From Planctomycetota bacterium (GTDB taxonomy: Bacteria; Planctomycetota; MHYJ01; JACPTZ01): a DNA stretch of 64,000 nucleotides. Under the pieces are notes generated by a model. The model worked only from the letters and a program-made list of their open reading frames with translations. It had not been told where the DNA came from and did no database searches. Both the position numbers and the translations under genes were made by a program. Every line of letters starts with the position of its first letter. Position 1 is the stretch's first letter. This document shows, piece by piece, positions 1 through 64,000 of the stretch. The stretch covers positions 4,202-68,201 of the forward strand of contig JACPTZ010000132.1 of NCBI GenBank assembly GCA_016192525.1. Reading direction: 5' to 3'.

Positions 1-177
1 GGCGAGACACAGCGCGATCCCGCCGCCGATCGGCATCGGCGCGTCGTGGATCTTGCGCGGACCGGGCGGATCCACAAATCCGCGGCGGCGCGAGACGGCG
101 GCGGCGACGGGCGTGAACGACACGGCCAGGAGAAAGGAGAGGAGGCCCACCCCGAGACCGACGAGTTCCATTTCCAT
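1..177 (-). CDS. Glycosyltransferase family 4 (WecA/MraY-type polyprenyl-phosphate sugar-1-phosphate transferase), N-terminal fragment; gene continues off the left edge
   Basis: My own minus-strand translation from the ATG at 175-177: MEMELVGLGVGLLSFLLAVSFTPVAAAVSRRRGFVDPPGPRKIHDAPMPIGGGIALCLA. It shows an N-terminal TM helix followed by the D-x-P-x-x-RK-x-H...P-x-x-GG motif typical of WecA/MraY N-termini. It starts 3 nt downstream of the pyrF stop. It is absent from the ORF track because it is truncated by the window edge. Confidence 0.5.
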   Translation of the reverse strand, partial: MEMELVGLGVGLLSFLLAVSFTPVAAAVSRRRGFVDPPGPRKIHDAPMPIGGGIALCLA

Positions 178-179
178 CC

Positions 180-1271
180 CTACGGTACGCGCCGGACGCG
201 ATTCAGTTCGTCGCGAAGCGAGGAGGCCGCGGCCTCCACGGCCCGGGCCCAGACCCGCGAGGGGTCCTGCTCGTTCCACGGCGGACTCAGGTGGGCGCCG
301 GCGATGGAGCGGGAGGCCGCGATGAGCGCCCCGCGACCGCCCCGGTCGAAGCAGCCGCGCACATCCTCGGCCGAGCCGCCCTGCGCCCCCACGCCCGGGA
401 CCAGGAACCAGGCGTTCGGCAGGCGGCGTCGGAGCGCCGCCGCCTGGGCCGGGAACGTGGCGCCCACCACCGCGCCGATCGGGCCGTAACCGTCCTTCCC
501 GACGTGCGGCCGGTTCAACCGATGGACAAGATCGGCCACATGCTCGTGGACCCACTGGGCGGATTCGAGGGGAACCGTTCGTTCCGCCTCCGCCCCCTTC
601 GGCCGGCGGGAGCGGGCCGGTGAGACGGGCAGGCCCTGAAGCACCTCGGCGCGCTCGAGGTAACGTCGGGTCTCCCTGGGAAGCCTCGATCGGGTGTCCG
701 GCTTCCCGCCCGGCGGATCGGCCCGGAGGTCCTGCACGTCGCTCCCACCGGGATTCGATGTCTTCACGAGGACGAAGCACCCCTTCCCGCCGGCCACGGC
801 CGCGCGTACGAACGGGGCGAGCCCGTCGGAACCGAAGTAGGGGTTGACCGTGATGGAGTCGGTCTCGAACGCGGCGGGCTGCCTCTGCCGGCCGTCTCCG
901 AGGAAGGCGGCGGCATAGGCCTCGGCGGTGCTCGGAACGTCGCCCCGCTTCACGTCGGCGATGGTGACCAGCCCGCGCTTCCGGGCGTACGCGAGGGCGT
1001 CGGCGAAGACGGCGAGGCCGGGCAGGCCGTACTGCTCGTAGAAGGCGATCTGGGGCTTGACCGCCACGGCATAGGGGGCGATGAGATCGATCAGGGCCCG
1101 CTGGAAACGCCGGATCGACCGGGCGGCCGCGGCCGGAGCAACCCCTCCGGCCGGTGAACGGGGCCGAAAGGCGGGAGGGAAGGAACTCAGCCTCGGATCG
1201 ATTCCGACCACGACCACGGAGCGTTTCCGCTCGACGGCGCGGGCCAGGCGTTCATGGAAGGGAGCGGTCAT
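180..1271 (-). CDS. pyrF: Orotidine 5'-phosphate decarboxylase, type 2 (long form with an internal insertion)
   Basis: 363-aa ORF with ATG at 1269-1271. It carries the type-2 OMP decarboxylase motifs VVVGIDPRL, VKPQIAFYEQYG, IADVKRGDVPSTAEAYA and LVPGVGAQGGS. Confidence 0.85.
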   Translation of the reverse strand: MTAPFHERLARAVERKRSVVVVGIDPRLSSFPPAFRPRSPAGGVAPAAAARSIRRFQRALIDLIAPYAVAVKPQIAFYEQYGLPGLAVFADALAYARKRGLVTIADVKRGDVPSTAEAYAAAFLGDGRQRQPAAFETDSITVNPYFGSDGLAPFVRAAVAGGKGCFVLVKTSNPGGSDVQDLRADPPGGKPDTRSRLPRETRRYLERAEVLQGLPVSPARSRRPKGAEAERTVPLESAQWVHEHVADLVHRLNRPHVGKDGYGPIGAVVGATFPAQAAALRRRLPNAWFLVPGVGAQGGSAEDVRGCFDRGGRGALIAASRSIAGAHLSPPWNEQDPSRVWARAVEAAASSLRDELNRVRRVP

Positions 1272-1384
1272 GTTCGCCGGATTGTACGGGCGGTGCGGAA
1301 CGGCGACAAGCGGTTTCGCTTCCTCCGCCGGCCGCCGCCCGCTAGAATCCGCGGTGTTCTCTCGCCCATCCCAAGGAGAAACGC

Positions 1385-1768
1385 ATGCGCCCTCTTCTGA
1401 CGTCTCTGGTGCTGTCCCTGACCCTCCTCCTCTCGTCCGGCTGCAGCCCCACCCGGGCCTCCGACCCCACCCTCGTCGGTCGGGACGGCTGGGTCAAGAC
1501 CGACATCGTGCCCGGCAAGACCATCCACGTCCAGAGCGGCCTCAAGGCGATCTGGATCACGCCGTCGGACGAGGGCGCGCAGGAGTACCTCGTGCAGGTG
1601 AAGCCGGCCGGCACGGAGGCCCCGGTCTACCCCAACGCCCCCTTCCTCCGCGGGAAGCACTACCTCTACAAGGAGTACCGCTACTACGCCCTTCCGGAAG
1701 GAAAGACATTCCAGAACGTGTACGACTGGTACATGGACTGGTTCGCCTTCGGGAAGGCGCAGAAGTAG
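1385..1768 (+). CDS. Small secreted protein, probable lipoprotein
   Basis: 127-aa ORF with an AAGGAG Shine-Dalgarno 6 nt upstream of the ATG. The N-terminus MRPLLTSLVLSLTLLLSSGC is a signal peptide ending in a lipobox-like SSGC. No recognisable family. Confidence 0.55.
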   Translation: MRPLLTSLVLSLTLLLSSGCSPTRASDPTLVGRDGWVKTDIVPGKTIHVQSGLKAIWITPSDEGAQEYLVQVKPAGTEAPVYPNAPFLRGKHYLYKEYRYYALPEGKTFQNVYDWYMDWFAFGKAQK

Positions 1769-1799
1769 CAGGGCCCTTCAGTTCCTTCGGGCGCAGCTC

Positions 1800-1847
1800 T
1801 TGACCAGGGCGCTTCCGGCCTGTAGGATATTATGTGATTCACATAAT
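1800..1847 (+). promoter_or_regulatory. Putative sigma-70 promoter plus operator palindrome for vapBC
   Basis: TTGACC (1800-1805), a 17-nt spacer, then TAGGAT (1823-1828). This is immediately followed by a perfect 19-bp palindrome ATTATGTGA-T-TCACATAAT (1829-1847), just upstream of the GGAGG SD and the ATG at 1866. This is the classic layout of an autoregulated TA operator. Confidence 0.45.
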
Positions 1848-1865
1848 CACGCAGTGGAGGTGCGG

Positions 1866-2099
1866 ATGAAACGCAACCTGACTCTGGCTATCGAAGAGGA
1901 CGTGTTGCATCGCGCCCGCATCGTCGCCGCTCAGCGCAAGCGGACGCTGACCTCGATCGTCAGGGACTATCTGTGTGGACTCGCCCGGGAGGACCGGGAA
2001 CGCGCTGCCTCCCTGAGTCGCCTGCGCCGACTCATGGAGAAGAAGCCCCTCGTCGTCGGTCCCCGACGCTGGCGCCGAGAGCGTCTCCATGAGAGATAG
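1866..2099 (+). CDS. vapB: Ribbon-helix-helix (CopG/VapB-like) antitoxin
   Basis: The internal ATG at 1866 has a GGAGG SD 6 nt upstream; the 1800 start in the track is probably too long. MKRNLTLAIEEDVLHRARIVAAQRKRTLTSIVRDYL fits an RHH beta-strand plus helix. It overlaps the downstream PIN gene by 11 nt. Confidence 0.65.
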   Translation: MKRNLTLAIEEDVLHRARIVAAQRKRTLTSIVRDYLCGLAREDRERAASLSRLRRLMEKKPLVVGPRRWRRERLHER

Positions 2100-2514
2100 G
2101 TGCTTCTTCGACACGAACATCCTCGTCTACGCCTTTGACGCCGGCGATCCGGCCCGACAGAAGACGGCGTCCGCCCTGCTCCAGGAGGGACTGGCGACGA
2201 GCACGGCCACCCTGAGCTTCCAGGTCCTCCACGAGTTTTTCGTCGTCGTCACCCGCAAGATCCCCGTGCCGCTCCCGCCCGCCTCGGCCCGGTCGGTCGT
2301 CGCCGATCTGCTGAGACACCGCGTTGTCGAGCCAAGCGGCGCCCAACTCCTGGCCGCGATCGATCTATCCCGAACAGGAAGGACGTCCTTCTGGGATGCC
2401 CTCATCGTGATGGCGGCCGCGAGCGCAGGCTGCAGCACGCTTTACACAGAAGACCTCAATCACGGAGAGGTGTACGCGGGGGTCCGCGCCGTCAATCCGT
2501 TCCGCGCTCCGTGA
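2089..2514 (+). CDS. vapC: PIN-domain toxin (VapC family ribonuclease)
   Basis: 141 aa. It has the N-terminal FFDTNILVYAF acidic motif, plus FWDALIVMAA and LYTEDLNHG (conserved PIN Asp/Glu positions). It overlaps the upstream antitoxin gene. Confidence 0.8.
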   Translation: MRDRCFFDTNILVYAFDAGDPARQKTASALLQEGLATSTATLSFQVLHEFFVVVTRKIPVPLPPASARSVVADLLRHRVVEPSGAQLLAAIDLSRTGRTSFWDALIVMAAASAGCSTLYTEDLNHGEVYAGVRAVNPFRAP

Positions 2515-3037
2515 GCTTCCGGCGAACCGCGGAGAAGAAGTCAAGGTAAGCGGGGGTCCGGTAGTCCGGATAGGTCCAGGGTTGCGGCCGGAAGACCCCG
2601 TCCTGCCAGTGGAGCGTGACCTCGGCGAAGATGCCGTCGCGCAGATAGACGCGATGGGAGAAGTCCTTGGTCGTGGCCAGGACCAGCTTGGAGGGCGTGA
2701 TGTAGCCGGGGTCGAGATTGACGGGGCGCCGCACCCCGAGCCGCGCCGCATGGCGGCGGGCGAACTCCTCCTCGAGGGAGATCGACCGGCGCTTGAGATC
2801 GGGAAGGGAAGCGGCGTCGATCGTCCGCTCGAAGGAGAAGATGGCGCGCACGAGCCCCGTCCCCATCTCCGGCTCGTAGTAGCGGGTGAAGTCGAAGGGA
2901 AGCGGGCCGAGTTCGAGATCGACCGGACCGTGTTCCGCCGCCAGCGTCGCACGAATCTCCGCGAGGAGGTCCGGGGCGCCGGTCAGCACCCCCACCGCCA
3001 GCCGGACGGATCGCAGCGATTCGGGATCGGTCCGCAT
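2492..3037 (-). CDS. DUF4416-family protein
   Basis: Start taken at the ATG at 3035-3037 (MRTDPESL...), which forms an ATGA overlap with the stop of the upstream DMT gene. The motifs FDFTRYYEPEMG, VNLDPGYITPSKLVLATTKDFSHRVYL and PWTYPDY match my memory of DUF4416. The longer 3220 start would overlap the DMT gene. Confidence 0.6.
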   Translation of the reverse strand: MRTDPESLRSVRLAVGVLTGAPDLLAEIRATLAAEHGPVDLELGPLPFDFTRYYEPEMGTGLVRAIFSFERTIDAASLPDLKRRSISLEEEFARRHAARLGVRRPVNLDPGYITPSKLVLATTKDFSHRVYLRDGIFAEVTLHWQDGVFRPQPWTYPDYRTPAYLDFFSAVRRKLTERGTD

Positions 3038-3375
3038 CACCCCTTGAACACAAAGAAGACGGCGGCCACGAGGCAGGCGAACCCCGCGAGGTGGTTCCAC
3101 TTCAGCCCCTCGCCGAAGTAAAGAACGACGAACGACCCGAAGATGAGCAGATTGAGCACCTCCTGGATCGTCTTCAACTGGACGAGGGAGTACTGCCCCG
3201 GACCGTTCCCGTGTCCCCACCGGTTCGCGGGCACCTGGAAGCAGTACTCGACAAAAGCGATGAGCCAGGAGGCCAGGATGACCTTCCAGAGCACGGCCTC
3301 CTTGAACTTGAGATGGCCGTACCAGGCGGCCGTCATGAAGGCGTTGGAGACGGCGAGAAGAACGATGGTCTGCAT
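3037..3375 (-). CDS. DMT-superfamily small membrane protein (DUF486 / DMT_6 type)
   Basis: 112 aa with four hydrophobic segments and the AWYGHLKF motif characteristic of the DUF486 family. ATG at 3373-3375. Confidence 0.7.
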   Translation of the reverse strand: MQTIVLLAVSNAFMTAAWYGHLKFKEAVLWKVILASWLIAFVEYCFQVPANRWGHGNGPGQYSLVQLKTIQEVLNLLIFGSFVVLYFGEGLKWNHLAGFACLVAAVFFVFKG

Positions 3376-3391
3376 CGGAAGAGAACTCCTT

Positions 3392-3910
3392 TCAGCCGGG
3401 GATGGATTGACGGCGGGACCCCCTCACGCGCGCGCATCGGTCGATCCCGGTCCCTGCTTTCCCGTGAGGCAGACTCCGGCCGACCAGCCGCTCCTGCCGC
3501 GCCCACATCTCCTTTCTGTCGGCGGGACGATGATCGTCGTACCCGCAGAGGTGCAGAATCCCGTGAATCACGTAGCGGATGAGTTCCTCCCGCGCTGGCA
3601 GGCCGCGCCGGCGGGCCTCCCGCCGTGCCGTCGTGGCGGAGACGTAGACTTCGCCGAGCAGCGCTGAAGAAGCAGAGAGAGGCGCCGTCGATCCGTCCAG
3701 GGGAAACGCGATTACGTCCGTCGTCCGGTCGTGGCCGAGGTGCCGGCGGTTGAGCCGGCGGATGGCGCGATCGTCGACGACAACAATGTGGAGGGAGGAG
3801 GTGCGACGCTGATCCTGAAGGACGAGGGAGGCGATGCGCCGAATCGCCGCCACCTTCACCGGAGAGGGCGCGGCGAGCGTGACCTGGATGTCGGCACGAC
3901 GGGCGCTCAT
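3392..3910 (-). CDS. ybeY: rRNA maturation endoribonuclease YbeY
   Basis: Only the C-terminal 172 codons of the 529-aa track ORF are used, starting at the ATG at 3908-3910 (MSARRADIQVTL...). It has the HGILHLCGYDDH zinc-binding motif and DVIAFP. There is a 4-nt overlap with the uvrA stop. Confidence 0.8.
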   Translation of the reverse strand: MSARRADIQVTLAAPSPVKVAAIRRIASLVLQDQRRTSSLHIVVVDDRAIRRLNRRHLGHDRTTDVIAFPLDGSTAPLSASSALLGEVYVSATTARREARRRGLPAREELIRYVIHGILHLCGYDDHRPADRKEMWARQERLVGRSLPHGKAGTGIDRCARVRGSRRQSIPG

Positions 3911-6873
3911 GGCCGGTCCGCGGGCTCCCGCGCCACGCCGGAGGAGGGGACGGAGGCTGAAAGGCCTGCACCACCGGAGGCGGGCGAGGCGGAGACCACG
4001 GCCGGCGCACTTGAGGCGCTGCGCCCGCGGGGAGCGCGCCCGACGCCGTTCCCCGTCTTCTGACCGTTCCGCAGGTACGGCCGCAGGTGCTGCCCCGTGT
4101 GCGATCGCTCCTCGCGGGAGAGCGACTCCGGCGTCCCGCACGCCACGACCTGGCCCCCCTTCTCCCCCCCCTCGGGTCCGAGGTCGATCACCCAGTCGGC
4201 CGTCTTGATGACGTGCATGTTGTGCTCGATCACGAGCACCGTGTTGCCGAGCGAGACGAGCTGGTTCAGGACTTCGAGCAGCTTCGAGATGTCGGCGAAG
4301 TGGAGCCCGGTGGTGGGCTCGTCGAGGATGTACAGGGTCTGTCCGCCGGAGGTCTTGCCGAGTTCCGCGGCGAGCTTCACCCGCTGCGCCTCGCCGCCCG
4401 AGAGCGTCGTCGAAGCCTGACCCACCGCCACGTATCCGAGGCCGACGGCGTCCAGCGTGGCCAGCACCCGCTGGATCTTCGGGAAGGCGTCGAAGAACCG
4501 GAGCGCCTCCTCGATGGGCATCGCCAGGACGTCGGCGATCGATTTCCCCTTGTACTTCACCTCGAGCGTCTCGCGGTTGTACCGCTTCCCCTTGCACTCC
4601 TCGCACGTGACATAGACATCCGGCAGGAAGTGCATCTCGATGACTTTCTGTCCCTGCCCCTCGCAGGCCTCGCACCGGCCGCCCTTCAGGTTGAAGGAGA
4701 ATCGACCCGGCGAGTAGCCGCGCATCCTCGCCTCCTTCACCATCGCATAGAGGCGGCGGACTTCGTCGAAGGCCCCGGTGTAGGTGGCCGGGTTCGAGCG
4801 CGGCGTGCGGCCGATCGGCGACTGGTCGATGACGATGACCTTCTCCAGGGCCGATCCGCACAGAATCCGGTCGTGCGCCCCCGGGCGCTCCCGGCTGCCG
4901 TACAGGCGGCGCATCAGCCCCTTGTACAGGATCTCGTTCACCAGCGTGCTCTTCCCGGAACCGGAGACCCCGGTCACGCACACGAAGCAGCCGAGCGGGA
5001 CCTTCACGTCGATCCTCTTGAGGTTGTTCTCGCGCGCTCCGCGGACCTCGATCGAGGCCTCCGGGGCGGACGGGCGGCGCATCTTCGGAACCGGGATCGA
5101 AAGCGCCCCGGTGAGGTACTGGGCGGTCAGCGACGCGCGGTTCCGGAGGACCTCGTCGCGCGGCCCGGCGGCCACGACGCGCCCGCCGTGCAGGCCGGCG
5201 CCCGGTCCGATGTCGACGAGGTGGTCCGCGGCCCGGATCGTGTCCTCGTCGTGCTCCACCACGATGACGGTGTTCCCGAGATCGCGCAAATGTTCGAGCG
5301 TGGAGAGCAGCCGCACGTTGTCCCGCTGGTGGAGTCCGATCGTGGGCTCATCGAGGACGTAGCAGACCCCCACGAGACCGCTCCCCACCTGCGACGCGAG
5401 CCGGATCCGCTGCGCCTCGCCGCCCGAGAGGGTGGCGCTGCGGCGGTCGAGCGTGAGGTAGCCCAACCCGACGTCCGCCAGGAATCCGGTGCGGGCGCGG
5501 ATTTCCTTGAGCACCCCGGCGGCGATCGTCTTCTGCTCCTCGTTGAGGACGAGTCCGTCGGCCCAGCGCAGCACCTCCTCGACGGTGCAGGCGGTCACCT
5601 CCTGGATGTTCTTCCCCCCCACCCGGACGGCGAGCGATTCCTTGCGGAGCCGGCTCCCCTTGCAGGTGGGACAGGGGAGTTCGCTCATGTACTCGAGGAT
5701 CTTGCGCTTGATGTAGTCGCTCTCCGTGGAGGCGAACCGCCGCTCGAGCGAGGGGATGACCCCCTCGAAGGCGGCGCCGTGGCGCGCCTCGTCCTCCGGC
5801 TGGGAGCCGTGGAGAAGCAGCCGCCTCTGCGGGTCCGAGAGTTTCTGAAAGGGGACGTCCATCGGCACCTCGAAGGTGCCGCAGAATTCGCGGAGGACCC
5901 GGCTGTAGTAGATCGCCATCCGGCGACCCGCCTTCCTCCACGCCTCGATCGCCCCGGCCCGGAGCGAGAGCGTCTTGTCCGGCACGATCAGATCGATGTC
6001 GAGCTCCATTTTTGTTCCGAGGCCGTCGCACGTCGGACAGGCCCCGTACGGGGAGTTGAACGAGAAGGAGCGCGGGGCCAGTTCCTCGAGCGAGATCCCG
6101 CAGCGGGGGCAGGCGTATCTCTCGCTGCAGAGGATGTCGGCGGTCGAGTGGCCGTCGTCGCGGACGGCGACGAGGACTCCCTCACCGATCCGGAGGGCGG
6201 TCTCCACCGAGTCGGCCAGGCGCGGCCGGTCGGTCTTTCCGAGTTCGAGCCGGTCGATCACCGCCTCGATGGTGTGCTTGCGGTGCTTCTCCAGGTCCGG
6301 TACATCCTTGAGTTCGCACATCCGGCCGTTGACGCGGACGCGGACGAATCCCTCCCTTCGGATGCGGGAGAAGATGTCGCGGTGCTCCCCCTTGCGGCCG
6401 CGGACGATCGGGGCGAGAAGGGTGCAGCGGGTGCCGGCGGGCCAGGCGGAGAGGGTCTCGATGATGCGGGCCGCGGACTGGCGGTCGATGGGGTCGCCGC
6501 ACTTCCAGCAGTGGGGCGTGCCGACGCGGGCGAAGAGGACGCGGAGATAGTCGAAAATCTCGGTCTGGGTGGCGACGGTGGAACGGGGCGTCCCGGTGCC
6601 CGACCGCTGTTCGATGGAGATCGTGGGCGGCAGGCCGTCGATCCGTTCGACGTCCGGCTTCTGCATCTGCTCGAGGAATTGCCGGGCGTAGGCGGAGAGC
6701 GATTCGACGTAACGTCGCTGTCCCTCGGCATAGATCGTGTCGAAGGCGAGGGAGGACTTGCCCGAACCGCTCAGGCCGGTGACGACGACGAGGCGGTCGC
6801 GGGGGATGTCCAGGGAGACGTTCTGGAGGTTGTTCTCACGGGCGCCGACGACGGAAATGGCGGGAATGGCCAT
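3907..6873 (-). CDS. uvrA: Excinuclease ABC subunit A
   Basis: 988 aa. The N-terminus is GARENNLQNVSLDIPRDRLVVVTGLSGSGKSSLAFDTIYAEGQRRYVESLSAYARQF. It has a second ABC module (VTGVSGSGKSTL), LSGGEAQR signatures twice, and Zn-finger Cys pairs. The C-terminal ~50 aa is a low-complexity extension. Confidence 0.97.
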   Translation of the reverse strand: MAIPAISVVGARENNLQNVSLDIPRDRLVVVTGLSGSGKSSLAFDTIYAEGQRRYVESLSAYARQFLEQMQKPDVERIDGLPPTISIEQRSGTGTPRSTVATQTEIFDYLRVLFARVGTPHCWKCGDPIDRQSAARIIETLSAWPAGTRCTLLAPIVRGRKGEHRDIFSRIRREGFVRVRVNGRMCELKDVPDLEKHRKHTIEAVIDRLELGKTDRPRLADSVETALRIGEGVLVAVRDDGHSTADILCSERYACPRCGISLEELAPRSFSFNSPYGACPTCDGLGTKMELDIDLIVPDKTLSLRAGAIEAWRKAGRRMAIYYSRVLREFCGTFEVPMDVPFQKLSDPQRRLLLHGSQPEDEARHGAAFEGVIPSLERRFASTESDYIKRKILEYMSELPCPTCKGSRLRKESLAVRVGGKNIQEVTACTVEEVLRWADGLVLNEEQKTIAAGVLKEIRARTGFLADVGLGYLTLDRRSATLSGGEAQRIRLASQVGSGLVGVCYVLDEPTIGLHQRDNVRLLSTLEHLRDLGNTVIVVEHDEDTIRAADHLVDIGPGAGLHGGRVVAAGPRDEVLRNRASLTAQYLTGALSIPVPKMRRPSAPEASIEVRGARENNLKRIDVKVPLGCFVCVTGVSGSGKSTLVNEILYKGLMRRLYGSRERPGAHDRILCGSALEKVIVIDQSPIGRTPRSNPATYTGAFDEVRRLYAMVKEARMRGYSPGRFSFNLKGGRCEACEGQGQKVIEMHFLPDVYVTCEECKGKRYNRETLEVKYKGKSIADVLAMPIEEALRFFDAFPKIQRVLATLDAVGLGYVAVGQASTTLSGGEAQRVKLAAELGKTSGGQTLYILDEPTTGLHFADISKLLEVLNQLVSLGNTVLVIEHNMHVIKTADWVIDLGPEGGEKGGQVVACGTPESLSREERSHTGQHLRPYLRNGQKTGNGVGRAPRGRSASSAPAVVSASPASGGAGLSASVPSSGVAREPADRP

Positions 6874-6892
6874 GGTTTGCCTCGAAAGGCGC

Positions 6893-6960
6893 TCGTAGTG
6901 CGCCCGTCAGGGCGCGGGCGATGACCCGGGGGGAACGCGCCCTCGCGGGCGCACTACGAA
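6893..6960. repeat. REP-like element: two inverted copies of a 24-nt hairpin-containing repeat
   Basis: TCGTAGTGCGCCCGTCAGGGCGCG (6893-6916) and CGCGCCCTCGCGGGCGCACTACGA (6937-6960) are reverse complements apart from 3 of the 4 loop positions. Each arm contains a GCGCCC-N4-GGGCGC hairpin. A third copy is at 13114-13137. Confidence 0.7.
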
Positions 6961-7087
6961 CGGCGCAGGGGGGAGTTTTGCGGTCTCCCGAATCCCGTGA
7001 TTCTAGTTTCGGAGGGGGCGGGATGCAAGTCAAAGAAGCCCGCTCGCCCGATCGTCACGGAGGCGCACCCACGCGGAGAAAGCAGGC

Positions 7088-7990
7088 TCAGTGCGCCGGG
7101 CCGTCGGGAGAGGCCTCGGAGGCGCGGGGGGGGACGGGGTAATCGCCGATCGTGCCGCGTTCGATCTCGGCCAGGCGGCGGTCGCAGGCCTCGGCACCGA
7201 GCGGGTTGCCGCGGCGACGGGCGATCTCGCGCATCGCCTTCCAGGCCTCGGTGCGGATCTCGGGATCGCCGTGCCGGTCGGCGAGAAGCGTTGCCTCGTG
7301 CGCCGACTCCTCGGCGTCCGAGGGACGCGCCCGGCGGAGGAGAAAGAGGGCGAGATCGGTGGCGGCGATGGCCGCCCGCTCCAGGTTCTGGTGCTTCTTC
7401 GCGAGGTCGAGCGAGCGGCGGAAGAAGACCTCCGCCTCGTCCATCTGACCCATCTCCTCGCACGTCGCTCCGATGTTCTTGAGCGCGAGCGAGGCGTGAC
7501 CGGGGTCGTCCACCCGCTCGTAGGCGTTCAGGGCCGACTCGAAGTGCGCCCTCGCCTTCTCGTGGAAACCGAGGTCGGAGGCGACGACGCCGAACATCGT
7601 CTCGAGGCCCGCCGCCAGTTCAAATCCCTGCTGCGAGATCTTCGGAAGCAGCTTCTCGGCCTCGAGCAGGGAATTGAGCGCGGCCTCCGTGAGTTCGTAG
7701 TCGGCCAGGAGGGCGGCCTCCTCGAAGTAGGCCACGAGGAGGACGCGGGCCGGGGTGTCGTCTTCCCTGAAGAGCGGGCCGAGGCGGCGGAGCGCCTCCT
7801 CCACCCGGTTGCATCGGCGGAGGGCGCCGCAGAGGTTCACCGTCATGGCGGCGACGAGGTCCGGGGCGCGCTTCCGGGCCACGGTCACGCCCTGCTGGAA
7901 CGCCTCGAGGGCGAGTTCGTGCCGCCCCTCGGCGGTGCAACGGGCGCCGACGTCGCGAAGGCGCCGGACCTCCGGGTCGTGAAACTCCAT
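7088..7990 (-). CDS. Tetratricopeptide-repeat protein
   Basis: 300 aa with ATG at 7988-7990. It has repeated ~34-aa helical units with A/L/Y/F/A spacing (e.g. EKARAHFESALNAYERVDD, DEAEVFFRRSLDLAKK). No catalytic motif is visible. Confidence 0.7.
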   Translation of the reverse strand: MEFHDPEVRRLRDVGARCTAEGRHELALEAFQQGVTVARKRAPDLVAAMTVNLCGALRRCNRVEEALRRLGPLFREDDTPARVLLVAYFEEAALLADYELTEAALNSLLEAEKLLPKISQQGFELAAGLETMFGVVASDLGFHEKARAHFESALNAYERVDDPGHASLALKNIGATCEEMGQMDEAEVFFRRSLDLAKKHQNLERAAIAATDLALFLLRRARPSDAEESAHEATLLADRHGDPEIRTEAWKAMREIARRRGNPLGAEACDRRLAEIERGTIGDYPVPPRASEASPDGPAH

Positions 7991-8054
7991 GGGCGGTGGA
8001 CCTCCAGTCCCGGGGGCATCCTAACGCAAAAGCTCCGCACAACGGAGGAAAAAC

Positions 8055-8081
8055 CGCGAATTTCGCGAATGGCGCGAATTC
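8055..8081. repeat. Three tandem 9-mers, CGCGAA-NNN x3
   Basis: CGCGAATTT CGCGAATGG CGCGAATTC read directly from the sequence, 65-90 nt upstream of the TPR gene start (minus strand). Confidence 0.7.
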
Positions 8082-8120
8082 AAGAAACAGAGGAAACAAC
8101 GGAAACGGAGGCCGTCAGGG

Positions 8121-8340
8121 AACAACAACAACAACAACAACAACAACAGCAGCAACAACAGCAACAACAACAGCGACAACAGCAACAAGAACAGCGACAA
8201 CAGCCACAAGAACAGCGACTACAGCCACAACAACAGCGACTACAGCCACAACAACAGCGACTACAGCCACAACAACAGCGACTACAGCCACAACAACAGC
8301 GACTACAGCCACAACAACAGCGACAACAGCCGAAGCAGAA
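8121..8340. repeat. Trinucleotide microsatellite (CAA/CAG)n merging into a 21-nt VNTR
   Basis: (CAA)9-(CAG)2-... followed by degenerate and then five perfect tandem copies of CAGCGACTACAGCCACAACAA (8213-8317). It is intergenic, between the nucleotidyltransferase stop (8450) and the TPR gene start (7990). Confidence 0.9.
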
Positions 8341-8449
8341 TGACGGAAGCAGATTCCGTAACAACGGCTGAGGCAACTGAGAAGGTAAACGAATCCTGGA
8401 GCAGAGGGACCGGAAGAGCACAGCGGGTGACGGAGTTTCGGACCGGCGG

Positions 8450-9763
8450 CTATCGCGCCGCCCAGAGCGCCTGGGCGAGTCCCCAGCCACGGCCCCAGGC
8501 CTGACGGAACCGGCCCCAGTAGTGGACCGGCGCCACCTCTGCGGCGATCGCATCGAGGCGGGCCAGGGCCGCTCGCGGGGGGAAGATCGCGCGTTGCAGA
8601 AACCGCCCGCGGGCCACCCAGGAGTCCATCATCGCCAGATAGGCGAGCCAGTTCACCCCGCCGCGGCGGACATCGGCCCGCACGGCCCGGGCAAACCAGC
8701 GCTCGGTTCCCCAGACCGGCCCCAGCCCCCTCAACTCAGAGGCCTCGGGAGGCAGCCGGGCCCCGATCAGGTCCTCGGCGAAACGGAGCGCATAGGCGAG
8801 CGGGCGATCGAGCCCGAAGCGGATCGCCTCACGGTGAACACCCGACCAGAATTCTCGCGGGCCGGCGGACACGTCCGGGCTCATCCACACGTCGATGTCC
8901 TCGCGGCGGCGCTCGTGCGCCGCATCCCAGGCCTCCCCGAGCCCCTCCACGACCTCCGCGATGTCGGTGAGGAGGATGAGCTTTTCATAGCAGTGCTTGA
9001 GCGCGTGCTCCGCGAGGTGGAGCAGGAAGTGCGCCGGCGAGAGGACCCGGACGGGAGCGCCGCCCAGCGTCCAGGGACGCGAGGCCCGCCACAGGGCGTC
9101 CAGATCGATCAAGCGCGCGTAGACGTCGAGCGGATACGAGGCGTTGACAAGGTGCCAGTGGACATGGAGGAACAGGGGTTGCCCGGCCTCCTCCCGCCGG
9201 TACATGAGCGTGTTCCGGAAGGGGCTCTCGTCGAGCCGCGCGGCGTCGAGGACCGGTTCCCGGTCCGGGGCATAGCCCAGGGCGACGCATGCGCGGTGGG
9301 CCTCGGTCACGGCGGAACGCGGAATGAGGAGATCGACATCCTGGCACGGTCGCAGTCCGATGTTGCGGTAGACGGCCGTGCCAAGGAACGCGCCCTTGAG
9401 GAGGATGACGGGAATTCGGGCGGAGTCGAGGGCGGCGCACAGTCGCCGCGTGTCGGAGAGGAGGCGGATCGTACGGGCGGCCGAGGCGTAGTAAACGGTG
9501 TCCAGTTCCTCGCGGACCGCCGGCGGGACCCTCGGGGAGAAGTCCGGGTCGACGGCGTGACGGCGGACCAGCCCGCTCAGCCCCTCCCGCCGGGCCCCGG
9601 CGAGGACAGCGGTCCAGTCGACCGGCTGCGCGAGGAGGCGATTGATGTGCTCGCGGGCCTCCGGGTTGAGTCGACACCGCGCCAGACGGCGGACGAGCGC
9701 CACGGCGCGCCCGGCCGGGCCGGAACGCTCACCCTGGGGAATCGCGGGAGTCGAACGCGGCAT
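8450..9763 (-). CDS. Uncharacterised nucleotidyltransferase family protein (PF14907 / NTP_transf_5-like)
   Basis: Motifs IPVILLKGAFLGTAVYRNIGLRPCQDVDLLIP and FLHVHWHLVN match my memory of this family. The start is uncertain: I prefer ATG 9761-9763. The TTG at 9808 would translate the CAA-rich repeat into MLCCGGCCC. Confidence 0.6.
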   Translation of the reverse strand: MPRSTPAIPQGERSGPAGRAVALVRRLARCRLNPEAREHINRLLAQPVDWTAVLAGARREGLSGLVRRHAVDPDFSPRVPPAVREELDTVYYASAARTIRLLSDTRRLCAALDSARIPVILLKGAFLGTAVYRNIGLRPCQDVDLLIPRSAVTEAHRACVALGYAPDREPVLDAARLDESPFRNTLMYRREEAGQPLFLHVHWHLVNASYPLDVYARLIDLDALWRASRPWTLGGAPVRVLSPAHFLLHLAEHALKHCYEKLILLTDIAEVVEGLGEAWDAAHERRREDIDVWMSPDVSAGPREFWSGVHREAIRFGLDRPLAYALRFAEDLIGARLPPEASELRGLGPVWGTERWFARAVRADVRRGGVNWLAYLAMMDSWVARGRFLQRAIFPPRAALARLDAIAAEVAPVHYWGRFRQAWGRGWGLAQALWAAR

Positions 9764-10038
9764 CGGGGAAGGCCCCAAGCGACAACAACAACCGCCACAA
9801 CAGAGCAACTACAACGACGACGGGAGCCGCGGAAGCAGAGACGGCAGGAGCTATGGAGCGGCTACCTCCTCGGGAGGCCGGCGGGTCGACGGACCGGGGG
9901 GAGAGACGCGGAGGGAGGGCGCGCGGAGACGCGGGGACGCGGAGGAGACACGCCCATCGCCGCTGTCCCTGGACTGCCCTCGACGTCCTCCGTGGATCCG
10001 TCCCCCCGTGGCCGTGCCTTCTGTGCCTCTTTCGAGGC

Positions 10039-12747
10039 TCACTTGTCCCGGGGGGCCTGGCGGGCGGCGTCCTCGATCATCTCCCGCAGACTCGCCTCCT
10101 GGGAAGGGTCGGCGGCGATGGCGGCGTTCCAGTCCGAGATCGCCTCCGCCCACCGGCCGAGGTTGTACTTCGCGATGCCGCGGTTGCGCAGCGCCACCAC
10201 GAGACCCGGCCGCTGGGCGATCGCCTTGTCGTAGAACAGGATCGCCTGCTCCTGGTCCCCCTTCCCGGCGTAACAGAGCCCTCCGAGCACCCAGGCCTCC
10301 ACGTACTTCGAGTCGATCTTCGCCGCCTCCAGGAGCCGGGCCAGCGCATCGTCATACTTCCGCTGCAGGTAGGCGTTGTGCGCCCGACCGAAGAGCGCAG
10401 AGACGTTTCGGGCGTCCCGTTTCAGGACGTTGGCGTACTCCGATTCCGACTCCTCGAATCGCCTCAGTTCTCCGAGCAGGTTTCCCCGGGCGAGGGCGGC
10501 CATGACGTTTCCGGGATCGGCAATGAGGGCCTCCGCGAATTCTGCAAGCGCCAGGTCGAAGTAGCGTTGATCGTCCGGGGACCCGGACTCCCGGGCTATT
10601 CCTTCGAGCGCCTTGCCCCGGTTGACGTGGATGGCCGGGTCGCCCGGCCTTTCTCTCGTTGCCTCGTCCAGATGGCCCAGCGCCTCACGACACTGTCCCT
10701 TCCCCAGGAGATAGAGGCCGAGAAGGGTGTGGGCGTCGATGCACGGTTCGGAGTTGGACGGATGACCGAGAACCTCCTCGATCTCAATGGCCCGAAGTCC
10801 GTCCTCCACCGCCCCGTCGAGCAGGTCCGGGGACCGCGTTTCGAGATAGGTGGAGTACCGGAGCCGGGAACGGATGACCCAGGCGGCGCCGGAGGTCGGG
10901 CGGTTGTCCTGCTTGGTCAGCGCGATGAGGCGGTCTGCATCCTCGAGCGCCAGGGCGTACTGGCCGCGTTGAAACCGGAAGTCGCGACGGGCCTCGAGCG
11001 CCTCCCGGCTGCACCCGTCCCGGCGACACGCGGTATCCAGGTCGGAGGCGGCCTCCTCCACCTGGCCCATCCCCTTCCGCGCCTCAGCCCTCCGCAGGTA
11101 GGCGGCGATCAGGTTTGGGTTCGCCTTGACCGCCCGGTCGCACAGGCCGAGCGCACCGGGGTAGTCCTGCTGTTCAAGATGGATCGCGGCCCGGAGCACC
11201 AGCAGGGCGGCATTCTCCGGGGCCAGCACCTCGGCCTGATCCAGGCTCGCCATCGCGGCCCGGAGGTTGCCCTTCTTCAGATAGAGCTGCGATTCGAGCT
11301 GAAACCCCTCGGCCGTCGGGAGGACGCCGAGCGCGGTTTGTACGGCGGCCAGCGCATCGTCGGATTTTCCCTCCTGAAGCAGGCTTCGACCCTCCCCGAT
11401 CCGCCGCTCGTATTTCTCTCGAAGCTCCTCCGAGGCCCGGTGGCGTCGGTACATCATTCCCCCCCACGCTGAAGCCAGGGAGACGAGCACGACGGCGACG
11501 GCCCCCATCCGGTATCCGGTCGGGTTGCGCTCGATCCGGTCCCGCAGCCGCAGCCAGACCCCCTTCGGACGCGCCGTGAGAGGACGACCATCCCTGAAGT
11601 TCCGGAGGTCCTGGGCGAGGGAAGCCGCGGTCGCATATCGCCGACGCGGGTCCTTCTCCATGGCTCGGACGATCACGGTCTCGATCTCGACGGGCAAATC
11701 GGGATCGAGGTGGGTGGGAAGGATCGGATCCTCCTCGACCACCTTCTTCATGATGGCGTGGGAGGTCTCCCCCTGGTACGGCGCTTCGCCGGTCACGAGT
11801 TCATAGAGGGTGGCCCCCAGCGAGTAGATGTCGGAGCGGGGACCGATCTCGTCCTTCGAGGCGGTGGCCTGCTCCGGACTCATGTACATGGGGGTCCCGA
11901 GAACGGTGCCGGAGGCGGTGAGCGTGGCGTCGAGGGAGTCCTTGGCGAGCCCGAAGTCGGTGATGAGCGCCCGGCCGGCGGGGGTGACCATGATGTTGTC
12001 GGGCTTGATGTCGCGATGGACGATCCCCTTCTGGTGCGCGTAGTCGAGTCCGTCCGCCACCTCCGCGATGAGGCGGGCGCACTCGCCCGGGGTGAGGTTG
12101 TTCTCCCGGGCGTGCCGGCGGAGGGAGACCCCGTCGACGAAGGTCATCGCGTAGAAGTGGACGTTCCGGTCCTGGCCGGTGCCGTGAATGCCGACGATGT
12201 TCGGATGCTCAAGGCGCGCCGCGGCCTTCGCCTCGCGGTGGAACCGGTCCACCATCTCCGGGCTCGACGTGTAGCTCCCGTTCAGGACCTTGAGGGCGAC
12301 CCGACGGTTGAGCGAATCCTGCGTCGCCTCGTAGACCACTCCCATCGCCCCCCGGCCGAGCTCGCGGCCGAGCGTGAAATCCCCGACCCGGCCGCCGGGG
12401 GCCAGGACCCCTCCGTCGTCGCCCGAGGGCGAGGAGCGGGCGATTCCGCCGGGACCCGCCGCCAGGACGGTGGGAGTGCTCGCGATGTCCGAGGCGGCGG
12501 GAACGGAGGAGGGACGAGAAGGGGCCAGCACCGTGGCGGCGGTGGCCGCGGGATCCACTCCCGCGTCGCGGAGACACTGGGCGGCCGCGCCCGCACTGCA
12601 GACCCCCTGGGAGACGGCAATCTGCCAGAGAGGGTCCGCTTCGAGACTCCGACGCTGGATGCGGCGGCAGTCCTCAATGGCGCTGTCGGTGAGGAGACCA
12701 CGGCGAAGGGCCGCAGCGGCAAAGGCCTCGTCCAAAGGATCGGCCAT
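10039..12747 (-). CDS. Hanks-type Ser/Thr protein kinase with a TM segment and C-terminal TPR repeats
   Basis: 902 aa. It has GRGAMGVVYEA...VALKV (ATP site), HRDIKPDNIMV (catalytic loop), DFGLAK and SPEQ. A TM helix (GAVAVVLVSLASAWGGMMY) is followed by ~10 TPR-like repeats. Confidence 0.9.
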   Translation of the reverse strand: MADPLDEAFAAAALRRGLLTDSAIEDCRRIQRRSLEADPLWQIAVSQGVCSAGAAAQCLRDAGVDPAATAATVLAPSRPSSVPAASDIASTPTVLAAGPGGIARSSPSGDDGGVLAPGGRVGDFTLGRELGRGAMGVVYEATQDSLNRRVALKVLNGSYTSSPEMVDRFHREAKAAARLEHPNIVGIHGTGQDRNVHFYAMTFVDGVSLRRHARENNLTPGECARLIAEVADGLDYAHQKGIVHRDIKPDNIMVTPAGRALITDFGLAKDSLDATLTASGTVLGTPMYMSPEQATASKDEIGPRSDIYSLGATLYELVTGEAPYQGETSHAIMKKVVEEDPILPTHLDPDLPVEIETVIVRAMEKDPRRRYATAASLAQDLRNFRDGRPLTARPKGVWLRLRDRIERNPTGYRMGAVAVVLVSLASAWGGMMYRRHRASEELREKYERRIGEGRSLLQEGKSDDALAAVQTALGVLPTAEGFQLESQLYLKKGNLRAAMASLDQAEVLAPENAALLVLRAAIHLEQQDYPGALGLCDRAVKANPNLIAAYLRRAEARKGMGQVEEAASDLDTACRRDGCSREALEARRDFRFQRGQYALALEDADRLIALTKQDNRPTSGAAWVIRSRLRYSTYLETRSPDLLDGAVEDGLRAIEIEEVLGHPSNSEPCIDAHTLLGLYLLGKGQCREALGHLDEATRERPGDPAIHVNRGKALEGIARESGSPDDQRYFDLALAEFAEALIADPGNVMAALARGNLLGELRRFEESESEYANVLKRDARNVSALFGRAHNAYLQRKYDDALARLLEAAKIDSKYVEAWVLGGLCYAGKGDQEQAILFYDKAIAQRPGLVVALRNRGIAKYNLGRWAEAISDWNAAIAADPSQEASLREMIEDAARQAPRDK

Positions 12748-12818
12748 CGGCGAGACTCCGGGAATAATCCCCGGTCTACCTTCGAGGGGGCGGGGCGGTC
12801 AAGGGGAATCCGCGCGCG

Positions 12819-12921
12819 CAGGGGCGGGGACCGACCTTGGGATGGCGGACGGCGGATTGTGGATGGCAGATTGAACGGAGAAGGCCCGGGACGATGTCGC
12901 GGACAGGGGCGGGGACCGACC
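12819..12921. repeat. 18-nt direct repeat pair in the kinase upstream region
   Basis: CAGGGGCGGGGACCGACC occurs at 12819-12836 and again, identical, at 12904-12921 (85-nt period). Confidence 0.7.
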
Positions 12922-13113
12922 AACCGTTGGAGGAACCATCGGGTCGAGGAGTGCCCTGGACGGCGGGTGTGCCGGTGATGGTTGCCTCGGGCCGGTGAGG
13001 GAGGGACCGGCCGGAGACGGGGAACTACAACACCCGCCGTCCACAGGGCACAGGCCTCTTGATGTCGACATGCCGGCCGTTCGCCGTACCGCCGCCAGGC
13101 GGTTCGCCAAGGG

Positions 13114-13140
13114 CGCGCCCTGACGGGCGCACTACGAACG
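13114..13140. repeat. REP-like hairpin repeat (third copy)
   Basis: CGCGCCCTGACGGGCGCACTACGA is the exact reverse complement of 6893-6916. It lies just downstream of the PilZ gene stop, so it may also act as a terminator-like hairpin. Confidence 0.7.
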
Positions 13141-13174
13141 CCGCACTTCCGGGATGATCCCGTCGACCGGCCCC

Positions 13175-13537
13175 TCAGCGGGGCGACGTGGCCGTCTTCC
13201 AGTCCCCGCGTTGTGCCAGCCGGACGAGATCATCCCGCACGGACGGATCGAGGCGGACAAACGCGACTCCCATTCCGGGCTCCGGGGCTTCCACGCTCTC
13301 CCAGATGACGCGGCCGAGGACGCGCACCGCTTCAGACTGGCTGGGGATCGTGAACTCCAGTTCGCATAGGGTGCCCAAGGACCACGGGACGGAGGTCGGG
13401 ACGAAAAGTCCTCCCGCTCCGATGTTGGTCGCAATCCTCTGCTCTAAGTACCCCTCGCGCATCTCCAGTCGACGGAAGCGGAGACGTGTGGTCAAGGGGA
13501 GCCTGAGATACGCGCGTCTCTCCGCTTCCGGAGGCAC
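13175..13537 (-). CDS. PilZ-domain protein (putative c-di-GMP receptor)
   Basis: 120 aa with a GTG start at 13535-13537 and a strong AGGAGG SD 9 nt upstream. It has RRAYLR (RxxxR) and NIGAGGLFV (a D/NxSxxG-like motif) at the canonical spacing. Confidence 0.7.
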   Translation of the reverse strand: MPPEAERRAYLRLPLTTRLRFRRLEMREGYLEQRIATNIGAGGLFVPTSVPWSLGTLCELEFTIPSQSEAVRVLGRVIWESVEAPEPGMGVAFVRLDPSVRDDLVRLAQRGDWKTATSPR

Positions 13538-13721
13538 AACGGCACCACCTCCTTCCGGGAGCCATCAGGAACTTCCGTCACATGCGCAAAATGCAGTCCT
13601 GACACCATGCGAATCCTGTCACGAGCATGAAATGCAAGCTGCGTAGTGCACACCACTTAAGCTGCTGAGGTTCGAATTGCGGCCAGGATGCGTACACGTG
13701 TGTGCTCGGACAAGCGCAGTT

Positions 13722-13737
13722 TGCAAACAGATTGCCT
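13722..13737 (-). promoter_or_regulatory. Candidate sigma-54 (-24/-12) promoter upstream of the PilZ gene
   Basis: The minus strand reads AGGCAATCTGTTTGCA, against the consensus TGGCACG-N4-TTGCW. GGCA and TTGCA are present with the exact canonical spacing. It would give a ~170-nt leader to the PilZ start. Confidence 0.45.
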
Positions 13738-13831
13738 ATACACCACGGTACATGCTGCGGATAATAGCCTTGCGTGCATTTGCATGTTGGGAATGTGGAC
13801 TTGCGAACCTCGGAATGGGGCGCGCCAGCAC

Positions 13832-13880
13832 GGGGGAGGGCCGCGCCCCTCCCCCTCCCCCCTCCCCTCCGGGGAGGGGG
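13832..13880 (-). other. G/C-tract element: G-quadruplex-type motif on the transcribed strand, flanked by complementary runs
   Basis: The minus strand at 13846-13870 reads GGAGGGGAGGGGGGAGGGGGAGGGG (four G-runs of 4 or more with 1-nt loops). The plus-strand G-runs GGGGGAGGG (13832-13840) and GGGGAGGGGG (13871-13880) can pair with it as alternative hairpins. Confidence 0.6.
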
Positions 13881-13923
13881 AAACAGCAACGGCAAGATCA
13901 CCCGCGAAGCCAGAGTCGACGGA

Positions 13924-15378
13924 TCATTGGCCTTTTTCCGGCGGAGTATTCCCGTCCGGCGGCGCGCCGAGAGCCTTCGGATCCACCCGGTACTTCTTGA
14001 GCTTGCGGTAGAGCGTGCTCCGGTCGATTTCGAGAAGGTCGGCCGTCGCCTTCGTGTCGCCGTGCTGCTCCGTCAGTACCCGGAGGATCGTCTCACGCTC
14101 GATCTCGGCGAGCGACTTGTGCTTCCCGGGAGGCGGACCGTAGCGGCGGCTCTTCTCCTGGACCGAAGCGGAGACGGCGGCCGGCAGGTCGCCCACCTCA
14201 ATCTGCGGTCCGTGGCCGAGCGCGAAGGCGCGTTCGATGACATGCTCCAGCTCGCGGACATTTCCCGGCCAGTCGTATCGGAGGAGCAGGATCAGCGCCT
14301 CGCGCGACACCGCCCGCACGTTCCTGTATCCGAGCTTCGAGAAGTGCTGGATGAAGTGGTCGACGAGAAGCGGGATGTCGTCCTTCCGCTGCCGGAGCGG
14401 AGGAACGAGAACGGAAACCACATTCAGCCGGTAGAAGAGATCGGCCCGGAAGCGCCCCGACTTCACGTCGGCCTCGAGGTCGCGGTTGGTCGAGCTCAGG
14501 ATCCGGACGTTGACGTCGAGCATTCCGGTCCCGCCCACGGGGCGGATCTTTTTCGTCTCGATCGCCCGGAGCAGGGTGGGCTGCACGTCGATCGGGACCT
14601 CGCCGATCTCGTCGAGCAGGAGCGTCCCGCCGTCGGCCACGGCGAAGAGCCCCGCCTTCTTCGCATGGGCGCCGGTGAAGGACCCCTTCTCATGGCCGTA
14701 CAGCTCGCTCTCGATGAGCGTGGAGGGGATCGCCCCGCAATCCACGGTGACGAACGGCTTCGCCGCCCTCCGCGAATTGAAGTGGATGGCGCGGGCGATC
14801 AGCTCCTTCCCCGTCCCGCTCTCCCCCTGGATGAGAACGGTGCACTCCTCCTGGCTCACCTTGCGGATCACCTGGTCGATCTCTTCCATGGCCGGCGTCA
14901 GGCCGACCAGACTCCCCAGCCGGTACCGGTCCTTGAGCTGCCCGGTGAGCAGCCGGTTCTGGATCTTCAGCCGCTGCATCTTCCGGAGACGTTCGAGCAC
15001 GATCCGGATCTCGGAGAGGCCGAACGGCTTCGTGAGGTAGTCGTAGGCGCCGAGCTTCATCGCCTGCACGGCGCTCTCCACCGACGCATGGCCGGTGACG
15101 ATCACCACCTCGACATCAGGATGCTGGTGCTTGATCGTCTCGAGCAAATGAAGCCCGTCCTCGCCGGGCAGGGTGAGATCGACGAAGGCGACGTCGCACG
15201 GATGACGCTGGAGATGGACGTGCGCCTCGGCGGCGGCGCCGGCCGTCGTGATCTGGATGGTGTCGGTGGCGACGAGCTGGTCGAAGAGGTGACGAATGGA
15301 CGGCTCGTCGTCGACGACCAGGCAGTTGACCGGCGCAAGGTCAGGCAAGGGAGCAATAGGTGTAAGCGCGGGACGCAA
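13924..15378 (-). CDS. Sigma-54-dependent response regulator (NtrC-family bacterial enhancer-binding protein)
   Basis: It has a receiver domain (LVVDDEPS...VAFVDLTLPGEDG...KP), an AAA+ core (GESGTGKELIARAIH, a GSFTGA variant of GAFTGA, and ESELFGHE-like ESELYGHE), and a C-terminal Fis-type HTH (ATADLLEIDRSTLYRKLKKY). The start at 15378 is a TTG and therefore uncertain. Confidence 0.9.
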   Translation of the reverse strand: MRPALTPIAPLPDLAPVNCLVVDDEPSIRHLFDQLVATDTIQITTAGAAAEAHVHLQRHPCDVAFVDLTLPGEDGLHLLETIKHQHPDVEVVIVTGHASVESAVQAMKLGAYDYLTKPFGLSEIRIVLERLRKMQRLKIQNRLLTGQLKDRYRLGSLVGLTPAMEEIDQVIRKVSQEECTVLIQGESGTGKELIARAIHFNSRRAAKPFVTVDCGAIPSTLIESELYGHEKGSFTGAHAKKAGLFAVADGGTLLLDEIGEVPIDVQPTLLRAIETKKIRPVGGTGMLDVNVRILSSTNRDLEADVKSGRFRADLFYRLNVVSVLVPPLRQRKDDIPLLVDHFIQHFSKLGYRNVRAVSREALILLLRYDWPGNVRELEHVIERAFALGHGPQIEVGDLPAAVSASVQEKSRRYGPPPGKHKSLAEIERETILRVLTEQHGDTKATADLLEIDRSTLYRKLKKYRVDPKALGAPPDGNTPPEKGQ

Positions 15379-15427
15379 GTGGGGGAAGACGGACGGGAGG
15401 GTTCCTCACGAAAAGGACATCACTCAT

Positions 15428-15559
15428 GTCATCCTGAGCTCGCCCGCCTCCGGTCGGCGGGCGAAGCGAAGGATCACCAGCCTCGGCCCGGTCTGGGCGA
15501 TTCCGCGGACAAGCCCGGCGATCCTTCGCCTCGCCCCGTGGGGCGAGGCTCAGGATGAC
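15428..15559. repeat. 132-nt nested-palindrome intergenic element (REP/MITE-like or structured RNA)
   Basis: The outer arms GTCATCCTGAGC (15428-15439) and GCTCAGGATGAC (15548-15559) are complementary. The inner arms GAAGCGAAGGATC and GATCCTTCGCCTC are near-complementary (11 of 13 positions). There are also two small hairpins, GCCCGCC-TCCGGTC-GGCGGGC and GCCCC-GT-GGGGC. The right arm contains the stop codon of the 15550-19023 gene. Confidence 0.65.
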
Positions 15560-18500
15560 AGCCCAAAGGGCGAGCGCCGGCGAGTTCGGAGGGATATTGA
15601 CATCCCGAGGGCCGCGAGTGCAAGCCAAAGAAGTGAGCTGCCGGCCGGTCCGGATCCGGTCGTTTCGACCAGACAGCCTCCCCCGCTTCCTCCTCCGCCG
15701 TCTCCGCCGGAAACAGTCCCTCCCGTGGACGAGTCCGAAGAGGTGGAGGCGGCCGGGGCGCCTGTGGCGGAGGTGGAAGCCGCCGGAAGGGGCACGCCGA
15801 TCCCGCCGGGGTCCACGATCACCCCATTCGCCGCGCCGTCCGCATCCTCTGGTCCGCCGTCGGTGAGCGTAAGCGTGACTGCGTTGTCTCCGTCGCCCAG
15901 CCCGGAGGCGCCCGCAAAAGTGGCCCAGCCGGTGGTGAATTTCAGATATACGGCGTTGGAGGGAATGTTCGTCGAGGCGTCATAGGTGACCGTCACCGTG
16001 ACGATCGGCGCCCCGCCGGTGTTCACGTTGAAGCGGAGGAGCCCCAGCGGCATCGTGTAGCCGGAGGGTCCCCCCCCCGTCGCCGACGTATTCTCGAGCG
16101 GCGTGGAGTACCCCGCGGTGACGACCCGCGAAAGCGTCGCCCCGGGCGTCGAGGTCCCGATCACGATCGTATCTCCGGCGAGGTCGGAGAGCCCGAGGGC
16201 GTCGGCCTCACTTTCGGAGAGCGTGAAGTCGAGCGTCGCGGCGTCGCCCTCCGTGGCTGCAGACTCCAGCGCGTTCACGATGCCGTCTCCGTCGGAGTCG
16301 ATCGGCGCCGCCGGGTCCGACCCGATCTCTGTCGCGTCGGTCGCCCCGTCGCCGTCGGTGTCGGCCGATTCGGGATCGGTTCCGATCGCGATCTCGTCCG
16401 CGTTCAGGAGGCCGTCCCCGTCGCTGTCCGCCCCTGCCGGAATGGGGCTGGTGGCGGCGAACTCGGTGTTGCCGTAGGCCCCGACATTGACGCGGTCGCC
16501 GTTGTAGTAGGGCTCGAGGTTGTAGGGATCGGCCGGGTCTCCGGCGTCCACGGTGGGGGAAGCGCTCTGTTCGCGATAGTCCCCGGGCACGAACAGGGGG
16601 GGAAGCGAGATCGAGCCGGGATCGGCGGTGAGTCCATCGTAGTCGGCCGTCCCGCTCGCCACGACGTCGTTGTAACGCAGCGTCGCGAGAGGCGCCGCCG
16701 GGGCATCGGCCCGGATGCCGTAGAGACCGGCTCCCGAGACCAGGACGTTCCGGATGGCGCTCTGCGCATCGGACAGATCGATCCCGATGCTTCCCGCGAG
16801 CGGGGCCGACCAGACGACACTCAGATGGTCCAGCTCGACATCGGCGCCGTTCGAGGCGCGCACCCCGACGGCACAGTCGAGGAAGACGACGTGACGCGCC
16901 AGCGCCACGCCTCCATCGGCCTCCAGCCCGACGGCGGCATTCTGCACGGTGACCTGTTCGAGACGGGCGGGGTCGCCGCTGGAAGAGGTCACCGAGAGGA
17001 CGGCGCCGGCCATCCCGCGACCGTCGAGATAAGTCGAGTGCGGATTCACGCCGGCGAGGGTGACCCCTTCCGGCAGCGAGAGCCCCGTGAGGAACCCGTA
17101 GGTGCCCGCGTTGAGCCGGACGGTGTCTCCGCTGGAGGCCGCCGCCAGGGCGGCCGCAATCGAGGCATAGGCCGCACTCCCGCCGCCGGAAATCTCCAGC
17201 AGAACGGAAGGCATCGGAATCACGGTCGCATACAGGGCCGTGCTCGGGAGCCCGCCGGTGTCGACGGCGACCAGCGAGAAGTCGTACGCGACATTGTTCG
17301 ACAGCCCGCTCCAGGCGTACGTCCCGGAGGATCCCACATCCACGGCCGGGCCGTACGCCCCGGTTCCGCTGATCGCCACGGCCGCCTCGTAGTGGTCGAT
17401 ATCGAACGAGGGGCTCGCGCCCCAGGTCAGGACGGCCCCCCCATCGGCCGGATCGGCCACGAAGGAAGCGGGCGGGAGTGACGGCAGATTCACCCCGAAC
17501 GTCTGCGGGACGGAGGGGGGGGACGCCGCGCCGTTGGAATCGATGGCCCGAACCGCCCACACCACGGCCGCCCCGTCCCCGAAGGGGCCGAGGGCGATGC
17601 TGGTGAGCGACGTCGGAGAGGACTCGGTGAAGTCGAACAGATCGCCGTCGTCGTCGTGGCGGACGACGTACTCGACGGGATCCCCGTTCGGATCGGTCAC
17701 CGGGTCCCAGCTCAGCGTGACGCCGGGAGTCCCCAGGACGACACCGCCGGTGGGCGAGAATCCGCTGGAAGGGGGAGGCGGGGCGGCATTCGCGCCGGCG
17801 AAGGCGTAAAGCGACCCGCTGCGGGTGGCGACGAACACCTTGCCATCGGCAATCGCCGGCGAGCACCCACAGGGCATGTCCAGAGCGAACGACGCGTCGA
17901 GCGCCCCCGTGGCCAGGTCGAAAACGAGGAGGGCGGGCGTGTTCTGGGCGGCCAGGAAGAGGTGCGTGGTACTGAGTACGGGAGGGACAAGGGCCCCCTG
18001 CACCGGCTCCGTCCCCACGATCTTCGCCCACCACAGGAGGGCTCCCGAAGCGGCATCCCTGACGAAGAGGATGAGGTCGGTGAAGCGAACATCCCCGGCC
18101 AGATAGGCCACGCGACCGAGCGCGGAGGCGGGCGAAGAGGCGTGGACGTCCCCCCAGACGGGCGCTCCCTCCGGATTGTCGATGGCCACGTCCCAGAGGG
18201 GGGAGCCGTCGGCGAGGGACCGGGCATAGAATCTCCCATGCCCCTTTCCCGGCACGAAGAAGGCGCGTCCGTCGAGGATCGACGGGCTGGAAGCATAGAG
18301 CATCCCGCCGGAGGGAACATTCCAGAGCGGGGCGCCGCTCACCGCGTCGAGCGCGTCGACAGATCCGGCATTTGACCCGATGATGACCTTGCCGCCGGAC
18401 ACGGCGGGGGAGGAATAGCTGACTGTCTCCAGCGGACGGGTCCAGAGCGTGCTTCCCGTGGCGGTGTCGATGGCGAGGAGATCGGGAAGCGGGAATCCCG

Positions 18501-19023
18501 CCGCGACGTAGAGGGTGCTGTTCGCCACCACCGGGGAGGACAGGGTGTTCCCCCCCGTCGAAACCTGCCAGAGCAGGGCGCCCGTCCCTGAATCCAGCGC
18601 GTTCAACGTCCGGTTCATCCCCGCGACAAACACGCGCCCGGCGTCCACGGCGGGGCCCGAATTGACGGAGTTGCTCAGGTAGTCGACGATCCGCACGGAA
18701 GCAGGCCACGCGGGATCGCCGTCCGACGCGCTCCTCGCATGGACCCAGCCGTCGGCAGTGCCGACAAAGACCGTCCCGTCGGCCACGGCCGGGGAGGAGA
18801 ACACGGGAGCCGTTCCCAGCGACACCCGCCAGCCGCCGTCCGACGGATCGGAACTGAGCGGGAGGGGAAGGACCTCGGAGCTGGCCCGATTGCCCGCCTC
18901 CGTTCCGCCTCCGGACGGCCAGTCGGAAGCCGGAGTCCATCGAATCTGCAGGACGCCGACGAGGAGGAGCACGGCGATGGACGCTCTTCGCGCAAGGATC
19001 ATGGAATCACGACCCATCTTCAT
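15550..19023 (-). CDS. Multidomain surface protein: PQQ-like beta-propeller, 2x FN3, right-handed beta-helix, thrombospondin type-3 repeats, beta-sandwich, Cys-containing C-terminal sorting-like tail (partner of the 4,826-aa giant)
   Basis: 1157 aa with an N-terminal signal/anchor. It has PQQ/BamB-like blades (DWPSGGG..., GTVFVGTADGWVHA, ALDSGTGALLWQ) and FN3-like units (LSWDPVTDPNGDPVEYVV; LTWGASPSFDIDHYEA). A beta-helix follows (GDTVRLNAGTYG...LAG...), then DxDGDG TSP3 repeats (DSDGDGLLNADEIAIGTDPESADTDGDG). It ends with LTLTDGGPEDADGAANGVIVDPGG and the tail GGGCLVETT...LLWLALAALGMSISLRTRRR. Confidence 0.85.
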   Translation of the reverse strand: MKMGRDSMILARRASIAVLLLVGVLQIRWTPASDWPSGGGTEAGNRASSEVLPLPLSSDPSDGGWRVSLGTAPVFSSPAVADGTVFVGTADGWVHARSASDGDPAWPASVRIVDYLSNSVNSGPAVDAGRVFVAGMNRTLNALDSGTGALLWQVSTGGNTLSSPVVANSTLYVAAGFPLPDLLAIDTATGSTLWTRPLETVSYSSPAVSGGKVIIGSNAGSVDALDAVSGAPLWNVPSGGMLYASSPSILDGRAFFVPGKGHGRFYARSLADGSPLWDVAIDNPEGAPVWGDVHASSPASALGRVAYLAGDVRFTDLILFVRDAASGALLWWAKIVGTEPVQGALVPPVLSTTHLFLAAQNTPALLVFDLATGALDASFALDMPCGCSPAIADGKVFVATRSGSLYAFAGANAAPPPPSSGFSPTGGVVLGTPGVTLSWDPVTDPNGDPVEYVVRHDDDGDLFDFTESSPTSLTSIALGPFGDGAAVVWAVRAIDSNGAASPPSVPQTFGVNLPSLPPASFVADPADGGAVLTWGASPSFDIDHYEAAVAISGTGAYGPAVDVGSSGTYAWSGLSNNVAYDFSLVAVDTGGLPSTALYATVIPMPSVLLEISGGGSAAYASIAAALAAASSGDTVRLNAGTYGFLTGLSLPEGVTLAGVNPHSTYLDGRGMAGAVLSVTSSSGDPARLEQVTVQNAAVGLEADGGVALARHVVFLDCAVGVRASNGADVELDHLSVVWSAPLAGSIGIDLSDAQSAIRNVLVSGAGLYGIRADAPAAPLATLRYNDVVASGTADYDGLTADPGSISLPPLFVPGDYREQSASPTVDAGDPADPYNLEPYYNGDRVNVGAYGNTEFAATSPIPAGADSDGDGLLNADEIAIGTDPESADTDGDGATDATEIGSDPAAPIDSDGDGIVNALESAATEGDAATLDFTLSESEADALGLSDLAGDTIVIGTSTPGATLSRVVTAGYSTPLENTSATGGGPSGYTMPLGLLRFNVNTGGAPIVTVTVTYDASTNIPSNAVYLKFTTGWATFAGASGLGDGDNAVTLTLTDGGPEDADGAANGVIVDPGGIGVPLPAASTSATGAPAASTSSDSSTGGTVSGGDGGGGSGGGCLVETTGSGPAGSSLLWLALAALGMSISLRTRRRSPFGLSS

Positions 19024-19070
19024 GTCTGGCCTCTCACCGATGCCCCGCCGCCGATTCCTGCGCCGGTCCC

Positions 19071-22000
19071 TCAGGGACCGTCTGCGGTCCGGTCCACATA
19101 GTAGATAGTCCCGTTGCTCGAGCCGACGATGACGAAGTGCTTGTAGCCAAGCCCTCCCGAGGCCGGCACGAAATAGTCCATCGCTACATCGCTCATCTTG
19201 TCGGTGGGCGCCCCCAGCTGATAGGTGGCCACGGTCGTCGGCGCGCCGGAAATGTCCACCACGAACAGCTTCCCGCCGTTGTTGGGGACATAGATCACGT
19301 TTCCATTCCGATAGACCCCCCCCTCAATCGGGGTGCTGTCGGTCGGGCCCCCCGGCCGGTACCGGGGCTGCAAGACGGCCGCCTGAAAGCTGAGTCCATA
19401 GAGATATCCGTAGCTGTCGGCGAAGTGCACCTGCCCCCAGAAGATGTCGGCCAGCCCCGTGACCGCCCCGATGTCATTGGGAGAGCCGGGAGCGTACGGC
19501 CAGTTGTAGCCGGCGTGGCCCGAGGCCACACCGAAATCCCTCAGATCGGTCGTCGGATAGGGAAGCGACGCCGCGTACTGCTGTCGTCCGTCCACCACGT
19601 GGAATTCGCTCCCGGTCGTGCCGACGAAGGCGGCTCCCGAGGAGCCGACGACGATGGCCGCGTTCACCGGGGCGTCCGTGATCGCGGTCATCTCAGGTCC
19701 GAGCGGGACCTTGACCTCGACGCCGTAGAGCGTGTTCGCGCCGATGAACATCCTCCACGGGAGCGTCAGCGTGTCGATGGCGGGAGCTGAGGCCACCGGC
19801 GAGGTCGGCGCGTTGACGAAGAAATACTGGGTGGGATCCGCGTGCACGCCGCTGTTGGCGGCATGGACCGAGCCGATCCCCGACACCCCGGCGAGCCTGG
19901 GCGAGCCCTTCACCGTGCTTCCGGTGGTGTGCTTCCGGGCCTTGACGGAGGTCCCCAGGGCGTGCGCCAGGGTCAGTCCCGAAACCCCGGTGAACCTCGG
20001 GGTGGGCGAGGTCGTCTTCCCCGTGTACGTCACCACCTCCTGACTCCCGCCGGTGTCGACCCAGAGGCTCCCGGAAGCGGCAAAGCCGGTGACGCCGACG
20101 ACCTGAATCACGGCATCGGAGGGATTGAGTGCCACCGACGTCGTCGTTTCATAGAGCCCGCCGCTGATTCCGGTGAATTTCGCCGTGGGGACCGATTGCA
20201 GTCCCGTGTACGTGACCGTGGAGACGGTTGAGCCCGTAGTGACGGTCATTGATCCCGAGGGAGGGTATCCGCTGACCGACACGACGGACAGTTCCGTGTC
20301 CGCGGGCAAAAGGTCCGCCGTGGTGGTGGTCGAGGGCGAGACATATCTGTCCGTATAGGTGACCACGTCGGCGGAGGCGCCGTCCATGATCCGGATCGTC
20401 CCGGCGCTGGGGAAACTCGTGACCGTATTCATGACAATCTCGGTGGCCCCGGGATTCGCCGGCAGACTGAGGGAACCGGAGGGGGCGCGGTAGGCGAACA
20501 ACCCGGCATCCGCCCCCTGGGACCCGCCGAAGAAGATGAAGTGGTCGCCGGCGGCATAATAGGCGTTCTCGTAGTCGTTCGAGAAGGGAACCACCGAGGA
20601 GGTGATCCCGTTCCCGACATCGATCGGGTTGGTCCCCCACGCGGCCCAGGGAACAAGGGCCGCTCCGGTGTTCACCAGGGCATAGAGCATCCCCGCGTCG
20701 GTGCCGATGAAGACGAGGCGCTCCCGCGGATTCACGGGGCTGGTGTCCCAGAAGGGGAGCCCGACGACGGCGCCGTTCGCGGATGGAATCGCGAACTCGA
20801 ACATGACGTTGCCGTACCGATCCAGGACGTACACGGCGTCGTCTCCGGTCCTCTTGGAGGTGACGTAGGTGGCATACCACTCGCCCGTGTCGAGATCGAA
20901 CGCCGGCGTCACGAACAGTTGCGGCTCGCCCTGCACGGCCGGAGCCACGCTCTCGGTCCACAGAACGACGGCCTCACCCGCCTGGGCCGGGGTCTCCAGG
21001 GTGTTGTTGCTGTTGACGTCGTTCTCCAGATCGAAGGTCTCCCCGGAACGGTCGGACGCCACCATGGAGGGGAATTCAAACCGGGCGATCAGGGTGGCGC
21101 CGCCCGACACGGAGGCATTGACATTGGTCCCCGCGGCGCTGTCGAAGGTGCAGTCCGGCGCTTTGAGATCCACGACAGCCCCGGGGGCGCCGCTCCGGAG
21201 AAGCGTCAGGGCGGTCCCTCCGGCGAAGTCGATGAAGGCGATCCCCTGGAGGGTGTCGGACTGGCTGCCGGAGGTGATGACCGCGGCGGCCTCGATGCGC
21301 AGGGCCGAGCTCCCCGCGGACGAGAGCCGGAGACCGTTCACGTCGAGCGTCCCGCCGACCGTCATGAAGGGGGGGGAGGCGGGCGCGGCCAGGCTGGTGA
21401 TGCCGGCGGACGCGGTCGTGATCTGGGCTCCGATCCCCCGGAAGGGGTCGGGCACGGCGGGGACGCCCCCGATTCCGGTGAGGGCGTTCGGGCCGGTGGC
21501 CGTCCCCGTGTAGGTCACCGCCTGACCGTCCACATAGACCGTTCCGGAGGGCGGGAACCCGAGGGTGGTGCCCACCTCGATGTTCCCGGTGTTGTCGGCG
21601 GAGGAGACCTCTTCCGTGGCCGAGGTCGCCGCCGTTCGGGTCGTGCGCAGGGTGCCGTTGATCGCCACGCCCTGGCCGCCGCTGATGCGCAGCGAGGGCG
21701 CGGCGGCAGAGGTGGCATTCATCAGGAGTGTCGCCCCGGCCGATGTCGCCAAACCAGCCGCGGTGAGCGTGGTCGTCCCCAGATCCAGGGTCCCGCCCAG
21801 GATCTCGACAAGGCCGGCCGCGGTGGTGTCTCCCCCCACGGTGACGGTCCGCGCCCCGGCATTGATCTGAATCCGGCCGTACGTCGCGGGGAACAAGGTG
21901 CGGTCGGTGCTGGAGTCCTGGTAGCGGCAGAGCGAAGTCGCCGCCATCGCAAAGGTGTCGGGGGCGGTGAACGCCGAGTTCAAGTTGAGCGTCCCCGCCC

Positions 22001-25000
22001 CGGTCCAGGTCAGGCTTCCGCCGCTCCCGTTGAACGTCCCGTTGCAGGTCAGCGTACCGGTGACGGCCGTGATGGCCCGAGTCCCGCTCCCGCCGAAGGT
22101 GAGGGTGGAACCCGCGGGAACCGTCACCGTGCGCACGTCGATGTTGAGCGTCCCCTCCGTGATCGTAAGTCCCCCCGAACCCAGGGTGAGATTGCTTCCC
22201 AGCGTCACGGTCTCGGAGGACTTGCTGACCTCGAAGGCGGCGATCGGCAGCGTTCCCGGAGTCGCGGTCTGGGCGACCGTTCCGGTCATGAGAATTTTCC
22301 CGGCCGACATGCTGATGGTGCCCGTATTGGCCAAATTTCCGTAAATCGAGAGGGTGTTCGCGGCGCTGATCGTGAGAATCCCGGTGGTGATCTGCAGCCC
22401 CCGGCAGGAGCCGGCGGCATTCAGGATCGGGTCGTTGGCCACGTTGAGAATGACGGCGTCGATCGTCGAATTGGGCACGCCGTTGTCCCAGTTCAGGCCG
22501 TCGGTCCACGCGGTGCCGTTGTTGCCGGTCCATCGCGTCGGAACGTTCCAGGAGATCTTCCCGCCGGCGACGGTGTCGGCCGCGCCGGTGGTGGAGTCCT
22601 CGTCCTCGGTGGAGTCGCCGCCGCCGGTGACGAGCGACATCGTGATCGTTCCGGTGTACTCAGGGCGGCAGGAGACCGTGAACTGGGATGTCCCGTCGAA
22701 GGTGCAGCCCAGGGACGAGAGGATCTGGGCCCCGGTGTACTGAAGGTTCAGGAACCGTCCCCCGACTCCGGTCCCGGAGGTGAAGACAACATCGTCCACT
22801 GCGGTGAAGGTCGAGGCGCCCCCGAGGAGAAGCCCCGAGGCGTCCGGATAGCTCAGGTTGAGTCCGGCGATGTTGACGGTCCCGTTGAGGGTGATTCCCC
22901 ACGTCGAGGTGGCGGTGCTCGTCAGGGTCGGCTTTACCGAGCTGGCGGTGGTGGTCTGGAAGGTGCCGTCCACCTGGACGGTGGCGCCCGGGGCCAGACG
23001 CAGGAACGTCCCCCCGGTGCTCCCCGCCAGCCGGAGCGTGGCGGCGGCGGCGACGGAGAGGTCGGGCGTGGCGCCGGTGTCGGTCAACGCAACCCGGCAC
23101 ACCCCCGGCGCCGTCACGAGCAGCGTGCCGTCGCTCACCGTCAGGGCGCGATTCACATCCACGGCGCCGGAGATCGTCGCGGCGCGTCCGGTCATGTTCA
23201 CCGAGAGATTGCAGTAGGTCTCGGGGGCGATCGTGAGATCGCCGCTGGTGCGGTCGTAGAGGACGGTGCTGGAGGCCCCGGGTTGAAGGTCGCCGAGGCT
23301 CGTCAGCGGTCCGCCGATCTGCAGGGTGGCGGCCCCGGTGAGGTTGATGAGGCCGGTCCCGTTCGCATTGAGGGTCCCGTTCGAGTCGATGGTCGCCGTC
23401 CCGGCGCGGAGTTCCTGACCGGAGGAGATGGCGATCGTCCCGGCGACCGTGACGGAATTCGCCCCGAGGCTGAGCACCCCGGAGGTCACGTTCAGGTCCC
23501 CCCCGAGGGTCAGGGCGCCGGCGGTGGTGGAAATGAGCCCCGATCCGCGATTCAGCGTGAGGTGGTGATAGTTGGACGGCGCGGGGACCTGAATCTGCTG
23601 ATCCCCGGCCGCCGCGGAGCGATACGAAACCGTGCAACCCGCGAAGGAGGTGAAGGTCCCGAGGCTGGTGACGCCGTTCCGAAGGATGAGGGAGCCCGTC
23701 CCCGTGAACGTGACGTTGGCCCCGCCGGCGTTGAAGGTGCTTCCGCTGTCCACGCTCCCCCCCGCGATCTGGAGCGTGGAGCCGCCGGAGACGGTCACGG
23801 TCCCGGTCACGGCGGCGCCGTAGGCGGAGGTGGCGAGCGTGCCGCCGCCGCTCACGGTCAGATTCCCGGCCACGACGATGGCCCCGCCGAGCGTCGCGGT
23901 CCCCGCCGTCTTCGGAATGTCGAGATGGTAGTACTGGGCGACGTTGTCGACCGTCTGAGCGCCTCCGGAGTTGTATCGTACCGTCCCCTGGGAGGCGGAG
24001 AGCGATCCGAGGTCGGTGACGGGACCCCCGAGCTCCAGGACCCCGGCGCCGGAGAACGAGATTGTCCCCCCCGTCCCGTCGAACGTCCCCGAGGCCAGAT
24101 CGAGCGTTCCCGTCCCGATCGCGAGGGTGGCGATGCTCGTGACGTCGCCCGCCACGTTGACGGTGGCGCTCCCGACGTCGAACGTCCCCTGATTCACGGT
24201 CAAGCTCTGCCCGATCGACAGGGTGAGCCCGGTCGGCGCCGAGGCGACGATCCCCATGCACTGAATGATCAGGTCGTTGTACCCGGTGACGCCGTTGCGG
24301 GAAATCGTGTGGTTCGAGTCGGACCGGGCGTAGCGCACCTGCCCGGTGGACGGGGTGAGCCACACGGTGGGATCGGCGGGGAAGGTCGTCGCCGCACCGA
24401 ACGTGACGATTCCCGATCCGGTGAAGACGATCGTGGCGCCGGAGACGATGGTGCAGGCGCCGTTGAAGTTCACGACCCCGGTGCTGAGCGACAAGGCGCC
24501 GGCGGAGAGATTGGTGGCGCCGGACACGATGAGGGTGTTCCCGTTGACGTCGAGCGTACCGGCGCCGATCGTCAGGCCGCCGCTCACCGTCACCGTCCCG
24601 GCGGCGGTATCCGCCGTGGCGCCGCTCCGGTTGATGGTCAGGTTGTAGTACGTGATGGCCTGAACCGTCTGGACCGGTCCAGCCCCGGCATCGTAGGTGA
24701 TCTTCCCGGTCCCCGGGGTCAGAGTCCCCAGGCTGCCGGCCGTCCCGCCGAGGCGCAGTTCGCCTCCCGTGTTGAACACGATCGCCGACCCCGCCCCGGC
24801 CGTGAAACCGCCGTTCACGTCGAGGATATGGTCCGTGGCCGCCGCAAAGGACAACGTCTTGTTGTTGGCGAGCGCGCCCCCGACCGTCACGGTCCGACCC
24901 GAAGCAATGGTGGTGTTCGACCCCGGCGCGGCGGCGATGGTGACGTTGTTGAACGAGGTCGCGACGGCGGCGCCGCCGATGGTCTGACTCGTCCCGTCGA

Positions 25001-28000
25001 AGGTGAAGGTGCTGGTGGAAGCGGTGAACGTCCCGCCATGGTGCGTGAAGTTCCCCGCCAGAGTGTGCGTGAAGCCCGCGGCATTGAAGGTCCCCGCCCC
25101 GCTCTCGAGGATGAGGTCGCCCGCGACGTCGAAGATGCCGCCCGCGGTCAGGTTCCCGGTGGTAAGGCGGAGGTTGCCGTTCACCACGAGAGGGACGGCC
25201 GCCTCGGAGGTGGCCGTGCTGCCCCCCGTCTTGGCGATCTCGAGATGCTGATACGAGACGCCCGTTGCGAGGATCTGCTGCGCCCCGGCGCCGTCGTAGA
25301 TGAAGCTGTCGGTCGATCCGGGGGCATAGGTCCCCAGATTCGTCACCGTCCCTGCCGCCCGGACGGTACAGGCCCCGCCGCAACTGATCCCTCCCCCGGC
25401 GAGATTGATCGTCCCGTTGGCGTCGAGAATCCCGGTCGTCAGATCGATGTCTCCGGTCCCTCCGGAGGTCTGGAGGGTCCCGTTCACCGTCAGCGTATAG
25501 GCGCCCACATTGAGGTTCCCCTGGCTCAGGGTGCAGTTCCCGGAGACCGTCAGGTTGGCCAGGAGGGAGAGGCTGCCCGCGGTCTTGTTGACGGTGAAGT
25601 TGGTCACGAGGCCGTCGCCGGCCGTCGTGCCGCCGGTATCCACGCTCTGGGTGTTGGCCCCGTCGAAGACCAGCGTGCCCGCGGTCATGTTCAGGGCACC
25701 GGTCGTACCCACAGTGAAGTCCCCCGAGACCGTAAGGGAGAGGGCGGCGTTGGACATCGTCAGCGTGCCGGTGGTGATCTGGATCGATTTGCAGAAGCCG
25801 TTCGCATCGAGCGTGGGTTGCCGGGTGGCGCTGGGGATGCGAAGGTGCTCGGAACTGGTCGGGGCGAACCCGGTGTCGGGCGTCCAGTTCGCCGTATTGC
25901 TCCAGGCGGTGCTCGAGCTGCCGTCCCAGATCCGTTCGATCGGCCAATCGATCTCGTGGACGGGCGGGTTCTGGATCCCGGCCTCGCTGTCGTTCTCGTA
26001 CAGGGCGCCGGCCCCGGAACCGGTGGCGCTCAGCAGCTCCACCAGCCCGGTGTATCCCGCCCCGGAGGTGACGACATTGTACTGCGGCGGCGCCGCCCCC
26101 GGATTGACCGAGCCGAAGGAGCAGGTCGTGAACACGTACGAGGTGGCGGTCACCATCCTCAGGTTGATGAAGCAGGTATAGGCATACGACACGGCCACGG
26201 TGGCGACGCTGGAGAACGCGACCTCATCGATATCGCTTGCGATCGACGCGTCGCTCATCAGGTGAAGCCCGTCCCCGTTCAAGTAGGAGAGATTGAGGCC
26301 GTTCAGCGTCACCCGCCCCCCGTTCCGGACCGTGAACGGGTAGGTTCCGGCCGCGAGACGCGTGATCGTGGGGGTTCCTCCCGAGGTCGAGGCCGTCAGG
26401 ACGCCGTTGGCCGTCACCGCCGTTCCGACCGAGAGCGATGTTCCCAACCGAAGGGTCGCGCCGCCGGTCAGGGAGAGGGTGCCGACACCAGTGACCGTCG
26501 CAGCGCCGGAGACATCGACCGCGGAGGAGGCCGGCATCGACATCGTTCCCGCGAGGACTTCGAGGATTCCTCCGACGGCGACGGTCCCCCCGGTCGCCGT
26601 CGTCACCGTCTGGCCCGTCGCGTTGATGCGCAGGTCGTAGTACGACGCCACCCGCAAGGTCTGGGCGGAGGCGGTGTCCTGATAGATGACACGGGAGGTC
26701 CCCGCCGAGAGGGTCCCCATGGCGGTGACCGGGCCGTCCAGTTCCAGGACGGCGCTCCCCCCGGAGAAGTTGATGGTCCCGCCGGTGGCGTCGAACGTCC
26801 CGTCCGCGTGGATCGTCCCCCCGGTGGCGCGCAGGGTGCCGGCCACGGTCACATTCCCGGTGGCGGTGATCCCGTTCGCCGCAAAATCGAGCGTGCCGGC
26901 GGAGATCGTCAGGTTTCCCCCGATAGAGAGCGGGCCGGCGGTCGTTGAAGTCTGTCCGGAGCGGTTAAGGGTCAGGTGGTGGTAGTTCGAGGGGGCCGGG
27001 ACAAGCACCTGCTGGTCTCCGGCGCCGGACTGTCTATAGACCACGGTGCAGCCCGCGGCCGAAGTGAATACCCCCAGGCTCGCGACGGCCCCGCGGAGGG
27101 TGAGCGTGCCGGCCCCGGTAAAGGTGACGGCTCCGGTCGTGCTGGCGGTGAACGCCCCGCCAACGTCGAGCCCGCCGCTGGAAATCGTCAGCGCCGCGCC
27201 GTCCGATATCGAGCAGGCCCCGCTCAGCGTCACGGTGAACAGCCCGGCGGCGAAGGTGCCCGAACTCACCGTGAGCGAGGCGGCGGAAAAACTCCCGGCG
27301 GCCGTGGCCGTGCCGGCCGCCTTCGCGATCTGGAGCGCGTTGTACGACACCGCCGCCACCGTCTGGTCGGCCCCGGAGTCGTACCGCACCGTCCCGGATC
27401 CGCCGGTGAAGGTGCCCAGGCTGGTGACCGACCCGCCAAGATAAAGCGAGCCGGCGCCGGGAAACCCGAGGGTCCCCCCGGAGGCGCTGAACGATCCGTT
27501 GGCGTCGAGCAGGCTCCCCCCGTTCAGATTGAGCGTCCCCCCCACGCTCGTCGAACCGGTGACCGTGACCGTGGCGCCGGTCACCGTGAGCGTGGAGTTG
27601 ACGGAGAGGTTTCCTCCCGCATTGACCGAGCCGTTGATCGTCTTGGTCCCGGTCCCGGAGACGGTCAGGGAGAAGAGGGTGGTTGTCTGTGACCCGCCGA
27701 ACGACTGGGTCGCCCCGTCGAGGGTCACCGGACCGGTCGTCACAGAGAACGTCCCGGCGGTGTTGGAGAAGTTGCCGCCGAGACTCAGGCTCTGGGCGCC
27801 GAGGGTGAACGACCCCGACGAGGACATCGTCAGGTTCCCCTCCACGTCGAGCGCGTTCCCGGCCGAGAAGCCCCCGGCGTTCTGGACGATGAGATTCCCG
27901 TCGACGTCCAGGGTCGCCGCCGCCGCGGAGGCCGCGGTGCCGCCGGACTTGTCGAGGGTCAGGTGGTAGTAGGTGAAGAGATTCGTGGGAATTGTCTGGG

Positions 28001-31000
28001 CGGACGACCCGCCGAGGATGATCGTCCCCGTCGTCGCGGCGAAGGGCGTGGAGGAGAGGCTGGTGAGCGTCGAGTCCAGTCTCAGCGTGGCATTGCCGGA
28101 GAAGGTGAGCGGACCGGTCAGGTTGAAATCGGCGTTCGCGTCGAGGAGCGCCCCGCTGCCGGCCAGGAAGGTGATCGCCCCGGCCCCGGAAACCGCCCCG
28201 TTCGCGGTGAGGCTGTCCCCGGCTGCGATCTGCAGCGTACCGGTGACGGTGAGGGCCCCCGACGCGGTCACCGTGGCGGCTCCCGAGGGGCTGATCAGGA
28301 GGGTCGCGCCGCCGGCGGCGGTGACGGCGTTGAGGGTCGTCGACGCGGTGCCGCCGAGCGTCTGGGTCCCCGACCCGTCGAAGGTGAAGGTGCTCGACCC
28401 GGCGGTCAGGGTGCCTCCGTCGTGCGTGAGGCTTCCCCCGATCGTGTGGGAGAAGGACCCGGCGTTGAGCGTGCCGGCGGCGGCTTCGAGGGAGAGGGCC
28501 CCGGCGAGATCCATGGCCGCGGCGAGAGTGAGACTGTCCGAGATGACACGGAGGTTGCCGTTCACGACCAGCGACGCGGTCGCTTCCGTCGTGGCGGTGC
28601 TTCCTCCGCTCTTGGCGATCTCGAGATGGTAGTAGGTGACTCCGTCCGAACGGACGGTCTGGGCCGAGGCGCCGTCGTACCTGACCGTGCCGGTGGAGGG
28701 GGTGAACGATCCGAAGGAGGTCACCGTTCCCCCCAGATCGAGCCGTCCGGCGGCGGTGAATTCGACGACCCCGCTCGCAGAGGCGTCGAAGGTCCCCTTC
28801 ACGTCCACCGTCCCCGTACCGATCCGGAGCGCGCCGGCATCCCCGATGGTGAGATTCCCCGTCCCGGTGGTGCCCACGGTGACTGCAAAGGCCCCCACCT
28901 GCAAGGGGCCTGTCGTCACGGTGAGATCATTGGTCAGGGCGAGATCGTTCGCGAGCGTCACACTTCCGGTGCCGAACTTGTCGACGATCATATTGTAAAG
29001 CGGGGACACGCCGGGATTGACGTTGGGAACATCGCCGCGGAACTTCACGGTGCCGTTGGTCATCGTAAACGTCCCGTTGTTGTCGAAGTCGCCGAAGACC
29101 TCCAGCGTGAGATTGGTGTTGATGGTGAGACTGGCGCCCGGGTCGATGAAGATGCTGCCGGTCTCGCCCCCGGCCCCGTCGAGCACGGGGTAGTTCGCCA
29201 ACGCCCCGGGCAGGAGAACGTCGACGTCCTGGGTCGGCACCAGCCCGGTGCTCCAGTTGCCCGGGGTGTTCCAGGATGTCTCCAGGCCGACGACGTCCCC
29301 CTCCCAGACCGTCGCATCGACCCAGCGGATGGTGTTCGAGGGATCCGGGTTCGGGATGGCCCCCAGATCTTGGTCGTTCTCGGTGACCGTCCCCCCGCCG
29401 ATGAAAAAGCTGAGCGAGACCCTCCCGCCGGCCCACCCCGAATTGGTCCGGACGGTGTACTGCGGCGACCCGTTGAAGGTGGGGCGGGAGAAGAACATGT
29501 CGGCCCCGCCCGCGCCGAGTTCAATGTTGAGAAAGGCGCCGGTCCCCTCGGGGTTGTTGAAGGTGATGTCGTCGCAGTCGATCCCGGTAGTGAGCGCCCC
29601 GGGATTGAAATGCAGGCCGCGATTGGCGCTGGTGTAAGGGCTCGTCACCGTCAGGCCCTTGATGGTCACCAGCCCCCCGGGGAGGATCTCGAAGCCGAAC
29701 CGGGTCACCCCGGGATTGTCGCTTTTCACGGTGGGAAACGACGGTCCGGTGTTCGTGAGAAAGGTCCCGCTGATCGCGATGACGGTGGTGTCCGCCATCG
29801 AGACGGTGGAGCCGGTGGCCCCGCCCTTGAGTTCCAGCGTGGCCCCGGACGAAACGACCAGGTCGTTCCCGGCCCCGCCATCACCGCCGAGGGTGAGGTC
29901 CACCGCGGCCGGTATCACGAATTTCCCGGAGGAAACCGTCAGCACCCTCCCCGCGGCGAAGTCCCCCTCCGCCGTCAGCGTGCGCCCGGCGCCGGGATTG
30001 AGCGTGAGATTCCGATAGGTGAGGGCCTCCACCACCTCGTCCCCGCCGGTGTAGTTGTAGAGGACCGTGCTCGATCCCGCCCCGGCGCTGAGGGAGTCGA
30101 AGCTCGTGACCGCGCCCGACAGCTCGAGGGTGCCGTTCCCCGTGATCGTCACCGTTCCGCCGGTCGCCAGGAAGGAGCCGTTCAAGTCGACCGTGGCCGT
30201 GGAGAGGCTGATTTCGCCCGCCACGGTGGCGGTCCCGGCCACGGTGAGGTTGTTTGCTCCCAGGTCAAGGATGGTGTCCAGGCCGCCGTTCTCGGCGACG
30301 GTAAGGGTGTTCGAGACGACGATGGCCCCGCCGGCCGCGGCGGTGCGGGCGGCCGCACCGCCGGTCCCCTTCGTCAGGGTCAGCGCGTAGTACGTGGTCC
30401 CGATGACCGTCTGGCCCGCCGCCGAATCATCGTAGCAGACGGAACTGTTGCCGACGGTGAAGGTCCCGAGGCTCGATACCGCCCCTCCCAGGAGAAGCTG
30501 TCCGGTCCCGGTCGGGCCGAACGAGACGACCCGGCTTCCGAAGCCGGCCCCGCTCCCGAAGGCGGCATTGACGTCGAGGATCGAGGCGCCCGTGATGTAG
30601 ATCCCGCCCCCGGCGAGGAGCTCCGTGTCTGTGACGGCCCAGCCGATCGTGGCCGTCTGTCCGCCGTTGTCGATCTCGATCTCGTACCAGCCGGCCTCGT
30701 CGGGAATCGTCTGACCGGCGGAGGCGTTGGCGAAGCAGACCCGGCTCGTCCCGGCCGTGAAGGTCCCGAGATCGATCGTGGTTCCGCCCGTGAGACCGAT
30801 GAACCCGGCGCCGGTGCAGGTTACCGCCCGGGGGGCCGTCACGTTGATCCCTCCGCCCGCGGTGAGAATGGAGGCACCCACCAGGGTGAGCGCTCCCCCG
30901 AGCGAGGTGTCGCTGAACGCCGCCGAGGCGGTGGCCGTCCGGGCCGCCTGGGTCCCGCCGGCTTCCTTGTCGATGGTGAGGTTGTAGTAACTCACCGAGG

Positions 31001-33551
31001 CGATGCTCTGACCGGCGGTCGAATCGTTGTAGAGGACCGTTCCGGTCCCGGCGGTGAACGATCCGGTCCCGGCGGCGAGCGCGCCCACCGAGCCGCTCAG
31101 TTCCAGCGTCCCGGCGCCGGTGAACGTGACGCTCCGGTTTCCCGCCCCCGAAAGATCGAAGGCCGCGTCCACGTTCAGGGTCGAAGTCCCGCCGATGGTG
31201 AGCGTCTGGACCCCGCTTGTGGCGCCGTTCCCGATCGTCGTCTGATCGACCGCGAAACCAATGGTGGCCGTCTGGCCCCCCGAGACCGACAGGTTGTAGT
31301 AGTCGTAGGAGAGGACCGAGTGACTGGTGGCCTGGGCATAGTCGATCGTGCCGTTGCCGGGCGTGAAGGTCCCGAGACTCGTCACGGCGTCGCCCAGCCG
31401 GAGGGTCCCGACGCCCGAGGCGCCAAAGGTGACGGTGCGACCGGTGGCGTCGAAGGTCCCGGTGACCGAGGCGACGACGGGGGGGAGGGCATCGTCGGTA
31501 AGGGTCAAAGTTCCGCCGAGGCTGGTGGGACTGACCGAGCCGATCGTCACCGTATTGCCGGGAGCCCCGGTCCGGCCGATCTCGAGGTTGTAGTAGTTGA
31601 CGGCGGGAATCGTGAGGGCCGAGTCCCCGGTGAACTGGACGGTGCCGTTCCCGGCGGTGAACGACGCCCCGAGCGAGGTCACCCCGGCTCGCAGGATGAG
31701 CCGGCCGGTGCCGGCCGCCCCGAAGCTCACGGTCTGACCGGTCTGGTCGAAGGCGGCGCTCACATTGACGATCGACGATCCGGAGAGGGTCAGACTGTTG
31801 TCGATGCTGGTCGTTGTCACCGCGAAACCGATGGAGGCCGTCCCTCCGCCGTTGTTCACGCGGAGGTCCCAGTAACTGGTGTTGTAAACGGTCTGATCGC
31901 CAGCCCGGTCGTAGATCACCTCGCTCGTGGCCCGGGTGAAGACGCCGAGGTTCGGGGCGGCATCTCCGCTCAGATACAGCTTGCCGGCCCCCGTGAAGGT
32001 GACAACCCCGGTGGTGTTGGCGGTGAACGTCCCGTTGGCGTCGATGATGCCGGTGGAGGCGGTCAGGGTGCGGGCGGCCGCAATCGAGGCGGAGCCGTTG
32101 ATCGTGAGGGTGGTGGCCGCGACGGCCAGCGTCCCGGTGGTGACCGTCAGGTCCCCCGCCAGGGCGAGGTCCTGTCCGAGCGTGAAGACATCCGCAACGT
32201 CCACGGGATTGATCGTCAGGTGGTTGAGCGCGTTGTTATTGATGGTGGAGAGGGTGTAGCCGGCGGTTCCGCCCGTGATCGGGGCGACCCGGATGGTTCC
32301 GAGCGTGACGGTCGACCCGACAGCGACCGTGAGGGGATTCGCATCCTGCCGGTTCAGGGTCGTCGTCCGGTTCGCCCCATCGGTCGTGTAGGTTCCCCCG
32401 TTGATGGCAAGGTTGTTCCGGAGGGTGATGTCTCGCGAGAGCGAGGTGGTCTTCCCGGCGTCGGCCACGTTCACGGCATAGAAATCCGGATCGGTGATCC
32501 CCGAGATCTCCCCGGTGTTGTCGAACGTGCCGGAGAACGTGAAGGTCGTCGTCGCCCCTCCATCCGTGGCGCTGAAGGTGCAGGCGCCGGTCCGGCCGCA
32601 GACGAAGTCGTTGCCGAGGGTGTGCGTCCGGGCACTCGGATTCCGGCAGGCGAGCAGCGTGGTGTCGGCCTCGACGATCAGGTCCTTCTTGCATGTCATG
32701 TTGAAGTCGAGCGTCACCGAGGCGCCGATGGGCCAGCGGACGCGGAGTGAGTGCAGGGCGTCCGTGATCCCGGAGATGATCTTGCTGCCCGCCCCGGCGG
32801 GGCCGTCCACGAAGAACTCGATGTTGTTGATCGTGGAACCGGTGGCGACGTTCAGCCCGTCGCCGTTGCGCGTCAGTTTGAGGGTGTATTCGGTCCCCGG
32901 GGCGCTGGAGTCGAGAATGCCCCCGTTGATCCCCAGGATGTCCCTGCAGGTGATGTGGGAGGCGAGCTGGAGGGTCTTCCCCGAGGCCGCCACGTTCAGG
33001 GTGAAAAACGAATCCCCGACATTTCCCGCGACGAGGGGATCGGCGACCGGCGGACCGGTGACGGTCCCGTTCCCGCTGAAGGTCACCGTACCGCCCGCGG
33101 GGTTGAAGGCGATTCCCGAGGAATTGGTCCAATTCCCCGAGACGGTGATGGTATTCGCCGTCTGTGTGATCTGTCCGCCGGTCAGGATCGTGAGATTGGC
33201 GGTCCCGCTGTTGACGTTCAGCGACTTGGTGGTGACCGCGAGCGTGATGGTGTTCGGGTTGCCGACGTACCCGATCGTCAGTCCGGCGAGCGAATTCGTA
33301 TTGACGTTGACCGCGACCGTGTACGTGCCCGCGAACGCGGAATTGTCCAGGGTGACGGTGTCTCCCGCGGCGGGTACGCCGTCCGGGTTCCAGTTGGCGG
33401 CCGTGCCCCAGTTGTTGGTGCCGCCGCCGCGGTCCCAGGTTTTGGCCGCCGCGAAGAGTTCGGTCCCGGAAAGGGACAGAAAAACTCCGAGCGCCAGCGG
33501 GAACAGAATCCCGGACTTGTTCGGGCGCCGCTGAAAGACCATTCGGTTCAC
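19071..33551 (-). CDS. Giant secreted repetitive beta-solenoid-like protein, 4,826 aa (4 concatenated modules plus a C-terminal beta-propeller-like region)
   Basis: Uninterrupted 14.5-kb ORF. The track start at 33551 is a GTG; an ATG at 33540-33542 gives MVFQRRPNKSGILFPLALGVFLSLSGTELFAAA-KTW (a Sec signal peptide). It is T/G/A/S/N/V/L-rich with ~100-aa repeats. The N- and C-termini are paralogous to the 8,466-aa ORF. Confidence 0.88.
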   Translation of the reverse strand: MNRMVFQRRPNKSGILFPLALGVFLSLSGTELFAAAKTWDRGGGTNNWGTAANWNPDGVPAAGDTVTLDNSAFAGTYTVAVNVNTNSLAGLTIGYVGNPNTITLAVTTKSLNVNSGTANLTILTGGQITQTANTITVSGNWTNSSGIAFNPAGGTVTFSGNGTVTGPPVADPLVAGNVGDSFFTLNVAASGKTLQLASHITCRDILGINGGILDSSAPGTEYTLKLTRNGDGLNVATGSTINNIEFFVDGPAGAGSKIISGITDALHSLRVRWPIGASVTLDFNMTCKKDLIVEADTTLLACRNPSARTHTLGNDFVCGRTGACTFSATDGGATTTFTFSGTFDNTGEISGITDPDFYAVNVADAGKTTSLSRDITLRNNLAINGGTYTTDGANRTTTLNRQDANPLTVAVGSTVTLGTIRVAPITGGTAGYTLSTINNNALNHLTINPVDVADVFTLGQDLALAGDLTVTTGTLAVAATTLTINGSASIAAARTLTASTGIIDANGTFTANTTGVVTFTGAGKLYLSGDAAPNLGVFTRATSEVIYDRAGDQTVYNTSYWDLRVNNGGGTASIGFAVTTTSIDNSLTLSGSSIVNVSAAFDQTGQTVSFGAAGTGRLILRAGVTSLGASFTAGNGTVQFTGDSALTIPAVNYYNLEIGRTGAPGNTVTIGSVSPTSLGGTLTLTDDALPPVVASVTGTFDATGRTVTFGASGVGTLRLGDAVTSLGTFTPGNGTIDYAQATSHSVLSYDYYNLSVSGGQTATIGFAVDQTTIGNGATSGVQTLTIGGTSTLNVDAAFDLSGAGNRSVTFTGAGTLELSGSVGALAAGTGSFTAGTGTVLYNDSTAGQSIASVSYYNLTIDKEAGGTQAARTATASAAFSDTSLGGALTLVGASILTAGGGINVTAPRAVTCTGAGFIGLTGGTTIDLGTFTAGTSRVCFANASAGQTIPDEAGWYEIEIDNGGQTATIGWAVTDTELLAGGGIYITGASILDVNAAFGSGAGFGSRVVSFGPTGTGQLLLGGAVSSLGTFTVGNSSVCYDDSAAGQTVIGTTYYALTLTKGTGGAAARTAAAGGAIVVSNTLTVAENGGLDTILDLGANNLTVAGTATVAGEISLSTATVDLNGSFLATGGTVTITGNGTLELSGAVTSFDSLSAGAGSSTVLYNYTGGDEVVEALTYRNLTLNPGAGRTLTAEGDFAAGRVLTVSSGKFVIPAAVDLTLGGDGGAGNDLVVSSGATLELKGGATGSTVSMADTTVIAISGTFLTNTGPSFPTVKSDNPGVTRFGFEILPGGLVTIKGLTVTSPYTSANRGLHFNPGALTTGIDCDDITFNNPEGTGAFLNIELGAGGADMFFSRPTFNGSPQYTVRTNSGWAGGRVSLSFFIGGGTVTENDQDLGAIPNPDPSNTIRWVDATVWEGDVVGLETSWNTPGNWSTGLVPTQDVDVLLPGALANYPVLDGAGGETGSIFIDPGASLTINTNLTLEVFGDFDNNGTFTMTNGTVKFRGDVPNVNPGVSPLYNMIVDKFGTGSVTLANDLALTNDLTVTTGPLQVGAFAVTVGTTGTGNLTIGDAGALRIGTGTVDVKGTFDASASGVVEFTAAGRLDLGGTVTSFGSFTPSTGTVRYDGASAQTVRSDGVTYYHLEIAKSGGSTATTEATASLVVNGNLRVISDSLTLAAAMDLAGALSLEAAAGTLNAGSFSHTIGGSLTHDGGTLTAGSSTFTFDGSGTQTLGGTASTTLNAVTAAGGATLLISPSGAATVTASGALTVTGTLQIAAGDSLTANGAVSGAGAITFLAGSGALLDANADFNLTGPLTFSGNATLRLDSTLTSLSSTPFAATTGTIILGGSSAQTIPTNLFTYYHLTLDKSGGTAASAAAATLDVDGNLIVQNAGGFSAGNALDVEGNLTMSSSGSFTLGAQSLSLGGNFSNTAGTFSVTTGPVTLDGATQSFGGSQTTTLFSLTVSGTGTKTINGSVNAGGNLSVNSTLTVTGATVTVTGSTSVGGTLNLNGGSLLDANGSFSASGGTLGFPGAGSLYLGGSVTSLGTFTGGSGTVRYDSGADQTVAAVSYNALQIAKAAGTATAAGSFSAASLTVSSGTFAAGLFTVTLSGACSISDGAALTISSGGLDVGGAFTASTTGAVTFTGAGTLTLRGAVASLGVFTSAAGCTVVYRQSGAGDQQVLVPAPSNYHHLTLNRSGQTSTTAGPLSIGGNLTISAGTLDFAANGITATGNVTVAGTLRATGGTIHADGTFDATGGTINFSGGSAVLELDGPVTAMGTLSAGTSRVIYQDTASAQTLRVASYYDLRINATGQTVTTATGGTVAVGGILEVLAGTMSMPASSAVDVSGAATVTGVGTLSLTGGATLRLGTSLSVGTAVTANGVLTASTSGGTPTITRLAAGTYPFTVRNGGRVTLNGLNLSYLNGDGLHLMSDASIASDIDEVAFSSVATVAVSYAYTCFINLRMVTATSYVFTTCSFGSVNPGAAPPQYNVVTSGAGYTGLVELLSATGSGAGALYENDSEAGIQNPPVHEIDWPIERIWDGSSSTAWSNTANWTPDTGFAPTSSEHLRIPSATRQPTLDANGFCKSIQITTGTLTMSNAALSLTVSGDFTVGTTGALNMTAGTLVFDGANTQSVDTGGTTAGDGLVTNFTVNKTAGSLSLLANLTVSGNCTLSQGNLNVGAYTLTVNGTLQTSGGTGDIDLTTGILDANGTINLAGGGISCGGACTVRAAGTVTNLGTYAPGSTDSFIYDGAGAQQILATGVSYQHLEIAKTGGSTATSEAAVPLVVNGNLRLTTGNLTAGGIFDVAGDLILESGAGTFNAAGFTHTLAGNFTHHGGTFTASTSTFTFDGTSQTIGGAAVATSFNNVTIAAAPGSNTTIASGRTVTVGGALANNKTLSFAAATDHILDVNGGFTAGAGSAIVFNTGGELRLGGTAGSLGTLTPGTGKITYDAGAGPVQTVQAITYYNLTINRSGATADTAAGTVTVSGGLTIGAGTLDVNGNTLIVSGATNLSAGALSLSTGVVNFNGACTIVSGATIVFTGSGIVTFGAATTFPADPTVWLTPSTGQVRYARSDSNHTISRNGVTGYNDLIIQCMGIVASAPTGLTLSIGQSLTVNQGTFDVGSATVNVAGDVTSIATLAIGTGTLDLASGTFDGTGGTISFSGAGVLELGGPVTDLGSLSASQGTVRYNSGGAQTVDNVAQYYHLDIPKTAGTATLGGAIVVAGNLTVSGGGTLATSAYGAAVTGTVTVSGGSTLQIAGGSVDSGSTFNAGGANVTFTGTGSLILRNGVTSLGTFTSFAGCTVSYRSAAAGDQQIQVPAPSNYHHLTLNRGSGLISTTAGALTLGGDLNVTSGVLSLGANSVTVAGTIAISSGQELRAGTATIDSNGTLNANGTGLINLTGAATLQIGGPLTSLGDLQPGASSTVLYDRTSGDLTIAPETYCNLSVNMTGRAATISGAVDVNRALTVSDGTLLVTAPGVCRVALTDTGATPDLSVAAAATLRLAGSTGGTFLRLAPGATVQVDGTFQTTTASSVKPTLTSTATSTWGITLNGTVNIAGLNLSYPDASGLLLGGASTFTAVDDVVFTSGTGVGGRFLNLQYTGAQILSSLGCTFDGTSQFTVSCRPEYTGTITMSLVTGGGDSTEDEDSTTGAADTVAGGKISWNVPTRWTGNNGTAWTDGLNWDNGVPNSTIDAVILNVANDPILNAAGSCRGLQITTGILTISAANTLSIYGNLANTGTISMSAGKILMTGTVAQTATPGTLPIAAFEVSKSSETVTLGSNLTLGSGGLTITEGTLNIDVRTVTVPAGSTLTFGGSGTRAITAVTGTLTCNGTFNGSGGSLTWTGAGTLNLNSAFTAPDTFAMAATSLCRYQDSSTDRTLFPATYGRIQINAGARTVTVGGDTTAAGLVEILGGTLDLGTTTLTAAGLATSAGATLLMNATSAAAPSLRISGGQGVAINGTLRTTRTAATSATEEVSSADNTGNIEVGTTLGFPPSGTVYVDGQAVTYTGTATGPNALTGIGGVPAVPDPFRGIGAQITTASAGITSLAAPASPPFMTVGGTLDVNGLRLSSAGSSALRIEAAAVITSGSQSDTLQGIAFIDFAGGTALTLLRSGAPGAVVDLKAPDCTFDSAAGTNVNASVSGGATLIARFEFPSMVASDRSGETFDLENDVNSNNTLETPAQAGEAVVLWTESVAPAVQGEPQLFVTPAFDLDTGEWYATYVTSKRTGDDAVYVLDRYGNVMFEFAIPSANGAVVGLPFWDTSPVNPRERLVFIGTDAGMLYALVNTGAALVPWAAWGTNPIDVGNGITSSVVPFSNDYENAYYAAGDHFIFFGGSQGADAGLFAYRAPSGSLSLPANPGATEIVMNTVTSFPSAGTIRIMDGASADVVTYTDRYVSPSTTTTADLLPADTELSVVSVSGYPPSGSMTVTTGSTVSTVTYTGLQSVPTAKFTGISGGLYETTTSVALNPSDAVIQVVGVTGFAASGSLWVDTGGSQEVVTYTGKTTSPTPRFTGVSGLTLAHALGTSVKARKHTTGSTVKGSPRLAGVSGIGSVHAANSGVHADPTQYFFVNAPTSPVASAPAIDTLTLPWRMFIGANTLYGVEVKVPLGPEMTAITDAPVNAAIVVGSSGAAFVGTTGSEFHVVDGRQQYAASLPYPTTDLRDFGVASGHAGYNWPYAPGSPNDIGAVTGLADIFWGQVHFADSYGYLYGLSFQAAVLQPRYRPGGPTDSTPIEGGVYRNGNVIYVPNNGGKLFVVDISGAPTTVATYQLGAPTDKMSDVAMDYFVPASGGLGYKHFVIVGSSNGTIYYVDRTADGP
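22533..29306 (-). repeat. Bi-module super-repeat copy in the 4,826-aa gene (modules 2+3)
   Basis: Delimited by the junction Trp codons at 29304-29306 and 22530-22532. At protein level it is homologous to 44394-51389 and 51390-58826 in the 8,466-aa gene. Confidence 0.65.
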
Positions 33552-33613
33552 CCCGATGTCTTCTCCCCCCCGACCGATCGCGCGGGACCGGCGTCACCCC
33601 GTTCCTTCCGCCT

Positions 33614-33766
33614 TCAGGACCCCTTGGTCCCTCCCCGTCGGATGCAATTGATCCCGGCCAGCTTGCCGCAGGCGAGCGCCGCCTCCTCTCCGAGGAACTG
33701 CGTCACGCACACCGGCGGCTGGTACTCCCGGCGGCCTCGGTCCGAGGGTCGGGCGCGACCTTTCAT
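33614..33766 (-). CDS. Possible small basic Cys-containing protein (50 aa), unknown function
   Basis: The ATG at 33764-33766 is preceded by GGGAGGA (an SD 8 nt upstream). Sequence: MKGRARPSDRGRREYQPPVCVTQFLGEEAALACGKLAGINCIRRGGTKGS. No family recognised; coding status is unproven. Confidence 0.3.
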   Translation of the reverse strand: MKGRARPSDRGRREYQPPVCVTQFLGEEAALACGKLAGINCIRRGGTKGS

Positions 33767-33838
33767 GAGCGATTCCTCCCGCGGCGAATCACGATCAGGG
33801 CCAGGAGAGAGCATCCCACACCGAGCCGCGTGTGGCCG

Positions 33839-34267
33839 TCATCGGTTCGAATCCGGGTGCGCCAGCGCCTCTTCGAGCCGGCCGGCGAGCTCCGGCTTCG
33901 CCAACGAACGGCCCAGATCAGCGGCCCAGTTCCGCGAGTACTCGAGGTTCAGATTCCCGCGCTGGCGGGACAAGACGCTGAATACATCCTGCTGATCCTG
34001 TGGACGCCACCACGCCAGCTTGGACAGAATGAGGTCCTCGGCGGACGCCACAGAGAAGTCGCATCCGACGATAGTGAATTTCCGGGTGCGTTGAAAAGCG
34101 ACCTCCTCATAGGCTCGACGAATGTGATCGAATCCGACGACGAGCAGGCCCTCGAAGATGCGGATCGTCCGCTCGGGCGGAGTCCGCCGCAGTTCTTCCG
34201 CCTCCTCGCGGGCGAGGGCCTCGTTGGAAAGCGCGCGTTGACGATAGGCTTCCGCGAGATCGATCAT
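33839..34267 (-). CDS. Hypothetical protein whose C-terminus resembles nucleotidyltransferase-fold (AbiEii/DUF-type) proteins; possibly a truncated remnant
   Basis: Start moved to the ATG at 34265-34267 because the track ORF (to 34492) overlaps the upstream gene. SAEDLILSKLAWWRPQDQQDVFSVL...LNLEYSRNWAADLG resembles the C-terminal half of small NTase-like proteins. No GS...DxD catalytic N-terminus is visible. Confidence 0.4.
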   Translation of the reverse strand: MIDLAEAYRQRALSNEALAREEAEELRRTPPERTIRIFEGLLVVGFDHIRRAYEEVAFQRTRKFTIVGCDFSVASAEDLILSKLAWWRPQDQQDVFSVLSRQRGNLNLEYSRNWAADLGRSLAKPELAGRLEEALAHPDSNR

Positions 34268-34334
34268 GCCGATGTCCCTGTCGTCGGAGAGAACTCCCAC
34301 TCGCCGGGAACGCGAAGAGGGTCGCCGCTCCAAC

Positions 34335-37300
34335 TCATCGTCGCCGCCCGACCCACAGGAGCAGTCCGGCGACCCATAAGAATACCACACCGAACGGACC
34401 CTGGCGCCCGATTTCGCGGACGAAGCACCCGCCGCCGCTGCTGCCCGAGCCGCCACCGGCACCGGGCACGGGTAGCGAGCTACCCGTGCCACCCGAATCG
34501 CCCGTCGCGGTCGCGCCGACGGCCGCTACCGGGATCGGCACGGCGATCCCGCCCGGGTCCTCGATCACCCCGTTCGGCGCGCCGTCCGCGTCCTCCGGTC
34601 CGCCGTCGGTGAGCGTGAGCGTGACCACGTTGTCCCCGTCGCCGAGCCCCGTCGCCCCGGCGAACGTGGCCCAGCCGGTCGTGAATTTCAGGTAGACGGC
34701 GTTGGTCGGGATGCTCGTGGAGGCGTCATAGGCGATCGTCACCGTGACCGCCGCCGCCCCGCCCGTGTTCACGTTGAAGCGGAGGAGCCCGAGCGGCATC
34801 GTGTAGCCGGAGGGACCGCCGCCGGTCGCGGAGGTGTTCTCCACCGGTGTGGCGTACCCGGCGGTGACGACCCGCGTCAGCGTTGCCCCCGGCGTTGTTG
34901 TCTCGATCACGATCAGGGCGCCGGCCAGGCCGGGGAGGCCGAGCGCATCCGCCTCCGTCTCCGACACGACGAATCCCAGCACGTCGCCCTGCCCGACGCC
35001 CTCGTACGCCGCCGGCTCGAGGGCGTCCACGACGCCGTCTCCATCGGTGTCGAGTGGCGACGCGGGATCGCCGCCGATCTCGGCCGCGTCGGACTGGCCG
35101 TCGCCGTCGGTGTCGCCGTCCATATCGTTCGGATCGGTCCCGAGGGCGATCTCATCGGCGTTCAGAATCCCGTCGCCGTCGATGTCCTGTCCCGGCGGCG
35201 CCGGCGAGATCGTCGCGTCCGGCGTATTCCCGAAGGCCCCGATGTTGATCCGGCTTCCGTTATAGTAGGGCTCCAGGTTGTACGCGTCGGCCGGGTCTCC
35301 CGCGTCGACATTAGGCGATCCGGAGGCCTCCCGGTAGTCACCGTTCAGGGCGTCGAGGAAGGCGACGGCGGAGGAGATCGAGTTCGCGTCCGCCGCGAGG
35401 CCGCTGTAGTCGGCGGTTCCGCTCCCCACGACGTTATTGTATCCAAGCGTGGCGAACGGGGCCGAGGAGGCATCGGACTGGAGACCGAACTGCCCGGCCC
35501 CCTGGATGAGCGTGTTCCGGACGGCGCTCTGGGAGTTCAGAAGGTCGATTCCGAGATCGGTCGGAGCGTCGATCGTAACATTGATGACTTCGAGGTCGGC
35601 CGCGTTTTCGGCCCGGACCCCGACGTCGCAGGCACGAATGACGACGTTTCGGAGCTGGAGGACCCCGCCGTCGGCGTCGGCCCCGATGGCGGCGCCCAGG
35701 AGGGAGAGATCGCGCAGTTCCGCCCGGTTCCCGTTCGATGCCGCCACGACGATCAGGGCCCCGACCATGCCCTTCCCGTCGATCCGCGTGCCCGACGGGC
35801 CGGGGCCCGCACCGGCGAGAGTGACGCCCTCGGGGAGCGAGAGCCCGGTCAGCTGGCCGTAATCGCCGGCGTCCAGAAGGACCCGGTCCCCGTCCCCGGC
35901 CGCCGCGAGGGCGGCGGCGACGGAGGGATAAGTGGCCGTCCCCCCGCCGGCGATCTCGAGGGTGACGGGGAGGGACGGGATGACCGAGGACTGCACGTCG
36001 GCGCTCGTGAGCGCGGTGGCGTCCACGGCGACGATCGAGAAGTCGTAGGCGACGTTGTTCGTCAGACCTCCCCACGAGTAAGAGCCGGAGCCCCCCACGT
36101 CGACGTACGGACCGAAGGAGGTGGCGCCGCTGAGCCGCACGGCCGCCTCGTAGTGATCGACATCGGGGGACGGGCTGGCCCCCCACGTGAGCGTAGCCGC
36201 GCCATCGGCGGGGACGGCCCCGAAGAACGCCGGGGGGGCGGGCGGGACCGTAACGACGAACGTCTGCGTGGCGGAGAAGGGCGAGGCCGCCCCGTTCGCG
36301 TCCCGGGCCCGCACGGCCCAGGCCACGGTCGAGTTGTCCGGCAGAGAGCCGATCGCGAGCGAAGCGGCGGCCCCGGCGGAGACCTCGGTGTAGTCGATCA
36401 GGTCGCCGTCGATGTCGTAGCGCACGATGTAGGTGACGGTATCGCCGTCGGGATCGGCGACGGCGTCCCACAGGAGCGTCGTGGAGTCGGTGAGAATCGC
36501 CGTGCCGCCGGCGGGCGCAAACCCGCTTGCGGGCGCGGGGGGTGGCGCGTTCGGGGAGTTGAAGCAGTGGACGGTCCCGTTCCAGGTGCAGACGATGATG
36601 CGGCCGTTGGCAAACACGGGCGAGGCGGCGCAGGGGCCGGAGAGGGGGTACGGCGACGCGGCGAGATCGGCGCCGGTGGCCAGATCGAGGACCCGCAACT
36701 GCGCGGAGCCCTGCGTGGCGCAGATGGCTTGAGTGGACGTGGTGAGCGGCGACGGAGTGATTCCGATCTGCTCGAGCGTGTTGCCGAGCGAGAGGTTCCA
36801 GAGAGGGCCGCCGGAGGCCGCGTCGCGCGCGAAGAGACTCAGCCCCGTTCCCGGGCGCTGTCCGGCGACGAACAGCAGGGTCCCGCCGGCGACCGAGGGG
36901 GACGACGCCGCGGGATTCGACCAGGGCGGCGGAGCGGACGGGTTCTCGAATTTCGCCGACCAGATGACCGAGGAGAGGTCGGGCGCAAGGGCGGCAAACC
37001 GCTTCGACTGCCGCGCCACGGTCAGGAAAACGCCCGTGGGGGTGGCGGCCGGAGCGGCGATCTCCGCCGAGCCCCCGAGCTCGAACGACCCCACGAGGGC
37101 GCCGCCGAGAGGGCCGGTGCTGAAGGCCGAATACACCCCCTTGTTGTTCCCGACATAGACCCGGCCGCCTTCCACCGCGGGGGCGCCGAAGACAAACGCC
37201 CCCGCATCGCCGCTCCACAGCGGCGCCCCGCTGGTCGCGTCGACGGCGTGGAGGGTCGTCTCCGGAAAGCCGCTCCCCACGTAAATCACCCCGTCGACAG

Positions 37301-37757
37301 CCACGGGCGAGGACATGCAGTTCCCCCCCAGGGTGGCGGTCCAGAGGGTCGCGCCGGTCGCCGCGTCCAGGGCTCGAAGAGTGCGCTCCATCGTGGCCAC
37401 GTAGAGCCGGCCTCCGTAGGCGAGCGGAGCGGCGTTTACGGCGTTGTGCGGGTGATCGGCCACCCTGACGTTCCACACGGTTGAACCGTCGGCCAGCCGG
37501 AGGGCATGCACCTCGCCGGAATTCAGACAGATGTAGGCGAGATCGCCCGCGACCACCGGAGAGGCGACGATTTCCTCGCCCGGGAAGGAGACCGTCCATC
37601 CTCCGGCGCCGGACTCGCTCACGGGAAGGACAAGCGTCTCGGCCGACGATCGCGTCCCGCCCGGCGTCCCGCCGAAGGACGGCCAGTCGTCGGCCATCGC
37701 CGGTCCGGACACGAGGAACAAGACAACGAATGTGAGCAGGGTCCTTCTCATCGCCAC
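34335..37757 (-). CDS. Multidomain surface protein, paralog of 15550-19023 (PQQ-like propeller, 2x FN3, beta-helix, TSP3 repeats, beta-sandwich, Cys-containing C-terminal tail); partner of the 8,466-aa giant
   Basis: 1140 aa. Signal peptide MAMRRTLLTFVVLFLVSGPAMA-DDWPSFGG, with the same domain order as its paralog. The C-terminal ~110 aa is nearly identical to the paralog (GPSGYTMPLGLLRFNVNTGG...LTLTDGGPEDADGAPNGVIEDPGG). The tail is GGGCFVREIGRQGPFGVVFLWVAGLLLWVGRRR. It starts 10 nt (GTG 37757) or 16 nt (ATG 37751) after the giant gene's stop. Confidence 0.85.
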   Translation of the reverse strand: MAMRRTLLTFVVLFLVSGPAMADDWPSFGGTPGGTRSSAETLVLPVSESGAGGWTVSFPGEEIVASPVVAGDLAYICLNSGEVHALRLADGSTVWNVRVADHPHNAVNAAPLAYGGRLYVATMERTLRALDAATGATLWTATLGGNCMSSPVAVDGVIYVGSGFPETTLHAVDATSGAPLWSGDAGAFVFGAPAVEGGRVYVGNNKGVYSAFSTGPLGGALVGSFELGGSAEIAAPAATPTGVFLTVARQSKRFAALAPDLSSVIWSAKFENPSAPPPWSNPAASSPSVAGGTLLFVAGQRPGTGLSLFARDAASGGPLWNLSLGNTLEQIGITPSPLTTSTQAICATQGSAQLRVLDLATGADLAASPYPLSGPCAASPVFANGRIIVCTWNGTVHCFNSPNAPPPAPASGFAPAGGTAILTDSTTLLWDAVADPDGDTVTYIVRYDIDGDLIDYTEVSAGAAASLAIGSLPDNSTVAWAVRARDANGAASPFSATQTFVVTVPPAPPAFFGAVPADGAATLTWGASPSPDVDHYEAAVRLSGATSFGPYVDVGGSGSYSWGGLTNNVAYDFSIVAVDATALTSADVQSSVIPSLPVTLEIAGGGTATYPSVAAALAAAGDGDRVLLDAGDYGQLTGLSLPEGVTLAGAGPGPSGTRIDGKGMVGALIVVAASNGNRAELRDLSLLGAAIGADADGGVLQLRNVVIRACDVGVRAENAADLEVINVTIDAPTDLGIDLLNSQSAVRNTLIQGAGQFGLQSDASSAPFATLGYNNVVGSGTADYSGLAADANSISSAVAFLDALNGDYREASGSPNVDAGDPADAYNLEPYYNGSRINIGAFGNTPDATISPAPPGQDIDGDGILNADEIALGTDPNDMDGDTDGDGQSDAAEIGGDPASPLDTDGDGVVDALEPAAYEGVGQGDVLGFVVSETEADALGLPGLAGALIVIETTTPGATLTRVVTAGYATPVENTSATGGGPSGYTMPLGLLRFNVNTGGAAAVTVTIAYDASTSIPTNAVYLKFTTGWATFAGATGLGDGDNVVTLTLTDGGPEDADGAPNGVIEDPGGIAVPIPVAAVGATATGDSGGTGSSLPVPGAGGGSGSSGGGCFVREIGRQGPFGVVFLWVAGLLLWVGRRR

Positions 37758-37766
37758 CTATCCATC

Positions 37767-40700
37767 CTAAGGATCCACATAGTAGATCGTCCCGTTCTTC
37801 GTTCCCACGATGATCTGCGCGATCATCGGACCGAGCCCGTCCCAGTCGTCCTGAGCGGAGATGTCGGTCAGGGGGCTGGACCCCAACTGGTATCTCTTGA
37901 CGATGGTCATTGCCGCCGGAGGATCCGGAGCGACGTCCACGACATACAGGGTTCCGGCGTCGTTTCCGATGTAGGCGCGCAGCCCTGGACCGAGGTTGAT
38001 GACCAGGGGGGCCGAGCTGGCGTTCGTGCCGCCGAGGGCGAGGGCCTGACCGGGGCCAATCGCGCCTCCGGCCGCAGAAATGCGGACCAGGTACCCATTG
38101 TACGTCCCCACATAGGGGCCGTAGGAATCTCCCCAGATGTCCGGGAGCCTCTTGACGCCGCCCAGCGTCGTCACCCCGTCGATCAGGCTGACGGGGAACC
38201 CCGACACCGCCGCATAGGGCCGGCTCACGACGGCGTCCACCGCATAGCTGCCCGTAATCGTTCCGATTCCCGTAAACCGCGGCGTCGGACTCGACGCGAT
38301 GCCGGTGTAGGTAATAACCTCCCCGCCGATCGACAACTGGCCGGACGACGGCCAGCCCGCGGTGTCGGCCACCTCGATGGTCCCGTCGCCGCCGACGCTC
38401 TGATCTGCCGAACTCACGGCTTCATCGGTATCGGTGCTCGTGGAGATCCGGGCATCCAGGCCGACGAACTGCCCGACGAGGGAGGCATCGAGCTTGTCGT
38501 ACGTGCCCGCATAGACCCGCCCGTCCGTGCCGCGGTACGCGATGGGGGCATCGATGATCTTGTCGTCGGCGCCGCCGGAACTTCCCCAGCCGGCCGTGAA
38601 GTTGAATCCGGCGGACGAGAGCTCCCCTCGGGCGCAGTCGATCGCCGCATTGGAAGCCCCCATCTGGACCAGCCAACTGGTGCGAATGCCCGCGCTGTCG
38701 ACGGCCGGCGCGGCGCCGAGGGACGAGAAACTGGCGCCGGCGTTCAGATAGGGACCCGACGCGGCCGGATCCGATCGCTGTGTCTGGTAGGTGGCGCCGC
38801 CGCCCCAGACGAAGTCCGGATTCACGATGGCCCCGTCCGGGACATCGATGAGACGCAGGCAAAGCGCGAACATGTTGCGGTCCGGATCCGTGCCGGCATC
38901 TCCTCCGTCGGGCACCTCCCCACCGAACATCATGTGATACCCGCAGCTGTTGCCCTCGATAAGGCCGATGATCGCCGTCGAGATCTTCGTCACGGGATAG
39001 CCGGTGAGGTCCCAGGCCTTGGCGAGGGTGAGGGTGAGCGTGGCCGGAACATACTCGAGCATGAGCAGCCATCCGCCCTCGGTCCCGATGAAGGCGACAT
39101 TCCGTGTCTTGGCGCTCCCGACGGGGGAACTGCTCGCCTGGGAACCGCTGATATTCGTCACCCCGGTCAGTCGCTCAGGAGCTGTATCCAAACCGGAGTA
39201 ATAGACCAGGACGTCCCCGACGAAGGCCGCCCCGCCCGAGGGATCAAACCCCGCGGTCGAAGTCACTTCGATGTCGCCCTCGGTCCCGTCCGGATCGGCT
39301 GCTCCGCCCGCCAGGTCGGCGGAATCGACCGTCTCCTCCGTGAACGTCGAGGCCACCCCGTCGCCGAAGTAGAGCGTGTCCCACCAGACCAGCCCCGCCA
39401 GCGCCCCGTACGTGGCGTCCGAAACGGTGACCTGACCGATCACCTCACCATCTATGTCCAGCAGGTAGATAATGTCGTCGCCCGCGATGCGCTGAACGGC
39501 GTAGGTCCCCAAGAAATCGCCGGAGTCCAGGTCGAACGCGCCCGACGGAAAGAGCTGGTTCTCCCCGAGCACTTCGTCATTCCCGCGCGGGACCCAGTAC
39601 ACGACCCCTCCCCCGCCGTCCGAGATCCCGTCGTCGTCCGCGTCGTCGTCGCTGTCGTTGGCCTCTCCGGAGCCGGGGCCGTTGGCCGTGTCCGCGGCAT
39701 CGTCCTCGAAGGTGAGGCGCAAGTCGGAGCCGAGGGCGGGGTCGCTTACAATGACGTTCTTTCCGCCTGCAAGGAACGAGTCGTCGAAATAGCAGCGCGA
39801 ACAGAAGAGGCTCAGCGCCGCCGATTTCGTCACCCTGAGATGCGCGCCGCCGGCGGGCGCGTTCAGGAACCGGACCCGGGCGAGAGAGGTGAACGTCCCA
39901 CACTGGTCCAGGAACATTCCTGTGGCGTTCGGGGAGTTGAAATTGAGTCCGTTGATGTTGACCGTCCCGGTCGACGCCACCGAGAACCCGAAGCGGTCGG
40001 TATTCGGAATCGCGCCCTGGACGGTGGGCCAGTCGAACCAGTCGCCGGGATCGACGGTGGAGGTCTGGATCGTGCCGTTCACGGTGACCGCCTTGGTGTT
40101 CCAGATCGCGAGTACGGGCCTTGAAGCGGCGTCATCGGTCAGGTCCCTCATACGGAGGGTGGCGCCGGCCGAGACGGTGAGAGAGTCCTTGAGCGTCAAG
40201 ATCGCGGTGCCGAGGTCGAGAGTGCCACTGAGGACCCTCAGGAGCCCGGGCGCGTCGACGGTCGAATCGCCGGCAAGGGTGGCCACGACGCCGGCCGAGA
40301 CGCCGATATCGAGTTTCCCGTAGGTTGCTGTCCCCACGACGCAATCGGCCGTCTGGGAGTACAGCACCGTTCCCGACCCGGGCACAAAGGAGGTGGCGGC
40401 GAGCGGCGAAGTCACCGTGCACGTCCCGGCAAACTCCAGCGTTCCCACTCCGGTGAACTCGAGAGTGCCGTTCGCGCCGTTCCAGGCGCCGCCGACCGAT
40501 AGCGTCCCGTCCCGGATACGGATGATCCGCGTCCCGACGGCGCCGTAGGAGACGATTCCGCTCACGGTCGTCATCCCCGACCCGCGTTCGAGGATGCCGC
40601 CGTTGACCGTGAGGTTGCCGGTGATGCCGGGATCGCCGATCGGCGTTACGGTCTGTGTGGTGTCCGAGAGATCGAGCATGAGGCTGGGAAGGTCGTCCCC

Positions 40701-43700
40701 GTTCGGCGCGGTGAAGGTGCTCGTGGCATCACCGATGAACCGGATGAGGGCGGTGCCGGCGGGGTCGAGGATGCCCGCCGCGCCGCCGGTCTCAAGCGTC
40801 CGCAGCGTCCCGCCGATGCGCAGCGTACAAGTCGCATTCAGCGTGAGGGTGGCGTTCGGAGTGGAGTCGCGGACGAGCATGCTCCGACACTCGGCCGTGG
40901 CGGAGGGGCCGATCGCAGGAAGTCGCGTGGAGGCCGGATAGGCCACGGCGATGTCCTCGCCGGGGATGTCGTCGATGTCCACGAGATACCCCGGCACGGA
41001 AAGGACGGAACTGGCGACCGGGTGGGAGTCATCGACCCCCGCGACGCCCGTCAGGCGCAAGGGTCCCGTAGCCACGCCGGTGTAGGTGATGGTGTCGGGC
41101 ACGCCGCCTGTGGTGATCTGAACCGAGTAGGGCGGGGCGGGATTGCCCGGCTTCGCGGGATCGGGGAATCCCCGCAGGGAGTTCACCTCGATGGTGCCGT
41201 CGACGTTGTCCGCGGCATCCACGATCTCGACGGTCGTCCCCCGCGGGGTCCAGTTGTCCGGGTCGAACCAGTCGGTCGAGTCGTCCCCGGTCCAGGCCCG
41301 GAAGGGGAGCCAGACGATGCTCGCCGCCGCCACGGTCCCCGTCCCGGTCAGCCCGGTGGGAGAGAACTCTTCGTCGTTCTCGTTCACCTCGCCGTCCCCG
41401 CCCGGCACCATGTTCCCCGTGGGGTAACTGACGTACAACCGCGCGAGGAGGACTGAGAAGAAGCCGGAAGCGGTGGTAATGTTGAAGACCGGCGTGGTCG
41501 TGTTCGGAACCCCCGGAGGCGGACCAACGAGTTCGGCCCCGCCCGAGAACTTGCAGGCGGAGATCGTCGGCTTTCGGGCCGGGCCCGTCGCGCCAAACCT
41601 CATGTAGGTCCCGTAGGGGCTCGGATCGCCGTTGGCGAACTCGATGTCGCTGATCACGGTGACGGAGTTCGGCGAGGCGATGTTCAGCCCGTTCACGTCC
41701 GCCCACTCCATCTCCAGTCCCTCGATCTCCACCTCGCCCCCGGCGGAGACCGTGAACGAGTACCGGCCTCCCCCGCTCCGTGTGATCTTTGGCTTGGGGG
41801 CCGGCGGGTTCGGGAAGAGAAGCGTGACGATCTTCCCGTCGATCTGCGCCCCCCTCCCGCTCCCGATGGCGAGCGTCGGACGCCGGGCCGGCGAGTCCTC
41901 GCCCTGAAGCCGGAGGGTCGCCCCCGCGGACACCTTGAGCCCCTCAGTGACTGAGAGCGTGAAGTCGGCGCCGGACGGGTCCAGACTGAGCGTACCGGAC
42001 GTGACCTCGAGGGAAGGCGTGGCCGGCCAAGTTCCCCCCGTCACCGAATCGGTGGCGCTCATCGTGACCTTGTACGTGGCCCCGCAGGCGATCTTGAGGC
42101 GGTAGTAGTTCCACCCGGCGGCGGTGAGCAGGTTCTGGTCGCTGGAGGGGGCTCCGTACACCACCAGACTCTGACCCGGCGTGAAGGTCCCCAGACTGAC
42201 CGGGGGTCCATTGATATTGATCGTGGTCGATCCCCCCGTCACGACGGTCAACGTGATGTCGGTCGCGTCGAACGACCCCCCGACCGTGAAGACGCTGTTC
42301 TCGACGGTGAGGGTCCTCGTCCCGCCCGCGGCGCCGGCCTTCGAGAAGACGCCGCCCACCGTCACCGTGGCGTTCAGGATGGGCAGCGTCCCCTGTTTCA
42401 GCCGCAAATCGCCGCCGACCGCCGTCGTGCCGGGGAATGGGATGGCCACCGCCCCGGAGGTCTTGTCGATTTCCAGGGCCCCCAAGGTCGAGCCGCCCGC
42501 GTTCAACGTCTGCCCGGCGGTCCCGTACAACCGCAGAACGCTCGTGGGATCCGCGCCGATCGTCCCGCCGCTCTTGAGCAGGCTGCCCGTGAGCTGGAGG
42601 GTGGCTCCGGCCGGGAGCGTGAGCGTTCGACCCGTCATCCACAGGTTGCGGCCGTCACCGGTCGCGATGTTCAACGTGGGGTCGGGGTTCGCGCCCGCCG
42701 CGATGAGCAGATCATCGGCGGGTTGGGGGTAGTTGTCGCTCGGGCTCCAGTTGAGGGGGTCGTTCCAGGCCGTGGTCCCGTTCGCCCCGGTCCAGGTGCG
42801 GGCCGTGGGCCAACGGATGTCTCCCGTGGCGGCCCCGGTGGCGGGAGAGGTCTCTCCGTCCCTCTCGTACGCGACGGTCCCGCCGAGCCCGGACGGGAAC
42901 GACATCGTGACGGTGCCGGCGAACGGCGGATTGGACGTGAAAATGTTGTAGTCACCCGCCGCGAGGGCGGCGAAGTCGCAGAAGGCGAAATTCAGATTGC
43001 CGGAGACCCCATCGTCGAGGCGCACACCCGTCCCTCCGGGGCTGAACGTGTCGTGGAAACTCACGTTGTTCAACTGGGCGATGGTGGCCCCGGTGCGGGC
43101 ATAAAGACCGTTGGCGTTCGCGAATCCGAAGTCCAGCCCGTCCACGTCGATCGTGCCCGGCGGATCGACGACGAAGGCGAACGGCCCCGCCCCCGTCACC
43201 GACGGCTTGATGGGCGTCGCGCTCTGCCGGGACAGGAAGGTCCCGAGCACTGTGACCGTCTTTCCCGACGCCACCGCCAGGGTGGGGGTCGGCAGCGCGG
43301 CCCCGGCCTGCAGGCGGAGCGTCGCGCCCGCGGACACGTCGAGGCCGTTGTTCGCGGTGAGCGTGGACGTGCCCAGGTCCATCGTGCCCGAGAAGACCTG
43401 GACGAGACCGCCGGCGGTGGCGTCTCCTCCAAGGGTGGCGATCTTGACGTTGACGTTGACCTGCAACCGGTTGTATCCGGCGAAGGGGAAGATCGAGCTG
43501 TTGCTCGTCTGGTTGGAGTAGCTGCAGATGCCGTTGGCCCCGGGAGCGTAGGTCCCCAGACTGCTCACCGAACCGCCGATGACGAGGGCCCCGGCCCCTC
43601 CCCCCGTGTTCGTGATCGTCCCGCCGGTCCCATTGAGCGTCCCGTTGCAGGTCAACGTGCCGCTGGTGAGCGTGATCGCGCGCGTCACTCCCGGCCCCGG

Positions 43701-46700
43701 GAAGTTCAGGATGCCGCCGACCGTGCAGGCGCGCGAGTTGATGTCGAGCGTCCCCTGCTTGATCGTGAGGTTGTTGCTCACGGTCACGCTCCCCGGGGCG
43801 CCGGTGAGCGCGACCGAGCCCGACGTCTTGTCGAGTTCGATGTTGAGATAGCCTCCCGGACCGGGACCGGGACCGGGCGTGAAGTTCTGCGCCCCCGTGC
43901 CCGTGAAGGCGAGTTTCGCGTCCAGGATGACCGCGGCCCCGTTCGTATGCGAAGCGGGCGCCCCGCGGGTCAGCCCCGTGAAACTGTTGCCGGTCTTCGC
44001 CGTGTAGGTCATGTCTTCGGAATCGATGCGGAGGGTCCCGCTGTCGGCGAAGGCGCCGGTCGAGACCACGTTCGCCACGCTGTCGCCGGTCCCCATGGGG
44101 GCGCTGAGCGTCGTGGCGGCCGCCGTGAAGGAGCCAGAGTTGGTGAGGTGCCCGTTGACGTTGAGGACCCCGCCCCAGAGGAACTCGACGGGCGCGAACA
44201 CGTTGACGATCAGATTGCGGCACGAAACCGAGGCGCCGAGCCGCGGATCGTAGAACTGGTTCGGGATAATGGCATCCTCGGCCGCCTGCGGGAAGTTATC
44301 GCCCGGAGTCCAGTTCGCCGGGATGATCCAGTCGAACTGATCGAGAATCCCGTTCGCGTTGGCGTCTCCGCCGACGTTGTTTCCCCCCGCCCATGTTCGC
44401 GTCACGATCCACTCGATACTGCCGGGGGTGATTGTGCCCCCGACCCTGTCGTCCTCATACGTCTGCCCCGATCGCCCGCCGCTGCTGTTCCCCATGAGAA
44501 CGGTTGAGTCGGTGGTGTACGGGGCGGCATTCGGGGTGCGAACATTGTACGTCGCGGGATTGGCGCCCGGAAACTCGCACCCCGTGATGTTGAGCGGATT
44601 CGCGCCCGAGGGCTGCGTGGTCTGCAGGTTGAGCCAGACGCCGCCGGGATCGACCCCGTACGAGAACTTGACGTTGCTCATGTTGTAGCTGGTGAGCGTG
44701 GCCGTGCCGCCGATCGCCATCCCGGATGCGTTCGTCGACCCCACGTTCAGCCCGTCCACCGTCACCGTCCCGTTCAGCGTCAGCCCGTACCGGTCCGTCC
44801 CCGGATTCGTGCTCGTCACCGTCGGAAAGTTGGGACTCGTCCCGCTCGCGGAGAACGTCCCGTCCACCTGGAGCGTGGAACCTGCCCCCACTCGCAGCGT
44901 GCATGCGTTCGTCAGCGTCAGCGTACTCGACGCGTTCACCGTCACGTTTCCCGTCACCCGAAGGTCCGATCCCCCCGCCAGCGCCAGCGTCCGCGCCGGA
45001 GGCCCCGCCGCCACCGTCAGCGTCCCGTCCGCCGTCGCCGTCCCGTTCAGCGTCACCGTGTACCCCGCGTTGTCGATCAGGACGTTCTGGTAGTCCACCG
45101 CCGCCATCGTCTGGTCCAGGGTCCCCAGATACTGCACCGTCCCCGACCCCGCCGTGAACGACGCCGTCGTTCCAAGACTCGTCACCGCCCCCCTCAACTT
45201 CAAGACCGGCGTCCCCGTGAACGTCATCTTCCCCGTCGCGTTCGCGTTCGCGCTCCCCGTCACATCGATCGTGCTCCCCGTCGCCGCCTTCACCTCCTGG
45301 CCATCCGCCACGCTCAGGTTCCCCCCGATCGTCGCGTTGTTCGCCCCCAGGTCCACGATCCCTGTCGTCACGGTCAGGTTCGCTGCGATCGTCAAGGCCC
45401 CCGCCGGGGCGCTCGCCGTGTTCGTGCTCGTGATCGCGAACGTCAGGTGCCGGTATCCCGTCGCCCCGTTCCGCGAGAACGTGAAATCTGCCCCCGTCCG
45501 ATCGTACCGCACCGTCCCCCCCGTCCCCGGCGTCAGCCACACCGTCGCGCCAGGAACGAATGCCACCGCCCCCCCGAAGTCCACCCGCCCCGTGCCCGTG
45601 AAGACGATGTTCTTGTTCGCGTTCGTCGAGTCGGAGATCGTGCACGACCCGTTCAGGTCCAGCACCCCCGTCGAGATCGAGACCGTTCCCCCCGCCGGCG
45701 GCGTCGTGTCCGAAAGACTCGTCGCGCCCGTCACCGTCAGCGTGTTCGATCCGACATCCAGGCCTCCGTCGCTCACCGTCAGCGCGCCGGCCACCGACGT
45801 GGTCCCGCCGAGCAGCGCCGTCGAGTTCAAGCCCTTTGCGATCGTCAGGTTGTAGTACTGCGTCACCGTGTCAACCGTCTGATTCGCGTCCCAGTCGTAT
45901 TGCACCGTCCCCGCCGTCGCGTTCAGCGTTCCCAGGTCCGTCACGGGACCGCTCAGATACAGCGTCCCTCCCCCCGGCGCGAACGTGACTGTCCCTCCCG
46001 TCCCGTCGAACGTCGATCCCGCCGCCAGATCCACCACCCCGCTCCCCGCCCCCGTCCCGAGGTTCAATTTCGACGCGTTCGTCACACTCCCCGCCACGTT
46101 TACCGTCGCCGTTGTGACATCGAACGTCCCCTTCACGATGGCCAGGGACCCCCCGATCGTCAGCGTGAGTCCCGCGGGGGCGGACGCCGTGACGTTCGTC
46201 GGGATGCTCTGCGTCTCGATCGTCAGGTGGTTGTACCCCGTCGCGCCGTTCCTCGAGATCCCGAACGAGGCGTCGGCCCGGTTGAACCGCACCGTCCCCG
46301 ACCCGGGCGTCAGCCACACTGTCGGGTCCGCCGGAAAGGTCGCTGCCCCACCGAAATCCACGCGGCCCCCCGCGAACGCCCCGAAGACGATCAACGCCCC
46401 CGCCTGGATCGTACACGAGCCGTCCAGGTCCAGCAGCCCACCCGAGACCCCGTCCGATACCGTGATCTGCGCGATCGGCGCCAGGGCGTTGTCCGTCATC
46501 GTCGTCGCCCCCGTCACCCTCAGCGTCGCCGCATTCGTCGCCAAGTCCAGCGTCCCGTTGCTCACCGTCAGCGTCCCGCCCACGGCGATCGTCCCCGCGT
46601 CCGCCGTCGCCGTCCCGCCCGCCTTGTCGATCCTGAGGTTGTAGAAAGTCAAGGGCTCGACGGACTGCGCCCCTCCCGAATCGTAGACGACCGTTCCCGA

Positions 46701-49700
46701 TCCGGCCGTGAGACTGCCCAGACTGACCGGCCCTCCCAGCCGGAGCGTTCCGTCCGCGGTCGGGGCAAAGTAAACGCTCCCGGCGGCCACGGCGTAGGTC
46801 CCGTTGACGTCGAGCACGTAGTCCGCGGTCGCGGCGGAGAAGGTGATGGTGCCGTCGTTCGTCAACGTCCCGCTCACGGTGACCGTCCGGTTCGAGGCGA
46901 TCGTGGTGTCCGAGCCAAGGGGGATCGTCAGGTCGACGAAGGTGGTCGAGGTCGAGGTCCCGCCGATGCCCTGCGTCGTCCCGTCGAAGATGAACTGCGA
47001 GGCGCCGGGCCCGCCGCCGCCCGCCGTGAAGGTCCCGCCGTTGTGCGTGAAATTGCGGAGGATCGTGACGAAGGCATCCCGGGCGAGGTACGTACCTCCC
47101 GAGAGGACCAGGTCTCGCCCGATGCTGATGGCGGGATCGGAGGCGTCGTTCCCGTCGAGCGTGCCGGAAGAGACGGTCAAGTCGTTCGACACGGTGAGGG
47201 TTACACCTCCTTCCACGGTCCCCGGGGAACTTCCGGCGATCGTCAGGTCCCAATACGATCCGAGAGCCCCGCGAATGGTCTGCGCCCCGACGCCGTCGTA
47301 GATGAAATTGCTCGAACCGGGCGAGAAGGACCCGAGGGCCGTCACGGTGCTGGAGGCGCGAATCGTGCTCGCGCCGGTGCATGTGAGGTAATCCGTGGGC
47401 GCGGCCGCGCTGATGTTGATGTCCCCGTTGGCGTCGAAGGTCCCAGTCCCGACCTTCAGCGTGGCCACCGTGCCGCCGACGGAACTCGTCGTGGCCCCGT
47501 TGACCGTCAATGTGGCGGTGCCGATGTCAAGTGTCCCTTCCGTGAGGGTGAAAGCGCCGGCCACGGTGGTGTCCGTCGCGAGGATCGCCATCCCGCCGGT
47601 CTTGTTCACGGTCAGGTTCGCGATGCGGCCGTCCCCGACCGTGGTGCCTCCCGGGTCGAGGGTCTGGTTGGCGTCTCCCAGCAGGGCGATGGTCCCGGCG
47701 GTCATATTAAGGGCGCCGGTGCTGAGGACGGTGATGTCACCGTACACATTGAGCGTGTTGGCGGCGGTGATGTTGAGCGTGCCGGTCGTGATGAGCAGAC
47801 TCTTGCAATCTCTTGGAGTGGCGTTGAGCGTGGGGTTGCGGCCGCCGTCCCCGAGCGGGATGCGGACGTTGTTGGCGTTCGTGGGGACCGCGCCCCCGGA
47901 CCAGTTGCTCCCGGTGTCCCAGGCCGTCGTCCCGCCGGGGTTGGGACTCTTCCAGATGATGTAGACGGGCCAGGTGATCCGCCCGGGCGTGACCGAGCCG
48001 CCCTCGTTGTCGTTCTCATACGACGCCCCGGCGCCGGCCCCCGACGCGGAGAGCATCTCCACGCTCGTCAAGAACCCGGCCGGCGTCGCCACGTTGAACG
48101 GGGTCGTGGCGGCGAAGGAACACTCCGAGAACTGGAACGTGGCGGGATTGATCTCACGCTCAACCTTGAGGCAGCAGGCGTAGCCGTAGGTGACGGGGGT
48201 GGTCGATACGTTCGAGAACGCGACCCGGTCCACGTCGCAGGAGGCGGAGGCGTTGCCGAGCAGGCGCAGCCCGTCCCCGTTCACGTACTCGAGGTTCAAG
48301 CCGTCGAGGGCTGCGCGCCCTCCATTCTGGACGGTGAAGGCGTACGATGCCGCGGGCGCGAGTCGGGTGATCGTCGGAGTCCCGCCCGAGATCGCTGAGG
48401 TCAGCACGCCGTTCGCGGTGGCCGTACCGATCGAAAGCGACAAGCCCAGTCGCAAGATCGCCGTTCCCGAGAGCGCCAGAGTCCCGTTTCCGGTCACGCC
48501 CGCGGCGCCGGTGATCTCCAGGACGCTGCCTCCCGGCAGGCTCAGAGTGCCGGTCGATACCTCGCAGGTCCCGGTCGCCGCGATGGTGGCCGCCGTGGAG
48601 GCGGTCACCGTCTGGCCCGAGGCGCTGACCTTGAGGTTCTTGTAGGTCGCCGGTCGCAGGGTCTGAGCGCTCCCCGTGTCCTGGTAGACGACGAGGCTGT
48701 TGCCCGCGGTGAAGCCCCCCATGCTCGTCACGGGGCCGTCGAGCTCGAGCGTGGCGTTTCCGGCCCCCGGAGAGAAGTCCACGGTCCCGCCGGTCGCATC
48801 GAAGGTCCCATCCACATGAACCGTCCCTCCGGCGGCCTTGAGCGTGCCGCTCGCGCCTACGGAAAGGCCACCGCCGGCGGTGATCCCGAGGGCGGCCAGA
48901 TCGAGCGTCCCCGCCGTCACGGTGAGGTTCCCGGAGATCGTGAGTGCGCCGGCCGTGGTCGAGGTGAGGCCCGCCGCGCGGTTGAGCGTCAGGTTGGCGT
49001 AGTTCGAGGGGGCGGGGACGAGGACCTGCTGATCGCCCGCGGCCGTGGAACGGTAGGCCACCGTGCATCCGCTCGCGGACGTGAAACTCCCGAGGCTGGA
49101 GACGCTTCCGCGAAGGGTGAGCGTCCCGGCGCCGGAGAAGATGACGGCACCCGTTGGCGGGCCACCCGCCGGTGCGTCAGCGGTGAAGGCGCCGCCGACA
49201 TCGAGGGACCCCGTCGTGATCCGCAGTGTCGCGTTGTCCTCGATCGTGGCCGCGCCGGTCACGGTGACCGCGTTGGCGCCGGTGGAGAAGGTCCCTGAGG
49301 TCACCGTGAGCGTGCCCCCCACTGAGAATGTCCCTGTCGCGGTGCCAGTGCTCGCCCCTTTCACGATCTCGAGGTTGTTGTAGGAGACGTCGCGCACGCT
49401 CTGATCGGAAACGCCGTCGTATCGAACGGTCCCCGTGCCGCCGCTGAACGTCCCCAGGCTCGTGACCGCGCCCGCGAGTCGGAGCGTCCCGGCCCCGGGG
49501 GAGTTGATGAAACCGCCGGCCGCCGTGAAGGCGCCGTCGGCGTCGAGCGTCCCTCCGGCCTGCAGGTTCAGCGTTCCGCCGATGCTCGTCGAGCTCGTAC
49601 CGTCCACGGTGACGGTGGCGCCGCTGATGTCGAGCGTGGAGTTGACCGTGAGCGACGAGGAGGCCCCGATCGCGACGGCCGCGGAAATCGTCTTGACGCT

Positions 49701-52700
49701 GGTCCCCGCCACGGTCAGGGAGGCCAGCGAGGTGGACGCGGCCGTGCCCCCGAAACCCTGGGCCGCGCCGTCCAGGGTGACGAGTCCCGTGGGCGCGGTG
49801 AACGTGCAGGCGGCGGCGTGAGAGAAGTCACCGGCCAGGTTCAGGGTCTGCCCCCCTAGGGTGAACGTCCCGCCGTTGAGCGTCAACGCCCCTTCGATGT
49901 CGAGCGCGTTGTTCGCGACGAAGGTCCCGCTCGTGAGCGCAAAACCGCCGTTCACGTCGAGCACGGCCGCGGCCTGGGCGTTCGCCGTCATCCCCGAGGT
50001 GTCGACCTCCAGGTGATGGTACGCGATGCCGGACGTGAGGATCGTGCTCCCCGCGGCCTGATTGCGATAGACGACGGTCCCGTTTCCGGCCGTGAAGACG
50101 GCGCCCAGGCTGGTGACGGCCCCCCCCAGCCGGAGCGTGCCGGTCCCGGCGGCACCGAAGGTCACGGTGGCCCCCGTGGCATTGAAGGAACCGGCGGCAT
50201 CGAAAACGGGAGTAGCGCCGGAGAGCGTCAGGGTACCGGCGATGGTCGCGGCCCCGTTCGCGGTGAAGGTGTAACTTGTGGAGATCGTAAGCTCGCCGCT
50301 CACCGTGAGCGATCCCAGCGAAGCGACGCTCGCCGAGTGATTCAGGGTCGTCGTTGAGCCGGGGGCGATCGCCAGGCTGTAGAACGGAATCGCGCTGGGG
50401 GCCGTGCCGCCGATCGCCTGAGCGCCGCCGTCGAAGGTGACGAGGCTCGTGACGGGCGTGATGGCGCCGCCGTCGAAAGCAAAATTGCCCGCGAAGGTGT
50501 GGCTCGACGACCCGAGGTTGAGCGTGCCGGCGTTGCTCTCCATGACGAAAGCGCCGTTTGCGTCGATCGCCGCCCCGGCCGTCAGGTTCCCGGTAACGAT
50601 CCGCAGCGTGCCGCCGACCTTCAGCGCCGCGCTCGCGCCGGTCGTCCCGGTGGTTCCGGCCGCCTTTGCGATCTCGAGGTTGTTGTAATCGTATGGCACG
50701 ACAACATTGAGGGTCCGGATCGTCTGGTCCGCGGCGCCGTCGTACGAAACGGTCCCCGTCCCCGCGGTGAAGTTACCGAGGCCGTTCAGCGGCACGCCCC
50801 CGCCAAGTTCCAGGCGCCCGGTGCCGGTGAACGTGACCGCGCCTCCGGCGGAGGCGTCGAACGCGCCATGTCCGTCCGCGGTGCCGGTCCCGATCTGCAG
50901 GGTCCCCTCCCCTTTGATCGTCATGTCTCCCGCCCCAGCCCCGGCTCCGACCGTGAGCGTCTTCGCCCCCACATCCAGAGTCCCCTTCGTAAGCGTCAGT
51001 TCGTTGGAAACGGTCAGATTCCCCGGCGAACCCGTCAGCACGACCAGACCGGTGGTCTTATTGACTTCGACATTGAGATACTCGGATCCCCCCGGGGTGA
51101 AATTCTGGGTTCCGGTGCCGCTGAAGACGAGTTTCATTCCCGCCGCCATGCCGATCGAGCCGGCCACGGACGCATTGCCCTTCACGTCGAGCGTCCCGCC
51201 GTCCTGGAACTCGACGGGGGCACCGCCGCTGATCGTCAGGTTGCGGCATGCGGCTGGAACATTGAGCTGGGGGTCGTACAGCAGGTTGGGAATGACGACA
51301 TCGTCCCCCGCCAGCGGGTAACTGTCGCTCGGGTTCCAGTTCGCCGCGGTCGTCCAGTTTCGCTCGAAGCCGACCGTGCCTCCGGTCCAGGTTCGGAGCA
51401 TGATCCACTCGATGCTGCCCGGGGTCTGGGTCCCGCCCGTCCCGGGGGGATTGAAGAAGTCATCCTCATAGGTCGCGCCGGATCTGGCCCCGGGGGACTG
51501 TCCCATCAGGACCGTAGAAGCCGCATAGGTGCTGGGCGTGCGGACGTTGTACTGGGCGAAGTCCGAGCCAGGGAAGGTGACGGCGGTCACATTGAACGGG
51601 CCGGCGGAAGTCGTCTGGAAGTTGAGCCAGACGCCGCCGGGATCGACCCCGTACGAGAACTTGACGTTGGCCAGGTTGTTCCCCGTCAGCGTGGACGTGG
51701 CGCCGATCACCATCCCGGAGGCATTCGTCGACCCCACGTTCAGCCCGTCCACCGTCACCGCCCCGTTCAGCACGAACCCGTACCGGTCCGTCCCCGGATT
51801 CGTGCTCGTCACCGTCGGAAGGTTCGGACTCGTCCCGCTCGCCGCGAACGTTCCGTCCACCTGAAGCGTGGAGGCGTTTCCCACCCGCAGCGTGCACGCG
51901 TTCGTGAGCGTCAGCGTGCTCGACGCGTTCACCGTCACGTTTCCCGTCACCCGCAGGTCCGACCCTCCCGCCAGCGCCAGCGTCCGCGCCGGAGGGCCCG
52001 CCGTCACGGTCAGCGTCCCGTCCGCCGTCGCCGTCCCGTTCAACGTCACCGTGAACCCCGCGTTGTCGATCAGAAGGTTCTGATAGTCCACCGCCGCCAT
52101 CGTCTGGTCCACTGTCCCCAGATACTGCACCGTCCCCGACCCCGCCGTGAACGACGCCGTCGTTCCCAGGCTCGTCACCGCCCCCCTCAGCTTCAGGACC
52201 GGCGCCCCCGTGAACGTCATCTTCCCCGTTGCGTTCGCGTTCACGCTCCCCGTCACGTCGATTGTCTCCCCCGTGTTCGCCTTCAGTTCGTGCCCGTCGG
52301 CGATCGCCAGATTCCCTGCGACAGAGATCGTCGCGCCGGCCGCGCTCAGATCCATGATCCCCGTCGTGATCGTAAGGTTTCCCGCGATCGTCAAGGCCCC
52401 CGCCGGGGCGCTTGCCGTGTTTGTGCTCGTGATCGCGAACGTCAGGTGCCGGTACCCCGTCGTCCCGTTCCGCGAAAACGTGAAATCCGCCCCCGTCCGA
52501 TCGTACCGCACCGTCCCCCCGATCCCCGGCGTCAGCCACACCGTCGGGTCCGCCGGGAACGTCGTTGCTCCCCCGAAGTCCACCCGCCCGATCCCCGTGA
52601 ACACCAGGTTCTTGTTCCCGTTCGTCGACCCCGCGATCGTGCTCGACCCGTTCAGGTCCAGCACCCCCGTCGAGATCGAGACCGTTCCCCCCGCCGGCGG

Positions 52701-55700
52701 CGTCGTGTCCGACAGATTCGTCGCCCCCGTCACCGTCAACGTGTTCGCCCCGACATCGAACCCCCCGTCGCTCACCGTCAGCGCACCGGCCACCGCGGTC
52801 GACCCGCTCCCCAGCGTCGCCGTCCCTCCCGTCTTCGCGATGGTCAGGTTGTAGTACTGCGTCACCGCGTCCACCGTCTGGTCCGCCGTCGAGTCGTACA
52901 CCACCGTCCCCGCCGTCGCGTTCAGCGTCCCCAGGTCCGTCACCGAGCCGCTCAGATACAGCGCCCCCCCCCCCGACGCGAACATGAGCGTCCCTCCCGT
53001 CCCGTCGAACGTCGATCCCGCCGCCAGATCCACCACCCCGCTCCCCGCCCCCGTCCCGAGGTTCAACTTCGAGGCATTCGTCACCCCCCCCGCCACGTTC
53101 ACCGTCGCCGTCGTGACATCGAACGTCCCCTTGACGATGGCCAGGGCGCCGCCGACCGTCAGCGTGAGTCCCGCCGGGGCGGACGCCGTGACGTTCGTCG
53201 GCGTGTTCTGCGTCTCGATCGCCAGGTGGTTGTATCCCGTCGCGCCGTTCCTCGAGATCCCGAACGAGGCGTCGACCCGGTTGAACCGAATCGTCCCCGA
53301 CCCGGGCGTCAGCCACACCGTCGGGTCCGCCGGAAAGGTCGCCGCCCCTCCGAAGTCCACCCGGCCCCCGGCGAACGCGCCGAAAACGATCAACGCCCCC
53401 GCCTGGATCGTGCATGCCCCATTCAGGTCGAGCACGCCGGCGGAGACCCCGTCCGATACCGTCACCTGCGCGATCGGGGCCCCCCCGTTGTCCGACAGGA
53501 GCGCCGATCCATCCACCTTCAGCGTCGCCGCGTTCGTCGCCAAGTCCAGCATCCCGTTGCTCACCGTCAGCGTCCCGCCCACGCCGACCGTCAGCGTCCC
53601 TGCGTTTGCCGTCGCCGTCCCGCCCGCTTTGTCGATCTTGAGGCTGTAGAACGTGAGGGCCTCGACCGATTGCGCCCCGCCCGAGTCGTAGGTAATCGTC
53701 CCCGATCCGGCTGTGAGCGACCGCAGGAGGGCGCTTCCGCCCAGACGAAGTTCCCCGCCGGCGGTGAAGACGACGGTGCTTCCCACGGCTCCATCAAATG
53801 GCCCGTTGACGTCGAGCAGGTGGTTCGAGGCGTTCGCGAAGGTGAGGGTGCCGTTGTTGGTCAGGGTGCCGTTCACCGCGATCGTGAGCCCCGAGGCGAT
53901 GGTCGTGTCGGAGTCGGAGGCGATCGTCACGCTGTTGAATGACGTGTTGACGGCGCCTCCGATGACCTGCGTCGCCGACGACGGCGGATCGAACGTAAAG
54001 AGCGACGACCCGCCGGACGTGACGGAATCGAACGTGCCTCCGTTGTGCGTGAAATCCCGTCCGATGTTGACGGTCGCATTCCGGGTGTAGTACGTCCCCG
54101 CCCCCGCGCCAAGAATGAAGTCCCGTGTCAGGTTGATCGTCACGTTCGTCGTGGCCGGGACGGCGTCGCTGTCTAGATTGCCGGTCGAGAGGGTCAGGTC
54201 GTTCGTGACGTTGAGCGTCCCGCCATCAGGGACGGTGGCCGTGACTCCGGCGGCTTTCCCGAGGGTCAGATTGTAGTAAGTGGTTCCAGCGGTCAAGATC
54301 GTCGCGTTCGCGCCGCCATCGTAGATGAACGTCCCCGTCGAGGCGGTGAAACTCCCCAGACGGGTGACGCTGCTGGAGGCGCGGATCGTGCTCGTCCCCA
54401 CGCACGTAAGGAAGTCCGTCGGGGCGGCGGTGCTGATGTTGATGTCTGCGTTGGCGTCGAACGTGCCGGTGCCGATCCTCAGGAGGGCCGCGGCGCCTCC
54501 GTCCGGGCTGGTCGTCGCGCCGTTCACCGTGAGGGTGACGCTTCCGACGTTGAGCGTCCCCGCGGTCAGCGTGAGGGCGCCCGAAACGGTGGTATCGGTC
54601 GAGAGCGTGGCCGTCCCGCCGGTCTTGTCAACGGTGAGGTTGGTGATCCGGCCGTCGCCGGCGGCCGTGCCGCCGGGATCGAAGGTCTGGTTCGCGCTCC
54701 CGCGAAGGGAGATCGTCCCGGCGGTCATGTTCAGGACGCCGGCGCTCTCCACCGTGAAATCACCGTAGATCTCGAGCGTGTTGGCGGCGCTGATGGTCAG
54801 GCGCCCATTCGTGATCTGGAGCGACTTGCACCCGCCGAGCCAGACCTGGGCCCCGGAGGTGTGAGCGGCCGCAGTAGTGTAGTTCACGCCGCGCACCAGC
54901 CCGGTGAAGGTGGTGGCCGTGGTCCCGGTGTAGCGCATCGCCTCCGAATCGATGAGCAGCGATCCCTCCGCCGGGAAACCGGCGGTCGAAACAACCGTCG
55001 CGGTGCCGCCGCCGATCGTCAGATCGGCCGTGAGCGAGGTCGAGGCCACCGTGATGTTCAGCGTGGGGTCGTTCACCTTGTCGTCGATCCGGACGTTGTC
55101 GTTGGCCGTGGGAACGGCCCCCGTGCTCCAGTTCTGGCGGGTTCCCCAAGCCGTGCTGTTGGCTCCGGTCCAGAGTATCGCCACTGGCCAGGTGATCTCG
55201 CCCGGATTCACCGTCCCCGGGTTCTCGCTGTCGTTCTCGTAGGTCGCCCCCGAGCCGGGGCCCGTGGCCGAGAGCAGTTCGATGCCGCCGGTGAAGTCGA
55301 TTCCGGCGGAGGCCACGTTGTACTGGGGCGGGGCGGCGAGGGGATTGACCGAGGTGAAGGAGCAGTCGGAGAACTGGTACTTCGTCACGAGTCGCACCGC
55401 GGCGCCGGAGTTGTGGGCGTCGGCGGCCGTCCCGTTCACCCCGCGGGTCACCCCCTCGAAGGTCCCCGCGGTCGTCGAGGAGTAGTTCATCTCCTCAGCG
55501 TCGATCCGCAGGGTGCCCGACGAAGGAAAAGAACCCGTGGACGTGGCGCCGATCGTCGTGTCGGTAGCCAAAATCGCTCCGGAGAGCGAGGTTGATCGCG
55601 AGATCCGGACGTTCAGAAACGACGTGTAGCCGTAGTTGACGGCGATCGTGGCGACATTCGCGAACGCGATGCCGCCCATCACGCTCGACACCGACGAGTC

Positions 55701-58700
55701 GCCCAAGAGACGCAATCCGTCGCCGTCCAAGTATTCGATATTCAGACCGGCGAGATTGACGCGCCCGTCGTTGCGAACCGTGAAGGCGAACGAGGTCGCG
55801 GGGGCCAGCCGCGTGATCGTCGGCGTGCCGCTCGATACCGCCGAGGTCAACACGCCGTTCGCCGTGGAGGCCGTGCCGATCGAGAGCGAAGCGCCCAGCC
55901 GCAGGGTGGCCGTCCCGGCGAGGTCGAGCTCTCCCCCCCCCGTCACCTCCATCGCGCCCGTGACCTCCGTCGTGCTCGAACCCGGGAGGAGAAGCGTCCC
56001 GGCCCGCACCGTACAAACTCCGCCCACGGCGATCGTGGCCGCCGTCGAGGCCGTCACCGTCTGTCCTGAGGCATTCACCCTCAGATCGTAGTACGTCGCT
56101 GGACGCAGGGTCTGGGCCGAGGCGGTGTCCTGATAGACCACGAGGCTGCTCCCCGCGGTGAAAGTCCCCAAGCCCGTCACCGGACCGTCGAGCTCTAGGG
56201 TGGCCGTCCCGGGCGCGGGCGAGAAGTCCACGGCGCCCGCCGACGCGTCGAAGGTCCCATCGAGGTGTACCGTCCCCCCGGAGGCCTTGAGCGTGCCGTC
56301 GGCGCCGACCGTGATGTTCCCCGCCACGCTGATCCCGAGCGCGGCCAGATTCAGCGTCCCGGCCGTGACGGTGAGGTTGCCGCTGATGGTGAGGCCCCCG
56401 GCCGGCGTGGACTCCAGTCCGACGGCGCGGTTGAGCGTCAGGTTGGCGTAGTTCGACGGCGCCGGGACCAGGATCTGCTGGTCGCCGGGCGAAGTCGACC
56501 GATACGACACCGTGCTCCCCGACACAGACGTGAAACTCCCGAGGCTGGCGACGCTCCCGCGCAGCCGCAACGTCCCCGCGCCGGTGAAGGCGACGGCGCC
56601 TGTCGGCGCCCCGGCCGGCGAATCGGCGGTGAAGGCGCCGGTGACATCGAGGATGCCGGTGGCCGGCAGCGTGAGCGTCGCCCCGTCCGCGATCGTCGTG
56701 GAGCCGGACAGGGTGTTGACGGTCACCGTATTCCCGCCTACGGCGAAGACGCCCGAACTCACGGTCAGGCTTCTCTGGACCGTGAAGGTCCCCGAGGCCG
56801 TGCCGGTGCTACCTCCGCCCTTGGCGATCTCCAGGATGTTGTACGTGACGGCGCGAACGTCCTGGGCGAACGAGCCGTCGTATCGGACCGTTCCGGACCC
56901 GCCGTCTAAGGTACCGAGGCTGGTGACCGTGCCCGCGAGCCGGAGCGTCCCCGCCCCGGGGAAGTTCACGAAACCGCCGGACGCGGTGAAGGAACCGTTC
57001 GCGTCGAACACCCCGCTCGCCTGCAGATTCAGCGTCCCGCTGACGGCCGTCGAGCCGTCCACCGTGAACGTGACCCCGCTGACGTCCAGGGTCGAGTTGA
57101 CCGCTAGGGCGGATCCCGAACCGACGGTCACGGCGCCGTTCACCGTCTTCGTCCCCGTACCGGCGACCGTCAGGGAGGCGAGCGAGGTCGCCGCGGCGCC
57201 GCCGAAGTTCTGCGCCGCGCCGTCGAGCGTGACGAGCCCGGAACTCACGCTGAACGTGCCCGCGCTGTGATCGAAACTCCCGGCCAAGTTCAGGTTCTGC
57301 GTGCCCAACGTGAAGGTGCCGGTCGACGACATCGTCAACGCGCCCTCCACGTCGAGGGCGTTCCCGGCCGAGAAGTTGCCGGCGTTCTTCACCTCGAAGG
57401 CGCCGTTCACGTCGAGGGTGGCCGTTGCGCTGCCCGCGGCGGTCCCGGCGGTCTTGTCGATCGTCAGATTCCAGTAGGTGAACTGGCTCGTCGGAACCGT
57501 CTGCCCCCCCGATCCACCGAAGACAATCGTCCCGGTCGTCGCCGCGAAAGGAGTGGACGAGAGACTGGTGACTGTCCCGTCCAGGCGCAACGTGGCGTTC
57601 CCCGTGAAGGTCAGGGGCCCGGTCAGGTTGAAGTCCGAGGACGCGGTCAGCGCCTCCACGCTCCATGTCCCGGCCAGGAAGGTGAGTGACCCGCCCCCGG
57701 TGACGCTTCCGCTGGCGATCAGCCTCCGATCGGCCGCGATCTCGAGGGCGCCGGTGGAGTTGATCGTCAAGGTCCCGCCAGCGGTGACCGTAACCGCCGC
57801 GGCCGACGTGTTGACGCGGGCGGTCGCTCCCGACGCGATCGTGAGGATATTGAATGCGGTCGGGGCGGTCCCTCCGACCGTTTGCGTCGAGGTCCCGCCG
57901 AACGTGAAGGTCCCGGCGCCCGCGTCGAAGGTCCCGCCATCGTGCGTGAAGTTGCCCTTGATCGTGTGTGCGTGAGACCCGGCCGTGAAGGTCCCGGCGT
58001 CCATCTCGAACGCGCCGTTCAGGCTCATGGCCTTTCCGGCCACCAGGGTTCCCGCCTTCAGCCAGAGGAGGCCGTTGACGACCAGGTCGGCGGCCGTGCC
58101 CGTGGACGCCGTTCCGCTGCTCTTGTCGATCTCCAGATTGTTGTAGGCGATCCCGGAGGTGCGGATCGTCTGGTCCGCGGTCCCGTCGTAGGAGACCGTC
58201 CCGGTCCCCGCCCCGAAGGGCGTCCCGAGCCCGCCGGAAGGAAGGTCGGCGCCGAGCTGGAGGCGTCCCGAGCCCGTGAAATCCACGGCGCCGCCGTTGA
58301 GGTTGAAGGTCCCGTTGGCGTCGACCGTGCCGGACCCGATCTTGAGGGTCCCCGTCCCGCCTGAGGTTTGCAGGGCGCCATCGACGCGAAGGGTGGAGGA
58401 CCCGACATCGAACGTGCCGAAGGTCATCGTCACGTTGCCCGCGACGGTCATGTTCGCGAGCAGGACGGCCACGCCGCCGGGCTTGTCGATGACCAGATTC
58501 GCGAGGCGTCCGTCTCCGGGGGCGGTCCCGCCGGGGTCGATTCCCCGCTGATCGCCCTCCCCGGAGAACGTGATCGTCCCGGCGGTCATGTTGAGGGCCC
58601 CCGCCGCCGCCACCGAGAGGTCGCCGTACACCTTGAGGGTGTTCGCGCTGTTATTGAGGGTGAGCGTGCCGGTGGGGATGCTGAGCGAGGCGCATTCCCC

Positions 58701-61700
58701 GAGGCTCACGTCCAGGGTCGGTTGAAACGCTACGGCGGGGATGATGGCGTCTGTGTCCTGGGTGGGAATGCCCGCGCTCCAGTTCCCCGCCGTGTTCCAG
58801 GAGGTCGTGCCCGCGCCGCCGGTCCACGTGGACGAGAGGACCCACTTGATGCTGCCGGAGGCGGAAGCATCGGCGCCGCCGTCGCGGTCGTTCTCGGTCG
58901 CCGTTCCGCCCGTGGGCGAGAGGTTGATCGTCACAACCTTGCCGGCAGCCCAGGCGGGGTCCGTCCGAACCGAGTACGGCGGATACGTGGGCCCCAGGCC
59001 CTCGAATGTGAGCGTGCTGAACGTCAGGTTGACGGCGTTGACGCCGAGTTCGAGGTAGAGAAAGGCGTCCTCATCGGTACCCAGCAACGCCGTCTGGGGG
59101 TTCTTGAATGTGACGTTTCGGATGTCGATGTCCGTCGTCGCGGCGCCCGGGTTCAGATGGAGCCCTCGATTATTGCGCGTGTATACGCTGTCGAGCGTCA
59201 TCCCCGTGATCGTGACCAACCCTCCGGGATCGCTCTGAAGACCGACCTCGAAGCCGAAGCGAGTGGTCCCGGGGTTGTCGCTTCTGATCGTGGGGTAGAC
59301 CGAACCCGTATTCGACTGGAACGTCCCCCGGATGTCGATGACGGTCGTGTCCGCCATCGTGATAGATGAACCGTTGTTGCCGCCCTTGATCTCCAGCGTT
59401 GCCCCGGGCGACACGATCAGGTCCGGATCGGTGTTTCCCGCGACGAGATCGCCAATCACGGTGAGGTCGTTGGTGTCCTGGATCAGGAACGTACCCGACG
59501 AGACGGTCAACAGCCGGTTCACGGTGAAGTCGCCTCCGGCCGTGAGCGTCCGACCGGTCCCCGAGCTAAGGGTCAGGTTCCCGTACGCGACCGCCTCGAC
59601 GGTCTCGTTGGCCCCGGTGTAGTTGTAGATGACCGTACTGGACGTAACGCCATAGGTGAATGTCCCGAGACTGGTCACAGGGCCGGACAGTTCCAGGGTT
59701 CCCGCGCCCGTGAAGGTCACTTTCCCCCCGGTCGCGTTGAAGGTCCCGGCCACGTCGAGCATGCCGGCAGCTATCTTCACCCACCCACCGACGGTCGCGT
59801 TCCCGCCCACCGGGATCGATGTCCCGGAGACGTCGAAGATGCTGTCGAGGGCCCCGCTCTCCGTCACCGCCAGGTTGTTCGTCACGGAGAACGAGCCCCC
59901 GGCGGTCGCCGTCCTCGGCTTGTTGTCGATCGTGAGTTTGTAATACGAACCGCCGCTCGGCACGACGACCGTCTGGTCCCCCCCCGTGTTGTCGTAGACC
60001 ACTTCACTCTGCCCGATCGTGCACGTTCCCAAACTCGTCACCGCGGAGCCCAATTTCAGGATCCCGGTGCCCGTTCCGCCGAACGTGAGGGTTCGTCCCG
60101 CCATGTCGAACGCGGAGTCGACGTCGAGAGTGGACGAACCGGTGATCGAACTCTTGATCGTGAGAGAGGCTTCGGGATTCGACGATGCCCCGGGGGCGAT
60201 CGGGAACGCGGAGAAGCTCAACGCCGCCGTCTGACCGTTGTTGTCGATTTCGAGGTCGTAGTAGCGGACGTCGGCCAAGGTCTGATTCGCCCCCATGTAG
60301 CGGACGCGCCCCTGTCCGGCCTCGAAGGAGGCGGATGCGCCCAGGCCGATGACCGTCCCCCCCGTCACGTCCAATCGCCCCGTGCCCGCGACGCCGAACG
60401 TGACGGTTCGCCCAGCGGTGAGCGCGATCCCACCGCCGGCGATTAGGATTGAGGTTCCGGTCAGGGTCAGCGTTCCTCCGGAGGCGATCCCGATGTTCCC
60501 GGCCGACCAAGTGTCGATGATCGGAACCGAGGCCGTCGCGGTTCGCGCCGACTCGCTGCCGCCGCTCTTGTCGATCGTCAGATTGTAGTATCCGACGGCA
60601 GCGATGTTCTGTCCGGACGCGGCGTCGTTGTAGATCACCGTGCATCCGGCGAAGGCCGTGAAAGAGCCGCCCGCCCCCTCGGCCAGTTTCCCCGCGGCGC
60701 CGCCGAGGGTCAGCGTCCCGGCCCCCGTGAACGTAACGCTCCTGTTCCCCGCCCCGGTGAGGTCGAATCCCGCGTTCACGTCCACCGTAGAGGCGCCGCC
60801 GATCGTCAGCGTGGGGTTCCCCGTCGTGTCGCCGTTCCCCAGCGTCGTCTGGTTGATCGTGAAACCGACCGTCGCCGTCTGCCCCCCCGTCACCGACAGG
60901 TTGTAGTAGTTCACGCCGGCCACGGTCTGCGCCGCTGCCGAGGCGTAGTTCACCGTCCCCTTCCCGGCCGTGAACGTCCCGAGACTCGTCACCGTGGAGT
61001 CCAGTTGCAGCGTCCCGGTGGCAGTGGGCACGAACATCACGGTCCGACCGGTCGCGTCGAACCCCCCGGTCACCCGCGCCGTGGCCGGTCCGGAGATCGC
61101 GAGCCCGTTCATGAGGTTCGTCGCCGTCACGGACCCGACGGTGACGGTGTTCGCCAGGCCGCCGGCGATGCCGATCTCCAGGTTGTAGTAGTTCTCCGCG
61201 GGGACCGTCAGCACTGTGGCCGCGGTGTACTGAACGGTCCCGTTCCCCGCCGTGAATCCCAGGGCGGACCCGAGCGACGTGACGGCCCCGCGGAGGATCA
61301 ACCGGCCCGTCCCCGCCGCGCCGAAGGTCAGGATCTTGCCGGTTCGATCGAACGAGAACGTCCCGGTCACGTCCACCACGGAGGCCCCGGAGATCGTGAG
61401 GCTGTTTTCGACGCTCGTGGTCGTCACGTTGAACCCGATCGACGCGGTCCTCCCGCCGTTGTTCGCGGTCAGGTCCCAGTAGTTCGCCGTGTAGACGGTC
61501 TGGTCCGACGCCGCATTGTCGTAGATCACCTCGCTCGTCGAGCGGGTGAAGACGCCGAGATTCGGCGCCGGGTCTCCGCTCAGGTAGAGCTTGCCCGCCC
61601 CCCCCGTGAAGGTGACGATACCTGTGGTATTCGCCGTGAACAGGCCGTTCGCGTCCACCGTGCCGGTCGAGATCCTCATCTCCTTCAGCGCGGCGACCGA

Positions 61701-63167
61701 GGTGTCACCGGCGATCGTGATCGTGTTCGCCCCGACCGTGAGTATCCCGTTCGTCACCGTCAGGTTCCCGCTCAACGAGAGGTTCTGCCCCAGGGTGATG
61801 ACCTTGCCGGCGGTCGCGGGGTTGATCAGGACGCTGTTCAACTGGTAGGACATGTCCGTGTTGTTGATGGACGACACGGTGTACTCGGACGTGGGAGGGG
61901 CGAAGGAGATCGTGCCTTGGGAAACTGCGGAACCGGCCGAGACGGAGATGGGGTTGACGGCGTCATCGCGCGTCAGCGTCGTCGTGAACGCGCCATCGTA
62001 CAGGCCGCCGTTCACGGCAAAGGCGCTCGTCACGGTGATGTCCCGCGCGAGCGTCGTGCCTTCCCCCGGACTGGCTACGTTGAGGTTCTGGAAGTTCGGG
62101 TTCGAGAAGCCGGAAATGAAAGCCTGTCCGGGCCACGAACCGGACATGGTCACCGTGTTGAGGTTGCCGCCGTTGCTCGCGAAATACGTGGCCGCCCCTG
62201 TCCTTCCACAAACGAAGTCATTCCCGATCGTGTGGGAGGTGTCGGGGTTGGCAGCCGCCTTCCCCGTCCCGCGAACGGTGGTGCCGGCCTCGATGATGAA
62301 GTCCTTCTTGCAGTTCAGGTTCAGGTTGAGCACGATGTCGACGCCCGCGGGCCATCGAACGCGAAGGGTGTGAAAGGCATCCTGGATCCCCGTGATGTCC
62401 TTGTCGTTGGCCGGGGGGGGGGGAGGGCCGTCGATGAAGAGTTCGACGTTGTTGATCGTGGCGCCGGCGGTGACGTTCAAGCCGTCGTCGTTGTAGGTCA
62501 GTTTGATCGTGCGCTCCACCGGGGGATTCTCGAGTTTGACGTCGAGAATGCCCGAGCCGATTCCCAGGATGTTCTTGCAGGTGATGTGCGAGGCCAGGCG
62601 GGTCGTAAAAGGCGGATTACCACCGGACGGGGCGAGATTCAGCGCGAAGAACTGATCGCCGATCCCCACTCCGGGGCCGGCCGCAAGGGGATCCGCGACG
62701 TCGATTCCCTTGATCTCGCCGGAACCCGAGAAGGTGACCGTGCCGCCGGTGGAGTTGAACGCGACACCGGAGTTGTTCGTCCAGTTACCCAGGACCGTGA
62801 TGGTGTTGCCTCCCTGGGTGAGACGGCCAGTGGCCTCGAGAAGAACGTTGCCCGGGGCGCTCGTGACATTCAGGTTCTTGTTCGTGACGCTGAGGGTGAT
62901 GGTGTTGCCGGCCGCCGTCCCGATCGTCAGACTGGCGACGGCATTTGTGTCGATGTTGACCGAGATTATCTTCGCCGCCGCCCCCGCGGTGTGATCGAGA
63001 ATCACATTGTCCCCAGCGGCGGGTACCCCGGGGGGACTCCAATTGCCCGCGGTGTTCCAGTTGCCGTTCCCGTTCACGTTCCACGTCTTGTCCGCGGCCT
63101 CCACGGGGCAGGCCGCGAGCCAGGCGCCGAAGATCGCGATGAGTAGATAGGGCCAACGGCTGGACAT
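37767..63167 (-). CDS. Giant secreted repetitive beta-solenoid-like protein, 8,466 aa (8 concatenated modules plus a C-terminal beta-propeller-like region)
   Basis: Uninterrupted 25.4-kb ORF with ATG at 63165-63167 and a GAGG SD 11 nt upstream. The N-terminus MSSRWPYLLIAIFGAWLAACPVEAADKTW is a signal peptide with both a lipobox-like LAAC and an A-x-A-type site. The composition and ~100-aa repeat are the same as in the 4,826-aa paralog. It ends ...IIVGTKNGTIYYVDP. Confidence 0.88.
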   Translation of the reverse strand: MSSRWPYLLIAIFGAWLAACPVEAADKTWNVNGNGNWNTAGNWSPPGVPAAGDNVILDHTAGAAAKIISVNIDTNAVASLTIGTAAGNTITLSVTNKNLNVTSAPGNVLLEATGRLTQGGNTITVLGNWTNNSGVAFNSTGGTVTFSGSGEIKGIDVADPLAAGPGVGIGDQFFALNLAPSGGNPPFTTRLASHITCKNILGIGSGILDVKLENPPVERTIKLTYNDDGLNVTAGATINNVELFIDGPPPPPANDKDITGIQDAFHTLRVRWPAGVDIVLNLNLNCKKDFIIEAGTTVRGTGKAAANPDTSHTIGNDFVCGRTGAATYFASNGGNLNTVTMSGSWPGQAFISGFSNPNFQNLNVASPGEGTTLARDITVTSAFAVNGGLYDGAFTTTLTRDDAVNPISVSAGSAVSQGTISFAPPTSEYTVSSINNTDMSYQLNSVLINPATAGKVITLGQNLSLSGNLTVTNGILTVGANTITIAGDTSVAALKEMRISTGTVDANGLFTANTTGIVTFTGGAGKLYLSGDPAPNLGVFTRSTSEVIYDNAASDQTVYTANYWDLTANNGGRTASIGFNVTTTSVENSLTISGASVVDVTGTFSFDRTGKILTFGAAGTGRLILRGAVTSLGSALGFTAGNGTVQYTAATVLTVPAENYYNLEIGIAGGLANTVTVGSVTATNLMNGLAISGPATARVTGGFDATGRTVMFVPTATGTLQLDSTVTSLGTFTAGKGTVNYASAAAQTVAGVNYYNLSVTGGQTATVGFTINQTTLGNGDTTGNPTLTIGGASTVDVNAGFDLTGAGNRSVTFTGAGTLTLGGAAGKLAEGAGGSFTAFAGCTVIYNDAASGQNIAAVGYYNLTIDKSGGSESARTATASVPIIDTWSAGNIGIASGGTLTLTGTSILIAGGGIALTAGRTVTFGVAGTGRLDVTGGTVIGLGASASFEAGQGRVRYMGANQTLADVRYYDLEIDNNGQTAALSFSAFPIAPGASSNPEASLTIKSSITGSSTLDVDSAFDMAGRTLTFGGTGTGILKLGSAVTSLGTCTIGQSEVVYDNTGGDQTVVVPSGGSYYKLTIDNKPRTATAGGSFSVTNNLAVTESGALDSIFDVSGTSIPVGGNATVGGWVKIAAGMLDVAGTFNATGGKVTFTGAGTLELSGPVTSLGTFTYGVTSSTVIYNYTGANETVEAVAYGNLTLSSGTGRTLTAGGDFTVNRLLTVSSGTFLIQDTNDLTVIGDLVAGNTDPDLIVSPGATLEIKGGNNGSSITMADTTVIDIRGTFQSNTGSVYPTIRSDNPGTTRFGFEVGLQSDPGGLVTITGMTLDSVYTRNNRGLHLNPGAATTDIDIRNVTFKNPQTALLGTDEDAFLYLELGVNAVNLTFSTLTFEGLGPTYPPYSVRTDPAWAAGKVVTINLSPTGGTATENDRDGGADASASGSIKWVLSSTWTGGAGTTSWNTAGNWSAGIPTQDTDAIIPAVAFQPTLDVSLGECASLSIPTGTLTLNNSANTLKVYGDLSVAAAGALNMTAGTITFSGEGDQRGIDPGGTAPGDGRLANLVIDKPGGVAVLLANMTVAGNVTMTFGTFDVGSSTLRVDGALQTSGGTGTLKIGSGTVDANGTFNLNGGAVDFTGSGRLQLGADLPSGGLGTPFGAGTGTVSYDGTADQTIRTSGIAYNNLEIDKSSGTASTGTAADLVVNGLLWLKAGTLVAGKAMSLNGAFEMDAGTFTAGSHAHTIKGNFTHDGGTFDAGAGTFTFGGTSTQTVGGTAPTAFNILTIASGATARVNTSAAAVTVTAGGTLTINSTGALEIAADRRLIASGSVTGGGSLTFLAGTWSVEALTASSDFNLTGPLTFTGNATLRLDGTVTSLSSTPFAATTGTIVFGGSGGQTVPTSQFTYWNLTIDKTAGTAAGSATATLDVNGAFEVKNAGNFSAGNALDVEGALTMSSTGTFTLGTQNLNLAGSFDHSAGTFSVSSGLVTLDGAAQNFGGAAATSLASLTVAGTGTKTVNGAVTVGSGSALAVNSTLDVSGVTFTVDGSTAVSGTLNLQASGVFDANGSFTASGGFVNFPGAGTLRLAGTVTSLGTLDGGSGTVRYDGSFAQDVRAVTYNILEIAKGGGSTGTASGTFTVQRSLTVSSGVFAVGGNTVTVNTLSGSTTIADGATLTLPATGILDVTGAFTADSPAGAPTGAVAFTGAGTLRLRGSVASLGSFTSVSGSTVSYRSTSPGDQQILVPAPSNYANLTLNRAVGLESTPAGGLTISGNLTVTAGTLNLAALGISVAGNITVGADGTLKASGGTVHLDGTFDASAGAVDFSPAPGTATLELDGPVTGLGTFTAGSSLVVYQDTASAQTLRPATYYDLRVNASGQTVTASTAATIAVGGVCTVRAGTLLLPGSSTTEVTGAMEVTGGGELDLAGTATLRLGASLSIGTASTANGVLTSAVSSGTPTITRLAPATSFAFTVRNDGRVNLAGLNIEYLDGDGLRLLGDSSVSSVMGGIAFANVATIAVNYGYTSFLNVRISRSTSLSGAILATDTTIGATSTGSFPSSGTLRIDAEEMNYSSTTAGTFEGVTRGVNGTAADAHNSGAAVRLVTKYQFSDCSFTSVNPLAAPPQYNVASAGIDFTGGIELLSATGPGSGATYENDSENPGTVNPGEITWPVAILWTGANSTAWGTRQNWSTGAVPTANDNVRIDDKVNDPTLNITVASTSLTADLTIGGGTATVVSTAGFPAEGSLLIDSEAMRYTGTTATTFTGLVRGVNYTTAAAHTSGAQVWLGGCKSLQITNGRLTISAANTLEIYGDFTVESAGVLNMTAGTISLRGSANQTFDPGGTAAGDGRITNLTVDKTGGTATLSTDTTVSGALTLTAGTLNVGSVTLTVNGATTSPDGGAAALLRIGTGTFDANADINISTAAPTDFLTCVGTSTIRASSSVTRLGSFTASTGTFIYDGGANATILTAGTTYYNLTLGKAAGVTATVPDGGTLNVTNDLTLSTGNLDSDAVPATTNVTINLTRDFILGAGAGTYYTRNATVNIGRDFTHNGGTFDSVTSGGSSLFTFDPPSSATQVIGGAVNTSFNSVTIASDSDTTIASGLTIAVNGTLTNNGTLTFANASNHLLDVNGPFDGAVGSTVVFTAGGELRLGGSALLRSLTAGSGTITYDSGGAQSVEALTFYSLKIDKAGGTATANAGTLTVGVGGTLTVSNGMLDLATNAATLKVDGSALLSDNGGAPIAQVTVSDGVSAGVLDLNGACTIQAGALIVFGAFAGGRVDFGGAATFPADPTVWLTPGSGTIRFNRVDASFGISRNGATGYNHLAIETQNTPTNVTASAPAGLTLTVGGALAIVKGTFDVTTATVNVAGGVTNASKLNLGTGAGSGVVDLAAGSTFDGTGGTLMFASGGGALYLSGSVTDLGTLNATAGTVVYDSTADQTVDAVTQYYNLTIAKTGGTATLGSGSTAVAGALTVSDGGFDVGANTLTVTGATNLSDTTPPAGGTVSISTGVLDLNGSSTIAGSTNGNKNLVFTGIGRVDFGGATTFPADPTVWLTPGIGGTVRYDRTGADFTFSRNGTTGYRHLTFAITSTNTASAPAGALTIAGNLTITTGIMDLSAAGATISVAGNLAIADGHELKANTGETIDVTGSVNANATGKMTFTGAPVLKLRGAVTSLGTTASFTAGSGTVQYLGTVDQTMAAVDYQNLLIDNAGFTVTLNGTATADGTLTVTAGPPARTLALAGGSDLRVTGNVTVNASSTLTLTNACTLRVGNASTLQVDGTFAASGTSPNLPTVTSTNPGTDRYGFVLNGAVTVDGLNVGSTNASGMVIGATSTLTGNNLANVKFSYGVDPGGVWLNFQTTSAGPFNVTAVTFPGSDFAQYNVRTPSTYAASTVLMGQSPGARSGATYEDDFFNPPGTGGTQTPGSIEWIMLRTWTGGTVGFERNWTTAANWNPSDSYPLAGDDVVIPNLLYDPQLNVPAACRNLTISGGAPVEFQDGGTLDVKGNASVAGSIGMAAGMKLVFSGTGTQNFTPGGSEYLNVEVNKTTGLVVLTGSPGNLTVSNELTLTKGTLDVGAKTLTVGAGAGAGDMTIKGEGTLQIGTGTADGHGAFDASAGGAVTFTGTGRLELGGGVPLNGLGNFTAGTGTVSYDGAADQTIRTLNVVVPYDYNNLEIAKAAGTTGTTGASAALKVGGTLRIVTGNLTAGAAIDANGAFVMESNAGTLNLGSSSHTFAGNFAFDGGAITPVTSLVTFDGGAQAIGGTAPSAIPFYSLAIAPGSTTTLNHSASVASLGSLTVSGELTISTSYTFTANGAATIAGTLTLSGATPVFDAAGSFNATGATVTFGAAGTGTLRLGGAVTSLGAVFTAGNGTVVYRNQAAGSTILTSGIAYHHLEVDTSGMTANAQAAAVLDVNGGFALTSGTFVANNALDIEGALTLNGGTFTLGGQTLNLAGDFSHAAACTFTAPTGLVTLDGAAQGFGGTAASTSLASLTVAGTSVKTISAAVAIGASSSLTVNSTLDISGATVTVDGTSSTSIGGTLNLQAGGTLDADGAFTAAGGFINSPGAGTLRLAGAVTSLGTFSGGTGTVRYDGVSDQSVRDVSYNNLEIVKGASTGTATGTFSVGGTLTVTSGTFSTGANAVTVTGAATIEDNATLRITTGSLDVGGAFTADAPAGGPPTGAVIFSGAGTLTLRGSVSSLGSFTSASGCTVAYRSTAAGDQQVLVPAPSNYANLTLNRAAGLTSTTAGALTISGNLTVTAGTLDLAALGITAGGGLSVGASGTLKAAGGTVHVDGTFDATGGTVDFSPGAGNATLELDGPVTSMGGFTAGNSLVVYQDTGSAQTLRPATYKNLKVSASGQTVTASTAATIAATGTCEVSTGTLSLPGGSVLEITGAAGVTGNGTLALSGTAILRLGLSLSIGTATANGVLTSAISGGTPTITRLAPAASYAFTVQNGGRAALDGLNLEYVNGDGLRLLGNASASCDVDRVAFSNVSTTPVTYGYACCLKVEREINPATFQFSECSFAATTPFNVATPAGFLTSVEMLSASGAGAGASYENDNEGGSVTPGRITWPVYIIWKSPNPGGTTAWDTGSNWSGGAVPTNANNVRIPLGDGGRNPTLNATPRDCKSLLITTGTLNITAANTLNVYGDITVLSTGALNMTAGTIALLGDANQTLDPGGTTVGDGRIANLTVNKTGGMAILATDTTVAGAFTLTEGTLDIGTATLTVNGATTSSVGGTVATLKVGTGTFDANGDINISAAAPTDYLTCTGASTIRASSTVTALGSFSPGSSNFIYDGVGAQTIRGALGSYWDLTIAGSSPGTVEGGVTLTVSNDLTVSSGTLDGNDASDPAISIGRDLVLSGGTYLARDAFVTILRNFTHNGGTFTAGGGGPGASQFIFDGTTQGIGGTSTSTTFVDLTIPLGSDTTIASNRTVTVSGTLTNDGTITFSAATADYVLDVNGTYAVAAGSVYFAPTADGTLRLGGPVSLGSLTAGSGTVVYDSGGAQSVEPLTFYNLRIDKAGGTATADAGTIAVGGTLTVSNGTLDLATNAATLRVTGATTMTDNALAPIAQITVSDGVSGGLLDLDGSCTIQAGALIVFGAFAGGRVDFGGAATFPADPTVWLTPGSGTVRFNRADASFGISRNGATGYNHLTIETQSIPTNVTASAPAGLTLTIGGSLAIVKGTFDVTTATVNVAGSVTNASKLNLGTGAGSGVVDLAAGSTFDGTGGTVTFAPGGGTLYLSGPVTDLGTLNATAGTVQYDWDANQTVDTVTQYYNLTIAKGLNSTALLGGTTSVAGALTVSDGGLDVGSNTLTVTGATSLSDTTPPAGGTVSISTGVLDLNGSCTISDSTNANKNIVFTGTGRVDFGGAVAFVPGATVWLTPGTGGTVRYDRTGADFTFSRNGATGYRHLTFAITSTNTASAPAGALTIAANLTVTTGIVDLGANNATIGGNLSVADGQEVKAATGSTIDVTGSANANATGKMTFTGTPVLKLRGAVTSLGTTASFTAGSGTVQYLGTLDQTMAAVDYQNVLIDNAGYTVTLNGTATADGTLTVAAGPPARTLALAGGSDLRVTGNVTVNASSTLTLTNACTLRVGAGSTLQVDGTFSASGTSPNFPTVTSTNPGTDRYGLTLNGTVTVDGLNVGSTNASGMAIGGTATLTSYNMSNVKFSYGVDPGGVWLNLQTTQPSGANPLNITGCEFPGANPATYNVRTPNAAPYTTDSTVLMGNSSGGRSGQTYEDDRVGGTITPGSIEWIVTRTWAGGNNVGGDANANGILDQFDWIIPANWTPGDNFPQAAEDAIIPNQFYDPRLGASVSCRNLIVNVFAPVEFLWGGVLNVNGHLTNSGSFTAAATTLSAPMGTGDSVANVVSTGAFADSGTLRIDSEDMTYTAKTGNSFTGLTRGAPASHTNGAAVILDAKLAFTGTGAQNFTPGPGPGPGGYLNIELDKTSGSVALTGAPGSVTVSNNLTIKQGTLDINSRACTVGGILNFPGPGVTRAITLTSGTLTCNGTLNGTGGTITNTGGGAGALVIGGSVSSLGTYAPGANGICSYSNQTSNSSIFPFAGYNRLQVNVNVKIATLGGDATAGGLVQVFSGTMDLGTSTLTANNGLDVSAGATLRLQAGAALPTPTLAVASGKTVTVLGTFLSRQSATPIKPSVTGAGPFAFVVDPPGTIDVDGLDFGFANANGLYARTGATIAQLNNVSFHDTFSPGGTGVRLDDGVSGNLNFAFCDFAALAAGDYNIFTSNPPFAGTVTMSFPSGLGGTVAYERDGETSPATGAATGDIRWPTARTWTGANGTTAWNDPLNWSPSDNYPQPADDLLIAAGANPDPTLNIATGDGRNLWMTGRTLTLPAGATLQLTGSLLKSGGTIGADPTSVLRLYGTAGQTLNAGGSTLGALEIDKTSGAVAIPFPGTTAVGGDLRLKQGTLPILNATVTVGGVFSKAGAAGGTRTLTVENSVFTVGGSFDATDITLTVVTGGSTTININGPPVSLGTFTPGQSLVVYGAPSSDQNLLTAAGWNYYRLKIACGATYKVTMSATDSVTGGTWPATPSLEVTSGTLSLDPSGADFTLSVTEGLKVSAGATLRLQGEDSPARRPTLAIGSGRGAQIDGKIVTLLFPNPPAPKPKITRSGGGRYSFTVSAGGEVEIEGLEMEWADVNGLNIASPNSVTVISDIEFANGDPSPYGTYMRFGATGPARKPTISACKFSGGAELVGPPPGVPNTTTPVFNITTASGFFSVLLARLYVSYPTGNMVPGGDGEVNENDEEFSPTGLTGTGTVAAASIVWLPFRAWTGDDSTDWFDPDNWTPRGTTVEIVDAADNVDGTIEVNSLRGFPDPAKPGNPAPPYSVQITTGGVPDTITYTGVATGPLRLTGVAGVDDSHPVASSVLSVPGYLVDIDDIPGEDIAVAYPASTRLPAIGPSATAECRSMLVRDSTPNATLTLNATCTLRIGGTLRTLETGGAAGILDPAGTALIRFIGDATSTFTAPNGDDLPSLMLDLSDTTQTVTPIGDPGITGNLTVNGGILERGSGMTTVSGIVSYGAVGTRIIRIRDGTLSVGGAWNGANGTLEFTGVGTLEFAGTCTVTSPLAATSFVPGSGTVLYSQTADCVVGTATYGKLDIGVSAGVVATLAGDSTVDAPGLLRVLSGTLDLGTAILTLKDSLTVSAGATLRMRDLTDDAASRPVLAIWNTKAVTVNGTIQTSTVDPGDWFDWPTVQGAIPNTDRFGFSVASTGTVNINGLNFNSPNATGMFLDQCGTFTSLARVRFLNAPAGGAHLRVTKSAALSLFCSRCYFDDSFLAGGKNVIVSDPALGSDLRLTFEDDAADTANGPGSGEANDSDDDADDDGISDGGGGVVYWVPRGNDEVLGENQLFPSGAFDLDSGDFLGTYAVQRIAGDDIIYLLDIDGEVIGQVTVSDATYGALAGLVWWDTLYFGDGVASTFTEETVDSADLAGGAADPDGTEGDIEVTSTAGFDPSGGAAFVGDVLVYYSGLDTAPERLTGVTNISGSQASSSPVGSAKTRNVAFIGTEGGWLLMLEYVPATLTLTLAKAWDLTGYPVTKISTAIIGLIEGNSCGYHMMFGGEVPDGGDAGTDPDRNMFALCLRLIDVPDGAIVNPDFVWGGGATYQTQRSDPAASGPYLNAGASFSSLGAAPAVDSAGIRTSWLVQMGASNAAIDCARGELSSAGFNFTAGWGSSGGADDKIIDAPIAYRGTDGRVYAGTYDKLDASLVGQFVGLDARISTSTDTDEAVSSADQSVGGDGTIEVADTAGWPSSGQLSIGGEVITYTGIASSPTPRFTGIGTITGSYAVDAVVSRPYAAVSGFPVSLIDGVTTLGGVKRLPDIWGDSYGPYVGTYNGYLVRISAAGGAIGPGQALALGGTNASSAPLVINLGPGLRAYIGNDAGTLYVVDVAPDPPAAMTIVKRYQLGSSPLTDISAQDDWDGLGPMIAQIIVGTKNGTIYYVDP
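44394..51389 (-). repeat. Bi-module super-repeat, copy A (modules 4+5 of the 8,466-aa protein)
   Basis: Delimited by the junction Trp codons at 51387-51389 and 44391-44393. It is collinear with 51390-58826. Antisense track ORFs recur at offsets of ~6,990-7,450 nt (e.g. 45154 vs 52147, 45985 vs 52984, 48190 vs 55636). Confidence 0.75.
44630..46650 (-). repeat. High-identity core of the intragenic duplication (copy A)
   Basis: I aligned 44641-45300 against 51631-52290 by hand (offset 6,990) and roughly nine positions in ten are identical. Similarity drops on both sides of ~44630 and ~46650. Confidence 0.8.
51620..53650 (-). repeat. High-identity core of the intragenic duplication (copy B)
   Basis: Partner of 44630-46650; see the manual alignment described there. 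Confidence 0.8.
52964..52974 (-). repeat. 11-nt homopolymer (C11 on plus strand, G11 on coding strand) inside the 8,466-aa ORF
   Basis: Counted directly: gcg + ccccccc | cccc + gacgcg. It encodes S-GGG-A within FASGGGALYLSG. The duplicated copy at ~45970 has the run broken up (ccctcccccc). Confidence 0.9.
62413..62423 (-). repeat. 11-nt homopolymer (G11 on plus strand, C11 on coding strand) near the 5' end of the 8,466-aa ORF
   Basis: Counted directly: ccgggggggg|gggaggg. It encodes PPPPP (aa 248-252, FIDGPPPPPANDKD). The paralog has FFVDGPAGAGSK here, with no tract. Confidence 0.9.
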
Positions 63168-63212
63168 GTTCGCGGTCGCCTCAACGGATAGTGCAACTTG
63201 GACTTATGGAGA

Positions 63213-63228
63213 GGCAAAAGGCATACCG
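63213..63228 (-). promoter_or_regulatory. Candidate sigma-54 (-24/-12) promoter upstream of the 8,466-aa gene
   Basis: The minus strand reads CGGTATGCCTTTTGCC: GG and TTGC at canonical spacing, and G at consensus position 7. The -24 box is weak (CGGTAT vs TGGCAC). It lies 44 nt upstream of the ATG, implying a ~33-nt leader that contains the GAGG SD. Confidence 0.35.
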
Positions 63229-63612
63229 CTGGACACGAAGACTCCGTCGCCGAACGCAGAACAAAACCTTACTACGAGAAGAGTTGTGAATCAAGGATTG
63301 CCCGGTTCCGCCCCCGGGGTTCTCCGTCGAGACCCGAGTGAGTCGAATCGGGACGATGTGGCGCGAAAAGGACGCTAAGTCTCTGCAAGACCGACCTTAC
63401 GTGTCCGTCTTGCAACTTGCGATGTGAACAAGGGTGATCGCGCGCGGGAGACTTCGAACCAGTTCCTCTGTTTCAGCGGCTTCGGCGGTTTCAGTGGCCC
63501 GTTTTCCGTTCGTTCTGTTCCGTGGCCCTTGCGCCTTTTCGTGGCCCTTGAAGACTCGTCATGCAACGCGGCGTCTTGGTTGCGGCCGACGGCCGCGCTG
63601 GGGGGAGAACCG

Positions 63613-64000
63613 CTATCGTGTGGGGGACAGAAGAAGGGCCGCCGTCCGCCGAACGTCGGGAGAGGGATCCTCGATTTCGATCCCGTGGAGCACGGCGACC
63701 GCCCGATCGAGATCGAGGTGGGCCATCGTCGCGGCGAGCCGCTCTCGAACCTGAGGTGATGGATCTGAGCCGAGCGCTCCTTCAAGAATCGCCCACGCCC
63801 GCTCGTCTCCAAGATCCCCCAGCGCCGCCGCCGCGTGGCAGCGGACGGTGACACTGGGATCGGACGTGAGGGCGCGCTCCAGGGCCGGGATGGCCTCGGC
63901 ATCCCGTCGACGGCCGAGGGCCGACGCCGCGAGATAGCGGCCCTCGAAGGTGCGCTCGGCGAGCACGCCCTCGAGCGCCGGGAGAACCCGATCGTCCCGC
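63613..64000 (-). CDS. HEAT-repeat protein, C-terminal part; gene continues off the right edge
   Basis: It has repeated D-x-(D/S)-x-x-VR...AA-x-ALG...A-x-P-x-L units (SDPSVTVRCHAAAALGDLGDERA, SDPSPQVRERLAATMAHL, EDPSPDVRRTAALLL). The frame stays open upstream of the GTG at 63966 to the window edge (RDDRVLPALEGVLAER...). Confidence 0.7.
   Translation of the reverse strand, partial: RDDRVLPALEGVLAERTFEGRYLAASALGRRRDAEAIPALERALTSDPSVTVRCHAAAALGDLGDERAWAILEGALGSDPSPQVRERLAATMAHLDLDRAVAVLHGIEIEDPSPDVRRTAALLLSPTR

What the first reader, a model, noticed from the sequence alone, without database searches (positions are those of the whole stretch)
19830..55545. An interspersed ~45-55-aa mini-domain (GFPxSG - (I/V)xYTG - (F/L)TG(V/I)) is inserted at non-homologous positions in both giants
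At least ten copies are visible. In giant1 they lie at ~55390-55545 (GSFPSSGTLRIDAEEMNYSSTTAGTFEGVTRGVNGTAADAHNSGAAV), ~54840-55020 (STAGFPAEGSLLIDSEAMRYTGTTATTFTGLVRGVNYTTAAAHTSGAQV) and ~43925-44085 (GAFADSGTLRIDSEDMTYTAKTGNSFTGLTRGAPASHTNGAAV). Further giant1 copies are at ~41000-41205, ~39120-39275 and ~38225-38395 (IEVADTAGWPSSGQLSIGGEVITYTGIASSPTPRFTGIG). In giant2 there is one at ~21420-21595 and three to four consecutive copies at ~19840-20432. Some interrupt a junction motif, between the NW box and the conserved Cys in module 3. Others sit in loops of the C-terminal propeller. The duplicated bi-module copy A lacks the two present in copy B. It therefore behaves like a mobile protein cassette. 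I have seen similar motifs at the N-termini of phage tail-fibre-like proteins, but I cannot name a family.
Basis: partly seen in the sequence, partly recalled or inferred. Interest (0 to 1): 0.6.

Follow-up and report, generated by a model that had tools for sequence, protein, structure and literature searches.

The report
Phage-tail-type mini β-barrel nested in giants
Two giant secreted proteins of a Planctomycetota genome carry ten copies of a ~57-residue domain spliced into different surface points; it belongs to a large, unnamed family found mostly in phage tail and baseplate proteins, so it is a real but fairly ordinary "plug-in" decoration domain.

Summary
Exactly ten significant copies, plus one half-copy, of a 54-69-aa domain lie in giant1 (37767-63167, minus strand) and giant2 (19071-33551, minus strand), and nowhere else in the window. 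Leave-one-out profile E-values are 2e-14 to 2e-6, with 1.6e-3 for the weakest copy.

Alignments of paralogous module junctions show three copies at three different points of one conserved junction, each missing from the six other paralogs. Two of them are missing from the internal duplicate of giant1. A fourth splits another junction, and a fifth is an insertion relative to giant2.

The domain is not private to these proteins:
- A profile finds 2,970 protein clusters among 1.84 billion.
- It matches PHROG tail and baseplate families.
- It occurs in cyanophage gp7, podophage tail tube B, tail fibres and flagellar hook FlgE.
- No Pfam or NCBIfam model covers it.
- AlphaFold predicts a six-stranded β-barrel (pLDDT 84).
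- A profile-profile comparison links it (93% probability) to a segment of the phage JBD30 baseplate hub. That segment is probably the hub's small barrel domain.

I found no sign of DNA-level mobility. "Mobile cassette" therefore holds only in the sense of evolutionary domain shuffling. One C-terminal site seems conserved rather than newly inserted. The "propeller" host fold could not be verified. The function, surface decoration, adhesion or bracing, is inferred.

The parts
37767..63167 (-). Giant1 CDS, 8466 aa, with an N-terminal signal-peptide-like sequence. It hosts six mini-domain copies.
   Evidence: ORF list. No Pfam or NCBIfam hit except a weak G8 match. N-terminus read.
19071..33551 (-). 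Giant2 CDS, 4826 aa (MBI3098717.1, Planctomycetota MAG). It hosts four copies plus a half-copy.
   Evidence: It is 56% identical to giant1 over the first ~2500 aa.
55386..55565 (-). Copy 1 (type I), giant1 aa 2535-2594. It is inserted about 80 aa upstream of the module-2/3 NW box. The insertion footprint is aa 2530-2596.
   Evidence: (leave-one-out E 1.6e-8).
54834..55013 (-). Copy 2 (type I), giant1 aa 2719-2778. It is inserted between the NW box and the conserved Cys (CKSL). The insertion footprint is aa 2712-2779.
   Evidence: (3.2e-9). This copy was modelled.
43920..44090 (-). Copy 3 (type I), giant1 aa 6360-6416. It is inserted about 35 aa after the conserved Cys of the junction at aa 6280, at a third position.
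   Evidence: (1.7e-9).
40995..41201 (-). Copy 4 (type II, with a Pro-rich loop), giant1 aa 7323-7391. It splits the NW junction at aa ~7300, directly after 'NWTPRG'.
   Evidence: (2.1e-6).
39117..39284 (-). Copy 5 (type II), giant1 aa 7962-8017. It is an insertion relative to giant2, between 'WWDT' and 'FIGTEGG' of the C-terminal region.
   Evidence: (2e-6).
38223..38393 (-). Copy 6 (type II), giant1 aa 8259-8315. Its place is comparable to the third tandem copy of giant2.
   Evidence: (1.1e-12).
21432..21593 (-). Giant2 copy a (type II), aa 3987-4040. It lies inside the last β-rich module, where paralogs have the 'PT.T' segment.
   Evidence: (7.6e-12).
19935..20453 (-). Giant2 tandem array of three copies (type II), aa 4367-4539.
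   Evidence: (1.6e-3, 3e-7, 1.8e-14).
19836..19925 (-). Degenerate half-copy, C-terminal half only ('RLAGVSGIGSVHAANSGVHA'), giant2 aa ~4543-4572.
   Evidence: Weak profile match to positions 31-59 (domain E 22) and the sequence as read. Not significant on its own.
47778..48185 (-). Empty sites in the second copy of the giant1 duplication (aa ~4995-5130), corresponding to copies 1 and 2.
   Evidence: Pairwise alignment, seven-paralog alignment, DNA of the boundaries.

Best explanation
The motif is a self-contained domain of about 57 residues, predicted to fold as a six-stranded β-barrel. It belongs to a large family with no Pfam or NCBIfam model. The family's members sit mainly in virion-distal proteins of tailed phages: baseplate wedge gp7, tail tube B, tail fibres and other virion structural proteins. 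It also occurs in bacterial extracellular proteins, including giant surface proteins and the flagellar hook FlgE.

In the two secreted Planctomycetota giants it has been nested, by ordinary domain insertion and tandem duplication over a long time, into at least seven different points of the β-rich modules, the junctions between them and the C-terminal region.

Because each insertion replaces only 0-3 host residues, the two ends of the domain must lie close together. The barrel would then project from the host surface like a knob.

Shown: the copies, their relatedness, the sites where paralogs have or lack them, the family's size and its host proteins, and the predicted fold.

Inferred: the knobs act as exposed decoration modules. 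They would give weak multivalent binding to surfaces or glycans, or to neighbouring domains or partner proteins, as bracing or docking. This role is analogous to that of the probably homologous segment of gpJ-type phage hub proteins, which lies in the region where fibres and receptor-binding proteins attach.
For: Reality and relatedness:
- Ten copies, confined to the giants.
- Leave-one-out E-values down to 1.8e-14.

Insertion:
- In an alignment of seven paralogous junctions, copies 1, 2 and 3 each occupy a different gap that is absent from the other six sequences.
- The giant1 duplicate lacks copies 1 and 2, although it is the closest paralog of that junction: 63% identity, against 58% and 54% to giant2.
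- Copy 5 is a clean insertion relative to giant2.

Family:
- 2,970 clusters at E <= 1e-3 and 293 at E <= 1e-10 in 1.84 billion representatives.
- Hosts carry 2-14 copies, tandem or scattered.
- Other giant proteins share only this domain with giant1 and giant2.
- Type I copies hit PHROG 2885 and 708 (baseplate wedge), 4406, 1101, 11439 and 9851 (tail fibre).
- BFVD hits have probability 1.0 and 40-60% identity.
- Annotated phage examples: tail tube B aa 523-588, 'tail fiber adhesion protein' aa 228-283, and P-HM2 gp7 aa 104-151 and 344-399.
- Host-protein Pfam domains include DUF2612, Baseplate_J, Prophage_tail, RHS, LVIVD, MtrC cytochromes and N_methyl.
- FlgE hook genes carry in-frame tandem copies.

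Fold: AlphaFold2 model with pLDDT 83.8 and six strands.

Remote link to a solved structure:
- The two best PDB sequence hits are both gpJ-type tip or hub proteins: phage Chi 8VJH aa 946-987 and JBD30 gp53 8RK3 aa 517-560.
- hhalign against a JBD30-like hub profile gives 92.7% probability, P = 4e-7.
- The JBD30 paper describes a small six-stranded β-barrel domain VI that extends from an FN3-like domain and braces the baseplate (PMC11445458).

Both giants have signal-peptide-like N-termini.
Against: - No experiment or ligand is known for any family member, so the function is inferred by analogy.
- Type II copies, seven of the ten, lack the conserved E, R and H, and hit no PHROG family on their own. 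Any function that depends on those residues cannot be general.
- The link to the hub barrel is remote. PDB-wide E-values are only 0.017 and 0.16. The hub profile had only five sequences. The JBD30 paper's text gives no residue limits for domain VI, so its identity with aa ~487-560 is inferred.
- Foldseek against the PDB gave no significant match.
- One site seems ancestral rather than inserted.
Confidence: 0.6

Rival explanations
1. The mini-domains are ancestral parts of every module junction and were precisely deleted from most paralogs, rather than inserted in a few.
For: Presence or absence alone cannot give direction. The internal duplicate of giant1 could have lost copies 1 and 2. The C-terminal site appears conserved between giant1, giant2 and P0130.
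Against: Each of the three junction sites is occupied in only one of seven paralogs, and each at a different position. This rival therefore needs about 18 precise in-frame deletions, against three insertions. Giant2, the outgroup to the giant1 duplication, lacks both copies.
Confidence: 0.1
2. It is a truly mobile element at the DNA level, such as an in-frame cassette that moves by transposition, homing or targeted diversification (intein-like, MITE-like or DGR-linked).
For: The pattern of copies scattered at non-homologous sites, and their absence from a duplicate, looks superficially like mobility.
Against: There are no target-site duplications or terminal repeats at the boundaries. GC and GC3 of the copies equal those of the host gene. 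DNA identity between copies is at most 71% over at most 127 nt, and there is no near-identical template copy anywhere in the window. Protein identity between copies is only 16-51%. The sequence has no splicing or endonuclease motifs.
Confidence: 0.04
3. It is a specific docking module, meaning a protein-protein attachment site as in fibre-to-baseplate joints, rather than a general decoration. In the giants it would recruit a partner, for example the PQQ-propeller/TSP3 protein encoded directly downstream of each giant.
For: The probably related hub segment lies next to the domain of JBD30 gp53 that binds the receptor-binding protein. The weak Pfam similarity is to the C-terminal, fibre-binding region of the RcGTA protein Rcc01698. 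The domain occurs in gp7 and tail tube B, which are fibre-bearing proteins. Each giant is followed by a paralogous ~1150-aa propeller protein.
Against: Tandem arrays of up to 14 copies, and presence in FlgE and in cytochrome- or RHS-containing proteins, fit a generic exposed module better than a specific joint. No co-variation or interaction data exist.
Confidence: 0.2
4. It is a chance resemblance of short motifs in low-complexity, T/G/S-rich sequence.
For: The giants are 14-15% each of G and T. Two tblastn searches with family members returned nothing, possibly because of low-complexity masking.
Against: Leave-one-out E-values reach 1e-14. No other ORF in the window scores. There are thousands of external matches. 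The predicted fold is confident.
Confidence: 0.01

Closest known systems
Small six-stranded β-barrel (domain VI) of gpJ-type tail hub or central-fibre proteins: JBD30 gp53 (PDB 8RK3), phage Chi minor tail protein (PDB 8VJH), and the Pfam PF23666 Rcc01698_C region of the RcGTA 'megatron' protein
   Same: Both have about 60-70 residues and share the motif '..(I/V)D.E.(I/V).(V/Y)......(F/L)T(G/L).RG..(G/D)T.(A/P)..H..GA.V'. Both are predicted or observed to have six strands. Both are nested in another β-domain of an extracellular machine. hhalign gives 92.7% probability. These are the top two PDB sequence hits.
   Different: The similarity is remote and below the Pfam gathering score (13.9 bits against a cut-off of 27). 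The hub barrel occurs once, at a fixed place in the hub protein, whereas the family here is promiscuous and often tandem. Type II copies lack the RG...H half of the motif. That JBD30 aa ~487-560 is 'domain VI' is inferred, because the paper's text gives no residue numbers.
The same unnamed domain embedded in PHROG families 2885 and 708 (baseplate wedge, cyanophage gp7-like), 4406 (virion structural protein), 1101, 11439 and 9851 (tail and tail fibre)
   Same: There are direct profile matches at E 6e-9 to 1e-6 for the type I copies. Identity to cyanophage and uncultured Caudovirales proteins is 40-60%.
   Different: Those families describe whole phage proteins, and the mini-domain has no model or name of its own. 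The hosts here are cellular secreted giants, not virion proteins.
Ig-like, FN3 and BIg decoration domains of phage structural proteins (a functional analogy, from general knowledge)
   Same: They are small, β-rich and dispensable-looking. They are scattered over unrelated virion proteins, often in tandem. They are thought to give weak surface or glycan binding.
   Different: The fold differs: a predicted closed six-stranded barrel rather than a seven-strand sandwich. No binding has been shown.
Other inserted six-stranded β-barrels: the I-domain of P22 and CUS-3 coat proteins, and E1_FCCH (PF16190)
   Same: These are small barrels nested in a host domain. An E1_FCCH-like domain occurs in 2 of 59 host proteins of this family.
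   Different: No sequence relationship was detected. In P0023 the FCCH-like segment (aa 76-137) is separate from the mini-domain copies. The I-domain is about twice as long.

Membership tests
Unnamed phage-tail-type mini β-barrel family (defined here by alignment A2) | A profile match over about 55-60 residues with the motif TTI.V.ST.GFP.SG.(I/L).I..E.I.YTG.T...FTG..RG..GT.A..H..G..V | tested here: met
   All ten copies are recovered by leave-one-out profiles. The family consensus comes from 268 external instances. Type I copies carry the whole motif. Type II copies carry the first two-thirds and lack E, R and H.
Unnamed phage-tail-type mini β-barrel family (defined here by alignment A2) | An independent small all-β fold | tested here: met
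   AlphaFold2 model of giant1 copy 2: pLDDT 83.8, pTM 0.69, six strands. BFVD structural matches have TM 0.6-0.74 and probability 1.0.
gpJ-type hub small β-barrel / Pfam PF23666 Rcc01698_C | A score above the Pfam gathering threshold for PF23666 | tested here: not met
   Best score 13.9 bits against a cut-off of 27. Only 3 of 59 family members hit, with best E 0.013.
gpJ-type hub small β-barrel / Pfam PF23666 Rcc01698_C | Profile-profile homology to the hub barrel segment | tested here: met
   hhalign of A2 against a five-sequence JBD30-like hub profile gives 92.7% probability locally (P 4e-7, 47 columns) and 81.8% globally. The top two PDB hits are hub or central-fibre proteins.
gpJ-type hub small β-barrel / Pfam PF23666 Rcc01698_C | Location within a tail hub or tip protein, next to FN3-like domains | tested here: not met
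   The hosts here are secreted giants with no hub, Phage-tail_3 or FN3 match.
E1_FCCH (PF16190) | A Pfam match on the mini-domain itself | tested here: not met
   There is no E1_FCCH hit for any of the 6 + 59 mini-domain sequences. It co-occurs as a separate domain.
DNA-level mobile cassette (intein, MITE-like in-frame insert, DGR variable region) | Flanking repeats, or near-identical DNA copies or a template, or deviant composition | tested here: not met
β-propeller as host of the C-terminal copies | A recognisable blade repeat or propeller fold | tested here: inconclusive
   Blade-like motifs are present ('LYVVD', 'NGTIYYVD'). However, there is no Pfam hit even at E <= 10, no similarity to the neighbouring PQQ proteins, and the AlphaFold2 model is unusable (pLDDT 32.6).

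The most novel reading that the evidence does not exclude
The mini-domain could define a still unnamed superfamily of 'plug-in' β-barrels with a specific, shared ligand such as a cell-surface glycan. The superfamily would have been exchanged repeatedly between phages and their hosts' extracellular machines: giant adhesins, flagellar hooks and pilin-like proteins. The Planctomycetota giants would then carry phage-type receptor-binding knobs, with site-by-site gain and loss tuning what the fibre sticks to.
Probability: 0.15. Interest if true: 0.6.

Novelty: new member of a known kind. Interest (0 to 1): 0.35.

Why it matters
It gives a name-worthy handle to a very common piece of phage tail, baseplate and surface-protein sequence. 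About 3,000 clusters at 50% identity carry it, yet Pfam and NCBIfam do not model it, so it now goes unannotated inside "hypothetical" giants.

The window offers an unusually clean natural experiment. Seven paralogous junctions show three independent insertions, and a duplicated 1,800-residue block exists with and without two of the knobs. This shows which loops of these giant modules tolerate insertions, and it provides matched constructs for testing what the knob does.

It does not reveal a new mechanism.

Tried and rejected
- Pfam and NCBIfam on the whole giants found nothing but a weak G8 match. On single copies and on 59 family members they found no family.
- The word-indexed protein search with the ten-copy alignment gave one hit. 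With the C-terminal 853 aa of giant2 it gave none. With the 59-sequence alignment it returned only short ORFs. The two I checked proved to be fragments of frameshifted FlgE genes.
- A PDB sequence search with the narrow ten-copy profile gave only a spurious hit.
- Foldseek against the PDB gave nothing significant, only generic small barrels.
- tblastn against phages with two family sequences gave no match, probably because of low-complexity masking. A window copy worked.
- AlphaFold2 on the giant1 C-terminal 612 aa with a two-sequence alignment failed (pLDDT 32.6), so the insertion geometry in the supposed propeller could not be examined. The third Foldseek job was not spent on that model.
- Pfam on the C-termini with the mini-domains cut out found nothing. 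phmmer against the neighbouring PQQ proteins found nothing.
- E1_FCCH was rejected as the identity of the domain.
- A DGR or transposon reading was rejected.
- The literature search found no paper that names this domain. It found only the description of hub domain VI.

Full report
**Setting.** The window is about 68% G+C. It carries ordinary chromosomal genes on the minus strand: UvrA at 3907-6873, a Ser/Thr kinase with TPR repeats at 10039-12747, and an OMP-decarboxylase at 180-1271. Two giant ORFs lie on the minus strand: giant1 at 37767-63167 (8466 aa) and giant2 at 19071-33551 (4826 aa). Giant2 is MBI3098717.1 of a Planctomycetota MAG, on a 71-kb contig. Each giant is followed by a paralogous protein of about 1150 aa with PQQ_2 propeller and TSP3 domains. 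These two proteins are 54% identical to each other. The giants have signal-peptide-like N-termini. They have no Pfam or NCBIfam match apart from a weak G8 hit. They are built of modules of about 1100-1400 aa, each opening with a 'W...NW..G.P...D..I....P.L....C..L.I' junction.

**Observation.** A profile of the ten candidate copies, searched against all six reading frames of the window, finds ten significant domains, six in giant1 and four in giant2. Nothing else scores below E = 0.1. Because a profile matches its own seeds, I repeated the test leaving each copy out in turn. The omitted copy is recovered with E = 1.8e-14 to 2.1e-6, and 1.6e-3 for the weakest, giant2 aa 4367-4420. Exact coordinates are and in the parts list. 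The copies fall into two subtypes. Type I is giant1 copies 1-3, about 50% identical to each other, with the motif 'ID.E.M.Y...F.G..RG....A..H..GA.V'. Type II is the remaining seven, 16-46% identical, with 'TYTG....P..FTG(I/V).G' and no conserved E, R or H.

**Are they insertions at non-homologous positions?** Giant1 contains an internal duplication, aa ~2120-3916 against ~4603-6247. The offset between the two copies drops by 142 residues between aa 2561 and 2728. The pairwise alignment shows why. The first copy carries mini-domains 1 and 2, and the second has neither, with well-conserved flanks on both sides.

- An alignment of seven paralogous junctions from both giants is the clearest evidence. 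Copy 1 sits upstream of the 'F..C.F' motif. Copy 2 sits between 'P.L..' and the conserved Cys. Copy 3 sits after '..M(T)AGT', about 35 residues further on. Each occupies a gap that is empty in the other six sequences.
- With the inserts removed, the two giant1 duplicates are each other's closest relatives there (63%, against 58% and 54% to giant2). The simplest history is therefore insertion into the first copy after the duplication.
- Copy 4 splits another junction directly after 'NWTPRG'.
- Copy 5 is a clean insertion relative to giant2, between 'WWDT' and 'FIGT(E/D)'.
- Giant2 copy a interrupts the last module, where paralogs have the 'PT.T' segment.
- By contrast, giant1 copy 6 aligns with the third tandem copy of giant2 (shared 'TYTG...SPTPRFTG'). 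A distant homologue from another organism, P0130 (27-29% identity over the modules), has one copy at a comparable distance from the conserved C-terminal 'VIVGT.NGT(I/L)Y' motif. That site is probably old and shared.

**Is anything mobile at the DNA level?** I found no sign of it. The boundaries have no direct or inverted repeats. GC and GC3 of the copies equal those of the host genes. The best DNA similarity between copies is 69-71% over 79-127 nt, with no near-identical template elsewhere in the window. 'Mobile cassette' is therefore supported only as domain shuffling on an evolutionary timescale.

**What the domain is.**
- A profile search of 1.84 billion representative proteins finds 2,970 proteins at E <= 1e-3 and 293 at E <= 1e-10.
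- The best hosts carry 2-14 matched stretches, tandem with a period of about 60 residues, or scattered.
- Other giants of 2,000-7,600 aa, including one from Candidatus Firestonebacteria, share nothing with giant1 and giant2 except this domain.
- The family consensus from 268 instances is 'TTI.V.ST.GFP.SG.I.I..E.ITYTG.T.T.FTG(C/V).RG..GT.A..H..GA.V'.
- No Pfam or NCBIfam model covers it. Six window copies and 59 family members gave only sub-threshold hits. The only recurrent one is PF23666 Rcc01698_C (3 of 59, best E 0.013).
- The type I copies match long PHROG profiles of phage tail proteins: 2885 and 708 (baseplate wedge), 4406 (virion structural), 1101 (tail), and 11439 and 9851 (tail fibre), with E down to 6e-9.
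- tblastn with copy 1 finds 363 phage records at E <= 10 (best 4e-9). They are mostly cyanomyoviruses, plus Pelagibacter podophages, Streptomyces phages and others.
- In annotated records the domain is internal to 'tail tube B' (aa 523-588 of 743), to a 'tail fiber adhesion protein' (aa 228-283 of 576), and to the 4,454-aa gp7 of P-HM2 (aa 104-151 and 344-399).
- Pfam domains found in 59 host proteins include DUF2612, Baseplate_J, Prophage_tail and Baseplate_wedge. They also include LVIVD, RHS, MtrC-type cytochromes, GDSL lipase and the prepilin N_methyl motif.
- The short 'stand-alone' ORFs returned by the word-indexed search include at least two (the two I checked) that are pieces of very long, frameshift-fragmented flagellar hook genes. 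In L002 the FlgE C-terminal ORF carries two in-frame copies, with another just upstream. L001 has three to four copies.

The common denominator is exposed parts of extracellular filaments and machines.

**Fold and nearest solved relative.** AlphaFold2 on giant1 copy 2, using the ten-copy alignment, gives pLDDT 83.8 and six β-strands. Foldseek against the PDB returns only generic small barrels at E > 0.8. Against BFVD it returns viral proteins with the same domain. A profile of 59 canonical members searched against PDB sequences gives, as its two best hits, the central-fibre protein of phage Chi (8VJH, aa 946-987, E 0.017) and the baseplate hub gp53 of JBD30 (8RK3, aa 517-560, E 0.16). I built a small profile of JBD30-like hub segments. 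hhalign against it gives 92.7% probability (P 4e-7) locally and 81.8% over the whole domain. [quoted passage not shown] Domain VII carries the receptor-binding protein. In RcGTA, the C-terminal region of Rcc01698 is the fibre-binding domain (PMC7296036). So the nearest known relative is a nested barrel in the fibre-attachment region of gpJ-type hubs. The relationship is remote, and the residue limits of 'domain VI' are my inference.

**Mechanism.**
- Shown: a self-contained domain family, nested at several points of homologous host sequence, expanded in tandem at one site, and shared with phage tail proteins and flagellar hooks.
- Inferred: each insertion replaces 0-3 host residues, so the ends of the barrel are adjacent and it projects as a knob from the β-rich fibre.
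- Inferred: variable copy number and tandem arrays fit a decoration or avidity module giving weak binding to surfaces or glycans, or a bracing or docking module.
- The absence of the conserved E, R and H from type II copies argues that these residues are structural, not a universal active site.
- I put about 0.9 on the identity and nesting, and about 0.45 on the decoration or adhesion function.
- The main rival, at 0.2, is a specific docking role, possibly for the neighbouring PQQ/TSP3 proteins.

**Not resolved.** I could not establish whether the C-terminal host region is a propeller. It has blade-like motifs. However, there is no Pfam hit, no similarity to the adjacent PQQ proteins, and the model is unusable (pLDDT 32.6).

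**Verdict.** It overreaches on 'mobile' and on 'all sites non-homologous'. This is a new member, and a nicely documented case, of a known kind of thing, namely small accessory β-domains of phage tails reused by cellular surface proteins. The family itself deserves a database entry.

Noticed in passing
L002 nt 5915-11022 (chicken-gut metagenome contig) and L001 nt 5445-10081 (GCA_038131545.1): Very long flagellar hook (FlgE) genes carry three or more tandem copies of the same mini-domain between the FlgE_D2 parts. The gene calls are broken by frameshifts, so 70-aa 'stand-alone' ORFs appear in the databases.
   Followed up: partly
window 15550-19023 (-) and 34335-37757 (-): Each giant is followed directly by a protein of about 1150 aa with a signal peptide, a PQQ_2-type propeller, a β-helix or fn3 domain, and bacterial TSP3 repeats. 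The two are 54% identical, so the unit [giant + propeller protein] was duplicated in tandem. They are possible partners of the giants.
   Followed up: partly
window 45900-52800 (giant1 aa ~3132-3916 against ~5465-6247): Identity within the giant1 internal duplication is very uneven. It is 93-96% over the distal ~800 aa but only 56-80% near the junction that carries the two mini-domains. This suggests recent gene conversion, or a second, younger duplication of part of the block.
   Followed up: no
window 58580-58780 (giant1 aa ~1463-1529): The only Pfam hit in either giant is a G8 domain (E 6e-6, 26.6 bits against a cut-off of 22.9). It lies at the module-1/2 junction.
   Followed up: no
P0023 aa 76-137 and one other of 59 host proteins: E1_FCCH-like small barrels (PF16190, E down to 6e-15) co-occur with the mini-domain in the same phage-like proteins, as a separate domain. 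This is a second kind of small nested barrel in these proteins.
   Followed up: partly
window 33552-34334: The accession numbering suggests that two small annotated genes (MBI3098718 and MBI3098719) lie between giant2 and the upstream propeller gene. I did not examine them. Giant1 as read here (8466 aa) is not in the protein collection as an exact sequence, so the public annotation may start or split it differently.
   Followed up: no

Follow-up and report, generated by a model that had tools for sequence, protein, structure and literature searches.

Large direct repeats inside the gene of a single surface or secreted protein are known from CagY of Helicobacter pylori (PMC2194252), in which, as in the gene described here, the repeat register preserves the reading frame, so that recombination would yield in-frame length variants. 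CagY differs in carrying many short repeats of high similarity, whose rearrangement has been observed experimentally (PMC2194252). Repeat modules that are homogenised within the gene or evolve in concert have been described for spidroins (PMC3933166), ectopic recombination for the yeast FLO adhesins (PMC3512402) and long-lasting concerted evolution for prokaryotic paralogues (PMC6053082). The gene analysed here, giant1, has in common with these cases that segments are more alike than the age of the duplication predicts, silent sites included, and that the tracts have discrete limits. It differs from CagY in having two 2.1-kb tracts at 87% identity with no variant observed, and from continuing concerted evolution in showing a single old partial event (dS ~0.25) from which the rest of the block escaped. 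The penA/pbp mosaics in Neisseria and pneumococci are mosaic genes that arose by recombination with a diverged donor. As in these mosaics, giant1 contains an intragenic block whose base composition and history are unlike those of its flanks; unlike in these mosaics, the block has no known donor, is present twice, and its shift in composition is synonymous only and extreme (fraction of G at four-fold sites 0.79-0.88).

The window analysed comprises 64,000 nucleotides of a groundwater Planctomycetota genome, on a contig of a short-read MAG. Within it, giant1 (37767..63167, minus strand) is a single ORF of 8,466 aa with a GC3 of 0.88. The product begins with a signal peptide, ends in a propeller-like domain and contains roughly six long and two short modules of ~115/240-aa repeats rich in G/T/A/S, to which a repeat HMM was matched. 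A 'W..NW.P...P' motif recurs as module start at aa 29, 1457, 2666, 3927, 5083 and 6280, bearing out the module borders of the original prediction. These are structural repeat modules of ~1,200 aa each, beta-solenoid-like, in a secreted protein. An AlphaFold model of the core tract described below and its cap domain is all-beta and solenoid-like with regular short strands (pLDDT 76.8), and the best Foldseek matches in the PDB were all beta-helices, none of them significant (E at least 0.03, TM at most 0.27). The all-beta model and these non-significant matches give giant1 a possible likeness to the right-handed beta-helix passengers of Ag43, SepA, EspC, Hbp and EtpA and to phage tailspikes. With autotransporter and two-partner-secretion (TPS) adhesins it shares the signal peptide and a G/T/A/S/N-rich composition; in contrast to them, it has its own 'W..NW.P' motif and cap domain, a propeller-like domain at the protein end, and no autotransporter barrel, TPS or PATR domain in Pfam or NCBIfam searches. 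The same searches revealed no family apart from a weak G8 match. Modules in the sense of an NRPS/PKS megasynthase were rejected, as no condensation, adenylation, KS or AT domains were found.

The family of giant1 comprised 131 matches among 1.8 billion protein representatives. Two protein searches for orthologues detected nothing above 50% identity, a scan of JGI metagenomes for orthologues or strain variants was empty, and the GTDB genomes held one distant homologue. The collections searched thus contained no close relative for an orthologue grouping test, the best homologue being 47-50% identical. Within the window, giant1 has a paralogue of 4,826 aa with normal codon usage, giant2 (MBI3098717.1; 19071..33551, minus strand); alignments of the two showed 38-41% identical aa. 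Directly downstream of giant1 lies a gene for a PQQ-type beta-propeller / TSP3 / beta-helix protein according to Pfam (MBI3098720.1; 34335..37757, minus strand), and downstream of giant2 one for a paralogous PQQ-type beta-propeller protein (MBI3098716.1; 15550..19023, minus strand), 54.6% identical to the first. Because giant1 and giant2 each precede a paralogous propeller protein, the locus goes back to an old tandem duplication of a gene pair, giant plus propeller.

Modules 2 and 3 of giant1 (copy A; 51390..58826, minus strand; aa 1448-3926) had been predicted to be collinear with modules 4 and 5 (copy B; 44394..51389, minus strand; aa 3927-6258), and this collinearity was seen by blastn at the DNA level and also at the protein level. 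Alignment of copy B with copy A matched 44617-47772 to 51610-54795 at 80.2% identity and 48180-49969 to 55626-57424 at 71.5%, both in the same orientation. Divergence is not uniformly low across the unit, strong similarity being confined to 2.1 of its ~7 kb. The maximal-scoring high-identity segment joins core A (51621..53717, minus strand; aa 3151-3849), which spans the final ~2.6 repeat units of module 3 as well as the first half of its cap domain, to its partner core B in module 5 (44628..46712, minus strand; aa 5486-6180). The segment scored 258.2, whereas 1,000 shuffles of the codon columns averaged 15.5 and never exceeded 30.0. Over 2,085 aligned nt the cores show 87.4% identity, and their amino-acid sequences 85%, so the predicted "about nine in ten" nucleotides was slightly generous but right. 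The offsets between the copies are 6,993 and 6,999 nt, both in frame (2,331 and 2,333 codons). In windows of 100 codons, identity between A and B is 83-94% in the core and 50-76% in the flanks, and the equivalent part of giant2 (22743-24656; aa 2966-3603) has only 43-44% aa identity to either core; the cores are thus, as foreseen, far more similar than their flanks and closer to each other than to giant2.

The downstream breakpoint of core A is sharp and follows a 49-nt exact match at 51621-51669. Every indel between the cores is in frame, and the reading frame is intact across all four junctions. Thirteen stretches of 31-77 nt match exactly, the longest being barely above chance (77 nt, P=0.04). 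Substitutions between the cores are of all types and symmetric. Their mismatches are patchy along the tract (chi-square P=2e-8), which could reflect several events instead of one, or uneven constraint. A diversity-generating TR/VR pair (DGR) was rejected: the mismatches are not A-specific, the Pfam matches of the window's genes include no RT, and the tracts measure ~2 kb instead of ~0.1 kb.

Comparison of synonymous sites revealed very different ages for core and flanks. For the core the NG86 dS was 0.26 (0.20-0.30), whereas three flank segments gave 0.93, 0.95 and 1.35; the four-fold distance corrected for composition was 0.245 in the core versus 1.45 in the flanks, and dN 0.094 versus 0.30-0.40. 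Since synonymous sites outside the core are saturated, the 7-kb duplication is not the recent event that the original prediction had offered as one option. In the flanks, protein distances between A and B (0.34-0.91) are comparable to those that separate them from giant2 and from the other genome's homologue, and the bi-module duplication is old, roughly contemporary with the split from both. In the flank 5' of the core, A, B and the other-genome homologue (L001) form a trichotomy with distances of 0.57, 0.61 and 0.66, and the flank segment A aa 1761-1952 grouped with giant2 rather than with B in 500/500 bootstraps. With a distance of 0.16 in the core tree, A and B were sisters there in 500/500 bootstraps. 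A recent duplication of the whole 7-kb block with flanks that then diverged fast would account for the collinearity along the entire block, but it is scarcely credible: fast protein evolution cannot yield saturated synonymous sites, the A-B distances in the flanks resemble those to a homologue in a different genome, and one segment is nearer to giant2 than to the other copy.

Stronger purifying selection in the core combined with convergence on G-ending codons, without any recombination, is likewise highly improbable. Part of the similarity is indeed compositional, as composition alone gives an identity of 66.7% at four-fold sites of the core. The observed identity, however, is 82.7% (0.827 versus 0.667, P=5e-13), and shared non-G states (C, A, T) were found at 40 sites against 7.4 expected, a 5-fold excess. 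The distances of the core to giant2 (0.85-0.88) and to the other-genome homologue (0.70) are as large as those of the flanks; the core is thus under no generally stronger constraint. Its dN/dS of 0.37 is no lower than that of the flanks, the ratio being about 0.3-0.4 across the core and the rest of the gene.

Because the core is much younger than the flanks at synonymous sites, an explanation by non-reciprocal recombination (gene conversion) is of the right kind, and the conversion half of the predicted "recent duplication or ongoing gene conversion" is supported. We consider a later segmental gene conversion or replacement between the copies to be the probable mechanism behind the observed pattern. 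The word "ongoing" does not hold, as the cores differ at ~13% of positions and share no identical run above 77 nt. The tracts have drifted this far apart under purifying selection like that on the rest of the gene, which makes the conversion an event of the past and no running process.

The cores also stand out by their codon usage. G occupies 78-79% of four-fold third positions in both, versus ~40% everywhere else, and the two cores share a G at 294 of 404 four-fold sites. The resulting islands of G-ending codons extend over 51681..53621 in core A (minus strand; aa 3183-3829; four-fold G 0.79, peak 0.88) and 44715..46625 in core B (minus strand; aa 5515-6151; four-fold G 0.78). Their boundaries coincide with the identity tract in both copies and are nested inside it, the tract overshooting the G-rich part by ~20-30 codons per side into normally coded sequence. 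The first two codon positions and the amino-acid composition do not take part in the shift, which is thus synonymous only. GGG makes up 67-70% of Gly codons and ACG 92-94% of Thr codons, and we know of no genome-wide codon usage that resembles this. The coding-strand GC skew is +0.21 in the tracts versus -0.03, and runs of at least four G are 2-3 times as frequent as in the background. No such island was found in giant2, in 8 other genes of the window or in three homologous giant genes elsewhere. The G-rich state is older than the split of the two cores, with an ancestral four-fold G of 0.73-0.88. Since the island limits match the identity tract and G-richness predates the A/B split, the history of the tract was distinct from that of the remainder of giant1.

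Several possible causes of the island were discarded. C-to-T hypermutation of an R-loop-exposed strand does not fit a T fraction at two-fold NNY codons of 0.135 in the cores versus 0.167-0.19, and CpG avoidance does not fit the preference, judged by eye, for ACG, GCG, TCG and CCG. A replication-strand switch of a paralogue falls far short, the background four-fold skew being ~-0.12 and that to be explained +0.70. Recent amplification within the core, starting from a short G-rich seed, was dismissed because the 780-nt units there are only 65-70% identical to each other. Plus-strand genes beneath the cores were also rejected; the six antisense ORFs have no Pfam match and are the usual shadow ORFs of high-GC DNA. 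Each core contains one canonical G4 motif at an equivalent place, an observation that is uninformative alone. A literature search for comparable codon islands found nothing useful.

A search for a donor of the G-rich tract detected none among 1.8 billion protein representatives (47% identity for the best match), none in scans of genomes, metagenomes or viral contigs, and none elsewhere in the window; a phage origin was rejected because IMG/VR contained no relatives. For antigenic or phase variation of the cassette type (pilE/pilS, vlsE, msp2), which copies silent cassettes into an expression site, the 64-kb window likewise offers no donor. A simple foreign-gene donor is itself awkward, because the preference for Gly GGG and Thr ACG is unlike any genome-wide usage known to us. 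These searches also bear on the idea that a G-rich cassette of ~2.1 kb, or a paralogous module from elsewhere or of foreign origin, overwrote modules 3 and 5 separately, the 13% difference between A and B then reflecting different times or different donor copies. A donor of fixed length would explain without coincidence the near-equal end points and the presence of the island in both tracts, and a G-rich state older than the A/B split is in keeping with it. Nevertheless, we regard separate overwriting as rather unlikely. The donor is absent from the window and from every collection searched, and the tract reaches past the G-rich part on both sides, including the 49 exactly matching nt at its 3' end; this extension fits copying from A to B or from B to A at least equally. 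It is very unlikely that the G-richness is the footprint of a strand-asymmetric repair bias, which may have acted through repeated recombination, e.g. by C.C mismatches escaping mismatch repair, or that it marks a functional, switch-region-like, R-loop-prone recombination substrate. If the latter were true, in-frame deletion and re-duplication of two modules (2,331-2,333 codons) would give length variation of a giant surface protein.

The A and B blocks have 175 31-mers in common and no common k-mer of 78 nt or longer. An independent Logan contig (L005, k=31) is 100% identical over 31577-44657, and its end at 44657 lies 30 nt (k-1) into core B, at the first shared 31-mer. As no k-mer of at least 78 nt is shared and the k=31 assembly breaks at the first repeat, an assembly artefact is unlikely as the source of the two copies. 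More broadly, it is most improbable that metagenome assembly falsely doubled one of the copies or spliced in the G-rich tracts from a homologue of another organism. The contig does come from a short-read MAG, giant genes are fragmented in k=31 Logan assemblies, and the codon island looks foreign. On the other side, the copies differ at 13% of core and 30-50% of flank positions, the frame is intact at all four junctions, a chimera would require four long exact overlaps between differently coded sequences, and the Logan contig stops where reads must hold the second context for the 49-mer. Two copies in the organism are probable on the basis of this assembly and of one indirect independent observation, the Logan contig end. 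The predicted hazard for short-read assembly is real at small k, as the break at k=31 shows, but does not extend to MEGAHIT-style assembly at k=141 or to 150-nt reads, which resolve both copies. Similarly, the predicted recombination substrate of ~2,330 aa is matched by the in-frame offset, but the likelihood of its use is low at 13% divergence, given the barriers that RecA and mismatch repair generally set. In-frame deletion or expansion of 2,331-2,333 codons between the tracts is therefore a weak possibility, and none was observed.

Taken together, we consider the following history of giant1 likely. An ancient tandem duplication produced two copies of a two-module block of ~2,400 aa. A much later event, about one third to one sixth as old as this duplication, homogenised a single stretch of ~2.1 kb in the distal half of modules 3 and 5, probably by non-reciprocal homologous recombination, and both tracts have since diverged to ~13% of nucleotides under purifying selection (dN/dS ~0.3-0.4). 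The extreme preference for G-ending codons was already present in the tract before copying. giant1 would accordingly be a mosaic, in which a tract long subject to another synonymous-site regime was pasted in and then copied across; its source would most simply be a donor gene outside the sampled sequences.

Apart from the codon usage of the patch, such a conversion history is an ordinary kind of repeat-gene evolution. If the island was not imported, it would point to a strand-asymmetric bias of recombination or repair, or to selection on DNA or RNA instead of protein, neither of which is, to our knowledge, established for bacteria. The practical value of the locus is as a warning for k-mer-based assembly and annotation of such genes. 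For a family without annotation and almost without relatives, giant1 provides a clean, well-dated case of how a giant repeat protein grows, by block duplication, long divergence and local conversion.

The window has a GC content of 68%, and all convincing genes in it lie on the minus strand. The secreted repeat-protein gene giant1 (37767-63167, minus strand) encodes 8,466 aa; the gene downstream of it specifies a 1,140-aa PQQ-propeller/TSP3 protein. Its shorter paralogue giant2 (19071-33551, minus strand; MBI3098717.1) encodes 4,826 aa and has, on its downstream side, a gene for a 1,157-aa paralogue of the giant1-side propeller protein. Exact protein look-up, in a record with locus tags HYY93_, returned MBI3098716.1 and MBI3098720.1 for the two propeller proteins and MBI3098709.1 for uvrA. 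The propeller proteins are 54.6% identical to each other; giant1 and giant2 share 38-41% identical aa and at most 66-73% identical nucleotides. The locus arose by old tandem duplication of a unit of two genes, one for a giant secreted repeat protein and one for a propeller/TSP3 protein of ~1,150 aa (15550-37757). Two small genes lie between the units, one of 142 aa (33839-34267), which is overlain by a longer ORF (33839-34492) with a weak match to DUF6036 nucleotidyltransferases, and one of 50 aa (33614-33766). The exact 8,466-aa giant1 product was not present in a collection of 15 billion proteins, in which neighbours from the same NCBI contig were found; in the public record giant1 may be annotated with a different start, or not as a protein.

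Both giants begin with a signal peptide and contain ~15% Gly and ~15% Thr. Sub-repeats of ~115/240 aa, with 70 HMM matches over the two proteins, form modules of ~1,150-1,430 aa, which open with the motif 'W..NW.P...P..D' and close with a cap domain. In giant1 this motif marks module starts at aa 29, 1457, 2666, 3927, 5083, 6280, 6801 and 7286. Modules 2+3 (copy A: 51390-58826, aa 1448-3926) and modules 4+5 (copy B: 44394-51389, aa 3927-6258) are collinear, and the module borders and both coordinate pairs of the original prediction, for these 7-kb copies and for a ~2-kb near-identical core within them, proved correct.

A codon-aware alignment of the two copies showed 83-94% nucleotide identity per 100 codons in the core and 50-76% outside it, as had been predicted. 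The maximal-scoring segment aligns 51621-53717 with 44628-46712 at 87.4% identity over 2,085 nt, with a score of 258 that compares with values never above 30 after shuffling of codon columns. Core A and core B are 85% identical in aa, and the equivalent giant2 stretch (22743-24656) is only 43-44% identical to either, so that the cores are indeed closer to each other than to giant2. The tract has a sharp downstream breakpoint, placed after an exact match of 49 nt, and an upstream one that is a ramp of ~30 codons. Mismatches within the core are patchy, each stretch of 40 codons having 7-33 of them (chi-square P=2e-8), possibly because constraint varies along the core or because there were two or more old events. 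The longest run identical between A and B, 77 nt, only just exceeds what the codon-position structure leads one to expect by chance (P=0.04).

Core and flanks differ strongly in age. Between A and B, third-position identity is 0.71-0.90 in the core and 0.34-0.62 in the flanks, NG86 dS is 0.26 (0.20-0.30) versus 0.93, 0.95 and 1.35, dN is 0.094 versus 0.30-0.40, dN/dS is 0.37 versus 0.29-0.33, and the composition-corrected four-fold distance is 0.245 versus 1.45. Third-position values of the flanks match those of A or B compared with giant2, as well as those of every comparison with the homologue L001 of another MAG. The block duplication is 3-6 times older than the common ancestor of the cores. 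Slow evolution is not a general property of the core: in Kimura protein distance it lies as far from giant2 (0.85-0.88) and from L001 (0.70) as the flanks do.

Trees of individual regions were discordant. In the core, A and B are sisters in 500 of 500 bootstraps at a distance of 0.16, while the flank 5' of the core gives a trichotomy of A, B and L001 (0.57, 0.61, 0.66). Residues 1761-1952 of A (~57312-57887) join giant2 (aa ~1727-1916) in 500/500 bootstraps, with a Kimura distance of 0.43 versus 0.91 to B, and the adjacent aa 1953-2427 join B (0.34). The former segment represents an older exchange or replacement between giant1 and giant2, or within module 4; its silent sites are saturated. These region-by-region differences in history show that the 7-kb duplication is ancient and itself mosaic, and that the core alone is young. 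The original prediction had proposed recent duplication or ongoing gene conversion. A young core in an ancient block is the pattern typically left by gene conversion (or segmental replacement), and this part of the proposal is supported. A recent duplication is not supported, since the flanks are ancient, and neither is ongoing conversion, given the shortness of the longest identical run.

The offsets between A and B are 6,993 and 6,999 nt, each divisible by three. A crossover between the tracts would shorten or lengthen the gene in frame by exactly 2,331 or 2,333 codons, which agrees with the predicted expansion or contraction unit of ~2,330 aa. The tracts have 13 exact shared stretches of 31-77 nt; RecA and mismatch-repair barriers would make crossover infrequent at 13% divergence.

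The cores also form an island of unusual codon usage. At four-fold third positions, the G fraction is 0.79 for core A and 0.78 for core B, and that of C is 0.14; ACG accounts for 92-94% of Thr codons and GGG for 67-70% of Gly codons. Outside the cores, in giant1, in the whole of giant2 with its equivalent stretch and in 8 other window genes, G is 0.31-0.44 and C 0.45-0.60; the corresponding values for L001 are 0.45-0.48 and 0.45-0.50. In 200-codon windows, G peaks at 0.88 in the cores against a giant1 background of 0.427 +/- 0.057, and no G island was detected in giant2 or in three homologous giant genes of other genomes (SD 0.03-0.05). The G-rich segments (core A: 51681-53621, aa 3183-3829; core B: 44715-46625, aa 5515-6151; both minus strand) are nested in the identity tract, within 20-30 codons of each end, and the final ~20 codons of the tract show ordinary C-ending usage. 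Both copies carry G at 294 of 404 shared four-fold sites; the G-rich state was therefore present in the common ancestor of the cores, which already had 73-88% G at these sites. The shift is limited to silent sites, with first and second positions and aa composition unaltered. Coding-strand GC skew is +0.21 in the cores versus -0.03 to -0.06 elsewhere, and coding-strand runs of G>=4 are 2-3 times denser (23-27 versus ~10 per kb). Each core contains one canonical G-quadruplex motif at homologous sites (46037-46058 and 53036-53057, G on the minus strand), and these motifs and the dense G runs may be only a by-product of G-ending codons.

The two-copy structure is probably not an assembly artefact. 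The A and B blocks share 175 31-mers, 38 55-mers and one 77-mer, and in the absence of any longer shared k-mer, assembly with k=141 or from 150-nt reads is unambiguous. Every indel preserves the frame, and 100%-identical pieces of the locus occur in 3 Logan assemblies from other runs. One Logan contig (L005, k=31) matches 31577-44657 and stops 30 nt (k-1) into the first 31-mer common to the cores. This is the branch point that a de Bruijn graph requires if the reads hold two contexts, and it indirectly supports two copies; it also directly bears out, at small k, the predicted assembly hazard. A chimera, with sequence of another organism spliced into the gene, is improbable, as sequences of different codon usage would have to overlap exactly over long stretches at four places. 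Three further contigs from three runs (15036-22011, 15036-19372 and 15036-19179) have a common end at 15036, inside a sigma-54 response-regulator gene, and the other end of L005, at 31577, lies inside giant2. Repeated 31-mers within the window explain neither break; strain variation, or a repeat located in another part of the genome, may be the cause. The sole other window site with repeated 31-mers is a 21-nt tandem repeat (8122-8331; 10 copies, 94% match; ACAACAACAGCGACAACAGCC) between a TPR gene (7088-7990) and an NTP_transf_5 gene (8450-9808).

Apart from a weak G8 match, no Pfam or NCBIfam family was detected in either giant. An AlphaFold2 model of core and cap (mean pLDDT 76.8, pTM 0.67) predicts an all-beta fold, an array of short and regular strands, and its best PDB matches are all beta-helix passengers, TPS adhesins, tailspikes or lyases, none of them significant (E >= 0.03, TM <= 0.27). 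Because the model is all-beta and its beta-helix matches are non-significant, we call the giants beta-solenoid-like and assign them to no named family. Relatives are very rare: a word-indexed search gave 10 matches and a search of 1.84 billion representatives 131, none with more than 47% identity to the core. After the last module, and before a C-terminal propeller-like domain ending in '...GTIYYVD', both giants carry the motif '..V(V/I)TYTG...(S/T)P.P(R/K)FTG(V/I)(S/G)G', with at least 3 copies in giant2 (aa ~4330-4560) and 2 in giant1 (aa ~7900-8300); no family matches this motif.

As causes of the codon island, antisense genes under the cores, CpG avoidance, a replication-strand switch and recent internal amplification were each dropped after testing, as was C-to-T hypermutation, two-fold NNY codons showing no T excess. 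Conceivably, the island stems from a repair bias that differs between the strands, or from selection favouring G-richness on the non-template strand. On the simplest reading, the tract would have evolved for a long time in a donor gene under a different synonymous-site regime, and would then have been inserted into giant1 and copied to the second site. Searches of representative proteins and scans of genome, metagenome and viral contigs revealed no donor of the G-rich tract, and we know of no genome with comparable codon usage.

The phenomenon itself is familiar from large surface-protein genes, in which intragenic repeats are homogenised and mosaics arise, with comparable cases in CagY (PMC2194252), spidroins (PMC3933166) and FLO adhesins (PMC3512402); giant1 belongs to an uncharacterised protein family. 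The sole truly odd element of the case is the codon island that coincides with the tract.
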